A stretch of DNA of 56,094 nt from a virus (IMGVR_UViG_3300033145_000771:1-56094); one strand, 5' to 3'. Positions 1-56,094 are shown, counted from the stretch's first letter. Notes: a model not told the origin generated them from the letters alone. Made by a program: numbers and translations.

Positions 1-114
1 TAAATTTCGTGACGGGCCATAATTTCGAATTATAAAGCGCTCTGCCATTTCTAATCTCCTTACTTCTCGAATAGGTTAGGATGTGGTCAGTCTTTCCAGC
101 AACACACATGCGTT
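1..114. repeat. Terminal direct repeat, identical to 55981-56094 (circular assembly overlap)
   Basis: First 114 nt identical to last 114 nt; overlap falls inside coding sequence. Confidence 0.95.
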
Positions 115-1350
115 GACGTTTTCGATTGCACAGTCGGCTCGAATACTGTAGAACCAATAGGTAGCCTCATCAGCAGCAACTCTCTGAGCTTCAATTTTAA
201 TAGCTCGTTGAATACCGATAATCAGGTTGCCTTTCGGAGTCAACAGACAATCGCCGTATTCTCCACCACCAAGTACACCTTGAGCGGCAGCAGACATCGT
301 TACTGGCATAGCAGGAACCGATACGATAGGCACGGTTCCATACTGAAGCGGGGCCTTGCCGAGAATTGCACTATCGCCGAGAATTGTTGACCTGGCAGCA
401 AGTGCGTCAACGTAATCCTGTGTAATCTGATCCGAGTTGAAGAACCTTAAATTGGCCATGCCGACTTTTTTGTACTTGGACGGTAGTCTTTTCAGCATTT
501 GACCATATTTGAACTCCCAGTTATACGGAGCGGAAGCATTTTGCTGGGCAATCATTCCATGCAAAGTAGTATCATAAGCATGGCATCTCCATGTTGCCGT
601 GCCGTCAACAACCGTCTGTCCCAAAGTAGTAGGCCATACTGGATGTGCAGCACCCGTCGTTCCAGCAACAGAACAGATGTAAATGAACCCATTAGCTGTA
701 TCAGGTTCACACATTACTCCTTGTGCAACAGCAGTAGAGGCACCCGGAGTTGTTGCCCAATCATCATGGTTCAAAGCTGTGATCAATGTTGCCCTACCGG
801 ATACATCGTTGTAATGCGTGCTAAGATAACCTGTAGCAGCTTGACTGTTGATAATTCGATATCGCCAACCGTCGTATAAACTTCGAGTATCAGTTGCAGC
901 AAATCCGCCGATACTTCCGGTATCGCCGATCCAGAAGATCTCTTCCAGTTCATTTGCGATCTTCGCGGTGACCATACGCATCACATGGTCTGCAAATGCG
1001 TTGCCTTCGATGTTATCCTCAAGGTCATCGTCATAGATAGCAACTGCTCCTCGCATCTTCTTACTGGTTAGCGGAATCTTTTGATCCGTCAAAGTCTTCA
1101 GATAATCGCCTGAAGTGAACGTTGTGCCTGGATATAAGAATCGATTATCGCCAAGCCCCAACGCTCGAACATTTTTCGTTTCTTTTGCCATCTTGACATA
1201 ACGAACACTGTCCTTCATAACTGATTCATCGACAATATAGTCAATGAATTGATCTGCCTCTTCTGCTTCAAGAGAAATGGCCGGTAACGAAACCATTTTC
1301 ACAAAAGACTTTTTATCATGAGGCATTAACAGTTTTTTATTTGTGAACAT
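76..1350 (-). CDS. Major capsid protein (HK97-fold) with an inserted ~60-aa domain
   Basis: Follows protease and scaffold; EEADQFIDYIVDES, IYDDDLEDNIEG, LLTPKGNLIIGIQRAI motifs; AGGAG RBS. Confidence 0.85.
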   Translation of the reverse strand: MFTNKKLLMPHDKKSFVKMVSLPAISLEAEEADQFIDYIVDESVMKDSVRYVKMAKETKNVRALGLGDNRFLYPGTTFTSGDYLKTLTDQKIPLTSKKMRGAVAIYDDDLEDNIEGNAFADHVMRMVTAKIANELEEIFWIGDTGSIGGFAATDTRSLYDGWRYRIINSQAATGYLSTHYNDVSGRATLITALNHDDWATTPGASTAVAQGVMCEPDTANGFIYICSVAGTTGAAHPVWPTTLGQTVVDGTATWRCHAYDTTLHGMIAQQNASAPYNWEFKYGQMLKRLPSKYKKVGMANLRFFNSDQITQDYVDALAARSTILGDSAILGKAPLQYGTVPIVSVPAMPVTMSAAAQGVLGGGEYGDCLLTPKGNLIIGIQRAIKIEAQRVAADEATYWFYSIRADCAIENVNACVLLERLTTS

Positions 1351-1393
1351 TTTTAGCTCCTTATTAACTTACATTAAACTTCGTTAGATATAC

Positions 1394-2365
1394 TTACTCA
1401 TCTTCAGATTCGCCTACTAAGCTTGGCCAGCTACCGATAGCCCGACCTTGGTCGTCTTTTTTGACTTCTCTCTTAGCAGGAGCAGGGTCTTCTTCAAGGC
1501 TCTTTTTGGTTCCGGCGGGTTGGCCTTCAATAGTTTTCAGCCTCTTAGAAACGTCGGTCAGCTGCTCGGTAATCGTTGTTAGCTGGTCAGAAGTTTCCTT
1601 CTTTTCAAGTTGGCCGGTGATAGCAGCTACCGATTTAGCTAAATCCTCAACAGTCTGTTTGAGTTCCGAGGAATTATCATCGGTCTTCGATGTATCTGCT
1701 TTCTTTGTGGGCAGCAACGCCTGAGCTTCTGCAATCAAAGTCTCAAGCTTCTTCGTTTGCTCATCAGAAGCTTTATCAACTTTTTCCGAATCTGCTTTTT
1801 CTGTCGGCTTGTAACCTTGACCAGCATGAATAGCAATTAAACCAATTGCCGCACCGAGGTCAGTTGGAAAGTCGTCTTTGTAACCTTCAATAGTCTCCAG
1901 AGCCTTTACGATTTCGGTTATCGTCGCTTCGTTAAACTCTGCTTTTTCGAATTTGGTGATCTTCTCACCGAACGTCTTTTCTATAATTTTCTTAATTCTT
2001 TCGTCCATAGGACTGTCTCCTTTTGCGAGGTAGTAAGATTCGGTACGTTGAAAGCCACCTTCAGATTCTACGAGTTTGGAGTAAGAACAGCTAACCGAAG
2101 AATCATCAGGAGATTCACTCCAGACGCTGAAATTAAAGCTCTTCATATTAGCTATTTTTTCACCGTTAACTGTAACCGTAGTATTTTTCTTTGTACCGTC
2201 ACTTTCTATCTCAATGTTAATTTTCTTTTTTGCCTTCAAGAGAGAACCATCGCTTGGCTTCCCTTCTTGTTTGAACAATAGAAATGGTCTCTTGTTCGCA
2301 GGTTTGTCTACAAGAGACACTTCTTTAAGCGTGATATCTTTCATCTTTCTGCTTTTTTCAATCAT
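1394..2365 (-). CDS. Capsid scaffold-like protein with N-terminal protease-strand motif EVSLVDKPAN
   Basis: AGGAG RBS before ATG 2365; charged coiled-coil C-terminus; directly upstream of capsid gene. Confidence 0.7.
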   Translation of the reverse strand: MIEKSRKMKDITLKEVSLVDKPANKRPFLLFKQEGKPSDGSLLKAKKKINIEIESDGTKKNTTVTVNGEKIANMKSFNFSVWSESPDDSSVSCSYSKLVESEGGFQRTESYYLAKGDSPMDERIKKIIEKTFGEKITKFEKAEFNEATITEIVKALETIEGYKDDFPTDLGAAIGLIAIHAGQGYKPTEKADSEKVDKASDEQTKKLETLIAEAQALLPTKKADTSKTDDNSSELKQTVEDLAKSVAAITGQLEKKETSDQLTTITEQLTDVSKRLKTIEGQPAGTKKSLEEDPAPAKREVKKDDQGRAIGSWPSLVGESEDE

Positions 2366-2376
2366 TAGCAAAACTC

Positions 2377-3354
2377 CTAATCTGTTCTTGCGTAACCTGC
2401 CATTGAATAACCTGTCAACTTGCCCTTCTTGATCGCTTTCCAGATCTTGTTGTCAAGTATTCTGGTAACTAATACCCATGAGCCTTTCTTGACCGACTTT
2501 CCTTCGATCACAAAGTCTACAGGAGCAAGATAGTTCTCCAGTATTCGTACCTTAACATTCTTACCTTTGTGCATCACCTTGAAGGTTTGTACTTTTTCCA
2601 TAAACTGATACGCAGCTTTACGGATTTCCTCTGCATTCGCTTCGTCGCCTTGACTGTCTTCTTCATCCGGCTCGTACACAATACCGTAGACAATGCGCTC
2701 CTCTTTCTTAGTAGCTTTAAGAAGAGGTATAAAAGACACTTCTTTCTCAAACATCGGCTTACCGAGTTTGGAAGAACTTTCTACTTTTGGCATTTCTACC
2801 TTCTCTACTTTACAAGCTGGACGCAAAACCTTATCGAACAATGGAATGCAGTCACCACTAAAATCGGTCGTATAGACAAACACACAAGGCTTATCAAGCT
2901 GTTCACCAAGCATCTTGGTAATCGATTCTTCTAAAACCTCGTTTGGCTCGTCTTCATTAGACCATATAACAACCTCTACATCGTCGTTCTCCGCGGTAGC
3001 GAAATCTTCTTTGATAAGCACGGCCACTTTATCTAAGACAATTGGTTTGAATTGAGCAATATCTAAACCGACTCTCTTTATCTCCATCGCTTTTTTGAAT
3101 GCCTGCCGATCGATTGGCTCAGTGCTGTTCTCTAAATCTCGATTACGCATTACTTTCAACAGCATTCTGTATTTCGCTATAACGTCATTACGGTTAAGAC
3201 TTCCAACAACAATATCTTCGCTCTTCTCAAAGTGTTTGTTCCATAGGCCCATGAATCTCAATTTAAGCACATGCAACTCTCTGTCAGAAGCTTTGTTCAA
3301 CTGTTCATGTTCCAAGTCTTCTATACGTAATTTAATCTTATCGAACATATTCAT
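2377..3354 (-). CDS. XkdF-like prohead serine protease core with long N-terminal extension
   Basis: IVYGIVYEPD..D.QGD, MH, ENYLAP, KKGSWVL, IKKGKLTGYSMAG motifs. Confidence 0.85.
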   Translation of the reverse strand: MNMFDKIKLRIEDLEHEQLNKASDRELHVLKLRFMGLWNKHFEKSEDIVVGSLNRNDVIAKYRMLLKVMRNRDLENSTEPIDRQAFKKAMEIKRVGLDIAQFKPIVLDKVAVLIKEDFATAENDDVEVVIWSNEDEPNEVLEESITKMLGEQLDKPCVFVYTTDFSGDCIPLFDKVLRPACKVEKVEMPKVESSSKLGKPMFEKEVSFIPLLKATKKEERIVYGIVYEPDEEDSQGDEANAEEIRKAAYQFMEKVQTFKVMHKGKNVKVRILENYLAPVDFVIEGKSVKKGSWVLVTRILDNKIWKAIKKGKLTGYSMAGYARTD

Positions 3355-5279
3355 TATCCTTTGATTTTTTGGTTTGGAACTCTATGTCTAACTTTCGGCT
3401 TTGCTACAACAGGCTTCGTAGGCTTAACCGTAGGTATCTTCCCAACAGGAGGTTTACCACTAAGCCCTCCTTTGTGACCAAGCTTGCGTAGAGCACGGCT
3501 GATCTTGCTTGATTCGGCAGGACCTGCCTCCTCTAATTTATTGAGCAGACTCTGCACTTGTCCATCATGCAGTCTATCCGGCATAATACACGATGCGTTT
3601 GCCACTTCTCCCGGAGACCCCTGGCAGGGAGGTAAATCATTAACAACGGGCAGCATGGCACATCGGCAATTATGACTTGCAATTCCATTAGCAATATAGT
3701 ATGATTCGGTTGTTTCTAAATTGTAAACATAATTACTGAAATTAAAGGAGTTGATATGTACAACCGAATCGACAAAGAAATCGTTACACAAATTGTCAAT
3801 TTGTACGTTTCCGGATGGTCCGAAAATAGTGTTGCTCTGCATTTTGGATATAGCAGACGCTGTATTCGCAAACGTCTTTTGGATTCCGGTATTCATATCA
3901 GGAACCAAAGCGAGGCCGAAGCACTCAAATGGTCGCAAATGAGTCTTGAGCAACGAAAGGAACAAATTAAAGCTGCTCATGATGCGGCTAAGGGTCGGAC
4001 TGTAAGCTGGTCTACCAAATGCAAACATGCAAAAACGGTCGAAAAGAGACCAAGCAATGTCTCTGAATACGAGATTGTTGTTCAACGAAAGCTGTTTGTT
4101 AGAGGCATTCCGACCATCGCTCAGAAGGCTATCGGTGCCTATAATTGCGATATTGCTGCCAGTCCCGTCATAGTGGAAGTCTGGGGCGGAAACTGGCACT
4201 TCTTTGGTGATCACGCCCGGCGATGCGAAGAACGACTCAGCTATATCCTCAATTGTGGTTGGTTTGTTTATATCCTGCCAATCACTAAAAGATTCCCCCT
4301 GACGGAGGCCATGGCTGATAACTTGGCTTCCTATATCAAGCGAATTCGCAGGGACAAACCCTCTATTCGAGAGTATAGGATGGTTTGGTGTGGCTCTGAT
4401 TATACGACCAGTGGCTGTCTTGATAATATGAATTTTCCCCTTGTACCAACGTTTACTGGCCGCCGTAATCCTGCCTCTGGGAGATATGAGAGAATCGCCC
4501 GGTAGGCAATTTGGGTGGACAGGTATTATCCCTTTTGCCTCCGCTGCGGAATATCTTGTTTCATCCAAACCTAAACAATCGCCACAAGCACCCGGAGAAG
4601 CTGAGAATTCAACTTCAGTGACTCCCACATCTTCTAAGCCTTGTACATAGCCTATATTCTGGGCACGGGCCGTTTCGGTCCGGGCTATGGTAGCTGCACG
4701 CCTTCGGTGGGTCTTGCCGGCATATCGCTGGACCTTCTTATTAATATCGGCCGGCTTTAACTTTGGATACTTTTCTTTGTTCTCAAGAAGCCTGCGATAA
4801 TTGATAATCGACTGCGTTTGATTCTCTGTCAAGCCTACTAAGGGACGGAGTTCGCGGGCAATTTTCGGCATTCCCCGGCCTTCCTTTATCCCGGTTTTAA
4901 TGTAGGTACGAATGCCCATCTTCGTTTTCTTCGTGACTTCTCGTACCAATTCAGCGGTAAATTTTTCAGCAGCAGTAACTGCATTGACATTAAGTACGTC
5001 AAAAGCACCCTTTACCTGAAGTAACTTATAGGCATTATTTCCGCCTGTCTGCATGATTTTTAATGTAGCGGGTTTAAGCATCTCCCGTCCACGTTCCTCG
5101 ATGAAACCCCAATCGGATAACTCGGATGTAATATCCTTAATAAATTTATGTGTTAAGTCGTGACGGATCTGCTTATGGGCAAAATAAAACCAACTACGCA
5201 CAGCAATTAGCATAGTATTCTTATTCCTGCCTACTAAGCTGCTTAAATCACTCTGAATTGTCTTAGCTATAGTAATCAC
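3354..5279 (-). CDS. Minor head morphogenesis protein (MuF/SPP1 gp7-like) containing an intein
   Basis: RAATIARTETARA, C-x2-C, and HPN|CRC motif split by an intein. Confidence 0.85.
   Translation of the reverse strand: MITIAKTIQSDLSSLVGRNKNTMLIAVRSWFYFAHKQIRHDLTHKFIKDITSELSDWGFIEERGREMLKPATLKIMQTGGNNAYKLLQVKGAFDVLNVNAVTAAEKFTAELVREVTKKTKMGIRTYIKTGIKEGRGMPKIARELRPLVGLTENQTQSIINYRRLLENKEKYPKLKPADINKKVQRYAGKTHRRRAATIARTETARAQNIGYVQGLEDVGVTEVEFSASPGACGDCLGLDETRYSAAEAKGIIPVHPNCLPGDSLISPRGRITAASKRWYKGKIHIIKTATGRIIRATPNHPILSNRGFVPANSLDIGSQVISHGLRQGESFSDWQDINKPTTIEDIAESFFASPGVITKEVPVSAPDFHYDGTGSNIAIIGTDSLLSDGRNASNKQLSLNNNLVFRDIAWSLFDRFCMFAFGRPAYSPTLSRIMSSFNLFLSLLKTHLRPFECFGLALVPDMNTGIQKTFANTASAISKMQSNTIFGPSGNVQIDNLCNDFFVDSVVHINSFNFSNYVYNLETTESYYIANGIASHNCRCAMLPVVNDLPPCQGSPGEVANASCIMPDRLHDGQVQSLLNKLEEAGPAESSKISRALRKLGHKGGLSGKPPVGKIPTVKPTKPVVAKPKVRHRVPNQKIKG
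3677..3705 (+). promoter_or_regulatory. Sigma70-like promoter for antisense endonuclease
   Basis: TTGCAA(3677-3682)-17 nt-TATGAT(3700-3705); AAGGAG RBS at 3745-3750. Confidence 0.6.
3756..4505 (+). CDS. HTH + Vsr/DUF559-like PD-(D/E)XK endonuclease, antisense inside the MuF intein
   Basis: HTH (LYVSGWSENSVALHFGYSRRCIRKRL); SEYE...YNCDIA..VIVEVWGGNWH...LNCGWFV; RBS and promoter. Confidence 0.8.
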   Translation: MYNRIDKEIVTQIVNLYVSGWSENSVALHFGYSRRCIRKRLLDSGIHIRNQSEAEALKWSQMSLEQRKEQIKAAHDAAKGRTVSWSTKCKHAKTVEKRPSNVSEYEIVVQRKLFVRGIPTIAQKAIGAYNCDIAASPVIVEVWGGNWHFFGDHARRCEERLSYILNCGWFVYILPITKRFPLTEAMADNLASYIKRIRRDKPSIREYRMVWCGSDYTTSGCLDNMNFPLVPTFTGRRNPASGRYERIAR

Positions 5280-5521
5280 CGGCTTATAATTACCCCCTGA
5301 CGAATCAGTTTATTAAAATTATAAGCTTCAATTCCTTCAACAACTACACTCTGCACTGCCCGTTCAAACTGTTGCTGCTCAAGCTCTTTAGCCCGGGCAA
5401 CTCGCTTATTGGCAGGTTTGCATTTGTGCATCTTTTTCTTCTCTTCAAATTCTGCAAGACAAGCTGCCTCGAATTCTTCGCCACAATCACTACAAACAAA
5501 AGTTTCGATTTTTACGGTCAT
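5276..5521 (-). CDS. Small Zn-finger protein
   Basis: C-x2-C...H-x-C; in late operon. Confidence 0.55.
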   Translation of the reverse strand: MTVKIETFVCSDCGEEFEAACLAEFEEKKKMHKCKPANKRVARAKELEQQQFERAVQSVVVEGIEAYNFNKLIRQGVIISR

Positions 5522-5660
5522 GTTCGGCTTTAGCCTCTTTTATACTTGCTTCTTCATCGAAAAATTTCACAGTCTTTACTCTGTCTTTTCTGAAGTTGAC
5601 AGTTCGTTCACAAAGATACGTTTGAGCTACTTTCACTCCACTTCTATCAGTATCAGACAT

Positions 5661-6263
5661 CTATTCCCCAAAATCAGTCGATGGAAAGAACGCGCCGTCT
5701 GCCAATCTCCCAGTGCGTAATGATTTAGTAGGCAATGTGACCCTCTGCCTGTTTTTCACAGCCTGAACCCACACACGTTGCGCTCCTTTGGAATAGGCAT
5801 CAGTAAGAACCGGAGGTTCGGCTGGATACAATATTGGCGGACTATCAGTAACAGCTAAAACTAAAAGTGTTCGGCTATCACTTAAACCGATAATATTCGT
5901 AGCAGTCAAATTCAAATAATGAACGCCAACTACTGGTGCCATAAAAATGAAGTCAAAGTGTTGGCTCCATCCGCCTCCCAACTCCTTGACTTTATCTCCT
6001 TTGGTTACTGTTATTCCTTCCATGCCGGTAATAGTCAACTCTGTATCAAGCCCCCATTCGTTCCAAGCCGCCACATGATACACACTTGAAATATTTGGCC
6101 CGGTAATCGTCCACGCCATTACATCGCTATCGCAACAATTGACGTCATATTCAAACGGAACGTCGTATGGAATCGGAGGTCGTTCAATAGCTCCAGCTAA
6201 ATTTACCAGTCCATACATTAGCATGAATATAACAAAAGCAATCAACCAGATGTACAACTTCAT
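5661..6263 (-). CDS. Hypothetical membrane or secreted protein
   Basis: N-terminal hydrophobic helix; coupled to portal stop. Confidence 0.55.
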   Translation of the reverse strand: MKLYIWLIAFVIFMLMYGLVNLAGAIERPPIPYDVPFEYDVNCCDSDVMAWTITGPNISSVYHVAAWNEWGLDTELTITGMEGITVTKGDKVKELGGGWSQHFDFIFMAPVVGVHYLNLTATNIIGLSDSRTLLVLAVTDSPPILYPAEPPVLTDAYSKGAQRVWVQAVKNRQRVTLPTKSLRTGRLADGAFFPSTDFGE

Positions 6264-7621
6264 TCTATTTCTCCTTCCAAAAATACTTCTTCTGCTTTGC
6301 TTAACAATTCGTCCGGTTCTCCCACTTCAACAAAGGCAGAACCTATGTAAAATTTATCGCCTTCTGGATATCCTTTTCCTATGCCTAAATCTCTTCGTGC
6401 TTCATTCGGTGTTTCAATACCATGCTCAACTAAGGAATTATGTTGTGTTACCTCAGCATCGTAGTTGCGGCAATCTATATCATTGAATTTGAACTCATAA
6501 ATTTCCGATTGCAATAGTTTATCGTTTATAATTTCTTCGAGGTCCAACTGCAATGGCTCAATTACGCTTTGCACATAGATCTTTGTCGCCTCAGATGCAA
6601 CATTACCACCTAACTTGCCTATTACTCTAACCCCTATTCTTTCAGGCGGCATAGAATATGCGATCATAATATTGTTCCGGCGCTCCTGTTCGTACAGCTT
6701 AAAACTACCTTCTTTTGGATTTCCTACGAGAGGTGTGTATATGAACTTGCATCCATCCGGTTGTTTAACGACCATAGTGCTATGAGCATTTTCTGTTCCT
6801 CGAAGTCTATTATTAACAAATTGCTTTACTTGCTTATCAGATCCTTCTTCCCACTCTCCTTCAAGAACAATAATAGCAGCAGGGATGCCATAATTCTGAA
6901 AGAACGCTAAGTTATAATCTCGTTGACTGATTGCTCCAATCACATCTCCAATAGCAGGAAGCACGTCTGGGACACCGTAGTAATCCGAACGAGGGTAGTA
7001 ATTCTTATGAAAGATTAATTCGTTAGCGGCATTTGATTTAGTTTTGCTTTCTCTTCCGTCCTTCGCTGTAATATCTTTTTCGTAGCCGAACTTTTTGAAC
7101 CATACCTTTTTGGTGTCCCGAATCTGGCAGTATTTGTTTTTCTCTCGATGGACTTTTATAGTATAAGCAGGTACATGATAAATTTCCGCTACATGCTCTT
7201 TATCTTTAGCGCGAATAACTTCTAAACCGAACCATCCGATTGAGCCCCAATCAATAAGCAGCTCCTTCAATACGGCACGAAAAGAACAACCTGGATTAGG
7301 GTGTTCTAAGAATGCTTGAATCCTTTCGAGTTCTGTTTTGTCATCCTTCTTATCTGTTCGAAGTTGCAGTGACCAACCAAGTCCTGCTACGTCGATTGCA
7401 ATCTGCTTAACACAACGAGCGAAAGTAACGTTGGACTCAAGCAACACTAAGAACGCTGCAGGAGAATACGGAGGTTCAACTAAGCCTGCCTGAGTCAAAA
7501 ACTGTTGGTTTTGCTTAAGCTGCTTGCTGCTCTCTTTCTTTGCTTTGGCCAATAGATCGTAAGCGTAAATACCTTTAGTTGTCTGAACCAATACGTTGCC
7601 TTTTTTCTTTTCCTCAGCCAT
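6260..7621 (-). CDS. Portal protein (PBSX/HK97-like)
   Basis: HPNP, YYGVPD, FFQNYGIP, MPPERIG, TPNEAR motifs. Confidence 0.9.
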   Translation of the reverse strand: MAEEKKKGNVLVQTTKGIYAYDLLAKAKKESSKQLKQNQQFLTQAGLVEPPYSPAAFLVLLESNVTFARCVKQIAIDVAGLGWSLQLRTDKKDDKTELERIQAFLEHPNPGCSFRAVLKELLIDWGSIGWFGLEVIRAKDKEHVAEIYHVPAYTIKVHREKNKYCQIRDTKKVWFKKFGYEKDITAKDGRESKTKSNAANELIFHKNYYPRSDYYGVPDVLPAIGDVIGAISQRDYNLAFFQNYGIPAAIIVLEGEWEEGSDKQVKQFVNNRLRGTENAHSTMVVKQPDGCKFIYTPLVGNPKEGSFKLYEQERRNNIMIAYSMPPERIGVRVIGKLGGNVASEATKIYVQSVIEPLQLDLEEIINDKLLQSEIYEFKFNDIDCRNYDAEVTQHNSLVEHGIETPNEARRDLGIGKGYPEGDKFYIGSAFVEVGEPDELLSKAEEVFLEGEIE

Positions 7622-7899
7622 TATTTTTTCTCTGATGCTGGTTCGAATCTAATATATGATTGCTTGTGGTCTTTCAACCACTTCTTTGCTTGCTTGATTG
7701 TGAATTTACTTTTCGGAAAACGTATAGATTGCAACGTTGTTGTTGTTTTTCCTTTCAAAGGTCCACCATAGAACATGATACCTTCTTTACTGGTATTGAA
7801 CACACGAACTCGTGCAAACAACCCCGGACTCTTTATTCGGGCACTATGAAAATTTGGATACGGCATTTGTTGGCTTCTTTCCTTGATGTAATATTTCAA
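7621..7899 (-). CDS. Hypothetical protein (likely start MPYPN)
   Basis: Basic ORF coupled to the portal gene. Confidence 0.55.
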   Translation of the reverse strand: MKYYIKERSQQMPYPNFHSARIKSPGLFARVRVFNTSKEGIMFYGGPLKGKTTTTLQSIRFPKSKFTIKQAKKWLKDHKQSYIRFEPASEKK

Positions 7900-7907
7900 A
7901 CTCTTGT

Positions 7908-8186
7908 TTAAGGATTTCTTGATATCCTTGTTTTATTATTAGCATCTTCAACAGTAACACCTACTTTCTTCAACCCTTCTCTTATGCGATCGGCAAGCTC
8001 ATATTCGGCTTTCTCTCTCAACACCCGACGAACACTGATGAGAAGATTTTCCATGATAATCATCTTTTCTTTTTCTGATTTTCTTTGCTGTTCGATACGA
8101 CCGAATTCTTCCTCTAAATAATCGAAAAGACCCATCAAGGATTCTACCTTGTACCTCGCCTCTTTTTTGATTTCCTGGAAATCCAT
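7908..8186 (-). CDS. Protein with a CysRS C-terminal (anticodon-binding)-like segment
   Basis: REKAEYELADRIREGLKKVGVTVED resembles the CysS C-terminal motif. Confidence 0.5.
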   Translation of the reverse strand: MDFQEIKKEARYKVESLMGLFDYLEEEFGRIEQQRKSEKEKMIIMENLLISVRRVLREKAEYELADRIREGLKKVGVTVEDANNKTRISRNP

Positions 8187-8380
8187 ATCAAAACTTCTTT
8201 ACGTTTAACCGTAATTCTGCCACCAAGTTAACAATCTTTTCAAACGATAAGTATTACGACGTCCCCAAGAGCCTCTCATCTTTTCATTTAGCGACGAATA
8301 AAAGCCGGAGTCTATCTTCGGTTCTTTCGGCTCATCCTCGTATGTCATCTCAGATACACTGTTTGGATAACTTGTAGCAC

Positions 8381-11300
8381 TCATGCTGACACCGAACCTT
8401 TCTTTCTTGGTCTGTCTACGGTGTACAATATGTACCGTACAACGTCAAGCGTATGGTCGTTTTTCGCCAAAGGTAAATCTTTAGGATCCCTAGAGGCGGA
8501 GCCCTTTGGGTATTGGTACATGGCCATCTCCCGAGCTGTATTCCGGCAGGACTTAAAGATATATAAGCTCGGCTTCCCATTCGCCTTAACTTTGAGTTTA
8601 CTTTGTACAAGTTCAATACCACGAGCCACATCGTTTCGAGCTATCAGAGTAGGTATGCCGGCTTTGCGAAGCTCGCCTCTGTCCTCAGCATTTTCAGGGT
8701 CTGCGTAAGTTCCTTGATATTTCTCATTAGAACTTCTCGCTTTGATATTAGCAATATGCTCCTGAATGCCGGTTTTGGCTCTGTAATATTCGCGATATAC
8801 ATACCAGTTCTCATCCTTATCCTTAGCAAGCCACAGACAATTGCCACAAACCATCGGCCTGCCTCTACGCCTAACGACTAAAGTATTATACTTAGGAACT
8901 TCAACACAAAATATCATATCGTTATAATCTATTGACATGATTTTCATTTTTTGTACCGCAGCCAACTTAGCTTTGCAAATAGTAAGAATATAATAATCTC
9001 GCATTCCAGAATAACCTGCTGTCTTTGACGTTTTGATAGTCGTAGATTTTCCCAACAAAGCATAAACTTCCTGTAAATCATCTATTAGATTTTTACAAGT
9101 AGAAAAGTGCTGCATTCTATTTCTATCGCTTACTCCATCCCCCATCAAATGTCCTTTGACTAAGTTTTCTAATTCATCCCGACCCCAACTATAAATTTCT
9201 CTTGGAATATTCTTATTCTTATTCGGCGACCATTTTGTATTATTTAAGAACCAACTCCATAAATCTTTGCTTTGAATCCGATAATCTTTTACTCTATTAT
9301 CTGAGATTGCAGTTGTATATTTCCAACCGAGATTATTTAGTATTCTTTCCACTTCCTTACATTTTGTTTTTTGAGCAATTCTTACAAACCAACCGGCTTT
9401 ACCTTTAAGAAGCGATCCGTCAGCAAGCCATAATCCTACAAATTCAGCGAATGCGGTCTTATTTACAGGAGATAGAATGGTCTTAGAACGTTTTCCATGA
9501 GGTACTATAAAATCAACAGTCTTTTTGGCTGATATAGTGTTCCACCCTACAGGTATATCATAACAAGACAATTTTTCAGCAGGTACAAATTTCCATTTCT
9601 TTGGCTTTCTTCTATCTACAACCACCATCTTATGATTGGGCGTTACACAAAAGTTAGCACTTTCAACTCTAGGTGTACTAATTAACATTTTCCCTTTGTA
9701 TCGCTGTTTAATATATTTAACTGGTTTTTGATATTTTATTATTTTTGAAAGAGGATCTATAGTGGCAACTTTTTCTTTTTTATTAAGGTTAGCAAACAAT
9801 TTCCACCCTTCGTTAGTTAATATCTCTGTTTCTTTATCGTAGCAGACGAAAGGATTGGTAAAACCAAAATCAATACCTCGGTAGAGTGTCCAACCATCTG
9901 GAATCCTGAAAGGCTTTATAACATGTATCGAACGGTTGAAGTTTTTATATACAGCGCCATAATAGCTTGCGAACTTACCCTCAATACGAGTAGCCTGCAC
10001 TCCGTCCGGCCACTCAGCAATCATATTATCTATTCGTTGATCCTCTATAAACCCTCCTCGACTCTTCCTGTTATCGTTTAAGTTGAAATGAAATATTTCG
10101 TCTGTTGCGGGTAGTTCCTCTATTCTTTCTTCTAAAAAGGTTTGAGGCATAATAGGTGTCATGCTCCAACTGAGATAACCCTGATAAGTTATCAGTCGTG
10201 CTTGAGTTTCATGTAGTATGCCTTCGAAATCATGGAGACACTGTTCGTCGTAATGAGCAGATTTTATTGCTCTTCCCTGAAACAATGTTCGTCCCTGGTT
10301 GAATGCTTTGAACTCAATGGTATTGCCTGTATTTAAATATATTTTACGAGGCACTTTGTCCTGACCATAACGAATATCAATAATATGATGTTGAGGAATG
10401 AATTTCTGAAGATACTGTTCCCATAGAATATCTCGAACTTGTTCCCAGGTCTCAATTCCTACCCAATGAATTCCTTTAGCTTGCTTAAAAGGATGAATAT
10501 TGAGAGCTAACTGTGCGAGATCCATCATATTGGTATATGTTTTCCCGCTGTTGTGATGAATAACGCCACCTGACAAATAATTGTGATAAATAGGCACATT
10601 AAAATCCCAAATATCATCAAATCTCTTTACATCCAAACTAATTACCGCTATACTGTCATTTGATTTTAATTTAGGAGAATTACATGAAACGTAAGCATCC
10701 TGTTCGTGATCGTGGCCTACCACGGAAATGTTATGATTACCCAGTCGATTCAATCCGCCAATGGATTGCTGAGGGCAAAACTCAGGCATGGATTGGCAGT
10801 AAACTTGGAGTTGATGCAAAGTTAATTCATAAAGTTTGCAAAAAGCATGGCATAAAGTGCCAAAGAACCGGTCCGCGTTCCGGGCCTGAATGCCTATTTT
10901 GGAAAGGAGGTCGAATAATCGATAAAGACGGCTATGTCTCTGTCTATTGTCCGGGGCATCCTTATGCCAAAAAGCCAAACAAGAAGTATGTCCTTGAACA
11001 TCGCTTGATAATGGAACTTTCTCTTGGCCGTTACTTAAAGAGATACGAAATTGTCCATCACAAAAATGGGATAAGAAATGATAACCGTCTTGTAAATCTT
11101 GAGCTTTTTCATTCAAATGCAGAACATCTTCACAAGGAACTAAAGGGTCATTGCCCGAAATGGACGAAGGCTGGAAGAGAAAGGATGTTGGCTGGAGTTG
11201 TGAAATACTGGTCCAATTACAAAAAGAATCTAAAACCAAATGATTCGCCGAGCAAACAATAGATTGCCCATTTGACAGCTTGAGTTCATATAGCTGCGCC

Positions 11301-11572
11301 GGTGTTTTCTTAAATGGCTTATCTGCTTTTGCAATAACCTTCTTTTGTCCATCGAAAGCGTAAACATGAAATGGCTTATCTATGCTGGATACTTCTTTTT
11401 CTATTTTTTCTACAGGATCGTAAATCAATTGTTCTCCGCCTAAACACAAGTTGCCTCCGAACATCCATTGAATAGCGGCCTGCGATTTGAAATAAGCTCG
11501 TTGATCCTCGCTAAGAGGCTTATATAAAGCAATGTGTTTGCCTACTCGCTTTATTTGTTCCACACTAAGCAT
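8381..11572 (-). CDS. terL: Terminase large subunit with two inteins
   Basis: Spliced Walker A GGNL|SGKT, Walker B HYDEQ, SMTP, nuclease GIDFGFTNPFV|CLW, DHTLDVVRY. Confidence 0.95.
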   Translation of the reverse strand: MLSVEQIKRVGKHIALYKPLSEDQRAYFKSQAAIQWMFGGNLCLGGEQLIYDPVEKIEKEVSSIDKPFHVYAFDGQKKVIAKADKPFKKTPAQLYELKLSNGQSIVCSANHLVLDSFCNWTSISQLQPTSFLFQPSSISGNDPLVPCEDVLHLNEKAQDLQDGYHFLSHFCDGQFRISLSNGQEKVPLSSDVQGHTSCLAFWHKDAPDNRQRHSRLYRLFDLLSKIGIQARNADRFFGTLCHAFCKLYELTLHQLQVYCQSMPEFCPQQSIGGLNRLGNHNISVVGHDHEQDAYVSCNSPKLKSNDSIAVISLDVKRFDDIWDFNVPIYHNYLSGGVIHHNSGKTYTNMMDLAQLALNIHPFKQAKGIHWVGIETWEQVRDILWEQYLQKFIPQHHIIDIRYGQDKVPRKIYLNTGNTIEFKAFNQGRTLFQGRAIKSAHYDEQCLHDFEGILHETQARLITYQGYLSWSMTPIMPQTFLEERIEELPATDEIFHFNLNDNRKSRGGFIEDQRIDNMIAEWPDGVQATRIEGKFASYYGAVYKNFNRSIHVIKPFRIPDGWTLYRGIDFGFTNPFVCYDKETEILTNEGWKLFANLNKKEKVATIDPLSKIIKYQKPVKYIKQRYKGKMLISTPRVESANFCVTPNHKMVVVDRRKPKKWKFVPAEKLSCYDIPVGWNTISAKKTVDFIVPHGKRSKTILSPVNKTAFAEFVGLWLADGSLLKGKAGWFVRIAQKTKCKEVERILNNLGWKYTTAISDNRVKDYRIQSKDLWSWFLNNTKWSPNKNKNIPREIYSWGRDELENLVKGHLMGDGVSDRNRMQHFSTCKNLIDDLQEVYALLGKSTTIKTSKTAGYSGMRDYYILTICKAKLAAVQKMKIMSIDYNDMIFCVEVPKYNTLVVRRRGRPMVCGNCLWLAKDKDENWYVYREYYRAKTGIQEHIANIKARSSNEKYQGTYADPENAEDRGELRKAGIPTLIARNDVARGIELVQSKLKVKANGKPSLYIFKSCRNTAREMAMYQYPKGSASRDPKDLPLAKNDHTLDVVRYILYTVDRPRKKGSVSA
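8840..9844 (-). mobile_element. Terminase intein 2 (335 aa) with in-frame LAGLIDADG endonuclease
   Basis: CYDKETEILT...VTPNH...FVGLWLADGS...GHLMGDG...VCGN|C. Confidence 0.9.
10626..10654 (+). promoter_or_regulatory. Sigma70-like promoter for antisense HNH
   Basis: TTTACA(10626-10631)-17 nt-TATACT(10649-10654); AGGAG RBS at 10673-10677. Confidence 0.65.
10684..11262 (+). CDS. HTH + HNH endonuclease, antisense inside terminase intein 1
   Basis: WKGGR..DKDGY, YVLEHRLIME..LGR.L...EIVHHKNGIRNDNRLVNLEL. Confidence 0.9.
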   Translation: MKRKHPVRDRGLPRKCYDYPVDSIRQWIAEGKTQAWIGSKLGVDAKLIHKVCKKHGIKCQRTGPRSGPECLFWKGGRIIDKDGYVSVYCPGHPYAKKPNKKYVLEHRLIMELSLGRYLKRYEIVHHKNGIRNDNRLVNLELFHSNAEHLHKELKGHCPKWTKAGRERMLAGVVKYWSNYKKNLKPNDSPSKQ

Positions 11573-11915
11573 GATTCATTTTCAGCTCATCTTGAATTGC
11601 TTTAGCTTCTTCGTCGGACATTACAGCATGAGCAATTCCAAATTCACCGCTTACTGAACTAAGATCGGGTATGCGTTTTCGCATTACAGCAACTAAAATA
11701 GTTTTGTCTTCAAAAGCCTGCTCGACGAAATGCTCGGTTAAATTCATTCCTTTTCGCTTCTCGACTCTCGCGATAGCTTCTTCGAATTGAGCAATGGTTA
11801 TTCGATTACGGGTACCCTTTGGTCTGCCAGCAGGATTACCTGATTGCCCCTTCTGGAAGCGGTGTTTGTACTTAACAGAATTATCAGGCTTCTTTGTTTT
11901 TCCTTTTGTATCCAT
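11565..11915 (-). CDS. terS: Terminase small subunit (DUF5681-like)
   Basis: FQKGQSGNPAGRPKG; overlaps terL start. Confidence 0.8.
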   Translation of the reverse strand: MDTKGKTKKPDNSVKYKHRFQKGQSGNPAGRPKGTRNRITIAQFEEAIARVEKRKGMNLTEHFVEQAFEDKTILVAVMRKRIPDLSSVSGEFGIAHAVMSDEEAKAIQDELKMNHA

Positions 11916-12058
11916 ATTAGGCTCTATCTAAATCTACGTCCCGCCTAATCGGTTTGTTTGTTCTTCTGTACCTCATAATACTTCCTTTCGGTTTGGATTA
12001 TTCACCTATTTCCTGACAACCCCGATTAAAGACCAAAATCAACGGTACGTGTCAAGGA

Positions 12059-12087
12059 TCTATCCTACAACCTGGTTGTAGGATAGA
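12059..12087. repeat. Perfect inverted repeat with 14-bp arms
   Basis: TCTATCCTACAACC-T-GGTTGTAGGATAGA in the divergent intergenic region. Confidence 0.9.
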
Positions 12088-12455
12088 CCCCAATACAAGC
12101 CCAATATCCACGATTCGTACCAAAATTATTGCCAGATATTACCAAATCCACCATTTTTCCCACCTTGACAATACGCCGCTCTAAAAAACCTCGTTACGAG
12201 GCCAAAAATCCATGTTAACGTCACCACCATAACACAAACAACCTACAATATAAACTATCGGCATATAATGTCAAATCTAATTCCACTTTATTCCAGATAT
12301 GACGACTAACGCTATGACTGTTTCAGGGCTTGACGACCGTCGCCTCACTGATAAGTTGCATAAAACCAAGTGTCCACTTATAATTATCAAACTTTTATTT
12401 ATTTTTTATATCCTTGCTACGTCATGGGTTATGACTGTTTTAGGCACTTGGTCAT

Positions 12456-12483
12456 TTGCTATATGGGATTTTCTCCTTATACT
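12456..12483 (+). promoter_or_regulatory. Putative promoter of plus-strand block
   Basis: TTGCTA-16 nt-TATACT. Confidence 0.45.
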
Positions 12484-12602
12484 ATAGGTGTAAACTGTCG
12501 ATAAGGCATGAGTCATTGACAATTAACATTAGCATTTTCCGGCTTGTAGCTGGGAATAGCAGGGAGAATAGACCAATAAGTCTATTTTGAGAGGATAGTA
12601 AG

Positions 12603-12782
12603 ATGAGAGACAGAAGCAAAGACGGTTATATGTTTTTGGTGGCGTTTGCCGCCGGGTTCCTGATGGGGCTGATTATGCTCTTGCAGGGATGCGGAACCGC
12701 AAAAGGTGTGTGCGGGGACGCTGAGTATTTCTTTCATGGCGCCGGAACGTTGGCCGGTGATATGGAGGATGCATACAAGTAA
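12603..12782 (+). CDS. Small lipoprotein, entericidin-like (59 aa; not in ORF track)
   Basis: GAGGA RBS; hydrophobic stretch, lipobox LQG-C, then GTAKGVCGD. Confidence 0.55.
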   Translation: MRDRSKDGYMFLVAFAAGFLMGLIMLLQGCGTAKGVCGDAEYFFHGAGTLAGDMEDAYK

Positions 12783-12871
12783 TGTTTTCAAGCTCTGGCC
12801 CTTCGGCTCGTGGTCGGGGGGCCAGGCTTTATTAGCTGTAACTATTAACTCAAACTGAAAGGAGAATTACG

Positions 12872-13213
12872 ATGGGATTAGGCTTTACAAGAGGAAATGC
12901 ACATTGGAGTTATGGTGGTTTTATGACTTTTAGGCGCAGGCTGGCCGAGAGCATTGGCTTCGTTCTTGGCGATATGTATGGATTCGGCGGCGACATACAA
13001 TTTTGCACTATCAACGATCCGATTGTGCCCCTGTTAGATCACAGCGATTGCGAAGGCTTGTTGACTGCCGAGCAATGCCAGACAATTGCGCCAAGACTTG
13101 CTGAGATCGTCAAGGATTGGCCAGACGATGATTACGATAAGATCAATGCTCTTGAGCTTGTCGAAGGAATGAAACAAGCTGTCGAGGACGATACTAGCCT
13201 TATATTTTGTTAG
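12872..13213 (+). CDS. Hypothetical phage protein
   Basis: AAGGAG RBS; WSYGGF..FRRRLA, LLDHSDCEG. Confidence 0.75.
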   Translation: MGLGFTRGNAHWSYGGFMTFRRRLAESIGFVLGDMYGFGGDIQFCTINDPIVPLLDHSDCEGLLTAEQCQTIAPRLAEIVKDWPDDDYDKINALELVEGMKQAVEDDTSLIFC

Positions 13214-13312
13214 ATAGTTGCCAAGAACGTGAGCAAACGCCGGACTAATAGCCCCGCATCTGGAAGTTAACGGCTTAGGTAAGGAGTTAGGCTTTTATGA
13301 AAGGATAGGATT

Positions 13313-13534
13313 ATGAAATATTTAGTAGCACAGTGGAGGCCAGAAGAATCTCATTATAATATGGCCCTGTATGTTGTTATTTCAAATCATCCCCGCTTTG
13401 TCGAAGGTTCAAGGTTTGACTTCGGATTCCTGAACATTGCGTCTTGTGAGGGATACACGATTACAATCCTGCCGTCAGAGCAGACAATTGACAAGCGGAT
13501 AAAGGACGGCCATTTCAAAGTGGAGAAAGGATAG
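13313..13534 (+). CDS. Hypothetical protein
   Basis: RBS; tightly packed. Confidence 0.65.
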   Translation: MKYLVAQWRPEESHYNMALYVVISNHPRFVEGSRFDFGFLNIASCEGYTITILPSEQTIDKRIKDGHFKVEKG

Positions 13535-13538
13535 GACT

Positions 13539-13784
13539 ATGGGAGCAGAATATTTTCTACCAACAGGCGTAATATGCCCCGTTTGCCACAAAGAAATTAG
13601 CTCTAACGATATTATCGACTTGAGTCTTATTAAAAAGGCAAACTCTCAGCCGGAACTGTTGGAAGAATTAAAGACGATGACAGCATTAACCAGAATCAAA
13701 TATGGCAATTTGGAGTCAGACGTCTATGTAGAGATTAAGAAAGCCGAAGCTATTATCGCCAATTGCGAGAAAGTAAAGCCATGA
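13539..13784 (+). CDS. Hypothetical protein
   Basis: RBS; C-x2-C. Confidence 0.65.
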   Translation: MGAEYFLPTGVICPVCHKEISSNDIIDLSLIKKANSQPELLEELKTMTALTRIKYGNLESDVYVEIKKAEAIIANCEKVKP

Positions 13785-14047
13785 AAACTATTACCTTATT
13801 GCTATTGCTGCTGATAACAGGGTGTATGACGATAGAAAAACAGCGAGGGGAGCAAGCAAAGGCTGAATGGGTTAGACGACATAGAGAGAAAGAATCAGCA
13901 TGGAAACGTCAATGCGATAAAGCCATAATGGATGTATTGAGTAAGATAATACAAAAGAATACGCCTGAGCATAAACAAGCCATAAGAGAATATGAAGCAG
14001 CTATTGAGGCAAAAACAGACGTTGCGAGAAAGGTTAGCCCGTATTAA
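13781..14047 (+). CDS. Putative lipoprotein
   Basis: MKTITLLLLLLITG-C lipobox; ATGA overlap. Confidence 0.65.
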   Translation: MKTITLLLLLLITGCMTIEKQRGEQAKAEWVRRHREKESAWKRQCDKAIMDVLSKIIQKNTPEHKQAIREYEAAIEAKTDVARKVSPY

Positions 14048-14064
14048 GGGCGGAAAGGAATAAC

Positions 14065-14289
14065 ATGAATGTGGGATTAGCTCAATTGGAAATATGTGGT
14101 AGATTGGTACATCTCGGCGATTACGTTATTGTGGAATATACAAGCGGCGTTAGGATAAAAGGTAGCCGAATCAAAGGCCGTATTAAAAAATTATGGAGTT
14201 TGGAACATGGCGATGGCGTCAAGCAGGCCCAACTGGATAGTGGCTGGTGTTTCCATGAAGGCGATAAAATTATAACGCATTCAGATTAG
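14065..14289 (+). CDS. Hypothetical protein
   Basis: RBS within boundary repeat. Confidence 0.65.
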   Translation: MNVGLAQLEICGRLVHLGDYVIVEYTSGVRIKGSRIKGRIKKLWSLEHGDGVKQAQLDSGWCFHEGDKIITHSD

Positions 14290-14303
14290 CGGAAAGGAAT
14301 AAC

Positions 14304-14564
14304 ATGAATAAGTGCACACACGAACAAGGCAAATACTGTCGGCATAATTTAAGGGGTAAATGCCATTACGGAGCCGACGAGAGCCTAAAACAGCACACAA
14401 GGTGTCTCTATGACGGCTACTCGGCAATATCCGGAACAAGCTATTACGACAAAAAGGAACAGAAGAACATGGAGCTGGTTGATGCCTGGCTGTGGGCTAT
14501 CGGAATAATCGTCCTGTTGGTTATTGGCTGGCGACTGATTGTATATCTATGGGGGGTACTATGA
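14304..14564 (+). CDS. Hypothetical membrane protein
   Basis: Cys/His N-terminus; C-terminal TM; paralogous to 16499-16630. Confidence 0.65.
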   Translation: MNKCTHEQGKYCRHNLRGKCHYGADESLKQHTRCLYDGYSAISGTSYYDKKEQKNMELVDAWLWAIGIIVLLVIGWRLIVYLWGVL

Positions 14565-14725
14565 GAGGCTTAACGTATTGGAAAGCCCGTAAGATTGACC
14601 TGCGAGAAATCCTAAAGACAATTGATAGGCGGAGTAGTTATTATGGTGAAATCCAGCAAGCGTATCTGTACGCTGTGAAAAAGGTAATTGCAGGCGAGAA
14701 ACATTTGAAGGTGAGGATATACTAA
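14561..14725 (+). CDS. Hypothetical protein (MRGLTYW...)
   Basis: ATGA overlap upstream, TAATG overlap downstream. Confidence 0.55.
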   Translation: MRGLTYWKARKIDLREILKTIDRRSSYYGEIQQAYLYAVKKVIAGEKHLKVRIY

Positions 14726-14877
14726 TGACTTGGAAAGAATTTAAGGCTAAGGTTGAAGCCGAAGGTGCAAAAGATGATATGGTAATAGGGTGGATTAACG
14801 TTTCTGGATGCGATTGTCCCGAACTGGACGAATTAGACATTTTTGTTGAGGATAATGAGTTAATGATCCAAATGTAA
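14725..14877 (+). CDS. Hypothetical 50-aa protein (MTWKEFKAKVE...)
   Basis: GAGGA RBS; TAATG coupling. Confidence 0.55.
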   Translation: MTWKEFKAKVEAEGAKDDMVIGWINVSGCDCPELDELDIFVEDNELMIQM

Positions 14878-14911
14878 CATATATCCCATAAGGGTAGAAA
14901 GAAGGTGAAAC

Positions 14912-15094
14912 ATGGGTAGGGAGTATTTATTGGATGAAGAAAGAATAGAGTGGACAGAGCTTATAAAAAGAGCAAAAGAGATAGACGAGGATTTCGGGAA
15001 CCAGTTCTACCAATCTACATCACAGGCCGCTCAAATTCTCCGCGACCACGGCCACGAGGTTAGCGATGTTTGGCCCATAAGGGCGGAAAGATAG
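14912..15094 (+). CDS. Hypothetical protein
   Basis: Between two boundary repeats. Confidence 0.6.
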   Translation: MGREYLLDEERIEWTELIKRAKEIDEDFGNQFYQSTSQAAQILRDHGHEVSDVWPIRAER

Positions 15095-15097
15095 ATA

Positions 15098-15175
15098 ATG
15101 AACGTATGTAAAGACTGTGGTGGGCCTTGTATACAGGGCTATTGCTGTACTCGTTGCAAATCAAATAACCCATAA
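15098..15175 (+). CDS. 25-aa Cys-rich microprotein
   Basis: MNVCKDCGGPCIQGYCCTRCKSNNP; stop supplied by boundary repeat. Confidence 0.4.
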   Translation: MNVCKDCGGPCIQGYCCTRCKSNNP

Positions 15176-15229
15176 GGGCAGAAAGTTAGCTTTGAACTGG
15201 GGCGTTAAAAATCTGAAAGTGAGGATATT

Positions 15230-16000
15230 ATGACCGGCGAGTTAAGAGTAGCAATAGAATCCGACAAAGTTCTTAGCGATACATGGCCAATGATGAAATT
15301 GGTGGGTTACCGTGGAAGCATAGCACATGGAACAGCGGGCGATATAATCGACGACATAGATATTTGTGGCGTTTTCATTTCTAAGCCCAGTCACTATTTT
15401 GGGCTACACCAATTTGAGCATATTGAACGGATTGGGGTTGTTGATAAGTACGATTTTGCCTTATTTGAAATACGTAAATATTTCAAGCTCCTTTTGAAAT
15501 CCAATCCAAACGTCCTGTCGCTTTTGTGGCTGCCCCAGAACCTGTATATTGTCCAGGCTGATTGGGGTCACTGTCTCATAGAAAATAGACAGATATTTAT
15601 GAGCAAGGTTCTATATAAGAGTTTTGGCGGTTATGCTTATGGCCAGTTAAAGCGCATGACGCATAGCTGTACGTCACAGGCATACCAGGGAGCAAGGCGC
15701 AAAGAACGATTTGAGAAATTTGGATATGACTGCAAAAACGCAGCTCACTTAATCAGGTTGTTAAGAATGGGTATAGAGGCATTGACGACGGGCGAAATCA
15801 ACGTAACAAGACATGACGCGAAACAGTTAAAGGAAATAAAGTCTGGCCAATGGAAGCTGGAACAGGTGGAAACCGAAGCTAATAGACTGCAAATATTACT
15901 GGACGAAGCTTTTGTTCGCAGCAAACTACCAAACAAGCCGGACTACAAAAAGGCCGAAGGCATTCTAATTGACATTTTGAAAAAGGAATTACTTGCTTAG
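15230..16000 (+). CDS. Pol-beta superfamily nucleotidyltransferase (RlaP/YcgL-like)
   Basis: GSIAHG..D.D.D, KSNPNVLSLL, GYAYGQL, GYDCKNAAHLIRLL. Confidence 0.85.
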   Translation: MTGELRVAIESDKVLSDTWPMMKLVGYRGSIAHGTAGDIIDDIDICGVFISKPSHYFGLHQFEHIERIGVVDKYDFALFEIRKYFKLLLKSNPNVLSLLWLPQNLYIVQADWGHCLIENRQIFMSKVLYKSFGGYAYGQLKRMTHSCTSQAYQGARRKERFEKFGYDCKNAAHLIRLLRMGIEALTTGEINVTRHDAKQLKEIKSGQWKLEQVETEANRLQILLDEAFVRSKLPNKPDYKKAEGILIDILKKELLA

Positions 16001-16027
16001 CCCATAAGGGCGGAAAGAAGATGTAAA

Positions 16028-16279
16028 ATGAGTATTAACACCGGTTTAATTAAGCTTACGCAAATCGATTCGGGCTTGCCATGTTTTATCAGGGCAACAG
16101 ACATAGTCGCGATAGTAGAGCTTGAGGAGATAATTAATAGGGTGGACTGTCCTAAACGAACGCGAATAGACACTAAGGACTATGCGGGCATAGTTCTCGT
16201 TAAGGAAACTGCGAACTATATAAATGTTCAAATAGCAACTATAACGGCCATCGCCGAGCAGAAAGAAGGTGTAAAATGA
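16028..16279 (+). CDS. Hypothetical protein
   Basis: Follows boundary repeat. Confidence 0.6.
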   Translation: MSINTGLIKLTQIDSGLPCFIRATDIVAIVELEEIINRVDCPKRTRIDTKDYAGIVLVKETANYINVQIATITAIAEQKEGVK

Positions 16280-16536
16280 AAACGGAAATTATTCGCGTGC
16301 AAGGCGTTTATCCGTTAGCGCCCGAAGATACGAATAGCGCAATGCTTACTTCGTGTTGTGGAGCTGCAATTTGTGACAGTGAAGGGCGTTGCCCTCGATG
16401 CAATAAGAATGTAATTGGATGGGACGCAGAAACAAATCACGAACGCTACAGAATACGTTGGTCTTATGCTACTGCCCATTGGAACAGAAGGAAGCCATAT
16501 GAACTATTACGACAGGCAGGAACAGAAAAACATTGA
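16276..16536 (+). CDS. Hypothetical Zn-binding protein
   Basis: SCCG...CPRC. Confidence 0.6.
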   Translation: MKTEIIRVQGVYPLAPEDTNSAMLTSCCGAAICDSEGRCPRCNKNVIGWDAETNHERYRIRWSYATAHWNRRKPYELLRQAGTEKH

Positions 16537-16630
16537 ACTGGTCGAAACGTGGGCACTGGCCCTTTTTTACGCCGCTGTCATTGCGTTCTGTGGTGGCTGT
16601 TGGTACGGGCTTTACAAACTTTCCAATTAG
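16499..16630 (+). CDS. Small membrane protein
   Basis: MNYYDRQEQKNIELVETW + TM; paralogue of C-terminus of 14304-14564. Confidence 0.5.
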   Translation: MNYYDRQEQKNIELVETWALALFYAAVIAFCGGCWYGLYKLSN

Positions 16631-16663
16631 GTCAACAAATGCATAGGCTGAAAGAAGGAGTAA

Positions 16664-17248
16664 ATGATTATGGAAATCAAGGTTTACATCCAAAAAATTA
16701 AAGAGCTTGGCGCGTGCGGTGAGGCACTGAAAGAAGCACTGGCGTATGAGACATCGGAAGAACTATGGGCCAATTGCAAACGTGGCGATTGGATGCTTTG
16801 GCTCGTCGGCAGATTGTCAGGAGCGGCTGGTTGTGAAAAACGAAAACAGTTGGCGCTTACTTCTTGCAAATGCGCCAGACTTTCTTTGCGATATATTCCG
16901 CAAAATGAATTACGGCCTTTGAAAGCCATTGAAACGGCCGAGCAATGGGCAAGGGGAGAAAATAGCGTGACCCTTAAAGACGTGCGAGCTGCTGCTGCTG
17001 CCGCTGCTTATGATACTGTTGCTGCTGCTGCTGCTTATGCTTCTGCTGCTGCTTATTCTGCTGCTGCTTATTCTGCTGCTGCTGCTTATTCTGCTGCTGC
17101 TTATGCTGCTTATGCTTCTGCTGCTGCCGCCGCTGCTTCGGATGCTGATGCTTATGCTGCTGCTGCTGATGCAAAGATCCTATCTCAATGTGCAGATATA
17201 GTCAGGGCGGACTATCTAGATGTTGATGATTTATGGAAAGAAGAATGA
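16664..17248 (+). CDS. Hypothetical protein with Ala/Tyr-rich repeat tract
   Basis: AAGGAG RBS; RGDWMLW, RPLKAIETAEQW, AAAY repeats. Confidence 0.75.
   Translation: MIMEIKVYIQKIKELGACGEALKEALAYETSEELWANCKRGDWMLWLVGRLSGAAGCEKRKQLALTSCKCARLSLRYIPQNELRPLKAIETAEQWARGENSVTLKDVRAAAAAAAYDTVAAAAAYASAAAYSAAAYSAAAAYSAAAYAAYASAAAAAASDADAYAAAADAKILSQCADIVRADYLDVDDLWKEE
16987..17172 (+). repeat. GCT-rich coding microsatellite
   Basis: (GCT)n with TAT/TCT interruptions. Confidence 0.85.
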
Positions 17249-17250
17249 TT

Positions 17251-17979
17251 ATGGAAGAAAAACGTAAAGCCATATTATATAGTCGGTTCAGCCCCCGAAA
17301 AAACGAAAACGAATGTGAATCCATCGAGGCTCAGTTCGACTTCTGCCGGAAATATTGCAAGGATAACGATATTGAGATCGTAGCTGAGTTTTCAGACCGG
17401 GCGCTGTCGGGCGGCGACGAGGAGCGTCCGGGACTGTGGGCGGCAATACACGCTCTCAAGAAGGGTTACGTGCTGGTTGTTTATCGGCTCGACAGACTGG
17501 CTCGCAGCGTGTATCTCAGCGTAATTATCGAAAGGACAATCAAGAAAAGGAACGCGACTTTTCTAAGTACCGTTGGCGAAAGGACGTGGAATGATAGCAA
17601 TGAGGATTTCCTTACTCGTAATCTCCTGCAAGTATTCGCTGAATTTGAGCGCAGGGTGATTTCCGCCCGGACCAGTGCTGTCATGCTCAGACATCAAGCT
17701 AATGGAAGGTTGATGGGCTCTGTACCGCCTTATGGCTGGCAACTCGATCCTGAGAATCCCAAACGGATTATCGAGAATCCTAAAGAGCGTATTATCGCAA
17801 ACCAAATACTGAGACTACACCGCAAGGGACTGTCATTGCGTAAAATCGCTGCTGAATTGCACAGGCTGAATTACTTGCCGAGGAAGGTGAGGAAGAAGTT
17901 TAAAGGTCGCACAGTCTACGTTAAAGGCCATTGGCAGCCACAGACAATTTCCGCTATCCTTAAACGAATGAAAAAATAA
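17251..17979 (+). CDS. Serine recombinase (resolvase/invertase catalytic domain plus C-terminal DNA-binding region)
   Basis: LYSRFS catalytic Ser, SG...RPGL, RLDRLARS, AEFERRVI, PPYGW. Confidence 0.9.
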   Translation: MEEKRKAILYSRFSPRKNENECESIEAQFDFCRKYCKDNDIEIVAEFSDRALSGGDEERPGLWAAIHALKKGYVLVVYRLDRLARSVYLSVIIERTIKKRNATFLSTVGERTWNDSNEDFLTRNLLQVFAEFERRVISARTSAVMLRHQANGRLMGSVPPYGWQLDPENPKRIIENPKERIIANQILRLHRKGLSLRKIAAELHRLNYLPRKVRKKFKGRTVYVKGHWQPQTISAILKRMKK

Positions 17980-17981
17980 AA

Positions 17982-18022
17982 CCTGCCCCCGGACAAGTCG
18001 GCGTGAGACCGCCGAGAGCAGG
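17982..18022. terminator. Hairpin between convergent operons
   Basis: CCTGC...GCAGG enclosing TCGGCG/CGCCGA. Confidence 0.4.
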
Positions 18023-18036
18023 CCATAAAAAGATAA

Positions 18037-18219
18037 CTATTCGATTTTGCCATATCTCACTTTAATCATCGCATAAGTCTCTTTATAACAGTTGACGACG
18101 TTCTCGCCACCACACTCTATGCACTTGCAGTTCCGCTTATCGCTCACAAACGGCCAGTGGCAGTCTTTGCAGTATTGAGGGTAGAAGATTCGCTCGGTCA
18201 TTGCTTCCTTACCATTCAA
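18037..18219 (-). CDS. Small Zn-ribbon protein
   Basis: Two C-x2-C pairs. Confidence 0.55.
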   Translation of the reverse strand: MNGKEAMTERIFYPQYCKDCHWPFVSDKRNCKCIECGGENVVNCYKETYAMIKVRYGKIE

Positions 18220-18225
18220 AGTTTT

Positions 18226-18636
18226 TCATTTGTCCAGTACCCCCTTAATCAATTCAATAGCATCCCAGACGTTCCTATGGCACTGCTCTCCGTCCCGCCG
18301 GGCTATTAGGAATTCCCGGACTATTACTACAGGCTTCTTTTGATGACCCTTTATCCTTGCAATGGCATCGTCTATTGTGAGTGCGTTCTTGTGATGATCC
18401 CTGACAGATACCAAGAAGCTCAGGACTTCAACCAAGGCGTCCTCCCACCTCTCTTCCGGCGTTATACAATCATTAACCTTTGCCAGTTTTATATTTACCT
18501 GACTGTCAGACATTATAGGGTTTGTCGAGTGTTTTGGCATTTTGTTTTGCCTCCCTTCTTGCAGGATCAACGCTGTCCATACATCTTTGCGAACACCAAT
18601 ACTCATCTTCATCCGGCAGGTAAATTGGATTATCAA
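18226..18636 (-). CDS. Hypothetical protein (true start probably MPKHST)
   Basis: GGAGG before internal ATG. Confidence 0.5.
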   Translation of the reverse strand: MIIQFTCRMKMSIGVRKDVWTALILQEGRQNKMPKHSTNPIMSDSQVNIKLAKVNDCITPEERWEDALVEVLSFLVSVRDHHKNALTIDDAIARIKGHQKKPVVIVREFLIARRDGEQCHRNVWDAIELIKGVLDK

Positions 18637-18712
18637 GCGGATCCCTGAGTTTCTTCCTACATCCCTTACACTGGCATAAAAACTGCCTGGATTGTTGTGC
18701 TTTGCGTCTCAT
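18506..18712 (-). CDS. Small Zn-binding protein
   Basis: C..C...WCS.RC; ATGA overlap with MTase stop. Confidence 0.5.
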   Translation of the reverse strand: MRRKAQQSRQFLCQCKGCRKKLRDPLDNPIYLPDEDEYWCSQRCMDSVDPARREAKQNAKTLDKPYNV

Positions 18713-19494
18713 TCGAATAACGCTCCTAATGTCCTAATCGCCTTTTCCGCTTGAGCAGGAATTACCCCGTTGCCCAGGAGCCTAAGTCTGTCCATCCAAT
18801 AGGCAAGCCCATCATCCATTCTCGGAACATCGGAGATTTCTCTAAGTCTCGGCGGCCAAGGTGGAGGAGTACATCTCGTAATTTTGGTCCGCGTCGTAAT
18901 CCGCTCGTTTTGCTTATACGAGACCAAGTATTCCCCTCTGTAATTACTGGGCAACTGCCCCCCTGGGATTCCGCTGTTCGTGGCGTTGGCAAGCACAAAT
19001 AGCCGTTGCCGTGTCGCCGGGGCTCCAACTTCCCACGCTGTAAACAGTCCTGCCTCAACTGAGTAACCCATATTTCGTAGGCTTCGATAAACTTCGGGGA
19101 ATCCGAGGGTAAGGTGTCCGGCGACGTTCTCGAAGACGCACCAAACAGGTCTAACTGCCTCGACGATTCGAGCAATATGCGGCCAAAGGTGTCGGGGATC
19201 GTCGGTTCCCTGTCTCTTGCCAGCGAGGCTGAACGGCTGGCACGGAAATCCTCCCATAACGATGTCCACCCGTCCTCGAAAAGGCTCCGCATTGAAGGTT
19301 TTAAGATCCGTCCAGATAGGTGCTGCATCCATTTTACCCGCTTCAATCTTTGAAACCAAGTTCGCGCAAGCGAACATTTCGATCTCCACATAGCAGATTG
19401 TTCTAAGAGAGGGCATAACTCTTTTGACTCCAAGCTCAAGACCTCCATAGCCCGTGCAGAGGGATAAACAGGTAAATTCTTTGGTAAAATCCAC
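18709..19494 (-). CDS. C5 cytosine DNA methyltransferase, main polypeptide (likely GTG start 19494)
   Basis: Motif I SLCTGYGG, IV GGFPCQPFS, VI ENV, VIII RQRLF, X LLGNGV; motif IX absent from this frame. Confidence 0.9.
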   Translation of the reverse strand: MDFTKEFTCLSLCTGYGGLELGVKRVMPSLRTICYVEIEMFACANLVSKIEAGKMDAAPIWTDLKTFNAEPFRGRVDIVMGGFPCQPFSLAGKRQGTDDPRHLWPHIARIVEAVRPVWCVFENVAGHLTLGFPEVYRSLRNMGYSVEAGLFTAWEVGAPATRQRLFVLANATNSGIPGGQLPSNYRGEYLVSYKQNERITTRTKITRCTPPPWPPRLREISDVPRMDDGLAYWMDRLRLLGNGVIPAQAEKAIRTLGALFE

Positions 19495-19496
19495 AT
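18762..19496 (-). CDS. Alternative-frame methyltransferase subunit carrying motif IX
   Basis: 244-codon overlapping frame ending SPMFREWMMGLPIGWT. Confidence 0.7.
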   Translation of the reverse strand: MWILPKNLPVYPSARAMEVLSLESKELCPLLEQSAMWRSKCSLARTWFQRLKRVKWMQHLSGRILKPSMRSLFEDGWTSLWEDFRASRSASLARDREPTIPDTFGRILLESSRQLDLFGASSRTSPDTLPSDSPKFIEAYEIWVTQLRQDCLQRGKLEPRRHGNGYLCLPTPRTAESQGGSCPVITEGNTWSRISKTSGLRRGPKLRDVLLHLGRRDLEKSPMFREWMMGLPIGWTDLGSWATG

Positions 19497-19996
19497 TAGT
19501 TCTTGACACCTGTCAACCTTTCTATTATTGTAATAGTATTTATGAAAGGAATACGATGAGTTGTATACCAGATATTAAAACTACCAAGAAAATGTATAAG
19601 CTTTATCAACAGGGATTTAGTTTGGCTCAAGTAGGAAAAGCGTTTGGAGTAAGCAGACAAGCAGTATATGACCGCTTTCATGTTCGCAATCTTGAGTTGC
19701 GCACAGTCAAGCCATTGCCATTTATTATGTTTGAAGGCAAAAAATATACGCGTAGAAAATTGGGATATTATGCCTGCACTAACGGCGACAGACACTACCT
19801 GCATCGAGTTATATGGAAGTCTATAAATGGCAAAATACCACCAGGTTATGACATTCACCATATAGATGGTGATAGAACCAATAATCATATTGATAATCTT
19901 GAATTGATTACAAAATCTGAACATTCGTCTAAATATCCTCACCACAAAAATCAGTACACAAGCTGATACATCTAAGTTCTTCGGTATTATCCACAT
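19496..19996 (-). CDS. Open frame from duplicated MTase 5' end through the antisense of the HNH (possible coupling ORF)
   Basis: Starts MWIIPKNL; its TAA overlaps ATG of MWILPKNL (TAATG). Confidence 0.45.
   Translation of the reverse strand: MWIIPKNLDVSACVLIFVVRIFRRMFRFCNQFKIINMIIGSITIYMVNVITWWYFAIYRLPYNSMQVVSVAVSAGIISQFSTRIFFAFKHNKWQWLDCAQLKIANMKAVIYCLSAYSKRFSYLSQTKSLLIKLIHFLGSFNIWYTTHRIPFINTITIIERLTGVKN
19503..19531 (+). promoter_or_regulatory. Sigma70-like promoter for HNH, -35 within a palindrome
   Basis: TTGACA-17 nt-TATTGT; TTGACA-CC-TGTCAA; GAAAGGA RBS before ATG 19556. Confidence 0.6.
19556..19966 (+). CDS. HTH + HNH endonuclease, antisense, inserted at MTase 5' end
   Basis: GFSLAQVGKAFGVSRQAVY; YLHRVIW...DIHHIDGDRTNNHIDNLEL. 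Confidence 0.9.
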   Translation: MSCIPDIKTTKKMYKLYQQGFSLAQVGKAFGVSRQAVYDRFHVRNLELRTVKPLPFIMFEGKKYTRRKLGYYACTNGDRHYLHRVIWKSINGKIPPGYDIHHIDGDRTNNHIDNLELITKSEHSSKYPHHKNQYTS

Positions 19997-20004
19997 TCCA
20001 GCCC

Positions 20005-20199
20005 CTATTCCAGCGCCTTTATCACCAACTGTATGCAGTCATGGGTTATAACAGACTGTCCAGCGAGCAAAGCTTCGTCGGCTTGCCGTAATATCGTAAC
20101 AGATTCTCTTACCTCTTTAACCATCTCGGCCAACAACTCGTTAATCTTCCAGAGCTTCTCTGCGTTTTCCAATGTATTCTGAGTCAATATTGTATCCAT
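20005..20199 (-). CDS. Hypothetical protein
   Basis: Packed in operon. Confidence 0.55.
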   Translation of the reverse strand: MDTILTQNTLENAEKLWKINELLAEMVKEVRESVTILRQADEALLAGQSVITHDCIQLVIKALE

Positions 20200-20782
20200 T
20201 TTTTATTGCCCCTTCCAGTTTTCTAACTATTACCAACATTTCGTCGAGGTCGGGCTTCACGCTCGGATCATCCCTGTGCAGTTCGAACCAGGCCCATTGC
20301 TCCTTATGAGTTTTTTTCATCCAATCAGCGAACCGCTCTACGACGTCTGTCGCTCCGTGTGCTGCGATATCGCTCCCGAGGGCATGATAGTATGCGTTGA
20401 GGCATATTCCGTTCTCTACCGTCCACCTGTGGCTTAGGTTGCCCCTATGAATTAAATGGTGCGCCTCCAGATTGTCTGTTTTGTTAGAATAAGCACACTT
20501 CCAGCCGAACCTGACCTTGACAGCCGAAGACCACAACGAATCCGCCAGTGTGATCAGATGCTTGCGTATAGCGGCACGAATGCTGACTTTGGTGATCTTA
20601 GGGGATTTCACCCTGATCTTTGCATGAATCTCGTCAATGCCAGCACCACCCTTGTACAGCTTCGTGATAAAGCCCTTAGTTCCTGGTTTCATTTTTGCCA
20701 TCCTTGGCCTCCAATTCCTTTTCGTGGATGTTGCTGATGACTTCAAACCATTTATCCGCATCGTATAAACAATGGACTTCAT
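20141..20782 (-). CDS. NinG-like HNH-fold nuclease (likely start MAKMKP)
   Basis: ADSLWS..VK....C....NLEAHH.I.R.....RW..ENGICL. Confidence 0.65.
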   Translation of the reverse strand: MKSIVYTMRINGLKSSATSTKRNWRPRMAKMKPGTKGFITKLYKGGAGIDEIHAKIRVKSPKITKVSIRAAIRKHLITLADSLWSSAVKVRFGWKCAYSNKTDNLEAHHLIHRGNLSHRWTVENGICLNAYYHALGSDIAAHGATDVVERFADWMKKTHKEQWAWFELHRDDPSVKPDLDEMLVIVRKLEGAIKNGYNIDSEYIGKRREALED

Positions 20783-21071
20783 CTGGGTGAATACCTATAA
20801 AGCTACAATCATCTTGATTCCACGTTATTACAATTCCATCTTTGTCAAAATCTCCCTCGTATATATCAATCCCATTCCTGTCCTTGAGGCCGATGAACTG
20901 CTCAAGAATTGCATTGGGGACGGGCCGAAAATTTCCATCCTCCTCTGCGAACTCAATCTCCATTCCTCCACCACCCAAGCAGCAGATATACGGTTGTTCC
21001 TGCATTTCTTTTTTGTCTGGATCCCATGCTCTAAACTTTATCTCTCGCATCTTCGTTCTCCTTACATTCAT
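20676..21071 (-). CDS. YopX family protein
   Basis: MREIKFRAW, QFIGLKDRNGIDIYEGD, EVISNIHE. Confidence 0.85.
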   Translation of the reverse strand: MNVRRTKMREIKFRAWDPDKKEMQEQPYICCLGGGGMEIEFAEEDGNFRPVPNAILEQFIGLKDRNGIDIYEGDFDKDGIVITWNQDDCSFIGIHPDEVHCLYDADKWFEVISNIHEKELEAKDGKNETRN

Positions 21072-21104
21072 GCTTATTAATGCATCACTGGCACTTCCCC
21101 AAGC

Positions 21105-21635
21105 CTATAATAACTCTGGGTTATCGGACTTGTTGCCGATGATTTTAAGGCTGCCAGCAAATTCCCCAACAATTACGCAATCAGACTCGCTATCTTCGTA
21201 ATCAATAACGAAAGCTCCTTTGCGGAAGATTACTTCAAGTACTTGAGGTTCTTCGTCGCAATAAATTGAAGCCTCGACCATATCCCCTTGGCATATCTCC
21301 AGACCTTTTGGATATTCTTCTGTTCGCTTGCTGTCCATTTGGCCAATGAATTGGCCTACGGTTTCGGGAATGACTTCGATTGCACCATATATCGCTCTAT
21401 CGTTTTGTTCGACATCAAAAAAATCCCAAGCATCTTCGAGCGGTATTATAAAACAAGCAATATAACTCTCGTGTTTAACTTTGATTAACGATCCATACGC
21501 CCATTCCCCATTGTTTACACGCTTGCCTCTAAACTTTATCGTTCTCATTTTTCTCCTTTTTCTGGCAACACTTAGGAACTCGGGCAAGAATTTCTTCGTC
21601 AGTCCGATCATCCATAGCTGTTGTGAACTGATCAA
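21105..21635 (-). CDS. YopX family protein (start MRTIKFRG)
   Basis: IKFRGKR, WAYGSL, PETVGQF, IIGN..DNPELL. Confidence 0.85.
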   Translation of the reverse strand: MISSQQLWMIGLTKKFLPEFLSVARKRRKMRTIKFRGKRVNNGEWAYGSLIKVKHESYIACFIIPLEDAWDFFDVEQNDRAIYGAIEVIPETVGQFIGQMDSKRTEEYPKGLEICQGDMVEASIYCDEEPQVLEVIFRKGAFVIDYEDSESDCVIVGEFAGSLKIIGNKSDNPELL

Positions 21636-21711
21636 TGAATTCGCCGTTGACGATCCTGTGAAGCGATTCCATCCTGTTAATCCTATCTCGGATTCTCTGA
21701 CTTGATCTCAT
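21529..21711 (-). CDS. Hypothetical protein
   Basis: AAGG RBS; fills gap. Confidence 0.45.
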   Translation of the reverse strand: MRSSQRIRDRINRMESLHRIVNGEFIDQFTTAMDDRTDEEILARVPKCCQKKEKNENDKV

Positions 21712-21859
21712 TTCAGCTTTCCTTTCTTCTGATTTCCAGAAATTTCCAGCTTCCCTTCTAGGGATAGTAATACCTTGACTAGCGTATTCAATCTGCTAGC
21801 TTTTTATGCTTCTGCATCTGCCCTGGCCTCTGCTCCAGCAGAGGCTCTGCCTCTGCTTG

Positions 21860-21908
21860 GGCTTACTTTGGCTTACTTTGGCTTACTTTGGCTTACTTTT
21901 TGCTTACT
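21860..21908. repeat. Tandem 10-bp repeats GGCTTACTTT, candidate iterons
   Basis: Three perfect copies plus one partial at the 3' end of the initiator-like gene. Confidence 0.7.
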
Positions 21909-22265
21909 CCTGAATCGTTCTTGTGCTTTACGGTTTTGTTCTCGCCGCTTTTCGGGATCGCGTTTCTGTCGATACTTGGCATAATTGACGATTAGCCAGC
22001 CTCCATCAGCTTCAATAAGCCGCCGACCTTCATATTCTTTAGACCTGCTGTGTGGATCAGGAGCACAAAGGGCATCGATACTCTCCTGAGCATCTTTTAA
22101 ACTCATCCGAGCAATAGCAGCCATTCCGGGGATCGAGCCCGTTACGTAACCATCGGCATCGGTACTCGCGAGAAAAGTAATCCACATAATTCGTGTCTTA
22201 TCATCTTCCGACCAGATGCTGGAAGTAATGATATTGTTGAAAAGTTTTGTGAAACCGCCATTCAT
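21873..22265 (-). CDS. Replication-initiator-like N-terminal domain protein
   Basis: FTKLFNNIITSSIW, PDPHSRS, GWLIVNYAKYR; ends in the repeats. Confidence 0.7.
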   Translation of the reverse strand: MNGGFTKLFNNIITSSIWSEDDKTRIMWITFLASTDADGYVTGSIPGMAAIARMSLKDAQESIDALCAPDPHSRSKEYEGRRLIEADGGWLIVNYAKYRQKRDPEKRREQNRKAQERFRSKQKVSQSKPK

Positions 22266-22280
22266 TATAAGCATCCGTGC

Positions 22281-22412
22281 AAAAAATATCCCCCAGAGCA
22301 TGAACGCCGAATACCACAAGGGCATGGGCCTCTGAGGGATAATTGAAGCTGATTCTATTGTAATATCCAACGTTCATAATCACAAATATACAACAAATTT
22401 CCTATATGTCAA
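22281..22412 (-). promoter_or_regulatory. Promoter + A-B-A'-B'-polyU leader (copy 1)
   Basis: TTGACA-16-TATATT; ATGAACGTT/GGCGTTCAT; TATCCCTCAGAG/CTCTGGGGGATA; T6. Confidence 0.65.
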
Positions 22413-22451
22413 GTGTTTTTTTGTTTAACTGCTTGTTAGTCTTTGTCCTGC

Positions 22452-22628
22452 TTAGTTTGCTGTTTCTTCATACTTATTGCATTGTTCGACAATATCACGT
22501 ATCAGGGGCCACCACTGGAATGCCTCTGCCGTTAATTCGACCTCATCTTTTCTTGCTGAACAAGAAAAAGTCTCAAGCTCGTTGCCCTGAAACTCAAACT
22601 TCCAGCCTAATCTCATTAGTTCTTCCAT
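22452..22628 (-). CDS. Hypothetical 58-aa protein (MEELMRLGWKFEF...)
   Basis: Manually translated; GGAG/ACGGA upstream. Confidence 0.5.
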   Translation of the reverse strand: MEELMRLGWKFEFQGNELETFSCSARKDEVELTAEAFQWWPLIRDIVEQCNKYEETAN

Positions 22629-22751
22629 TATCCGTCAATCTCCATATTTACCCTTTCGGGAAAAAAACTTCCCTTCACCCATACCCCATAACACCTAATT
22701 CGCCTTTTCTTTTCCCAGAGTGCCTGTAGTGGCCACTCTGGCGTCAGGAAA

Positions 22752-22970
22752 CTATACGTACGGTCGGTACTTGAACAGTGGGCAGGTTACAACGGTACAT
22801 CTTTTGATCTCGGCTGCCTCCCAGCACATACAATCGAGACATTTGCTATTTATCGCAGCACGTATAGAATGCCCTTTCATAGCCTTATCGTACTGCCTGC
22901 GATATGAACCGTGAAACAAATCCGGGATTTTCTCCCGAAACAACTTTCTCTGTTCTTCTGTCGCGCTCAT
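22752..22970 (-). CDS. Hypothetical Cys-rich protein
   Basis: AINSKCLDC...C....CPLF..RPY. Confidence 0.65.
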   Translation of the reverse strand: MSATEEQRKLFREKIPDLFHGSYRRQYDKAMKGHSIRAAINSKCLDCMCWEAAEIKRCTVVTCPLFKYRPYV

Positions 22971-23006
22971 GTTAATATCATTCCTTTCTATTATATAAAT
23001 TTAGCA

Positions 23007-23213
23007 TTACATCCTGAGCCATTCTGCCCGGGTTTTCAAATGTGCGAGAATCTGTTTTTCAAGATCAGGGTCAAGCCAGTCTTGCCCAATAAGCCAATCC
23101 AAATAACCAACATCGATATCGCTTGCATAATTGCCGGCGTGTTTTCCAAATGGGATTATTGGGTCTGGCGTATCACTCATTAGTTCCTCAAAGTTCATAT
23201 AAACCACCTGCAC
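23007..23213 (-). CDS. Small DUF3820-like protein
   Basis: IPFGKHAG...DIDVGYLDWL. Confidence 0.65.
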   Translation of the reverse strand: MQVVYMNFEELMSDTPDPIIPFGKHAGNYASDIDVGYLDWLIGQDWLDPDLEKQILAHLKTRAEWLRM

Positions 23214-23237
23214 TTTGCCATAATCTTTTCCTTTTGC

Positions 23238-24084
23238 TTAAACAAATTTACTGTTCTTTACAAGCGCCAAGACCGCATCCCTGGTACAACCGGCCTGAAG
23301 CCACGCCCGTATATCCTTCTTTTGAGGCGGTTTGATAATCCTAACACTGCTCACGAACAGCTTGATGGAGCGAGCCAACTTTAACCCTCCGGAATACCCT
23401 GGAAAGAACTTCCTGCCGTCAGGCGTATATTTAGCTTCATCCTTGTCGGCAAACACCACGACCTGCCGGTTAGCATGCTCAATCATTTCTTTAATATACT
23501 TGTACCCTGTACCACAACTTGCCCTGCCGATAGCTGGAAATCCCAAATCCAATAGAGCTGCAGTGTCAGTCGGGCCTTCGGCGATGAATAGCAAGTCGTC
23601 GGACTCAGCCTTTATACTGCCTGGAATGAACAGGCCATTCTTCGAGCCTGGAACGCTAAACTTTTTACCTGTCAGCGTTCGCAGCCTAATCCCGATGATA
23701 TTCCCCTTACCGTCTTTCATCGGAAAGCAGTGGACTTTCTTCTGAGGATCCCAGCCAACAAGCAGGTCGTCAAGAGCCATCGCACTGAGCCCGAACATAG
23801 CAACTGCCTTTATTATATCCACATTATTGCGATAAGAGGCAACCAGTTTGCCCCAATTCGGCACAAGCGTCGGCTTAGGATTGCGCTTCGGAACGTATTT
23901 CCGTTTCTGTTTTGGCGGTCTGTCTATCAGATTATGAAGCCAGCCTGCACCTTTATCCCCAACTATACATACAGAGCCTTCCGATACCCGTGCGCAAATA
24001 GCAGCAGAGCCATCCTCGGCGTATAGGCACCAGTCAAAACCTTCCACAAATGACACAAGGATGATTTTTATTTACCCTAAGCAT
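23238..24084 (-). CDS. Zn-finger + TOPRIM primase with a +1 frameshift at 24034-24039
   Basis: AAGGAG-ATG 24084 MLRVNKNHPCVICGRF*, continues FDWCLY in +1 frame; IAEGPTD, FADKD, KDIRAW. Confidence 0.75.
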
Positions 24085-24136
24085 TTGATAGTCTCCTTTC
24101 CGCTGACACATAAAGCATTTTAGGTCGAATCATTGT

Positions 24137-24397
24137 CTAAACTCCTTCGTTTGGGATTCCTGCCGCTGCCAAAGCTTCGTCAAGAATGTATGGCTCCGAG
24201 CCGTCCCAGAGCTTTTGGCCTTCGTCGTATTTTTTGTCCTGAAATTCTTCAAACGCATCTGGAAATTTTTCGTAATCGGGACATTCGCCTCGCCAGTCAA
24301 GGTGGGTACTATCATTGTCCACCATAAGAACCCAGCCTTCTAATTTGCCTGACTTAAATGCGTTTGCCAATTCTTGTATGTTTTTGTATTTAGCCAT
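24137..24397 (-). CDS. Hypothetical protein
   Basis: AAGGA RBS. Confidence 0.65.
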   Translation of the reverse strand: MAKYKNIQELANAFKSGKLEGWVLMVDNDSTHLDWRGECPDYEKFPDAFEEFQDKKYDEGQKLWDGSEPYILDEALAAAGIPNEGV

Positions 24398-24408
24398 TGT
24401 CTTAGTCC

Positions 24409-24591
24409 TTAAGAATTTAATGCACGTTCAATCGAATCAAAATCTTCATGCGAAGATGTTAAATATTGTAACCGCTTCAACTCAGTCTCCATAGCTTCAA
24501 GCTTTGCCCCGATACACGAATTACACAGCCCAATATTCAAGGCGTAGTTGTAATTGTCTTCGCTTCCGCACTTTTCACATTTGTTAGCCAT
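24409..24591 (-). CDS. Hypothetical Zn-binding protein
   Basis: Two C-x2-C pairs. Confidence 0.55.
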   Translation of the reverse strand: MANKCEKCGSEDNYNYALNIGLCNSCIGAKLEAMETELKRLQYLTSSHEDFDSIERALNS

Positions 24592-24601
24592 TGTCTTTAC
24601 C

Positions 24602-24883
24602 CTATGGAAAGTTGTAGGTTATTGATGTCAATATATTGCAATGCTTACAATAATGGCCAGTGACTTCACTAACTTCAATACCGTCTGCTATTTCACTGTC
24701 TAATTCAACCGTCTCACCATTTTTATACGGCTCATCGTCCACCCGCCATTCGTCGTAAGGATAAACAAGCATCGTTTTGCCCCCGCACTCATCACATAGC
24801 GAATAGCCATCCTTTTTTTGCTCACCAATTATCTGGATAGTGAACCCTCTAACTTTTGCCTTAGCCATTGTCTTTCTCCTCAA
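24602..24883 (-). CDS. Hypothetical Zn-ribbon protein
   Basis: C-x2-C pairs; AGGAG before MAKAK. Confidence 0.6.
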   Translation of the reverse strand: MRRKTMAKAKVRGFTIQIIGEQKKDGYSLCDECGGKTMLVYPYDEWRVDDEPYKNGETVELDSEIADGIEVSEVTGHYCKHCNILTSITYNFP

Positions 24884-25055
24884 TGAGTTCTTTTCTGTAA
24901 AATCCCATAATCTTATCTCTTATACGGGGATTGTCTCTGAGAACTATAATCCTGTATTCCATATTGAGATTTGTCTCCCCAATCATCTTTCCTTTTTCCC
25001 CTCTCAATCGGCCTTTGCATATTACTATGCGACGTCCATATTTGTATTTAAGCAT
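24861..25055 (-). CDS. Hypothetical protein
   Basis: RBS; overlaps neighbours. Confidence 0.55.
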   Translation of the reverse strand: MLKYKYGRRIVICKGRLRGEKGKMIGETNLNMEYRIIVLRDNPRIRDKIMGFYRKELIEEKDNG

Positions 25056-25293
25056 TGTCTTCGTCCTCGTTCAGTCGGTCAAATTCTTTTATAGCGTTTC
25101 CCGTATCCGCCAGGAATTCGTCTAACTCGGCAGCGCACATATCGGGATGGGCTGTGATGAAGCCGAGAGTCTCCTTAACGGTTCCAACTATTAAATCGAT
25201 ACGCGAGATATCGCCCCTTCGAGAAGCGTGCGACATTCTCACGGTTAATTTGTAAATATCAATCTTATCTTTGTCTGTCAGCATATTTACCAC
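25048..25293 (-). CDS. Hypothetical protein
   Basis: Packed in operon. Confidence 0.55.
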   Translation of the reverse strand: MVNMLTDKDKIDIYKLTVRMSHASRRGDISRIDLIVGTVKETLGFITAHPDMCAAELDEFLADTGNAIKEFDRLNEDEDNA

Positions 25294-25450
25294 ACAATAC
25301 CTTTGCTTTGCCTTTGCTGTGCGATGCTTCGCCGGGCCAAGCTTTGCCTTTGCTTTGCCGTGCCTCGCGCTGCCTTTGCACTCGGCTTCGTCTTTGGGTA
25401 TATAATTATCTTCTTTCTTAGAAAAATGTAAGCAAGGCCATGTTAGTTTA

Positions 25451-26380
25451 TTAGAATCGATAGACGATATTTATACCAAGACAGTCGGCGTCGTTGGCAA
25501 ACTCCGCTTCAAGGCCCATCATCAAGGCTTTGCTCAAATGAAATTGCATACCTACGATGACGCCTACATCTTCTATGCTGAGTCTTGAATCTTCACGCAT
25601 GGATACAGTTCGTGTTTCAGAAGTACAAAGACCGTAACCATCTTCAGTTCTATCGTCGGTTATAGTATTTGAAACATCAACCCACGCTGTATAGTCTCCT
25701 CGCATAACATTGTAGCAAGGCCCGCCATAAACAACACACTGATTCGTCAGCCGATAAGTCGGTCCGACCAGGAATTTCAATTCATCGTATCTCATGTCCC
25801 ATTCCGCACAGTACACATTCAAAGGTGGTTCTGCATCTAAATCGAAATCAGCTTGCCATTGAGCTCCTATCCATCGGGCCGATGCACCTATGGTGAGTTT
25901 ATCTTTTTGGTAGAGATTCATTCTCAAACCGAATCCTCCCGCATATCCGGTGTCATGTTTCAAGTCACCGCTGGGATCGAGTTCTGAACCGCCGAGATAA
26001 ATATCTACACTCAAATCTTTAGTTACACCAATTCCCATTCGGCCAAGATATGAAGTAGTATTGAAACCTTTAGACTTGAATTTGAACTTCGTAGTTTCAG
26101 TTGGCAAAGTTGTAATTTCAGTCGTTGTTTCTTCGGAGTCGGGAACATAAAGACCATATTTAGTCATACCGCCTTGATATGTCATAGTTTCTGTAAATTC
26201 AACTTGACCGCTTAATGTTAATTTCCCAGTCGTATCAAAATCGTCAAGCTTGAATTCTGAAAAACCAAAACCATACTCAAACTGGCCTTGCTTCAAATCT
26301 GCCATAGGCGGACCCATGACTGCTATTGCTGTTGAACTGAATAATGCTACCAACATTATTGTTGTCATTAACCATTTCAT
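25451..26380 (-). CDS. Putative outer-membrane beta-barrel protein
   Basis: Signal peptide; amphipathic strands; terminal GINIVYRF. Confidence 0.7.
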   Translation of the reverse strand: MKWLMTTIMLVALFSSTAIAVMGPPMADLKQGQFEYGFGFSEFKLDDFDTTGKLTLSGQVEFTETMTYQGGMTKYGLYVPDSEETTTEITTLPTETTKFKFKSKGFNTTSYLGRMGIGVTKDLSVDIYLGGSELDPSGDLKHDTGYAGGFGLRMNLYQKDKLTIGASARWIGAQWQADFDLDAEPPLNVYCAEWDMRYDELKFLVGPTYRLTNQCVVYGGPCYNVMRGDYTAWVDVSNTITDDRTEDGYGLCTSETRTVSMREDSRLSIEDVGVIVGMQFHLSKALMMGLEAEFANDADCLGINIVYRF

Positions 26381-26535
26381 TTTTTTTCCTTAAATTTAAT
26401 TTCGGTTATTGTTTCGTACGTCAACATCTAACATGTTCTACAAGGCGAACGACACCTTTTTGTCTTCATTCTATTTTACCTCCTTTACGGGCTTTCATGC
26501 GCCGCATAGCATCAAACAATTAAGCTGTGCCATTT

Positions 26536-28221
26536 TTATTTTGCTCCCGGCTGCAGATTCTTAGGCAGTCGCCATCTTTGCCAGCCACATTTTGCCAACG
26601 CGCCTATTCTCTTGCTGGCATCCGCGAAAGACATTTCGGTAGTGTCAAATCCGGCCTTCTGGAGGCACTTGGCCTGCTTATAAGTACACGTACCCCCTTC
26701 ACGCCGCTTAATCATAACGTCAATGATCTGCGAGGCGTGAGAAAACGACAGGCCATCGGTAGGGACGCCGCTTTTTTCAAGATACGCAAGCTGTCTTTGA
26801 GACGGCGGCTTGCCTTTGTGCCAGGGTGCTTCTCTTACAGGGTCGATATCGAGTACGTTGAAGGGATTGATTTTCGCAGTCGAATACTTTGCCCTGAGCA
26901 GTAGGTGATCTCGGGCAATAGCATCTTCCCTGTCCCTGTGCCTTTTTGCTATCTCCCGCTCGGCCTTCTGCAGCTCAGTAGCGACATCGACAGGCATTTT
27001 GTTTTCGTCCGATTTCTTGGCGGCGTTTTCATTCGCAAGCTCCACGACTTCATCGGAATAATTACCACCGAGGATATCGGCCGGACATATCAGTTTATGC
27101 CTACCAGCGTTGCCCACAAAGTCCAAAATTGTCGCAAAGGGCTTTGCACTATTCATTATAGCCTCTCTGCGTGCCTCCACGGAATCATATTGGTCGATAT
27201 CTATTTCTGTTAGTACGCGGCCAGCCCTGCCCACCATCTGCGTGTAGAGACTTCTACTCTTCGTTGGCCTGGCGAGAACAACGGCCATGATCGAGGGATC
27301 ATCGTAACCCTCAGTAAAGCAAGAAACATTAACAAGATACTGGAATTTATTCCTGGCGTAATCCGTAACGATAATTCGTCGCAACTCTTTTGGTGTGGCG
27401 CCACAAACGAATCGTGCGGAGTCTCTTTTGTGTCGATTGATAATCTCTGTCAGTCTTTCAGCTTGGGCCACGGACGCTGCGAATACCAATGTCTTTTTGT
27501 CGTCGGTCAACTGCACGGTCGGGTCCGCTATGCCGTGCAGATTTTCCTCGAATTCGAGCACCGCAGCCAGATCCTTGCCGTTCAAGTCACCGGCGGTCGT
27601 CTTGACATTCGAGTAATCCAGCCCTTCTACGAAAACGCTCTGCTGCTCGAACGGGGTAAGCCAGCCATCACTGATACCATCTTTGATGTCATACTCATAA
27701 GCCACTTCTTCAAATATCTGGCCCATCGCCTTCTTATCGTGTCTGTCAGGCGTCGCTGTCAAGCCGAGAACTTTCAGCTTGGGATTTTGTTTGTAATAGT
27801 CAATGACCTTTTTCCATGAAGTCGAGACTCCGTGATGCGCTTCGTCTGCTATCAAAAGTGAAAATTCATTCGGATCGAACCTGGTCATGCGCCCGCCGTT
27901 CCTGCCTGCGATTTGCGTCTGAACAGTGGACACTACGATATCGGATTTGAAAGAATCGAACGCCGTTGCCCACTGGCTCCCCATCTCGATATCACCGACA
28001 CAGCCGGTAACTCTTTCGATTTTATCCTGCGCCTGTGTTATCAATTCTTCTCGATGGGCAATCACCATAATCCGACCGGATTCCTGAAAATGCTTTACGA
28101 GGTGGGCCGCTATAATAGTTTTTCCCAACGAAGTTGCAAGGACACACAAAGCGGTATCGTTCTTTTCAAAAGCCTTGAGTACACAGTCGTATGCTTCCTT
28201 TTGATAAGAACGCATAATCAT
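26536..28221 (-). CDS. SF2 DEAH-box helicase
   Basis: RSYQ, LGKT, DEAHH, GLTATP, TEGYDDP, QMVGRAGR. Confidence 0.95.
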   Translation of the reverse strand: MIMRSYQKEAYDCVLKAFEKNDTALCVLATSLGKTIIAAHLVKHFQESGRIMVIAHREELITQAQDKIERVTGCVGDIEMGSQWATAFDSFKSDIVVSTVQTQIAGRNGGRMTRFDPNEFSLLIADEAHHGVSTSWKKVIDYYKQNPKLKVLGLTATPDRHDKKAMGQIFEEVAYEYDIKDGISDGWLTPFEQQSVFVEGLDYSNVKTTAGDLNGKDLAAVLEFEENLHGIADPTVQLTDDKKTLVFAASVAQAERLTEIINRHKRDSARFVCGATPKELRRIIVTDYARNKFQYLVNVSCFTEGYDDPSIMAVVLARPTKSRSLYTQMVGRAGRVLTEIDIDQYDSVEARREAIMNSAKPFATILDFVGNAGRHKLICPADILGGNYSDEVVELANENAAKKSDENKMPVDVATELQKAEREIAKRHRDREDAIARDHLLLRAKYSTAKINPFNVLDIDPVREAPWHKGKPPSQRQLAYLEKSGVPTDGLSFSHASQIIDVMIKRREGGTCTYKQAKCLQKAGFDTTEMSFADASKRIGALAKCGWQRWRLPKNLQPGAK

Positions 28222-28433
28222 TTGTCATTCTCCTTTAGGGCTTGTCTACCTTTTGCAGTTATCGTAAAATACTCATCGGGAGCCCATGTCCCTTTTTTGC
28301 CCTCTGATATCATCAATCCCTGAGATACAAGAGCTTGCATATCGGCAGAATCGCCACAGTAATAGTTACTTGCCGCTCTGTATAATGTGTGGCTAAGTAT
28401 CTCTCGTTGACTTTTTGATATTGCCATTGTCAT
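28218..28433 (-). CDS. Hypothetical protein
   Basis: AAGGAG RBS. Confidence 0.65.
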   Translation of the reverse strand: MTMAISKSQREILSHTLYRAASNYYCGDSADMQALVSQGLMISEGKKGTWAPDEYFTITAKGRQALKENDK

Positions 28434-28761
28434 TCTCCTTGATAGAAGGATCTATCTTTGAGGTTGCTATCCAAGTTGCAGAATAGGTAGGAACCATTTC
28501 ACCAGACACTTCATACTCTTCGATACCATCTTTTGTCTGTACACGTACTGTCGTAGTTTCCCCTTTCAGTAAATCGTAATCTCCGGCGTCAATCCTCTCA
28601 GCCCTAAGTCTTGCCGCTTCTTCCACCGTATGAGCATATACTTCCGTCCATTCGTCCTCTTCAAAAGTAGGTACATTAGTTTTCCATAACGGCGGACACT
28701 TATGATCGCCGCGAGAAAACATAAAGCCTTTACATTTTGGACACCAATTACCCATTGTCAT
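28393..28761 (-). CDS. Hypothetical protein
   Basis: AAGGAG RBS; C-x2-C...H-x-C. Confidence 0.65.
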   Translation of the reverse strand: MTMGNWCPKCKGFMFSRGDHKCPPLWKTNVPTFEEDEWTEVYAHTVEEAARLRAERIDAGDYDLLKGETTTVRVQTKDGIEEYEVSGEMVPTYSATWIATSKIDPSIKENDNGNIKKSTRDT

Positions 28762-28942
28762 TCTCCTTGCGTTGCATTTCTACGAGTTCCTGTTGTTCTC
28801 GTCGGCGTTCTTCTTCTCGTTGGTGTTCTTGTCGTTCATATTCTTCTGGGTTTGCATCGTAAGCGGCTTGTTTTTCTCGTATTCCCCTGATTACTCCGGG
28901 CGTCATAATGCAATTGAGATATTCAGGTCTACTCATCGTCAT
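28748..28942 (-). CDS. Hypothetical protein
   Basis: AAGGAG RBS. Confidence 0.6.
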   Translation of the reverse strand: MTMSRPEYLNCIMTPGVIRGIREKQAAYDANPEEYERQEHQREEERRREQQELVEMQRKENDNG

Positions 28943-28948
28943 TCTCCT

Positions 28949-29266
28949 TTAGGACTTAGGATATTCTCCTTTTAGTAAATCTCTGCCTATTTGTTCGTGG
29001 TCGTCCAACAGTAGAAGTAATTTGCTATTCGCTTCGTCCCAATTTTCTACTGGAATGTATGTTTCAAATATTTCATTATACGCATCTTTCATCTTGGCGT
29101 TCTCGTCTTCGAGGTCATTATATTCCAGTTGTAGTTCACAGAGTTCGGCAACAGCCTCATTATATTTCTTTTTGAGGTCCTCGTTCTCGGGGTAAACCTT
29201 CATAAAACTGTCCAAGTTTCTCTGGCTTAGTTTTTCTGCTTTTGTTGAGTCTTTAGCCATTGTCAT
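28949..29266 (-). CDS. Hypothetical coiled-coil protein
   Basis: AGGAG RBS. Confidence 0.65.
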   Translation of the reverse strand: MTMAKDSTKAEKLSQRNLDSFMKVYPENEDLKKKYNEAVAELCELQLEYNDLEDENAKMKDAYNEIFETYIPVENWDEANSKLLLLLDDHEQIGRDLLKGEYPKS

Positions 29267-29324
29267 TCTCCTATCAAAAAGCGGCGGCCGCCATCCCTGG
29301 CTTGAGAAGGCAATCTGGCGTAGG

Positions 29325-29870
29325 TTAAGGCATTTGGCTTCCTGCCGACCTGCCTACAGGTTCTGCCGCCGTAAGTTTCATATAATCATTTGGGAAGTTT
29401 ATTAAAGCAAATTCACCGAAGAACTCTATTGCTGCTTTGTCGTAGGCTTTAGCAGCTTCTTCCTCAGTTGCCCGAGTACCGAGATGCGTCATTTTGCCCT
29501 GGAACTTAATTCTTGCCTCCCACCCTTTTCCTGTTCTGCCCGGCCTTATCCCCTTAAATCTGGACGCCTTGGTTTTCCATGGATGAGAGTTCATCGCATT
29601 TTCCCCCTTCGAACATGCCCTGATGTTGGATTTGCGGTTATTGAGTCCATTATGGTCCCGGTGGTCTGTTGATATGCCATCTTTGGGTTGCAAGCCGAGA
29701 ATCTCGCGGTGCATATAAAAATATAATGTCTTTTTCCCTACCCTCTTACTCCTGATAGCATAAAAAGTGTATGGGGTTTTTAGTACACGCCACTTGTACT
29801 GGTTTATTCGCTCATAATCCTCATCATCAACCACTGCAACTTTGCCTTGCGTTAGTGGAATTGTTTTCAT
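29325..29870 (-). CDS. HNH + AP2 endonuclease
   Basis: IPLTQGK.A.VDDED, MHREIL, DHRDHNGLNNRKSN, WEARI..HLG...EAAKAYD. Confidence 0.9.
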   Translation of the reverse strand: MKTIPLTQGKVAVVDDEDYERINQYKWRVLKTPYTFYAIRSKRVGKKTLYFYMHREILGLQPKDGISTDHRDHNGLNNRKSNIRACSKGENAMNSHPWKTKASRFKGIRPGRTGKGWEARIKFQGKMTHLGTRATEEEAAKAYDKAAIEFFGEFALINFPNDYMKLTAAEPVGRSAGSQMP

Positions 29871-30781
29871 TTGAACTCCTTTGGAGTAGCCTTGAAAGTG
29901 ATCTCATTGACCCATCCGCACCCGTCACAGGCCCGGCATTCTGCGTTATTCTCATCAGCTTGGCAATAGCCACAGACAGCAAAAGGCATAGCGAACTTGA
30001 ATATCCTCTTGACGTTCCCGATCTGTGCTGTCAGGTTCTCGATCTTGATGTACCTATAGAACAGGTCACCCTTTTCCTTTCCCTCCCGAACAGTCCTGAG
30101 CTGGTCGTTGAGCTGCTTAATCATCGCCCTGTATTCGTTGGCCCGCTCGAAATACTTGATAAGGTGTTTGGGCACCTGTTTGCCTGTCGCATCGAGGACT
30201 TTTTTCTCCGGAACGGTAACTTCGCATTCGCCATCGCCTCGCCTGACTGTTCGGGTTTTTGCCCGAGAAAGTTGATTATTGGGCTTAGAATCAGGTTTGA
30301 GGTATGAACTGTTCATACCTCGATTTTCTCCGGAAGTATCCTGTTTTTTTAAGTCAGCCTGAATCTTGAATACATACCTCTCGGTACATCCGACATGGTC
30401 TGCAATCCCCCTCGCCGACATTGTCGCCCATTCCTCATCCTTCAAAATCTTCTCGATAATGCCCTTGGCTGTACCGGGCTGGCGTGGGAAGGCGTTCGTC
30501 TTGTTCGCCGCGAACGAAAAGAATATGGCGTCTCGCCGAGTGCCTTTTTCGACGGTGGCCGAGATGTACTTCTTTCCGAGCTTCAAGTGGGCGAAATAAC
30601 GATGATAACCGTCCCATAAGTATTTGTTATTGCCATCGGTTATGATGGATACAGATGGAAATTCAAAGCCCTCCTTTATCAGAGCCTTGTAGCGCTTCAT
30701 TGTATCGTCGTCAACTGGACGTTGCTGAGTTCCACCGTCAATTACTATGTCTTTTAAAGGAACTTCTTTTGTTGCTGCCAT
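29867..30781 (-). CDS. ParB/Srx-like domain protein with HTH and C-terminal Zn finger
   Basis: LWDGYHR, SARGIADHVGCT, C-x2-C pairs. Confidence 0.75.
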   Translation of the reverse strand: MAATKEVPLKDIVIDGGTQQRPVDDDTMKRYKALIKEGFEFPSVSIITDGNNKYLWDGYHRYFAHLKLGKKYISATVEKGTRRDAIFFSFAANKTNAFPRQPGTAKGIIEKILKDEEWATMSARGIADHVGCTERYVFKIQADLKKQDTSGENRGMNSSYLKPDSKPNNQLSRAKTRTVRRGDGECEVTVPEKKVLDATGKQVPKHLIKYFERANEYRAMIKQLNDQLRTVREGKEKGDLFYRYIKIENLTAQIGNVKRIFKFAMPFAVCGYCQADENNAECRACDGCGWVNEITFKATPKEFK

Positions 30782-30801
30782 CAGTGAATCCTTTCAGGTA
30801 G

Positions 30802-30894
30802 AAAAAAACCGATGCAGGGCTGAGAAGCACTATAGGGGGTTCTACAGAACGACCCTGCATCGGCTTTGTTTAGTATTGGTTTCGTGCTTCTCAT
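30802..30894 (-). promoter_or_regulatory. A-B-A'-B'-polyU leader (copy 2)
   Basis: TGAGAAGCAC/GTGCTTCTCA; CCGATGCAGGG/CCCTGCATCGG; T7. Confidence 0.65.
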
Positions 30895-30999
30895 GGCATT
30901 CTCTACTTCCATTATCGGCTACCTGTACCAGATAAGTCCAGTAAAATCCGGCCACAGGAATATTCCTTCACGCCTGCAGCCGGCCCGTCCGTCCGTGGC

Positions 31000-32319
31000 C
31001 TACTTTCCGTCCTTGAAAAGCTCGCCATCCTTGTCTGGAGCTACTACGCTGCCGTCTTCTATAATGAACCCCGTCTTTCCTTCCCCGGTTATCCTCTCGA
31101 TCCAAACCTGATAATCCTTTTCCTCGGCCATCTTGCAAACAGCTTCGAGATTGGCTTCGTCCAAGTCGTTTCCCTTCATCAAGATCACTTTCAGCTTGGG
31201 ATTCAGTGCCATTGAGATAGCCACAGCGATTTGAAGCTGCATTGATTCGTTCACCTGAGCAAGAGGTATGCCTTCAAAGAGGATGGTATCTTCCCCGACA
31301 GACAGGCCCTCGATAGGCATCTTCACCGCGGCCAATCTTTCCGCCTTCTTCGCTTCCAGGGTCTTTATCTCTTTGCCGAGAGTAGCGAATTCCTTGCTTT
31401 TGCCAGCCGATTTACTGACCAATTCCTTCTCGTGAACCTTCCGCCGAACATTATCGTTAATGGCTTCCGCATTTTGGATTTCCCCGTTGATCGATCCTAA
31501 ATCTATTAGCGGCTCCAGTGTTTCAGCCAATTTCACTTGGTCGGCTTGAGCCTTGATAAGCGCATCCTGTCCCTGCTTCTGCACTCTCTCCGCCTTCGCC
31601 AACTTTAGTCTCAAGTCTGCTATGAGCTGGAGGTTGTCGCTCAGGCTTTCTTTGAGGCGTTCGATTTCATCTTCCCCTGCGTCTATCGCCCGGGCAGTCT
31701 CGCCTTGTTTTTCGTTATGCCGTGTGGCTTCCGTCAGCTTCTCTGTCAACGCTGTCATTGACACCAGTTCCTCTGGCGTATCTTCCGGGACTTCAATCTT
31801 GCCGGCCTCGTAGTCGTAGGTTTCCTTCTCGGTCTTAACTGTGGAACGCTGCTGTTTGACTTTCGCTATATCTGCATTGATATCGTCGAAGTCCAGACCG
31901 ACCAGCTTCATCAGCGCGTGGAGCTGCTCACGCTGCTTCTTTACGTCCTTGCAGTCTTTGAAGAACGCCATCGGTTCGAAAGCGATTTCCCCGACCAGCT
32001 TATCGAGCAGGCCCTGCGGGGAAGACGCCTTCATGCCTTCGGCGTTCGATATCGTTACCGACCCACCGCCCTTGGCAGTGAAAGTGCGTTTGATGATGAA
32101 ATTATCAGTTTCAACAACAATCTCCGCTGATTTTTCTCCATCACGGATGGGCTTAGCCGGTGTACACTTCTTGCCACAAAAAGCGCTCATTACGGCATCT
32201 AACACGGAACTCTTCCCCGCTCCATTCTTCCCAGTTATGAGAATCGCATTCCCTTTGGGACTTATCTCGACAGCCCGCAATTTCATAAAGTTTTCTACAG
32301 TCAGCTTTATAATCTTCAT
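31000..32319 (-). CDS. SMC/RecN-like ATPase
   Basis: VENFM, GKNGAGKSS Walker A, long coiled coil. Confidence 0.85.
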   Translation of the reverse strand: MKIIKLTVENFMKLRAVEISPKGNAILITGKNGAGKSSVLDAVMSAFCGKKCTPAKPIRDGEKSAEIVVETDNFIIKRTFTAKGGGSVTISNAEGMKASSPQGLLDKLVGEIAFEPMAFFKDCKDVKKQREQLHALMKLVGLDFDDINADIAKVKQQRSTVKTEKETYDYEAGKIEVPEDTPEELVSMTALTEKLTEATRHNEKQGETARAIDAGEDEIERLKESLSDNLQLIADLRLKLAKAERVQKQGQDALIKAQADQVKLAETLEPLIDLGSINGEIQNAEAINDNVRRKVHEKELVSKSAGKSKEFATLGKEIKTLEAKKAERLAAVKMPIEGLSVGEDTILFEGIPLAQVNESMQLQIAVAISMALNPKLKVILMKGNDLDEANLEAVCKMAEEKDYQVWIERITGEGKTGFIIEDGSVVAPDKDGELFKDGK

Positions 32320-32341
32320 TTTCAATCCTTTCAGTTTGGGT

Positions 32342-32809
32342 TTAAGTTCTAAGTCTTGCGAAGACTTTGTTATCTTGGTCTCTTGCATTGGATACGTCAG
32401 AATAAAGCACTTTGCATTCCTTCCCGGTCAAGTCATCGGTGAACCAGAATTTATTGAAGTTCGGCAGGCTCGGTAAACAGTGAAGATGGGTGAAAGTATA
32501 GGGTAGAAACTTATGACCCTTTCTCCACACTCCGAGCCAACTATCGTGACTGTCCTGGTAATCTCTTACTATTTCCAAGTCCACGTACTCCGGATCCGGC
32601 TCCGGTTCCGGTTGGTAGTCGGGATTGATGCTGTAGACTAATTGTGGGGAATCAAACATCCAAGATCCCGATTTCCATTTTCCTGGACCACGGTATACCA
32701 CAACAGCCTTTTTCTTATTTACCTGCCTGAGACATTCCTGTTCTTCCAGCGACAATAAGCCGAAGGGCTTTTCGTTCTTTTTGAGTTTTTCAATCATTTC
32801 GTTATTCAT
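32342..32809 (-). CDS. Hypothetical protein
   Basis: AAGGAG RBS. Confidence 0.65.
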   Translation of the reverse strand: MNNEMIEKLKKNEKPFGLLSLEEQECLRQVNKKKAVVVYRGPGKWKSGSWMFDSPQLVYSINPDYQPEPEPDPEYVDLEIVRDYQDSHDSWLGVWRKGHKFLPYTFTHLHCLPSLPNFNKFWFTDDLTGKECKVLYSDVSNARDQDNKVFARLRT

Positions 32810-33042
32810 GGTTTCTCCTTACGAAGAATAAGATTAAGGGCTTCTTGGACAGTTTTGATGGACTCTGCTTCTTCATCTGTTATGCTAATATCAAACACGT
32901 CCTCACATTCCATAACCAATTCGACACAGTCAAGCGAATCCATAGTAAAATCTTCAGCGAGATTCTTATCAAGTGTGACTTCATGTATATCAATGCCAAA
33001 TTGCTCTGAGATAATAATTTTAAGGCGTTCTATCTCTTTCAT
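32806..33042 (-). CDS. acpP: Acyl carrier protein
   Basis: 78 aa, acidic; MDSLDCVELVMECEDVFDISITDEEAESIKTV. Confidence 0.9.
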   Translation of the reverse strand: MKEIERLKIIISEQFGIDIHEVTLDKNLAEDFTMDSLDCVELVMECEDVFDISITDEEAESIKTVQEALNLILRKEKP

Positions 33043-33069
33043 AGTTTCTCCTTTATTTGGGTTTACTTG

Positions 33070-33678
33070 TTATCCGAATAATCTTAACTGTCCCTTATTT
33101 GTCGCGTTCTTGCCTAAATTGCATCTCAGATGCGTTGCCTGCACATTTACTGGTGAATCGTTGCCGCCTCTACTGAGCGGAACGATATGGTCAATGCTCC
33201 CTGAGCGGGGATTCGGGTATTTCAGTCTTTTGTTTATCTTCCGTCCGCAAAGCTGGCAAATCCAACCATCACGTTCAAAAACATAATTGGTTGCATAGGG
33301 CTTATGTTTAACTCCACACCTGAAGGCTTTCCGTTTTCTGTCATGAAGCTTGCTTTGTTCTAAATGGGCTTTGCGATATTCCCTTGCACGTTTCTTACAT
33401 TTTTCGGCGTGTTTTTTATAAAAAGCTTTTCTGCGTATTTTTATCTTTTCGCTATTGGCTAACTGGTTTGCTTTAGCGGCTGCTTTCATCTTTTCTGAAT
33501 TAGCTTTGTAATAAGCTTTGCGAATAATCTTAAGGTGGACTGAATTCGCCAAATTATAAGCTTTATCGTATGCTTTCTGGCAAGATTTGCAGAAACTATT
33601 TAGGCCGTCCTTTTTAGTCTTGTTTTTGTGAAATTCCGACAATGGTTTGATTTCTTGACATTTCGAGCAAGTTTTCAT
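33070..33678 (-). CDS. HNH endonuclease with N-terminal Zn finger
   Basis: KTCSKC..KPLSEFH, ERDGWICQLC, SIDHIVPLSRGG, HLRCN. Confidence 0.9.
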   Translation of the reverse strand: MKTCSKCQEIKPLSEFHKNKTKKDGLNSFCKSCQKAYDKAYNLANSVHLKIIRKAYYKANSEKMKAAAKANQLANSEKIKIRRKAFYKKHAEKCKKRAREYRKAHLEQSKLHDRKRKAFRCGVKHKPYATNYVFERDGWICQLCGRKINKRLKYPNPRSGSIDHIVPLSRGGNDSPVNVQATHLRCNLGKNATNKGQLRLFG

Positions 33679-33682
33679 GTTA

Positions 33683-33817
33683 TCTCCAATAAAAAAGCCA
33701 ATCAGGTTGATACCAGCGCGGACAAAGTGCGTCCTCGAACTGACCTGATTGACTTTAGTATTCTTATTAACGCTGGTATCATACATATAAGATAAATCTT
33801 TTATTGGAGATCGTCAA
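33683..33817 (-). promoter_or_regulatory. Promoter + A-B-A'-B'-polyU leader (copy 3)
   Basis: TTGACG-17-TATCTT; TGATACCAGCG/CGCTGGTATCA; AAAGTCAATCAGGT/ACCTGATTGGCTTT. Confidence 0.65.
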
Positions 33818-34945
33818 CTATTTTTTTCCGAAATGTCCATCTAATTCTAAATCTTGCGAGGGTTTCAGCTTAGAGACACCTATATCTTGAAATTCGGTTG
33901 TAAAGCGTTCGGTAGGTTTTTTTTTGGTAAATACAACTTTACTACCTTCAATCGCTCCCCTACTCTTTACCCAGGCCGTGGCGGCCGCCTTCTGCCTTTT
34001 GAGCCACTCGGTAACTACCACAAGCCTGTCAACGTACGCTTTTGGATCGTCAGCTATTTCTTTCGCATCCATATCGGCCATCGGACAGAATCTAATCATA
34101 TCGCACCATGCGCAGCTCTGCGGCAAGGGCCACGGGTCTTTACAGTTCTTCATAAACAAGTCCACCGCGGACATTACTCTGCCTTGAATCGCTACCTCTG
34201 TTGTAAGCCCCGGCAATCGAGGGTGCTCCTCGGTTCTAACGAATTTCGCGTAGGCTTTAGTACCCCAAAGAGTTTCAAAGTACCAGAAGTGAACCGTATT
34301 GATTTCTTGGTACGGCTCCTGCCGGAACAGTAGCCATGAACCAAATTCCGCCTGAAAAGATTCAGCGGCTTCGGAGTTCGTCAGACGCTTAAAACCGGTC
34401 TTCCAATCCATCACATGAAGGTTGCCCTTCCCCGAACCGAGAAGGTCATATCTCATTGTTACTATGACCGCCGGTGTGGTTTCTGTTTCGGGAATAACGA
34501 CAAGCGAAACCTGATGCTCGACAGCAATCAAGTTGACGTGATATTCGCTTATTAGATCAGCTGCATGTCTGGCATGACGGATTGCCATCGGTTGTATGTT
34601 CGGCTTGATCTTGGGCAGGTTGTCTACGAACCATTCCGGAATGAGATGGAGATCATTCCGGCATTCTTCAAAAGCCCTTTTGAACAGATCGTGGATCTCT
34701 ACGCCACACTCGCTTAGACAGCCGTCTGTCGATTGCAAAGCAACGGCCTTCATCCGGTCTATTAACTCCGGGTCAGCTCCTTTGACACGTTCAACTTCCC
34801 ACGAAAACTGCTCCAGACCATTTGCTTTTGCCTTAATAGCATCCCATAACAATGTTAAATACGCCTGTCGGGGGCAAGTCGCGTATTGCTGTAGACGGGA
34901 TCGGTCCAATACGATTGGCTTTAACTTTAACTTATTTTCGTCCAT
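33818..34945 (-). CDS. PD-(D/E)XK exonuclease (RecB/Cas4-like)
   Basis: YATCPR, YDLL...MDWKTG, C-x2-C-x5-C. Confidence 0.75.
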   Translation of the reverse strand: MDENKLKLKPIVLDRSRLQQYATCPRQAYLTLLWDAIKAKANGLEQFSWEVERVKGADPELIDRMKAVALQSTDGCLSECGVEIHDLFKRAFEECRNDLHLIPEWFVDNLPKIKPNIQPMAIRHARHAADLISEYHVNLIAVEHQVSLVVIPETETTPAVIVTMRYDLLGSGKGNLHVMDWKTGFKRLTNSEAAESFQAEFGSWLLFRQEPYQEINTVHFWYFETLWGTKAYAKFVRTEEHPRLPGLTTEVAIQGRVMSAVDLFMKNCKDPWPLPQSCAWCDMIRFCPMADMDAKEIADDPKAYVDRLVVVTEWLKRQKAAATAWVKSRGAIEGSKVVFTKKKPTERFTTEFQDIGVSKLKPSQDLELDGHFGKK

Positions 34946-34949
34946 GTTA

Positions 34950-35525
34950 TTATCCTATCAACCTTAATTGCCCACCAGCACCAGCACTTTTGAGTTGATT
35001 ACATCTTAGATGTGAGGTTTGTAAATTATGTGGTGCATCCGCTCCGCCTTTTGAAATCGGAATAATGTGGTCGATTGATTTCGATAAGGGATTAGGGTGC
35101 TTCAATCTTTTGTTTACCTTTCGACCGCAAATACAGCATATCCAGCCATCACGTTCAAAAATATAATTGTCTGTGTACGGCTCGTGCTTACTGTTTCGTT
35201 TCAATGCTCGGCGTTTTCTACTATAGAATCTATACTTCTCAAGATTTTTTCGGTGATACTCCCTCTGCTGTTTAATCAGTTTTTTTGCATTAGCCAGATA
35301 TTTCGCTCTATCATATTCTGCTATTTCTTTTCTGTGAGTCAGATTATACACTTTGTGTCGGTCTGCTATTTCTTTCCTGTGAGCTAAATAATAAGCTCTG
35401 TCATATTCAGTTCTTTCTTTTTTGTGAGCCAAGCGATAAGCCTTGCTACGTGCGTTGTGCTCCTTTTTGTGCACAAGATAACGAGCTTTATCGTTTGCCT
35501 TTCTTTCTTCTTTGCTTAGAGCCAT
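34950..35525 (-). CDS. HNH endonuclease (paralogue of 33070-33678)
   Basis: 15-aa basic repeats; ERDGWICCIC, SIDHIIPISKGG, HLRCN. Confidence 0.9.
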   Translation of the reverse strand: MALSKEERKANDKARYLVHKKEHNARSKAYRLAHKKERTEYDRAYYLAHRKEIADRHKVYNLTHRKEIAEYDRAKYLANAKKLIKQQREYHRKNLEKYRFYSRKRRALKRNSKHEPYTDNYIFERDGWICCICGRKVNKRLKHPNPLSKSIDHIIPISKGGADAPHNLQTSHLRCNQLKSAGAGGQLRLIG

Positions 35526-36532
35526 TATGAAATCTCCACACCAGAGGTCTCGATATAAGCCTTAATCTGTTTTAGCTGCTCGTCGTTAAGCTTGTCCGGG
35601 CCAACTTCGTCCTCATCGACACAGAGGACAAAAGCTACAAACGCAACGAAGTCTTCGCCGCCCTTCTCAACATACAGTGCGTTGACCTCTATATATAAGT
35701 CCTTCACGTCTACGGGTTTTTCTTCCTTGGCAGGTTCGGCAGTGGATTCATCGTCTGGCACTATTCTTTTTACTCGACTATTCGGCAAATAAACTTCCGG
35801 TTCCGTCTCGACTTCCCGTATAGGCGCCGCCCCACCACATGGCCCATCGAGGCTTAGCGGGACGCCTTCCGTTTCTTCAACAGGCTTCCTCGTCGTATCG
35901 ACAGCCGAACTCGGCACAGCCAAACGCCGCTCGTCTCTGGGAGGTACATCGGACTCGGGGGCCGGTAATGGCTCTTCGCCAACCATTTCTTCTGTTATGT
36001 GCATCCCGAACAGAACATCGGGAAAGTTGTCACGCAAGTTGAATGCTCTTGCCTTGTATTTCAGCATGCGCTTCGGGTGGGTACACCACGGCCCCTTTTT
36101 TCCCCATAGACCCGCTGTCTTGGCGTCGGCTACAGAGAAGATGGAAACGACCTTATTGGAAAGCTCACCGTCCTTCCTAACACTCTCTACAAAGGCTACC
36201 ATTGAATCGCCTTCGCCAGTTACTTTCTCCGAGAAGGAATGCAACAGACCGCTCCTCTTTACCAACGCCAGAGCAGCATCGCCATACATCGTAGGCTTGC
36301 CGTGAATGACAGCGAAGGAATTAAGCGATTGCATAGGCGATAAATTTATCTCTGCACCTGTTTGAATTGCTATAAGAACTTGTTCTGAGGTTTGATAGCT
36401 ATCTGGCGCAAGACCAGATTTAATTACATATTGACCAAAACGATACATATCTTCCAAAGAGTTTAACTGCAATCCCCGATTGCCTATTGTTATCTGCTGT
36501 TTAACAATCTGTTTGTTTTCATCTTTTTCCAT
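35525..36532 (-). CDS. RecT-like single-strand annealing protein
   Basis: SGLAP, GAEINLSPMQ, GKPTMYG, AGLWGKKGPW..HPKRML. Confidence 0.8.
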   Translation of the reverse strand: MEKDENKQIVKQQITIGNRGLQLNSLEDMYRFGQYVIKSGLAPDSYQTSEQVLIAIQTGAEINLSPMQSLNSFAVIHGKPTMYGDAALALVKRSGLLHSFSEKVTGEGDSMVAFVESVRKDGELSNKVVSIFSVADAKTAGLWGKKGPWCTHPKRMLKYKARAFNLRDNFPDVLFGMHITEEMVGEEPLPAPESDVPPRDERRLAVPSSAVDTTRKPVEETEGVPLSLDGPCGGAAPIREVETEPEVYLPNSRVKRIVPDDESTAEPAKEEKPVDVKDLYIEVNALYVEKGGEDFVAFVAFVLCVDEDEVGPDKLNDEQLKQIKAYIETSGVEIS

Positions 36533-36547
36533 AATCTTTACCTTCTT

Positions 36548-36994
36548 TCAAATTTTATGATATATCTTCTTCGCTTCCAAGTAAGCATTGTGAGCTTCTT
36601 CGGCAGTCTGAAAATCTCCCAGATGTATGGACTTGCCGTTTAATCTTATCTGTGCTTGATATTTCTTTTTTCTTTTATGCCAATGATAACCTCTGGGATT
36701 CGTTTTATTCCATTGATTCTGACTATGGGTTACGATTCGTAGATTCGACCTGCAATTATTAAGGGTTATGTGATTTTCGTGGTCTGCTTGACGCTTATCG
36801 CCTCTTTTGAGTCCAAGGATTTCACGTGCCATATAAATCTTATGCTCCTTGCCATTTATTAGACCGTTATATCGCCTCGCATAGTAGCTTTTCGTATTTT
36901 TCCATTCGGCAAACCATTTCCATTGATTCAGCCATTCGTAATCTTCGTCATCGACTATTGCATATTGGCCTTGTGTAAGTGGTATTTGTTTCAT
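36548..36994 (-). CDS. HNH + AP2 endonuclease
   Basis: IPLTQGQYAIVDDED, DHENH.TLNN.RSNLR, YQAQI..HLG.F..AEEA. Confidence 0.9.
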   Translation of the reverse strand: MKQIPLTQGQYAIVDDEDYEWLNQWKWFAEWKNTKSYYARRYNGLINGKEHKIYMAREILGLKRGDKRQADHENHITLNNCRSNLRIVTHSQNQWNKTNPRGYHWHKRKKKYQAQIRLNGKSIHLGDFQTAEEAHNAYLEAKKIYHKI

Positions 36995-37006
36995 TTTATC
37001 TCTAAT

Positions 37007-37133
37007 AAAAAAAGCCAGCCGAAGTTGTTACGCAGAATGGGATTGCTCCCGATTTGCCTTCGGCTGGTTGTATTTGAATCTTTTGTTCTGCGTAACATGC
37101 CGTAATAATATGTCTTCTATCGGCTTAGTGCAA
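37007..37133 (-). promoter_or_regulatory. Promoter + A-B-A'-B'-polyU leader (copy 4)
   Basis: TTGCAC-17-TATTAT; TGTTACGCAGAA/TTCTGCGTAACA; CCAGCCGAAG/CTTCGGCTGG; T-run. Confidence 0.65.
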
Positions 37134-37453
37134 CACAATTCTTTAGAGATTTTTGAAGTTTTTTCTAAGATGTGTATTGCGTGGAGGTTATGGCAATTAT
37201 TTTTTTCAATTACCTTTGCTCGTACTTCTCATACCGTATAGCATACAAAAGAAAGAGACGGCCAGCCGAACTGAATACCGCCTCTACCACCTTTGTTACA
37301 GAAGGGTTTACTTTCTATGCCTATTCCTGAATTCTTCCACTTTACGAATAGGCCATGCTATACCTTTTAGTAAAAAGATAATCCGATCCCACACATAGTT
37401 AACTATCTTTTCACCTTTAGTATAGTCAGGTTGTTTTCCAGGCCCAATCATGT

Positions 37454-37999
37454 TCAATCTTTCGGAAAAGGTATTCGCCAGCCGATACGAGTTATAAATT
37501 CATAATCCGTTCGACCGCCTAAATCACCGAACATAGAACCGTAACTTGTCTCTACTTCTATCGAAGAAGTTGCTTCCGGAGTCAACTTAATAGAGACACC
37601 CGCCATCGCTTCAATAAGACCAGCGTCTTTATCTATCAAATTTATAGTGCATTGACCGCCGAAGTATGGGCGCATTACAGCGTCTTCCGTTATCACTTTA
37701 AGCAACATTCCCGGCAATAACGGAATTTGACTTTCAGGATCAAGTACATCCGATAGTCTTTGGATAGCGCCAAGAGTTATTACTTGTGGAGTGTCTTCTC
37801 TGGGAAACCATACACATCCAATGAAGGGCTCTAACCCGCCGTTCTCATTTCCGAGATAATAACCGAGACGCGCTGTAAGAGCGTTATCAGAATTGACTGA
37901 CGTTACCTGCTCCGTCATCACTGCAACCGTTAGTCCGGCAGCTTGTACCATTGAACATGTTAGAATTATGATCCCTAGTATAAGTAGTAGTTTTTTCAT
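37454..37999 (-). CDS. Secreted, putative small outer-membrane beta-barrel protein
   Basis: Signal peptide ending VQA; C-terminal RIGWRIPF. Confidence 0.55.
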   Translation of the reverse strand: MKKLLLILGIIILTCSMVQAAGLTVAVMTEQVTSVNSDNALTARLGYYLGNENGGLEPFIGCVWFPREDTPQVITLGAIQRLSDVLDPESQIPLLPGMLLKVITEDAVMRPYFGGQCTINLIDKDAGLIEAMAGVSIKLTPEATSSIEVETSYGSMFGDLGGRTDYEFITRIGWRIPFPKD

Positions 38000-38032
38000 C
38001 TTCTTATTTTCCTTTCTTGTATTTTCTGTAAG

Positions 38033-38260
38033 TTATTTAGGGCCGTATTTCTTAACCCCTCTTTTAAGATCAAGGCCAGTAACAACGTTTGCAATCTTGA
38101 GCCAACCTTGAAACTTCTTCATCCACTTGTTATCGGTCTCGTTAGGAGTGATAGCAACGATAACGCTTGCTATCCCATATACGAAACCAACAATAGCTAA
38201 AAATTCAGTGGTGCCAAATTTTGTAGTTGCATCGGCAACTACCATACTTAGATTAAGCAT
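38033..38260 (-). CDS. Putative holin-like membrane protein
   Basis: TM then ITPNETDNK; basic C-terminus; follows tail genes. Confidence 0.5.
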   Translation of the reverse strand: MLNLSMVVADATTKFGTTEFLAIVGFVYGIASVIVAITPNETDNKWMKKFQGWLKIANVVTGLDLKRGVKKYGPK

Positions 38261-38275
38261 TGCTTCTCCTTTCTT

Positions 38276-38638
38276 TTATCCAGCTTCTTTTGAAACGTTA
38301 GTGCTATGATTTAGTTCAACCTTCTGAGTAGAACGAGCTTGATCACGATATATAAGTAACAGCCATCCAGCAAGGCTGATAATTGACGTGGCTATGACAA
38401 CTTTAAGAATACACAACCAGAAATCTTGCCACTTATTAAACTGTCCTTTAGATTGCACAAGGCGATCTACTTGCTTAACCATGCCATTATTCCCTTTCTC
38501 TCCGTAGATCGTACCTCTTAATTCTTCTATTTTAGCTTCATGGAAGACGTATCGTTGTTCAAAACTGGCTCGCCACAAAAGCATCGTGTCGAGTTTTTTA
38601 TCCATAGCGTCAAGTTTGTTTTCCATTGCTGTCGGCAT
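38276..38638 (-). CDS. Coiled-coil + TM protein (lysis-associated?)
   Basis: Single C-terminal TM. Confidence 0.5.
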   Translation of the reverse strand: MPTAMENKLDAMDKKLDTMLLWRASFEQRYVFHEAKIEELRGTIYGEKGNNGMVKQVDRLVQSKGQFNKWQDFWLCILKVVIATSIISLAGWLLLIYRDQARSTQKVELNHSTNVSKEAG

Positions 38639-38965
38639 TTATTTTTTCTCCAAGTTTGTTATTCGGTTGAATATTGCTTGTAGTTGTTCATTAGTGATTT
38701 TCGCAGGTTTTTGTGTTTCTGGTATTTCTGGTGGCTTTGGTGGTTTGTCCGCTTCAATTTCTTCTGACGTCTTATCAACTACCCGTGGATTAATAGGCTG
38801 TCCTTCGTCATCAAAACCGTCAAATTGTACTTTTTGAATACTGTCATTTGCCTCACCTTCAATTACAAATTCATCTGGTTTATGAGCTTCGGCATCAAAC
38901 AAAAAACCAGGGCAGCTTCCAGACCTTTGAATGTTTCCTTCTTTATTGTAGATAATATAGTTCAT
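38639..38965 (-). CDS. Tail-associated small protein
   Basis: TAATG coupling to tail-tip gene. Confidence 0.55.
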   Translation of the reverse strand: MNYIIYNKEGNIQRSGSCPGFLFDAEAHKPDEFVIEGEANDSIQKVQFDGFDDEGQPINPRVVDKTSEEIEADKPPKPPEIPETQKPAKITNEQLQAIFNRITNLEKK

Positions 38966-41900
38966 TATTTTTTCACCGCTATTGCAAACATTGAACGAAA
39001 TGTACAAGAAAATTGAGTACTACCATCTAATTGTATTGAATATGTCACTACTGCAGCACCTGGAATATCTGTGAATGTTACTGGCAGCTGTATGCCAAAA
39101 TTATTTAATATAGATATTCCTACAGCTGGCACATTATCGTATATAGTAGTTGGTGTGCCACCAACTGTTCGCAATATCTTTATTCCATCTATATGCTCTG
39201 TCTGCCCCGCTGTATTAATAACCGTACAAGTAAATGATATCCAAACAGGAACATCTGCTGCGACCTCAATAACAAGAGATTGAACAGTTGTGTACGAAGT
39301 CTGAACTGTAATCGACCCCGCAGTATAAGCAGACACAGGAATTGTTACCGCATTATTTGCAATTTTAAGTGTGTCAACCGCCAAGTCTTTGATATTACCA
39401 TATTCGACAGCTAACAACCCGATCTTGGCGCTCGTGACAGCAAGCGCCGCGATCTTGCCTTCACTCACAGCCAAGTTTGCAAGTTTAGTTGTGCCGACGG
39501 CTAAATCAGCAAGCTTTGCTTGAACGACGGCATTGTCCGCAAGTATCTCAGACGCCGCTGTGATCGCACCTTCTTCAATGTCGTCAGTCTGAGCTTGTCT
39601 TATCACTAAAGCATCGTCACAATACATGTATCCCGCAGTCATACTGTATGCGCGTATTCTAAGCATCCCGTACGCCGCGGTAGCTGGAACAGTTAAAATT
39701 TTGGACGCTTCTTGCCACGAAGTGCTGGGAGTAAGATTTACTCCATCGCCAGAAACATAAACATCTGCAGCAGTGTACCAATAAATATCAACACCAGAGC
39801 TTCCTGTCGCCGCAAAAGTTGCTGAAAACATCATCCAAGCAGACATGTGATATTTTTCGCCTGGAATTACATAAAACTTATTGCTGGTAAAAACTCTACT
39901 TCCCACTCCGGTTGCTCTTGCCATCCAGGCACCGGTACGACTACTGGCTGATTCATAAATTATACCATCCGTTGGTTTAGTCCAAACAACATCTCCTGCC
40001 TCAAAGCCCGGATTCTGGATTAGATTCGTGAAATTTGAAGCTACCAAGTGCTCTGGTAGAATTGCCAAATCTTGTATATTAGCAGCACCAACGGCCAATG
40101 CACCTATTTGTCCAAACTCAGCAGTAAGAGTACCAGCTTGTATTAGCCCACCGTGAATGATTTGGAAGGGTTGGGCACTGTGGACTACACCGTCTATATT
40201 AAAAGCCATGCACCAACCGCCAGCTAAAATAGCAGTCGTCACGTCACTGAAAAGGTTTGTTGTTGAAAATTGGTTTTCTGCTCCCGGATCCCAATAAATA
40301 TAAGAATCTGTAGTATTGTCTGCGGCTATCTCATATAAGACGCCTTTGATTCTGAGCATGATAGGGTCTTCGCCATCCGTGTTCGCCCATGAGACTGTAT
40401 CAACATCATTCCCGCTCCATGTGCAATTACTCATCAATGGTATATCATGTGAAGGTTCAATTGGAAGTACCCTATTAACATAAGCAGTCATTTCCTTCCA
40501 AGTTACAGGTCTTCCTACATCAAGTACTGGGCCAGGCCATATATAATTTACATTAGGATTTGCAGGATCAGCATCATCTGAGTCATAAAGTGCAACGTCA
40601 TAAGTCTCGACCACGACATCGAAATAGTTGTTGGTAGATGGATCGATGCTTTTGATTCGCCTTAGTTTAGTTGTCCCCACTGCCACTTGATTACCTTTGA
40701 TAGGTGTAACAGCCCAATTTATAGTTACTGTAATTACACGCCCTGATACAGAATCTACTATGTAATCTTCGGTACGGACAACTTTCATGGCGCCATCGTA
40801 TGTGCGGATATAAAGTGCATCGGCCGGAGATACTTCATCCTCAACATTTCTGTCAACAGTAATAGTATCTGCAGTTGCGCTCATGACTCTGAATGCTTTG
40901 CCCCAATTGGCAGGTCTATTTTGTAATCTTATCACGTCACCAAGTTTATAACGGAATCCTTCTTTATGTACCTGAAATTGGTTTACGTTACGAATCAATT
41001 TGTTGCGTGTAAGAAGATGATGTGCATAGTGCCAGGCAGCACCACGAGAAGTAAGTCCAACGCCTTCAAATTCTTTTATTTTTCTGAACCCACCAGCATC
41101 TGCCATTGCATCGTCTGCCGAAGTTCTCTCGTAACCTTGTTTTTCGTCAATGTACATCACTTTAATGACGCCTGGTAATTCAGAAGCTATAGCCCACGCG
41201 TTGCTCCACGTACCAGGCATTATGCTGTCCATCGTCACAAGATCGATTGGCGTCGCTACGGCTTGTTCAATCCAACCCGTGAGCTTATCAGAATAATAAA
41301 GATGTGCACGTCCGACTTCTGCTATCTTATGAGCAAGGTCAAAGATATTCGTAAATTCTTTGACTTTAATATTACAGTCGCATCGGTGCTCGGTGCCGCC
41401 ATAACCGTCATCAACGTTAACATCGCAAAAAGTAGCCCATGCAGTAAAAAATGTCGGGTCTAAATTACTTGGATCTAAACCATCATAACGTTCAATCGCG
41501 TATACACCTTCGCCACCACCATCGCCGTCACCACTAATACATGGTTGTGTCAATATATCCCAAGTAACAGAAGCTCTGTTATTGCAATATTCTAAATCAC
41601 CAGTTAACAAATTGTAAATAATTCTATCTTCACGCACGACCTTGATGTTAAGACTTCCACTTAGCCTATCTGTAGCTACTGCTGTAATACCAAGCAATGC
41701 TCTACCTGGATATGTATAAGCTATTTCAGATACTTCACGAACTGATCTAAGAGTTGCATCCAGTACAAAACGATCTGTAGTGTCCGCACTTAGTTTCTTG
41801 TAACTCAACTCATATTGCGTTCCTTTGACAACCCTGCCCGGACTTAACGTGTTTACGCTATATTGTTTGAAAAAAGGTTCTCTTGTTTCTCTTGTTATCG

Positions 41901-42504
41901 CAGCAGGAGAAATATCTTCCCAACTTCCGCCAACTGGACGGATTTTAATTTCGATGTCTACTGTCGTATATTTTGTACCACCATCACCCATGTTACGAAT
42001 CATACCGTTGGGATACATGATCGTAAATTCAATGTCATCAAAGAAATCATTCGGTGTTATAAATGTCTGAGTCTTGTTATATAACAACTCGGTATTTTGA
42101 CCATACTCAAGCTTAAGTTTCTCAAAACCCGTCATGCACGTCTGCTCCATAGTGCCAAGACGCTCTTGTATAGTTACATCACCGTAACTGGTATATGGCT
42201 GGTCGTTAATATAGACAATGTTATCGCCGATGCCTTTTGTTGGTCCGTCACCGTGATCAAGAATCATGTGCAAAATTTCACGTTCAGATCCATCGACACT
42301 TGTCCACCTTGCGATAATGTTTCCATGGTGTAAATTCTTACCATAATTACGAGGTCTTGGCGGACCTTCTATCTGTGACGAGCGATCTCTCCACGTACGA
42401 CTTCCTACACCTTCTATTGGATCTTCATCAAATTCGACATCAGGTTGAAGCCATTTCAAGATAGGCTTCAAAGGCCAAGTAATGAAATCCCAAAAATTAC
42501 TCAT
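38965..42504 (-). CDS. Tail tip / host-specificity protein (gpJ-like) with carbohydrate-binding-like domain
   Basis: 1179 aa after tape measure and minor tail genes; NLIQNPGFEAG; LAV repeats. Confidence 0.8.
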   Translation of the reverse strand: MSNFWDFITWPLKPILKWLQPDVEFDEDPIEGVGSRTWRDRSSQIEGPPRPRNYGKNLHHGNIIARWTSVDGSEREILHMILDHGDGPTKGIGDNIVYINDQPYTSYGDVTIQERLGTMEQTCMTGFEKLKLEYGQNTELLYNKTQTFITPNDFFDDIEFTIMYPNGMIRNMGDGGTKYTTVDIEIKIRPVGGSWEDISPAAITRETREPFFKQYSVNTLSPGRVVKGTQYELSYKKLSADTTDRFVLDATLRSVREVSEIAYTYPGRALLGITAVATDRLSGSLNIKVVREDRIIYNLLTGDLEYCNNRASVTWDILTQPCISGDGDGGGEGVYAIERYDGLDPSNLDPTFFTAWATFCDVNVDDGYGGTEHRCDCNIKVKEFTNIFDLAHKIAEVGRAHLYYSDKLTGWIEQAVATPIDLVTMDSIMPGTWSNAWAIASELPGVIKVMYIDEKQGYERTSADDAMADAGGFRKIKEFEGVGLTSRGAAWHYAHHLLTRNKLIRNVNQFQVHKEGFRYKLGDVIRLQNRPANWGKAFRVMSATADTITVDRNVEDEVSPADALYIRTYDGAMKVVRTEDYIVDSVSGRVITVTINWAVTPIKGNQVAVGTTKLRRIKSIDPSTNNYFDVVVETYDVALYDSDDADPANPNVNYIWPGPVLDVGRPVTWKEMTAYVNRVLPIEPSHDIPLMSNCTWSGNDVDTVSWANTDGEDPIMLRIKGVLYEIAADNTTDSYIYWDPGAENQFSTTNLFSDVTTAILAGGWCMAFNIDGVVHSAQPFQIIHGGLIQAGTLTAEFGQIGALAVGAANIQDLAILPEHLVASNFTNLIQNPGFEAGDVVWTKPTDGIIYESASSRTGAWMARATGVGSRVFTSNKFYVIPGEKYHMSAWMMFSATFAATGSSGVDIYWYTAADVYVSGDGVNLTPSTSWQEASKILTVPATAAYGMLRIRAYSMTAGYMYCDDALVIRQAQTDDIEEGAITAASEILADNAVVQAKLADLAVGTTKLANLAVSEGKIAALAVTSAKIGLLAVEYGNIKDLAVDTLKIANNAVTIPVSAYTAGSITVQTSYTTVQSLVIEVAADVPVWISFTCTVINTAGQTEHIDGIKILRTVGGTPTTIYDNVPAVGISILNNFGIQLPVTFTDIPGAAVVTYSIQLDGSTQFSCTFRSMFAIAVKK

Positions 42505-42512
42505 AATTTCCT

Positions 42513-43199
42513 CTATGTTCTAGAAACGCTTGGGTCGAGTCCAAGATTGCCACCCCAATGTGTAGCATTACTCTTCGTGATGCAGTCCTCAAGTTTACCA
42601 GTACATGTACCGTCGCCACCAGCGTATTGACACTCTGGACCTTTGAACAACCCAGGCAAAGCATAAGGACAAAGTTTGCTTGAGTAACGTCTTAACGGTA
42701 CTTTCATCAACAACGGATTCGGTAATCCACAGGAAATAGCAATAATCTTTTCATCACTTTCGGAGTTAAGTATGTCTATGGTTTGCTCTAACTCTTCAAT
42801 AGCAAAGGTAAGAAAGTCTTCATGTGTTCTTATTATTTTAATCGTGCCGCCATATCCACCTTCAGTCGCATTAAGTCTGTCTTCTAAAATATGGTCGGCA
42901 TCTTGAGTAAATAATATAGTCGTTCTTGGCACTGAACCTCCACCAGTTAAAGATGACATTCTTAGGTCGAAGTTGTATGCAACGTAAGTGATGCCACCAT
43001 AGACGATGTTCTCATTATTACGTGCGTAGTATAATGTATCATAACCAGATATGGTAATTTCAACTAACCATAACCATGCCCCCCCGCTATACGGATCTAT
43101 CAAGGCCGCGTGCATGGCGGGCGGCATCGTTGCAATATGAAGATATCCCTCAGAAACGTCTTCAGCTGTTGCTGCTTCAGTTATTGTAGCATTAGCCAT
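42513..43199 (-). CDS. Minor tail protein (gpL-like)
   Basis: CPY..FKGPECQY....TC....DC Cys cluster. Confidence 0.7.
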   Translation of the reverse strand: MANATITEAATAEDVSEGYLHIATMPPAMHAALIDPYSGGAWLWLVEITISGYDTLYYARNNENIVYGGITYVAYNFDLRMSSLTGGGSVPRTTILFTQDADHILEDRLNATEGGYGGTIKIIRTHEDFLTFAIEELEQTIDILNSESDEKIIAISCGLPNPLLMKVPLRRYSSKLCPYALPGLFKGPECQYAGGDGTCTGKLEDCITKSNATHWGGNLGLDPSVSRT

Positions 43200-43273
43200 A
43201 ATTTATTCTCAGGTAATAATAAAGAGGCAGGAGGAACGATATACTACCCGCCTCACTCCGGATATTTCTGCAA

Positions 43274-43830
43274 TTAAAGTGAAGCTGTGTAGGTTACATT
43301 CAGTGTGTCAGTATCTGCAACAACTTTGTCGCCGCCTGTAAAGGCACCTGCGGAGTATAATACGCCACCGGTATTATCAACGGTTGATACAGCACCAGTG
43401 TGGAACACGATGAAACAACCCTTAACTGTACCTGCTCCTGTAATTGCAAAAGAAACTGCCGACGATAAAGCTTTACTCCCTGCTGCTGCGGCGTCCCATG
43501 AACAAGTCTTTCTTGGAACAGTGTAAGTCGGTGCATTGGTTACACCAGCTTCTTTCCAACCAGAGTGTGATGCCATTGTATCACCAGCGGCTACTGCTGA
43601 CCAATCAACGCTGCTAATCAAGCCAAGAAACGGGCCTGTGACCGTGTAAGACGATCCTTGCCTATCGTACAGACCACATTATCAATGGAAGCCTTCCATT
43701 TGAGCTTTCCGTTTTTGTCGAGACATTCGACATCGAATCTGCCATGAGCAGAGGCCTTTTCGCTATGGCCAGATCCACGAATGATACCAGCATCGCAGTG
43801 ATCCAATTCATTTGCTTTTTCTGTGTGCAT
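43274..43830 (-). pseudogene. Virion structural gene split by a frameshift (43618-43830 and 43274-43621)
   Basis: NVVCTIGK continues as GSSYTVTGPFLGLISS in the -1 frame near 43655. Confidence 0.55.
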
Positions 43831-43842
43831 AACTATTCCTTT

Positions 43843-44193
43843 CTATAAGGGACTGTACTGAGTGAACATTAAATCGATTCGCCAACGTGTTTTAAGTCTA
43901 TCGAGAGCACATTTAGGTGGACGAGCAAAGATAACTTCATATTCTTCGCCGTCTTGATTATTAGTCCACTTAAATGGCACATCGCAATTAGCTTTATAAA
44001 ACGTTATAACACTTTCTTTATCAGTCTGTGTTACAAGATTCAACTGCACTGTAAAAGTTTTAGGGTCAAAGGTGAATAACTTATTCAACAATGGCAATCC
44101 ACTTGCTTTGTTGGCAACCTGAACAGCGTCTGTACTCTGTACTTCCATAAAATTATGTCCAGGTGTACGTGATAACACAGGAAAAGTTTCCAC
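43843..44193 (-). CDS. Distal/minor tail protein
   Basis: Directly after tape measure; AGGAG-GTG. Confidence 0.65.
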   Translation of the reverse strand: METFPVLSRTPGHNFMEVQSTDAVQVANKASGLPLLNKLFTFDPKTFTVQLNLVTQTDKESVITFYKANCDVPFKWTNNQDGEEYEVIFARPPKCALDRLKTRWRIDLMFTQYSPL

Positions 44194-44194
44194 T

Positions 44195-46318
44195 TTAACT
44201 CCTTACTGTCTGTTTAATGGCTCTACGAAGTTTTCCATCGGTAGCCATAGCAGAGATAAATACATCCACCGTGTTTGGACCGCTGCGTTGTGCTGTGACT
44301 TCAACAGGCGCATTGTTGGTTATATTTACGACAATATTGCTACTTGCCGATTGTTCAGATTTCGTAAGAACCTTTTCACCTTCGTGCAGTCTGTATAAAC
44401 CAGTTTCTTCGATGTAACCACCTGTCTGTTTAGAAGGCACTGACATTGCCGCCAAAGATGAAAACAAATTTGATATTGCGGGCATGCCCGCGGTTACGTT
44501 GGCTCCAAATGTAAATACAGTTTGTAAGGCAACAGCTATCATAAGCGTGGCTATCATCACAAGAAGTTGCTTGACGACCATCTTTGCAAAATTCTTCCAT
44601 GCATCTTCGCCACCCATCAAAGCATCGACTACGACTGCTCCCATACTTCTGAAAGCATCAGTCAAAACTTCGCCTAATCGTGCACCCCAATTCATGGAAG
44701 ATTCATAGAATTCGGACATACTCATTTTGAGAGCGTCCCAACCTTCAATGCGTGACTGTTTATACCTATCATACTCCTCCTGAAGAAGACCCATTGCTTC
44801 ACTTTCCTCAGCCCACGTGCTGCGTTTTGCCTCCATATAGGTGTTGAGATTCATAATCTTTTCATCTAATGTCATCAAATCTTGAGTTCGTAGCCACTCT
44901 ATATGTTGTTGTGCCTCTGCGGTCGCCGCTGCAAAGTCAAAAGTAGGCATTACGTCTTGTGGTTCAGGCTGCCTACCTAAAATGTCTCCAATACCCGCAC
45001 CCCCAAAGATACCAGGCGTAGCGCCTACTTTAATTGCGGTCGTCCGTATTTCAGCAAGTTTTTCCGCTAACTCAGGTGGTATAAGTTTTTTTATTTCTAC
45101 TGTTGTTTCCTTGGCAAGTTCTTTGATCCTGCCAAGCGTTCCTTCTACCTCGATAAGAGGGTAAGCTTCTTCGAGCACCGGTTGAAAATAACCGGTACTG
45201 AGTTTTGCCGCAGCCATTTTTTGAGCACGAGCCAAATAAACTGCCTCTGCTTCTTTAGTTATCCCGCCTGAAATTTCCATTCCTTCTAAGAATTCTTTAG
45301 TAAGTTCACGAAACTCCAATCCTTGAGCAATCCCACGCTTAGTCCAAACACCAAGATTTCTGCCAATACTTGTAAACAAATCCTCCATGAGTACCATCAC
45401 CGATGCAGCAAAACCTTGAAAAAATACAACAGAAACTTCAAGAATAGTTTTCAATCCCTGCTTCCAATCGCCGTGCATAAATTTAATGAATGTCCATAAA
45501 ACATCTTTCACATAAGTAACTTTTTTGGCGACAATTTCAGCCCACTTGCCAATTCTTGCTTGATTCTTTTCTGCCCATTCCTTAATAGCTATAGCAGTAT
45601 TTTGTATTCCTGGTAGAAGAGCCTTGCCTATTACCTCGGCTACGTCGCCAAGGGCGTTCCACATCTGTCGCAAACTACCTGAAGTTGTCTTCGCTCTTTC
45701 TTCGGCAAGCTTGAACCCTGCAGCAGCAAACTCCGTTACAATTTTCAACTGTTCGGTAGCATCTGTAGTTGATCGTAAAGCAGGAATATATCTACGCAAC
45801 ATTGTAAATTCTCCCTGCTGAGCTAAAGCTATATACATAGCCATAGATTTAACATCTCGTCCGGTTGCTGTTGCCAAACCAATGGACATTTTAGCTGCTT
45901 CTTCTAATTTATCAGAAGTAACTCCAAGACTTTTTTGAAGTTGCATCAACGCCAACACTTCTTCGTCGCCATATATGGTTACTTGTTGTATGCTTGCTGC
46001 AAAGGCTTCAAACCGGTGTTGTAATTTCAATGTCCACTCACCGCTAATTTTCAAAGCTGCCGCCAGCAAGAATTGAGCATCCTCTTGCTTCATCGCTGCT
46101 TTCGTTGCAAGAGTCAAAGCTCCTACTATAGCAAGGGCACCCCACTTTGCATATCTTACCATCTTGTCAAAAGCTGCTTTGAATGAAACAGCCATCTTAC
46201 TAAAGGTTGTTTTGATAGCAGAGACGGTTCTTGTAACAGCTGTTTTAGCTTTAGCTAATTGAGCTGGCAAACCCTTGTCGTCCACAGCAATCTTTACGCT
46301 GGCTGAGAGAAAATTCAC
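44195..46318 (-). CDS. Tail tape measure protein
   Basis: Ala-rich helical; QTGGYI...LHEGEKVL C-terminal motif. Confidence 0.85.
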   Translation of the reverse strand: MNFLSASVKIAVDDKGLPAQLAKAKTAVTRTVSAIKTTFSKMAVSFKAAFDKMVRYAKWGALAIVGALTLATKAAMKQEDAQFLLAAALKISGEWTLKLQHRFEAFAASIQQVTIYGDEEVLALMQLQKSLGVTSDKLEEAAKMSIGLATATGRDVKSMAMYIALAQQGEFTMLRRYIPALRSTTDATEQLKIVTEFAAAGFKLAEERAKTTSGSLRQMWNALGDVAEVIGKALLPGIQNTAIAIKEWAEKNQARIGKWAEIVAKKVTYVKDVLWTFIKFMHGDWKQGLKTILEVSVVFFQGFAASVMVLMEDLFTSIGRNLGVWTKRGIAQGLEFRELTKEFLEGMEISGGITKEAEAVYLARAQKMAAAKLSTGYFQPVLEEAYPLIEVEGTLGRIKELAKETTVEIKKLIPPELAEKLAEIRTTAIKVGATPGIFGGAGIGDILGRQPEPQDVMPTFDFAAATAEAQQHIEWLRTQDLMTLDEKIMNLNTYMEAKRSTWAEESEAMGLLQEEYDRYKQSRIEGWDALKMSMSEFYESSMNWGARLGEVLTDAFRSMGAVVVDALMGGEDAWKNFAKMVVKQLLVMIATLMIAVALQTVFTFGANVTAGMPAISNLFSSLAAMSVPSKQTGGYIEETGLYRLHEGEKVLTKSEQSASSNIVVNITNNAPVEVTAQRSGPNTVDVFISAMATDGKLRRAIKQTVRS

Positions 46319-46373
46319 TTTGACTCCTGTTCAAGGTAATTTCCTGCGGCGTGTTTATAACCTTTTTTTGGCA

Positions 46374-46676
46374 TTAGATATCCTTCTGAGAGCAATTCCA
46401 ACAAAATAAAATATCTTCAAACATTTGTTTACCTTCACCATAGAATTTTACAATCTCGATCACCGCCTGATGGTTGAGTCCTACGACTGTTCCATCCATA
46501 CCTGCCCGAAGCATTTGATTGCGACATAGAGAAAAAAGCTTCCATACTTTACGATTTTCTGGCCATAGTTCTACATAACAACCTTCGCATGGTGGTTCCT
46601 TGTCTCCATAAAGAGCTATGCAGTCTTCACAGCTGGCTGCTCGTCCGGACCACTTGACGAACCGTTCAAGTTTTTT
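46374..46676 (-). CDS. Tail assembly chaperone frameshift extension (gpGT-like)
   Basis: Slippery A AAA AAC at 46670-46676; -1 frame open to 46374 (CEDC...PPCEGC...LWPENRKVW). Confidence 0.75.
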   Translation of the reverse strand, partial: KKLERFVKWSGRAASCEDCIALYGDKEPPCEGCYVELWPENRKVWKLFSLCRNQMLRAGMDGTVVGLNHQAVIEIVKFYGEGKQMFEDILFCWNCSQKDI

Positions 46677-47053
46677 AGTCGCGCCTCCTCAAGTGCCGCA
46701 TTTGTATCGACCAGTTTTTCTAGGCATGTTGCAACAAACTTTAAGAAATCAGTTACCTTGACCAGCTTCCATTTATTTTCCTTCGTACATGCCATCGTCT
46801 GACCGTCGAGTTGAATGCCTTTCCAATCGACGATGCAGTAGTCCCAACGAAGCTTGTTTGCAAGACTCTCGTTTACATCTGGGTCGTCGTAAGCGATTCC
46901 GCGTTTGACTTTCTTCTTGTGCTTCACAGTAAGACGCTCGATCTCTTCATACTTCTCAGATGAACATTCACGTAAGCACACACCACCAGCATCATGGTCT
47001 GCCTCATCGAAGTAAAACCATGTCCCAGAATTATCGCTATTGAAATTGATCAT
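46616..47053 (-). CDS. Tail assembly chaperone (gpG-like)
   Basis: IVDWKGI; between tail tube and tape measure. Confidence 0.8.
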   Translation of the reverse strand: MINFNSDNSGTWFYFDEADHDAGGVCLRECSSEKYEEIERLTVKHKKKVKRGIAYDDPDVNESLANKLRWDYCIVDWKGIQLDGQTMACTKENKWKLVKVTDFLKFVATCLEKLVDTNAALEEARLKNLNGSSSGPDEQPAVKTA

Positions 47054-47093
47054 ATTAAACTCCTGTAAAAACTCTAATTTACTAACTTAACGA

Positions 47094-47870
47094 TTACGAG
47101 TCTTTTGTGGTGAATGACATTGTTTCGCCATACACCAAGCTCGTATCAGCAAGCTTAGCGACCGCACGGTAGTAGTACACTGTTGGCGTGTCTGTAATCA
47201 AATCGGCTGCTGAATCTGCATCATATTCACCCTTATCGGGTGTAGCAAACGTAGTTTCAGAAGCATAAGTTGTCTCGCCGAAACTTTCAGTCGTACCGTA
47301 CTCGAAATAACATTCGATGTCGCCAGCTTCGCCACCACGATGGATAAGACTGCCCCAGAAGGTTACCTGCCCTGTATTACCAGCACCGTAAGTATTATCA
47401 ATCTCACCAAGAGTCTGAACCGCAACCGCTGTGGTTGAACCTACTTGCTCAAGAGAACCATTGACATGCAACGTAGCGCTGAATGTGCCGACACCTGCTT
47501 TATCGACACCAACGTTGTTTACATTGGTGACAATAACATGAGACTGGCCGCCATTTAGGCCGGTCGCACTTGGTGTCATGTAAATAGCATTATCTTTGTC
47601 AGTATAAAGTCTTAGATTAGTAATCTCTGTTGCAGCATCAAAATCAGTTTTGAGTTGCTTCTGGCCTTGGTCTGAATCGACAAGATAATGGCCACTGATG
47701 GTGATATCGCCTCCGACTATCTGCAACGGTAATTGTGGTATGACTTCATCTCCAAATTCATCGACGTCCACCATATTTCTGGTCTCGCCACTGTAATTCC
47801 AAGTACCGACACCGATTTTGTAATCTGTTCCGTACCAAACTGCGCCTTTGTAACCTGCCTTAACAGTCAT
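47094..47870 (-). CDS. Tail tube protein with C-terminal Ig/Fn3-like extension
   Basis: Position; FEYGTT...YYYRAVA...YGETMSF. Confidence 0.75.
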   Translation of the reverse strand: MTVKAGYKGAVWYGTDYKIGVGTWNYSGETRNMVDVDEFGDEVIPQLPLQIVGGDITISGHYLVDSDQGQKQLKTDFDAATEITNLRLYTDKDNAIYMTPSATGLNGGQSHVIVTNVNNVGVDKAGVGTFSATLHVNGSLEQVGSTTAVAVQTLGEIDNTYGAGNTGQVTFWGSLIHRGGEAGDIECYFEYGTTESFGETTYASETTFATPDKGEYDADSAADLITDTPTVYYYRAVAKLADTSLVYGETMSFTTKDS

Positions 47871-47882
47871 AATAAAATCTCC

Positions 47883-48269
47883 TTAATTCTTTTGTAAATA
47901 AAGTTTGTAGGTCACGGCATAATGCCATACATTTTCTTCTTTGATGAGATTAGCAGGACCTCTTTCCATACTAATCGTAGTATAATCTGTTACTATCAAA
48001 TCAAACTTATCGAAAGCTGCTTTCAACAGTTCAAATAAGTTGCAGACTTCCGTTGAGTCAGACTTAACATCACTGAACAAGCTGAACTGTATCAAACAAT
48101 CTTCAAAATCTTCTCCGAAAGTCCAATCAGCTACAACACTCGGCAATGAAAAAACTCCATAAGGAAACACAGCGTCCGATCGAGCTTGAGTACAATAAAA
48201 ATCTGTCAACGAACCAGACAATTCTGTTGCTTCATACCGAGAGTAGATAGCTTGAAAAAGTGTTTTCAT
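47883..48269 (-). CDS. Tail terminator / completion protein
   Basis: FPYGVF, IQFSLFS; position. Confidence 0.7.
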   Translation of the reverse strand: MKTLFQAIYSRYEATELSGSLTDFYCTQARSDAVFPYGVFSLPSVVADWTFGEDFEDCLIQFSLFSDVKSDSTEVCNLFELLKAAFDKFDLIVTDYTTISMERGPANLIKEENVWHYAVTYKLYLQKN

Positions 48270-48676
48270 TTTGCTTTGAATAACCTTTTAATTGCAGCCA
48301 TATTAGCCTCAAGAGCAGGACGTAAATAAGGTTTTGCTGCTTGATTATAATGCCTGCCTAATTTGTCTTTACCTGTAAACCCAAGTTCAATTCGTCTAGC
48401 GTATTCAATATTCGTTCCTATGACCGCCCTTTTATTACTTTGTGGATTGATTTTTGTCTTACCTGCTTTAATCCCTTTCTTTTTATTTTCTGACCATGAA
48501 ACACTGCGTGAACCTGCTGCCCCATACCAGTTTGAGATTATACTACGTTTCAAAGTTCCTGTTAACACAGGGCACATCTGTTTAGCTGTTCGCTCAACCA
48601 TCAAAGCTGCTTTTCTGAGCTTCTGACTGACTCGTTTATCAACCTCATTCAGTATATTTCGAGTATTGTCCTTCAT
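48266..48676 (-). CDS. HK97 gp10-like neck protein
   Basis: CPVLTGTLKRSI, NIEYA..IELG, PYLRPAL. Confidence 0.85.
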   Translation of the reverse strand: MKDNTRNILNEVDKRVSQKLRKAALMVERTAKQMCPVLTGTLKRSIISNWYGAAGSRSVSWSENKKKGIKAGKTKINPQSNKRAVIGTNIEYARRIELGFTGKDKLGRHYNQAAKPYLRPALEANMAAIKRLFKAK

Positions 48677-48825
48677 TTAATTTTCCGATTCATCAGCTTT
48701 CGTAACAACTCCTCACCTTCATTTTTTATACGACTAAGAGTTACCTCAAGTTTGTGAATAGCGTCCAATAGTTTAACTGTTTCATTAGTCAAACCTTCAA
48801 GTTTTTTCTCATCTTTCTTGCTCAT
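48673..48825 (-). CDS. Hypothetical 50-aa protein (MSKKDEKK...)
   Basis: Fills gap; ATGA overlap. Confidence 0.5.
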   Translation of the reverse strand: MSKKDEKKLEGLTNETVKLLDAIHKLEVTLSRIKNEGEELLRKLMNRKIK

Positions 48826-48826
48826 T

Positions 48827-49141
48827 TTATTCTAACTTCCTTAAATCTAAAACTAACTGCCGGTTCAAATTATCGGTATTTTGCACGTCCACAATTTCGT
48901 ATTTCTTGTCATCATATACAACTCTATCATCTGTTGTAATATCAACAACTCTACAATATAGCCGTGCATCCGAAAAATGAGTTGTTTTATCAAAGAAGAT
49001 CTTTTCCGAACCACGTCGCCAAACAATTCGACAAGGCAAATTATTATGCAAGACATTCTCAACTTCTGTCCAACCGCCCATGCCATTGGAAGTTTTTGTT
49101 ATCCTAAGTATGTTGACTTTTATATTTAGTTGCATCAACAA
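48827..49141 (-). CDS. Head closure protein
   Basis: NGMGG, DRVVY...YEIVDV. Confidence 0.75.
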   Translation of the reverse strand: MLMQLNIKVNILRITKTSNGMGGWTEVENVLHNNLPCRIVWRRGSEKIFFDKTTHFSDARLYCRVVDITTDDRVVYDDKKYEIVDVQNTDNLNRQLVLDLRKLE

Positions 49142-49797
49142 GCTCCAAGCATCGGCTTACGCCTTATGAAATTTCTCAATAATCGATCACACTCGTGAAT
49201 GCCGGTAAGAAACTTCTTGGTTCCACGGCTATAACTTGCATCATCGAGCTTATCAGAAACAACATCGTCATAGGCAGTGTAAAGAGTTTCATCGTTTTCA
49301 AATCGGCAAAGAATTATAGCTGCTTGCTTGATTGCTGCAGGACAAGAAGCCCATCCATACGTACCGGTGATTTTGATATTGTTCGTTCCTTTCGGAAACA
49401 ATCCATGCGCATATTTTAAGCGTAGCATCAACTCCGGATCGTCAATTCCACCTGTCGCTGATTCGGGATCAAGGTAAACTGAACTGCTGTTATAAGTCCA
49501 CCAACTTGTATCCAAAGCTATCCCATGAATCAATATTTCGGTCACAGTGAGAATGTTCGGCTGTAAATTAAGAATAAGCAGATCTTGGCCGTTCCCATCG
49601 CAATAAATACTGAACGCTTTGGAGTAAAAATAATCGTGAGTGAGGCTTTCAATAAGCTGTTCCGCTCGATTGATAGTCGCTAACTTCTGCGCTGCAGTAG
49701 CATCGTCTGCCCAATTATCAATGTCAGTATTGTCAATGTAATTACCTTCGGCAGTTGGATCAGTTGCAGCAGTCCCGGTAGTTGTCCAATCACTCAT
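49135..49797 (-). CDS. Head-tail adaptor
   Basis: FPKG..NIKITGTYGW..CPAAIKQA. Confidence 0.75.
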   Translation of the reverse strand: MSDWTTTGTAATDPTAEGNYIDNTDIDNWADDATAAQKLATINRAEQLIESLTHDYFYSKAFSIYCDGNGQDLLILNLQPNILTVTEILIHGIALDTSWWTYNSSSVYLDPESATGGIDDPELMLRLKYAHGLFPKGTNNIKITGTYGWASCPAAIKQAAIILCRFENDETLYTAYDDVVSDKLDDASYSRGTKKFLTGIHECDRLLRNFIRRKPMLGAC

Positions 49798-50456
49798 TAT
49801 GGTGCTACCTCCGTTCCAGGATTAGTAAAATTGTAACCCGCTTTCTGAGACCACATATAGTAAGTTGTTCCACTGTCAAGCATAAACGTAACTTTCCCGC
49901 TATCGTTTGTCGTACCAGAAGCTACAATGTTCGTTCCTGCTTCATCTGTAGTCACCCATACAGCAACACCATCAATTGGATTTGAATCACCGTCTAAAAC
50001 AGTATAGGTTGTAGCAGTAGCTCCTGCTCCAAGTGTTGCAACTGCATCAAGCTGATCAGACAAAGTTTCCAATGTGTCGCCATCTGCTCCCATTATTGTA
50101 GTGATATCTGTTTGCACATCATCTACAACAGTTGAACGAGGCAATATATTCTCACCAACCGGGATGTGCAAGTCGCCATCTTCTTTAGCGTACAATAAAT
50201 AAGCAACATCTTTTGTCCACACGGCAGTAGGCAAAGACAAATACCAATGTCCGTCAGAACGATGAGTTGCTGCTCCAGCAATAGCTTCGGCGGCTTGCCA
50301 GGATGTATCAGCCCCACGATACCACTTGCCGGCATTGTCACCATCTTTAGCCAACAAGTAAAAATTTACCATGCCGGCAGTAATTGGAGTACCATCAGCT
50401 TTTGCAACTAAAGGTAATGACACTACATTAGTTTGTCCCACTAATACTTCAGCCAT
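49797..50456 (-). CDS. Virion structural protein
   Basis: Beta-rich; PIDGVAVW, GTTNDSG. Confidence 0.6.
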   Translation of the reverse strand: MAEVLVGQTNVVSLPLVAKADGTPITAGMVNFYLLAKDGDNAGKWYRGADTSWQAAEAIAGAATHRSDGHWYLSLPTAVWTKDVAYLLYAKEDGDLHIPVGENILPRSTVVDDVQTDITTIMGADGDTLETLSDQLDAVATLGAGATATTYTVLDGDSNPIDGVAVWVTTDEAGTNIVASGTTNDSGKVTFMLDSGTTYYMWSQKAGYNFTNPGTEVAP

Positions 50457-50460
50457 GATA

Positions 50461-50877
50461 TTATCCAGTTAATGTGATTACAAAACTTACTTGAAGCGTA
50501 TCACCGTTTACCAAGAAACGTTCTACTGACAAAGCAGCACCACAAATCAATTTGCCAGCATCATCACCGGTCGTTCCCATGAAGGCATACAACGCACCGT
50601 TCCAAGTACCAGTAGCTGTAAATGTAACCGTTTTTGTAGTGACTTTTCTATCATTAGTTCCAGTTGAAGCTTCTGTGAAATCTGTACCATCAGAAGCCAC
50701 CTGTTGACGGTCATACCCATCAGCTTCAGCAAGTTCAGTTAAGTCTGTGAGCCCATCTGTTTCCAAGACTTCGTCCTCGCATAAACCAACTTCGAAATTA
50801 ACCGGGACAGATTGTACTTCTGTGAAAGCTGTTTCGAGTATATACTCCAAACCTTCTTCTACCACGTCATCTGGCAT
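50461..50877 (-). CDS. Virion structural protein
   Basis: GYDRQ, VTFTATG, GDTLQV. Confidence 0.6.
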   Translation of the reverse strand: MPDDVVEEGLEYILETAFTEVQSVPVNFEVGLCEDEVLETDGLTDLTELAEADGYDRQQVASDGTDFTEASTGTNDRKVTTKTVTFTATGTWNGALYAFMGTTGDDAGKLICGAALSVERFLVNGDTLQVSFVITLTG

Positions 50878-50888
50878 GATTTAGCTCC

Positions 50889-51281
50889 TTAATCTTTCTT
50901 TGCTACTGATTTTGCAGCAACATGAATTTCTTCTTTAATTAAACGAGAACCGTCCTCACGAATCTCCACAGATGATTTGCCCGATTCTACTTTTGTAACC
51001 TTAAATCGAGATTTCTCTTTGGGAATTACAGTAGCAGTAGTTTCAGCATCAGCAGTAGCGCCACATCGGGGACAAGTGATCTTATCCGCAGTTGCTATTC
51101 TGGCCCACTTCTTGATGCCTATATTTCTACCACAAGCAGAGCACTTGAGCATGTCCTGGTCACAACCAGTACCATCTTTAATTCCAATTTGCTTTTTGAA
51201 ATTAGCGATGATCGGTTCTTCTTTTTTGTCTCTGTCCAAGCGTCTCTGGCGATGCATCGCCCGTCTTTCTTCTTCAGTCAT
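50889..51281 (-). CDS. Hypothetical Zn-ribbon protein
   Basis: CSAC...CPRC. Confidence 0.6.
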   Translation of the reverse strand: MTEEERRAMHRQRRLDRDKKEEPIIANFKKQIGIKDGTGCDQDMLKCSACGRNIGIKKWARIATADKITCPRCGATADAETTATVIPKEKSRFKVTKVESGKSSVEIREDGSRLIKEEIHVAAKSVAKKD

Positions 51282-51292
51282 AATTTACCTTT

Positions 51293-53107
51293 CTATGAAT
51301 GTGTTTGCCTCATTACCATAAATGCAGCCAAGTGGAATAACGTTCCACCAACCGGTGTATAGATTTCAGTTCCTATTGAGGGTAACATTGTCACTTCTAC
51401 TGCTTTCGCAAGCTCTACCATAGCATGCTTATCTATGCTCGTAACAATAGCAGCGGCAACAGAAACTGCTTTAGCGGTATCAACCATAGCCGATACATCA
51501 GTCTTAGTTATAGCAGCGGCAGCCGAGACATCTTTACCAGTGTCAATCATAGCAGAGATATCAGTATCTTTAGTGACGGATGCAGCAGCCGCGACTGCTT
51601 TACCGGTGTCGGCCATTTGATGTGTGTCAGAACCACGTTCAGTGTATGAACCGTAGGCATCAAAGATCGGGCCATTACCCCAATTTAACTCATTGCCGGC
51701 AACATCTTCAGTCTCTATAATTTCAACTTTAATGTATCGACCTGATTTATCTGTCGAATCATATTCCACCCAGTCATCCGTGTCTTGCCACGTATTGATA
51801 CCTTCAGCAACTGCTACACCCCAACTTTCCTTACTATCGGATACATAAATATCTACATCAATAGGATCATCTGTTTGATTGGAACGACTTCTGAATTTCG
51901 TTAGATTTACACTTTTACCTAAATCAAGAATAAACCAATGCGTATGCTCAGTTGAATGAAACCACCTATAGGCTCCGTCAAGTGCGTACGCTAACTGGGT
52001 TCCATCTTCTTGGCCACAAAGACTATCTATATGTTCACTACCAATACCGTACCATTCTGTGAATTCCTTGACCATAAAGATAGAAGCTGATACTGCTTTA
52101 TTCAAATCCTTCATCGCTGATGTATCGGTTTTAGAAACTGACGCAGCAGCAGAAACAGCTCTATTTGTTTCTAAGAATGTTCGTATATCCGTTTCAGTAA
52201 CAGAAGCAGCAAAAGAAACAGCTAACCCAGTGTCCGCTACATGCTTAGCGTCAATACCAGTAGTTACAGAAGCCGCAAAACTTAAAGCCTTCTCTGTATC
52301 TACCATAGCTGAAACATCAATGCCTTTAGTGGCTGAAGCAGAGAAGTCGATTGTCAATCCAGTCTCTATATATTCTATTCCGCCGGCAGCACCGCTTGCT
52401 GCTGCTGCTACAATAATCGGTAAATTATCCCGCTTGAACATCCGAAGGGAATTGACATAAAGTTGCTGGATTTCGGTGGCGGAGAGGGCACGTTCCCACA
52501 GCATCGGCATATCAATTATTTCTATCGCTGTACTACTAAAGCAGGGCACTGTTTCAAGTATCGAATGTGAGTCGATAACACCGCCAGGCCATGCGGTTGT
52601 ATCCCGAAGAACTCCATCGACATATATCCTAACAAACGCACCGTCCAGAGTACCAACTACATGATGCCAGCCTGGATTATTCTTAAACCCATCCGTCCAT
52701 TTTGCAATAATGTCATTATGTAAGGTATCATTAACGTTGAATATCACATCTTCTGTTACGTTAGTATAAAGACTAAAGGGGTCGTATCCAGCCCCACTCC
52801 ATGTAATCATATACACTGTGCCGGAAACAGCATTGCCAGGAATATAAACCCAACAGGCCGCACTCATAAAAGATTTACCTTCAATGAATGGTTTGAGTTC
52901 CATATTTACCCTGCCACCAAGTAACGCAGGGCCGAATTGCCCGGAAGTCCACTCAGCCGTATCTATTGTACCGTTCCAGTTATTCCCACTCACATCCTGA
53001 ACGGTATTCCCACCGGCCTCATTCATCAACCAATAGCCAACGAGATTCCTGGCGAGAGGATGTCCGCTAAGTTTAAGTAATCTGCCTTTTGGTGGTTTTA
53101 ATATCAT
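51293..53107 (-). CDS. LamG/ConA + repeat stalk + F5/8 discoidin-like virion protein
   Basis: LVGYWLMNE, WHHVVG...IYVDG, RALSATEI; ILDLGK...GRYIKVEI. Confidence 0.75.
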   Translation of the reverse strand: MILKPPKGRLLKLSGHPLARNLVGYWLMNEAGGNTVQDVSGNNWNGTIDTAEWTSGQFGPALLGGRVNMELKPFIEGKSFMSAACWVYIPGNAVSGTVYMITWSGAGYDPFSLYTNVTEDVIFNVNDTLHNDIIAKWTDGFKNNPGWHHVVGTLDGAFVRIYVDGVLRDTTAWPGGVIDSHSILETVPCFSSTAIEIIDMPMLWERALSATEIQQLYVNSLRMFKRDNLPIIVAAAASGAAGGIEYIETGLTIDFSASATKGIDVSAMVDTEKALSFAASVTTGIDAKHVADTGLAVSFAASVTETDIRTFLETNRAVSAAASVSKTDTSAMKDLNKAVSASIFMVKEFTEWYGIGSEHIDSLCGQEDGTQLAYALDGAYRWFHSTEHTHWFILDLGKSVNLTKFRSRSNQTDDPIDVDIYVSDSKESWGVAVAEGINTWQDTDDWVEYDSTDKSGRYIKVEIIETEDVAGNELNWGNGPIFDAYGSYTERGSDTHQMADTGKAVAAAASVTKDTDISAMIDTGKDVSAAAAITKTDVSAMVDTAKAVSVAAAIVTSIDKHAMVELAKAVEVTMLPSIGTEIYTPVGGTLFHLAAFMVMRQTHS

Positions 53108-53110
53108 AAC

Positions 53111-53530
53111 TTAACTCGCCACTGGAACATCGGCTATTTGGAACTTGAATGTGGTAGTCAACGATTGACCAGACTCATTAAGCATCCATATCTTGACAGA
53201 ATCACCCCACTCATTAGCACACAATGTAAACCAATCTCTGATTGTCTTAGATTCAGTAGGTTCTATTTGAAAACTGTACGCAGGATCGTCAAGGTATATC
53301 TGGTAATCTCCATCCGCGACTTCATTCAAGACATAGATTGTCACAAGACCGTCAATAGCACCAGCACCTGCGGTTAAAGAATAGCCAATCTTCACTGATG
53401 TTTTAGTGGCAAATGCAATCGCTCCACTTCCGGCGTTCGCATTATCGATGACCGCCAAAGCCGTCCAATCACCGCCACCGGACTTTTGCACTGCTGCCCA
53501 AGCATCTCGACTAAATCCTGTATTTGCCAT
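53111..53530 (-). CDS. Hypothetical structural protein
   Basis: Coupled in late operon. Confidence 0.6.
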   Translation of the reverse strand: MANTGFSRDAWAAVQKSGGGDWTALAVIDNANAGSGAIAFATKTSVKIGYSLTAGAGAIDGLVTIYVLNEVADGDYQIYLDDPAYSFQIEPTESKTIRDWFTLCANEWGDSVKIWMLNESGQSLTTTFKFQIADVPVAS

Positions 53531-53829
53531 TATCTACTTGCCTCCCATGATTCAAGAGTTGACTTAGCTGCCTGCTCAAGATTCGTTATCATTTCATTGA
53601 TTCTTGTAGCCTCTTGCTCTGCTTCCAAGACTTTATTTTTAACAGTTTCCAACAATGCCTGCCGTATGGTTTGAGTTTCCTCCGGAGTGTCTCCCGCTAT
53701 AATCGCGTTTGAAAAACTAAACTCCATAGGAGTCAAAGCACTTTCCGTATCGGTTCGCGTGAAAGTTATAGTAGCTCTTTTAGCAGACACTTTTACATCG
53801 CTGATTTTGGGATCCCAGTTAATTGCCAT
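53530..53829 (-). CDS. Hypothetical protein
   Basis: AAGGAG RBS. Confidence 0.65.
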   Translation of the reverse strand: MAINWDPKISDVKVSAKRATITFTRTDTESALTPMEFSFSNAIIAGDTPEETQTIRQALLETVKNKVLEAEQEATRINEMITNLEQAAKSTLESWEASR

Positions 53830-53847
53830 TATTTACTCCTTTTTTCC

Positions 53848-54381
53848 TTAAACTACCCCTACGTTGCCATGAAAAGCTTTGTCAACATGTTCACACCAAT
53901 GCAAACGCATGGTTGCGTATACGTCAGCAAAAGTTTCAACAGCTACAATATATTTTGTGTTCGGCTTCAGAATATATGCTCGCCTTCCTTCTGATCCACC
54001 TGTAAGCGCACTAAATTTATCAGTTGCACCAATCCGAGAAGCTTTAATCGTGATAGCTCCATCTGTTGAACCTCCGGAAACGCCTCTATGCACTACAACA
54101 GTTGCAGCAGCAGGAATTCCAACACGATTTCTGTTAACAGGTGTTAACGCTGTTGTTCCTGTTCTGTCTGCTCCTTCGGTTACAAGAACAGACTGTTCGC
54201 CTGTGCACAAAAAGTCAAAGATTATACGAGCGTAAACTTTAGTATTCGGAGTAGTAATCATCCATTTTTGAGTAGTAGTGTTAACATTCAAAACATCATC
54301 TACCTTGAAGTCTTGACCTTCTCCAAGTTCATGTTCTTCATGTGTAACTATAACTACTGAACCTGTTGTTGGATCAACCAT
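53848..54381 (-). CDS. Hypothetical structural protein
   Basis: EHEL.EG, ILKPNTKY. Confidence 0.6.
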   Translation of the reverse strand: MVDPTTGSVVIVTHEEHELGEGQDFKVDDVLNVNTTTQKWMITTPNTKVYARIIFDFLCTGEQSVLVTEGADRTGTTALTPVNRNRVGIPAAATVVVHRGVSGGSTDGAITIKASRIGATDKFSALTGGSEGRRAYILKPNTKYIVAVETFADVYATMRLHWCEHVDKAFHGNVGVV

Positions 54382-54487
54382 TTCAATTAGCTCTCGACGT
54401 CCAGCCTATCAACAGTCATATTTGTACCGGGTATAGTAATAACTCGTAAACTAACAGGTGTAATTTCAACATCGTAAATTTGCATTT

Positions 54488-54784
54488 TCAATCTCCTATT
54501 AAATTACCCTGCCTATCTCTCGGCCAGATACTTAACTTTGATTTACCAATACCTCTGGCCATAATTTTCCGAGGTATCGGACCGCCTTCTCTGGTAGTAT
54601 ATCCTGCTTTGTGGCTACGAATATTTAATTCCTGCAAATAATCCCTTTGAGGCATACCTCGCAGTTCAGGATTTATAATATCCATCGTTCTTGGGTCATC
54701 AGCCATAATAGTATAATTCCGTGACAGCTGTTTTTCACGGCACAGCTGCCGAAGCCGTTTAGAAGGGGAATTATGTTTTTTCAC
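54488..54784 (-). CDS. Hypothetical protein
   Basis: GTGA overlap. Confidence 0.5.
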   Translation of the reverse strand: MKKHNSPSKRLRQLCREKQLSRNYTIMADDPRTMDIINPELRGMPQRDYLQELNIRSHKAGYTTREGGPIPRKIMARGIGKSKLSIWPRDRQGNLIGD

Positions 54785-55620
54785 GGACTTATTTTCAGGA
54801 ACACCAAACCTGAATCAGTTGTATCTGTTACCCAACCAGAGTAACCAATTGCTTCATTAGTAAGTGCTCCATCATCAACTGCACATGAACCCGCAGCTGT
54901 TACATCACGTAATACGTTTGTTCCAGCAGTTAAAGCTGTCTTATTCAGGACGTTTGCTAGTCCCCATGTTTGCTGCCAATGATAATATTCAGATGTAACT
55001 GCTATAGTTGGAACTCCGACTATCATACCAGTTGGAGTCGTTACAGGAGCCTGTATAACAGCTTTATACAAATTCGTGCAGATAGTTATTCTGGAACTTG
55101 TTGTCCAAGCGGTTGACAATCCACGATCAAGTGTGAAGATTAATGCACCGGCAGCTCCACCTGTATGTGAAACAATACGATATTTTTCACCTTGACCAAT
55201 TGATGCTCCACCATCAGATATTATTAATGTCCCACCTGCAAAGAGGTTAGCTGCAATAGTGTCTGTAACTGTTGTAATAGTTACTTGTGTGGCTCCTATG
55301 GCTGCCGCTACTGGAGTTAGATCATGCTGATATGTAGTTGTACCACCTTCAGCAGCACTTTGCGATAGTTCACCCGCAGCTAAACTAGCGCCAGCGGAAG
55401 CATAACGATGTACTTCTCCATCCCATGTTACACGTCGAGTACCAAGAAGGCAATTTTGTGCAACAGATTCAGCATGCAACCCTTGAATATCGCTCTGGCC
55501 AGCTAATAATCCGCCAAAAATTAGATCATTAGTAAAACCATGTGCAAAGCCTTCCTGAATTTGCCGACCGATCATCTGCCCGATGTTGCGGTCTAGCGTT
55601 GCTAAATTTTGTCTACTCAT
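54781..55620 (-). CDS. Capsid decoration/cement-like protein
   Basis: Two genes after capsid; LGTR...DG..RYA, YHWQQTWG. Confidence 0.6.
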   Translation of the reverse strand: MSRQNLATLDRNIGQMIGRQIQEGFAHGFTNDLIFGGLLAGQSDIQGLHAESVAQNCLLGTRRVTWDGEVHRYASAGASLAAGELSQSAAEGGTTTYQHDLTPVAAAIGATQVTITTVTDTIAANLFAGGTLIISDGGASIGQGEKYRIVSHTGGAAGALIFTLDRGLSTAWTTSSRITICTNLYKAVIQAPVTTPTGMIVGVPTIAVTSEYYHWQQTWGLANVLNKTALTAGTNVLRDVTAAGSCAVDDGALTNEAIGYSGWVTDTTDSGLVFLKISP

Positions 55621-55647
55621 TTTATTTACTCCTTGTATATTGATATT

Positions 55648-56028
55648 TTACTTTTGTTTACGATTAGTCAACTTGGCGAGTTCTCGTTCGGTAGCAATCT
55701 CTTGAAGATCAGAAACACGCAGAGTCTCATAATCAATAGCGACAGCCTCTTCGACTTGGTCTTCGCCCTGATCGACTTTGTCTTTGACTTTGTCATCGTC
55801 ATCTTCAGGAGGCTCTGGACCTACAGGTGGTTGAGGCAAGATCGCAGGTCGGCCAAACTCTTCGCCTCTATCTGTCACATGTATCTGCGGATATGTAGCG
55901 AATAACTTCGCCATATTTGGGTCACTTGTAGCTCGCACTCTATCACGTTCGATAAAAATATACGAGCCCTTACCGTCTTTTAAATTTCGTGACGGGCCAT
56001 AATTTCGAATTATAAAGCGCTCTGCCAT
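55648..56028 (-). CDS. Hypothetical protein downstream of the capsid gene
   Basis: AAGGAG RBS; C-terminal LQEIATERE helix. Confidence 0.65.
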   Translation of the reverse strand: MAERFIIRNYGPSRNLKDGKGSYIFIERDRVRATSDPNMAKLFATYPQIHVTDRGEEFGRPAILPQPPVGPEPPEDDDDKVKDKVDQGEDQVEEAVAIDYETLRVSDLQEIATERELAKLTNRKQK

Positions 56029-56094
56029 TTCTAATCTCCTTACTTCTCGAATAGGTTAGGATGTGGTCAGTCTTTCCAGCAACACACATGCGTT
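55981..56094. repeat. Terminal direct repeat, identical to 1-114
   Basis: Exact copy of window start. Confidence 0.95.

Follow-up and report, generated by a model that had tools for sequence, protein, structure and literature searches.

Four promoter-proximal leaders with crossing helices in an uncultured phage: candidate attenuators that may be read out through the 5' end of their own RNA

The genome of an uncultured phage (IMGVR_UViG_3300033145_000771; the window, analysed over its whole length of 56,094 nucleotides) raises the question of what is done by four leaders that differ in most of their sequence and yet share one order of complementary segments. Leaders L1 to L4 are each ~95 nt long, lie on the minus strand in early operons and, read along that strand, comprise an ATG, strand A, an A-rich spacer, strand B, a middle part, A', a gap, B', a T-run and the gene start (Table 1). 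Strand A is 10-20 nt, the spacer 16-20 nt, B 10-12 nt and the middle part 10-23 nt long; 0-2 nt separate A' from B', the T-run has 6-7 residues, and the gene starts 15-26 nt beyond it. This is the order of the original prediction, except that the small hairpin expected in the middle part is formed in L2, L3 and L4 and is almost lacking in L1. The sequences were also described as unrelated, but this holds only in part: nhmmer links L2 to L4 as distant homologues through a relative, L097 (E values 1e-5 and 4e-3), and an ATG and a CA are invariant throughout.

A topology scanner set to perfect helices (G-U pairs permitted), a 0-2 nt gap and 5 consecutive T finds four sites on the minus strand of the genome and none on the plus strand, and the four lie at the heads of four gene blocks. 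With at least 8 pairs per helix, dinucleotide shuffles yield 0.43 to 0.5 sites per genome against the 4 found; with at least 10 pairs per helix the genome keeps its 4 sites, where 0.01 are expected (300 shuffles).

Table 1. Coordinates of the leaders, their strands and the neighbouring features in the window.
Feature	Coordinates	Strand	Remarks
L1 leader, ATG to T-run end	22281..22377	-	97 nt
L1 promoter-like hexamer pair	22385..22412	-	11/12 matches, spacer 16; -10-like ends 7 nt before ATG
L1 strand A	22358..22377	-	starts with ATG; partner A' 22300-22319
L1 strand B	22330..22341	-	partner B' 22287-22298
L1 strand A'	22300..22319	-	
L1 B' and T-run	22281..22298	-	3' half of putative terminator
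Gene after L1	21873..22265	-	130 aa, weak replication-initiation PHROG match
L2 leader, ATG to T-run end	30802..30894	-	93 nt
L2 promoter-like hexamers	30911..30940	-	9/12 matches; -10-like ends 16 nt before ATG
L2 strand A	30884..30893	-	partner A' 30821-30830
L2 strand B	30852..30863	-	partner B' 30809-30820
L2 small apical hairpin	30839..30850	-	
L2 A', B' and T-run	30802..30830	-	
L2 ATG-started frame	30781..30894	-	37 codons; stop overlaps ParB-like gene start
ParB-like gene after L2	29867..30781	-	
L3 leader, ATG to T-run end	33691..33782	-	
L3 promoter-like hexamers	33789..33817	-	9/12 matches, spacer 17; -10-like ends 6 nt before ATG
L3 strand A	33770..33781	-	partner A' 33708-33719
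L3 strand B	33743..33753	-	partner B' 33697-33707
L3 small apical hairpin	33720..33734	-	
L3 A', B' and T-run	33691..33719	-	
HNH endonuclease gene after L3	33070..33678	-	
L4 leader, ATG to T-run end	37007..37098	-	92 nt
L4 promoter-like hexamers	37105..37133	-	weak -35, good -10, spacer 17; -10-like ends 6 nt before ATG
L4 strand A	37086..37097	-	partner A' 37026-37037
L4 strand B	37058..37067	-	partner B' 37015-37024
L4 apical hairpin	37039..37050	-	GNRA-type tetraloop; covaries with L244 orthologue
L4 A', B' and T-run	37007..37037	-	
L4 ATG-started frame	36991..37098	-	35 codons; stop overlaps HNH gene start
HNH/AP2 endonuclease gene after L4	36548..36994	-	

Five further members occur in four other uncultured viral or MAG contigs (L036, L097, L110 and two in L276). 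A relaxed scanner with an ATG filter gave 33 matches versus 30 in reversed controls and was too noisy, so only strongly paired members were accepted; L110:10571-10669 is a weaker candidate and minus-strand 12347-12437 of L276 an ambiguous site, and neither is counted. Nothing new was found by a seven-leader profile over ~2 Mb of loci or by an exact-pattern scan of viral contigs for L2-type leaders, and a scan for a T-run with a ribosome-binding site, covering 119 loci and 1.07 Mb, gave 3 scanner matches, none convincing. A search for near-identical DNA in the phage collection, with 21800-38000 as query, had no match, and tblastn of the ParB-like protein and RecT against the same collection found distant relatives only. 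Used singly, the ParB-like protein and the helicase detected no relatives among viral contigs; scans with a ParB alignment gave relatives of ≤48% identity in viral contigs and ≤34% in prokaryote genomes, with a leader in 0 of the 17 loci scanned.

A' and B' are 0-2 nt apart in 9/9 members, all of which have the invariant ATG at the 5' end and the invariant CA that closes A'. Beyond this AUG...CA there is no conservation across members, and no conserved unpaired positions were found in the leaders. The spacer sequence is not conserved between homologues, and a spacer motif common to the members is not significant (145/200 shuffles do as well). What is kept is the pairing: the covariation proposed as a check is present in homologues, where two-sided changes retain both crossing helices. 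In a set of six related sequences, from which the structure was itself derived, 86% of cells of the whole structure pair, compared with 71% in shuffles (0/500 reach 86%) and 30-48% with the partners slid. Helix A has 12 pairs in these six homologues, 6 with two-sided changes and 5 invariant, and 94% of its cells are paired. Two-sided changes are seen in 4/10 pairs of helix A and 3/9 of helix B in the L2 group, and in 3/4 pairs of the apical hairpin in the L4 group. These substitutions argue that both crossing helices are real and under selection.

Helix B:B' comprises 10-13 pairs and is followed by 5-7 U in 8/9 members and by 4 U in L110; its G+C-rich stem directly before the U-run resembles that of an intrinsic terminator, as had been suggested. 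A consensus terminator scan, which by the tool's definition takes loops of 3-8 nt, did not report these stems; the 30-36 nt between B and B' contain an upper stem and an asymmetric internal loop. Without A, the 3' two-thirds of the leader are predicted to fold as one long terminator hairpin, built from B:B' at its base, a 3'-side stretch of 4-8 unpaired nt (in the terminator-domain fold of 9/9 members), the upper stem and an apical loop. A' consists of this unpaired stretch and the 3' strand of the upper stem, and is complementary to the AUG-containing 5' end. For a prefix of the RNA that ends before B' emerges, the minimum-energy fold contains the complete A:A' helix in 7/7 members tested, with energies of -22 to -29 kcal/mol versus -9 to -12 kcal/mol when the first 15 nt are blocked (computed for 5 of the 7). 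A:A' and B:B' share no bases, and A:A' competes only with the short upper stem. The helices cross as predicted, and their strand order is identical to that of H-type pseudoknots (5' strand 1, 5' strand 2, 3' strand 1, 3' strand 2). Of the pseudoknot and the competing folds offered as outcomes, a classical H-type pseudoknot would be impossible, because a link of 0-2 nt from A' to B' could not span a stem of 10-13 bp; in L1, moreover, both full helices are unable to coexist. For L2-L4, steric considerations would still allow a pseudoknot with coaxial stacking, and A:A' might then not hinder termination.

Three of the leaders were thought to follow sigma70-like promoters, and we find a sigma70-like hexamer pair upstream of all four; the promoter tool flagged L1, L2 and L3, and the L4 hexamers, which fall below its threshold, were read by eye. 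The distance from the -10-like hexamer to the ATG, also read by eye, is 6-7 nt in 7/9 members, so that their transcripts should begin at the AUG, a start predicted from promoter geometry alone. L2 and L036 are the exceptions: their best -10-like hexamer lies 16-17 nt before the ATG, and the AUG there would not be 5'-terminal. In all nine members the U and G of the AUG pair with the last CA of A', and these pairs (U2:A and G3:C) are invariant while neighbouring pairs vary. The original prediction drew attention neither to this invariance nor to the place of the ATG at the predicted transcript start. We also note a fifth promoter, with a hairpin of a different fold and a T-run within ~70 nt, which heads the terminase operon (12185-12262), and an 8-mer that is found within or next to three of these promoters and again in relatives (6 occurrences versus 2.5 expected; 4/100 shuffles reach 6).

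The ATG is the putative leader start codon in 9/9 members, and its frame is without a stop before B' in 9/9 and through B' in 8/9, that of L3 stopping inside B'. The frame has 26-58 codons in eight members and >100 codons in L110; the L1 frame, of 58 codons, enters the gene out of frame, and those of L244, L097 and L036 stop 5-16 nt before the main start. The open frame is weak evidence, because alternative frames and the frame of the main gene are often open too: 7/14 alternative frames of the seven tabulated leaders are likewise without unforced stops, and the main gene's own frame is open through the leader in L1, L3 and L244. Over unpaired stretches of RNA the predicted peptides are not conserved; they have no residue class that is shared or repeated, and no run of codons for a regulating amino acid.

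The genes behind the leaders are much as first described, ParB-like for L2 and HNH for L3 and L4, with only the weak replication-initiation match for L1, whose gene start is confirmed by an L040 homologue. The proposed link to DNA-acting genes lacks specificity: members in relatives stand before a tRNA gene (L110) and, in one case, a Tad6-like anti-defence gene, and two further HNH genes in the window are without such a leader. As L110 is without a downstream ORF, coupling to such an ORF cannot be general.

The position of the leaders between promoter and gene fits attenuation, and self-pairing of the leader probably determines whether the polymerase stops or continues into the genes. Each would be the 5' leader of an early transcription unit, with terminator stem and U-run just before the ribosome-binding site of the gene. 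Because A' is made before B', a free 5' end would capture A' first; the A:A' helix would open the upper stem, bring a 10-13 bp helix to within 0-2 nt of B', and make it slower or sterically harder for B:B' to close behind the polymerase, which would read through into the gene. Were the 5' end occupied, the compact hairpin would form and the transcript would end at the U-run. The input would be ribosome occupancy of the AUG, the ribosome being proposed because only an initiating ribosome could recognise nine different A strands via a 5'-terminal AUG. On balance we lean towards the leaders being attenuators whose terminator is set by A:A'. The polarity, with a free 5' end giving read-through, is a marginal choice over its opposite, and the ribosome is a tentative candidate for the input that may well prove wrong. 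Promoter-proximal attenuators read out via the RNA's own 5' end, taken as the whole explanation, have an even chance of being right. It seems rather unlikely, if worth stating, that these are the first natural ligand-free 'self-invading terminators', in which the start codon at the transcript's 5' end pairs with the inner loop of the terminator that follows it and occupancy of this leaderless AUG by the ribosome alone gates transcription, used by a clade of uncultured phages whatever the sequence; were this true, the early genes include those for replication, ParB, homing endonucleases, tRNA and anti-Thoeris.

Comparison with Rfam, which might have revealed a known family, matches none to any member: the whole window gave 0 matches at the gathering thresholds of release 15, 22100-37300 gave 3 weak matches at E up to 10, none on a leader, and L036, L097, L110 and L244 gave tRNA only at E up to 1. 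A full-text literature search of main articles found no description of this architecture, and the design is apparently undescribed. Several known systems resemble it in part. Lambda PR'-tR' with Q, N with nut sites and the HK022 put RNA depend on conserved sites in DNA or RNA and on RNA folds or dedicated factors; there too a phage promoter gives a short terminated transcript and expression needs read-through, whereas here only AUG...CA is conserved and such a factor was not found among the ORFs scanned. In Bacillus subtilis pyrG a 5' poly-G made by reiterative transcription pairs with the 5' strand of the stem and prevents termination. The 5' end of the nascent RNA likewise pairs with the terminator region in the leaders, but its bases are templated and pair with the loop side beside the 3' strand.

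Leader-peptide attenuators likewise have a promoter-proximal AUG frame and then an intrinsic terminator before the regulated gene, and in Deinococcus deserti leader peptides are predicted to start at the first base of the transcript (PMC4007540), as is predicted here for the AUG of 7/9 members. Unlike them, the leaders are without a regulatory-codon cluster or a conserved peptide, the start codon is one strand of the regulatory helix, and the frame runs through the terminator. Where such attenuators form overlapping hairpins 1:2, 2:3 and 3:4, here there are two crossing helices, 1:3 and 2:4, and A:A' has none of the terminator-stem bases that a trp-type antiterminator shares. In 'tug-of-war' antitermination, a structure that adjoins an intrinsic terminator without sharing its bases suppresses termination independently of sequence (bioRxiv 10.64898/2026.06.17.733018). 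A:A' could similarly act sterically from a few nt away; that structure, however, is a ligand-stabilised aptamer upstream of the whole hairpin, whereas this helix is internal to the hairpin, adjoins the 3' strand from the loop side and uses the transcript's 5' end, and the leaders have no conserved unpaired positions or ligand pocket. At T7 Tphi, abortive transcripts of promoter phi10 cause antitermination (PMC2952870), so that there too the first bases of a phage transcription unit complement and modulate its own terminator RNA. The T7 case involves T7 RNA polymerase and a terminator far downstream, and it is released abortive RNAs that pair, in trans, with the stem's 5' half; in the leaders pairing would be in cis, on the inner 3' side and ~65 nt from the start.

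If the attenuator reading holds, the leaders would be a new architecture in bacterial and phage transcription attenuation, a switch defined by topology rather than sequence, with no ligand pocket and no overlapping antiterminator, in which the start codon of the mRNA itself acts as sensor strand. Non-overlapping antiterminators have recently been engineered, and this switch would be their natural equivalent, as well as a compact part that synthetic biology could reprogram. It would also show how a group of uncultured phages meters its early genes, among them those for anti-defence and for selfish endonucleases. For the design of decisive mutants, the nine members and their compensatory changes provide enough material.

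A rival reading of opposite polarity is that a ribosome on the 5' AUG trails the polymerase, covers B and melts the terminator, so that only transcripts of the cognate promoter that are translated at once read through, and untranslated RNA terminates with its AUG locked by A:A'. The ATG frame that passes B' in 8/9 members, its stop overlapping or close to the main start in L2, L4, L244, L097 and L036, the A-rich, unpaired spacer after A and the fact that a 5'-terminal AUG is translatable only on transcripts starting there (leaderless mRNA) would suit such a bypass. We think it improbable: initiation and translation of ~10 codons would have to fit into the time that the polymerase needs for ~60 nt, the frames of L3 and L1 and the absence of an ORF after L110 do not suit it, open frames are common in these leaders in any frame, and A:A' with its 0-2 nt distance from B' is given no clear role. 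The ribosome may also play no part, the terminators being leaky, or strong and overridden by a phage antitermination factor, as promoter-proximal terminators are by lambda Q or N or HK022 put RNA, with A:A' and B:B' jointly making up a compact 5' structure that serves mainly to protect the mRNA end. From the hairpin at the fifth promoter, promoter-proximal termination looks like a general habit of this phage, and the recurrent 8-mer also favours this reading. We nevertheless regard it as unlikely too, since the spacers share no motif as a protein site, nothing in it explains why the AUG is invariant and the 0-2 nt junction fixed, and Q, N and other antiterminator families were not found in 35 window ORFs searched against Pfam, or in 4 of these and 6 further ORFs searched against PHROGs, a set that omits many small ORFs.

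That the leaders are free-standing, trans-acting small RNAs of ~95 nt, with the genes expressed by incidental read-through, is very unlikely. Promoter and terminator do bound a short transcript, and the single-stranded spacer and U-run end are as in many base-pairing sRNAs; against this, the spacer varies between homologues, complementarity to the phage's other minus-strand transcripts is at chance level (one 12-mer match, for L1, about as expected), and the downstream genes are without another promoter, two of the upstream operons ending in terminator-like hairpins of their own. Least probable is a feature of the DNA, such as the boundary or homing site of an HNH cassette or a recombination site. 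L3, L4 and L244 directly precede HNH genes, L097 precedes a 209-aa gene without a Pfam match that is HNH-like only by a guess from its N-terminal sequence, these four share a stretch between T-run and start codon, and L3 heads a ~1.45 kb block absent from L036. Yet L1, L2, L036, L110 and the second L276 member precede non-HNH genes, and HNH homologues in relatives are without such a leader. The arrangement is crossing, not a plain inverted repeat, and the tolerance of G-U pairs and the constant use of the coding strand point to RNA.

The four minus-strand leaders of the window belong to a real leader-RNA family under selection, which looks undescribed so far. Reading all four sites bears out the original prediction, in which two crossing helices (A:A' and B:B') and a final U-run precede the gene. 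From its ATG each site continues into strand A, then a spacer rich in A and strand B; after a short middle part comes A', separated by 0-2 nt from B', and 6-7 T lead on to a ribosome-binding site and the gene start. A topology scanner applied to both strands of the window picks out the four minus-strand sites and nothing else on either strand. With at least 8 pairs per helix, dinucleotide-preserving shuffles yield 0.43-0.5 places per genome; with at least 10 pairs per helix the window keeps its four places versus 0.01 in shuffles, and the leaders are thus not a product of chance.

The record in its entirety is a 56-kb phage genome with siphovirus-type structural genes, among them a portal, an intein-bearing large terminase and a tail-tip protein J-like gene; the reference phage collection contains no close relative. 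Between about 38 kb and 18 kb every gene is on the minus strand, with functions in recombination, replication and selfish endonucleases, and leaders L1 to L4 stand at the heads of four successive blocks of these genes (table). Three sigma70-like promoters had been counted at the leaders; hexamer pairs are now seen upstream of all four, by promoter scan for L1, L2 and L3 and by eye for L4.

Coordinates of the leaders and of other features in the window and in related contigs
Feature	Source	Coordinates	Strand	Setting
L1	Window	22281-22377	minus	Heads initiator-like gene and following genes
L2	Window	30802-30894	minus	Heads ParB-like gene and genes down to helicase and primase
L3	Window	33691-33782	minus	Heads HNH, acyl-carrier-like gene, gene of unknown function, AAA ATPase
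L4	Window	37007-37098	minus	Heads HNH/AP2, RecT, second HNH, PD-(D/E)XK nuclease
Member	L036	14322-14419		Before ParB orthologue, 69% identical
Member	L097	6032-6128		Between helicase and 209-aa gene
Member	L110	2911-2995		Contig binned with Ignavibacteria MAG; ~75 nt before tRNA gene
First member	L276	2916-3011		Same place in L244; L4 orthologue, before HNH gene
Second member	L276	5444-5538		Sequence unrelated to other members; before Tad6-like gene
Tad6-like gene	L276	5555-6142		Directly behind second L276 leader
tRNA gene	L110	3072-3147		Unusual anticodon AUU
Weaker look-alikes		L110 10571-10669 and L276 12347-12437 (minus)
Different ~130-nt leader	Relatives	L021 ~2230-2380, L022 ~420-560, L023 ~200-330, L033 ~1180-1310, L035 ~4290-4420, L036 ~8800-8950		Ahead of small ORFs and RecT
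HNH genes, early region	Window	29325-29870, 33070-33678, 34950-35525, 36548-36994	minus
Acyl carrier gene	Window	32806-33042	minus	78 aa, within L3 block
Large terminase gene	Window	8381-11572	minus	1063 aa
Nucleotidyltransferase and recombinase module	Window	15230-16000 and 17233-17979	plus
Second upstream ATG	Window, L3	33786	minus	238 codons
Second upstream ATG	L276, L4 orthologue	2911		186 codons
Fifth promoter-like site	Window	12185-12262	minus	Heads DUF5681 gene and terminase operon
Shared 8-mer	Window	12255-12262, 30912-30919, 37117-37124	minus	In or beside three promoters

Five further members were found on other uncultured viral or MAG contigs (L036, L097, L110 and L276, which carries two), in searches that reached 94 loci through RecT homologues and further loci through the ParB-like protein, patterns and handles. 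No leader of this class precedes the more distant ParB relatives (at most 46% identity) or HNH homologues. A strict scan of other viral DNA, about 2 Mb in all, gave nothing convincing, and a relaxed one gave 33 matches versus 30 in a reversed-sequence control, so the class is rare and lineage-bound as far as searched. Two weaker look-alikes were not counted: helix A of one contains three G-U pairs, and an apical hairpin is missing from the other. The relatives also carry a different leader, some 130 nt of conserved, structured sequence that closes with a weak terminator-like hairpin and often has a tRNA gene before it; it occupies the position that L4 holds in the window, matches no Rfam family and does not occur in the window. 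We also note that the gene behind the second L276 leader matches the type I Thoeris inhibitor family (Pfam E 1e-43), and that in L110 a long hairpin and T-run lie between the leader and the tRNA gene.

In homologues both helices keep pairing through two-sided changes, although these are a small set of related homologues and also the ones that served to derive the structure. Pairs were counted on MAFFT alignments in which both L276 members were included only in part. Among six homologues, helix A has 12 pairs, of which 6 are changed on both sides and 5 are invariant, with 94% of cells paired. Over the whole structure 86% of cells pair; column shuffles give 71%, with none of 500 as high as the real alignment, and sliding the partners gives 30-48%. 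Helix B scores lower (76% of cells) because the pairing registers of the two subgroups are offset by one column. Within the L2 subgroup, two-sided changes are seen in 4 of 10 helix A pairs (100% of cells paired) and in 3 of 9 helix B pairs, with two further one-sided changes (93%). The helices of the L4 subgroup are almost invariant, and here the two-sided changes fall in three of the four apical-hairpin pairs. Between L2 and L036 alone, the 21 pairs include five with two-sided changes and one with a one-sided change, and none is broken.

The two helices are of similar stability. Nested folding chooses B:B' in L2 to L4 and a 20-bp A:A' in L1, and when the other helix is blocked A:A' reaches -16 to -24 kcal/mol and B:B' -18.5 to -28 kcal/mol. 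From B onward all nine members fold into the same architecture: a basal B:B' stem stands beside the U-run, immediately above it 4-8 nt are left unpaired, exclusively on the 3' strand, and a short upper stem with its apical loop completes the hairpin. A' is made up of this unpaired stretch and the 3' strand of the upper stem, and the 5' AUG region is therefore complementary to the inner 3' side of the terminator. When a prefix is folded in which A' has emerged and B' has not, A:A' is complete in all seven members tested (-22 to -29 kcal/mol); in the five of them that were also folded with a block on the first 15 nt, the energy falls no lower than -9 to -12 kcal/mol. On geometric reasoning rather than computation, the 0-2 nt between A' and B' leave no room for a classical H-type pseudoknot, and a coaxial "nicked rod" is conceivable for L2 to L4, not for L1.

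An ATG opens all nine members, and in each its U and G are base-paired to the CA that ends A'; adjacent pairs covary freely, with four different pair types at position 3 of helix A. Seven of the nine (L1, L3, L4, L097, L110 and both in L276, by eye) have a -10-like hexamer whose end lies 6-7 nt upstream of the ATG, a spacing from which the transcript of most members should start at the A of AUG; this predicted start would give a leaderless start codon. In L2 and L036 the hexamer ends farther away, at 16-17 nt. The ATG frame is free of stops up to B' in all nine members and through B' in eight, the stop in L3 lying inside B', and in L2 and L4 the stop overlaps the main start codon. The open frame is weak evidence: it arises at about 0.2 per leader in sequence shuffles, 7 of 14 other frames across seven tabulated leaders likewise lack unforced stops, unpaired parts of the RNA show no conservation of the peptide, and there is no common spacer motif among the leaders. 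Both L3 and the L276 orthologue of L4 have a second ATG 4-5 nt upstream of the leader ATG, which shares the reading frame of the HNH gene across the whole leader and may be either chance or the start of an alternative long protein form. We note that 12 bases of the L1 spacer (22342-22353) are complementary to a stretch at about 22016 within the downstream gene, at about chance level over the four leaders.

Promoter-like sites, two covariation-supported helices and a terminator-like 3' end, together with the order of strand synthesis and the lower energy of the A:A' fold while B' is still to be made, suggest that the leaders are most likely a new form of attenuator. A free 5' end would capture A' first and open the upper stem; the resulting helix of 10-13 bp would lie only 0-2 nt away from B' and hinder closure of B:B' behind the polymerase. 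Terminator-adjacent structures without shared bases are reported to suppress termination through RNA exit channel competition (bioRxiv 10.64898/2026.06.17.733018). If the 5' end were occupied, the compact hairpin would form and transcription would stop. As the nine A strands differ and the AUG alone is constant, an initiating ribosome would be the most economical candidate occupant. The main rival has the opposite polarity, in which a coupled ribosome melts B and so gives read-through, and this matches the open frame and the stop-start overlaps.

Another rival is a factor-dependent antitermination system, for which no factor family was found among a subset of the window ORFs, 35 compared with Pfam and 10 with PHROGs (4 ORFs in both). 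For the leaders as trans-acting small RNAs, no targets were found above chance. They could also be DNA-level cassette boundaries of HNH genes, as HNH-family genes follow three members (L3, L4 and L244), the unassigned 209-aa gene after the L097 member was taken as HNH-like by eye only, and these four share a stretch before the start codon; however, five members precede non-HNH genes and HNH homologues elsewhere lack a leader.

Comparison with Rfam, proposed along with the prediction, gives no family matching any member. The nearest known kinds are lambda Q and N, the HK022 put RNA, pyrG, leader-peptide attenuators, including predicted ones with a peptide from the transcript's first base (PMC4007540), tug-of-war antitermination (bioRxiv 10.64898/2026.06.17.733018) and T7 abortive-transcript antitermination (PMC2952870). 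The leaders depart from each of these in a defining feature. Full-text literature searches gave no description of this design, and one may exist elsewhere.

Among the various other features of the genome, we note that an AP2-like domain is fused in two of the four early-region HNH genes and that a leader precedes only two of the four. The acyl carrier gene encodes a phosphopantetheine-attachment domain, and the L3-headed block in which it lies is missing from L036. Intein splicing and LAGLIDADG-like domains indicate that the large terminase holds one or two inteins. The sole plus-strand module encodes an RlaP-like nucleotidyltransferase and a serine recombinase, which may point to a temperate phage. 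The fifth promoter-like site, also strong, has two hairpins and a T-run within about 70 nt downstream, in a fold unlike that of the four leaders. It suggests that the late operon, too, undergoes promoter-proximal termination, which thus seems to be habitual in this phage. One 8-mer is found in or beside three promoters, and similar letters lie upstream of the L036 and L110 leaders. It occurs six times in the window versus 2.5 expected (4 of 100 shuffles reach six) and may be an operator.
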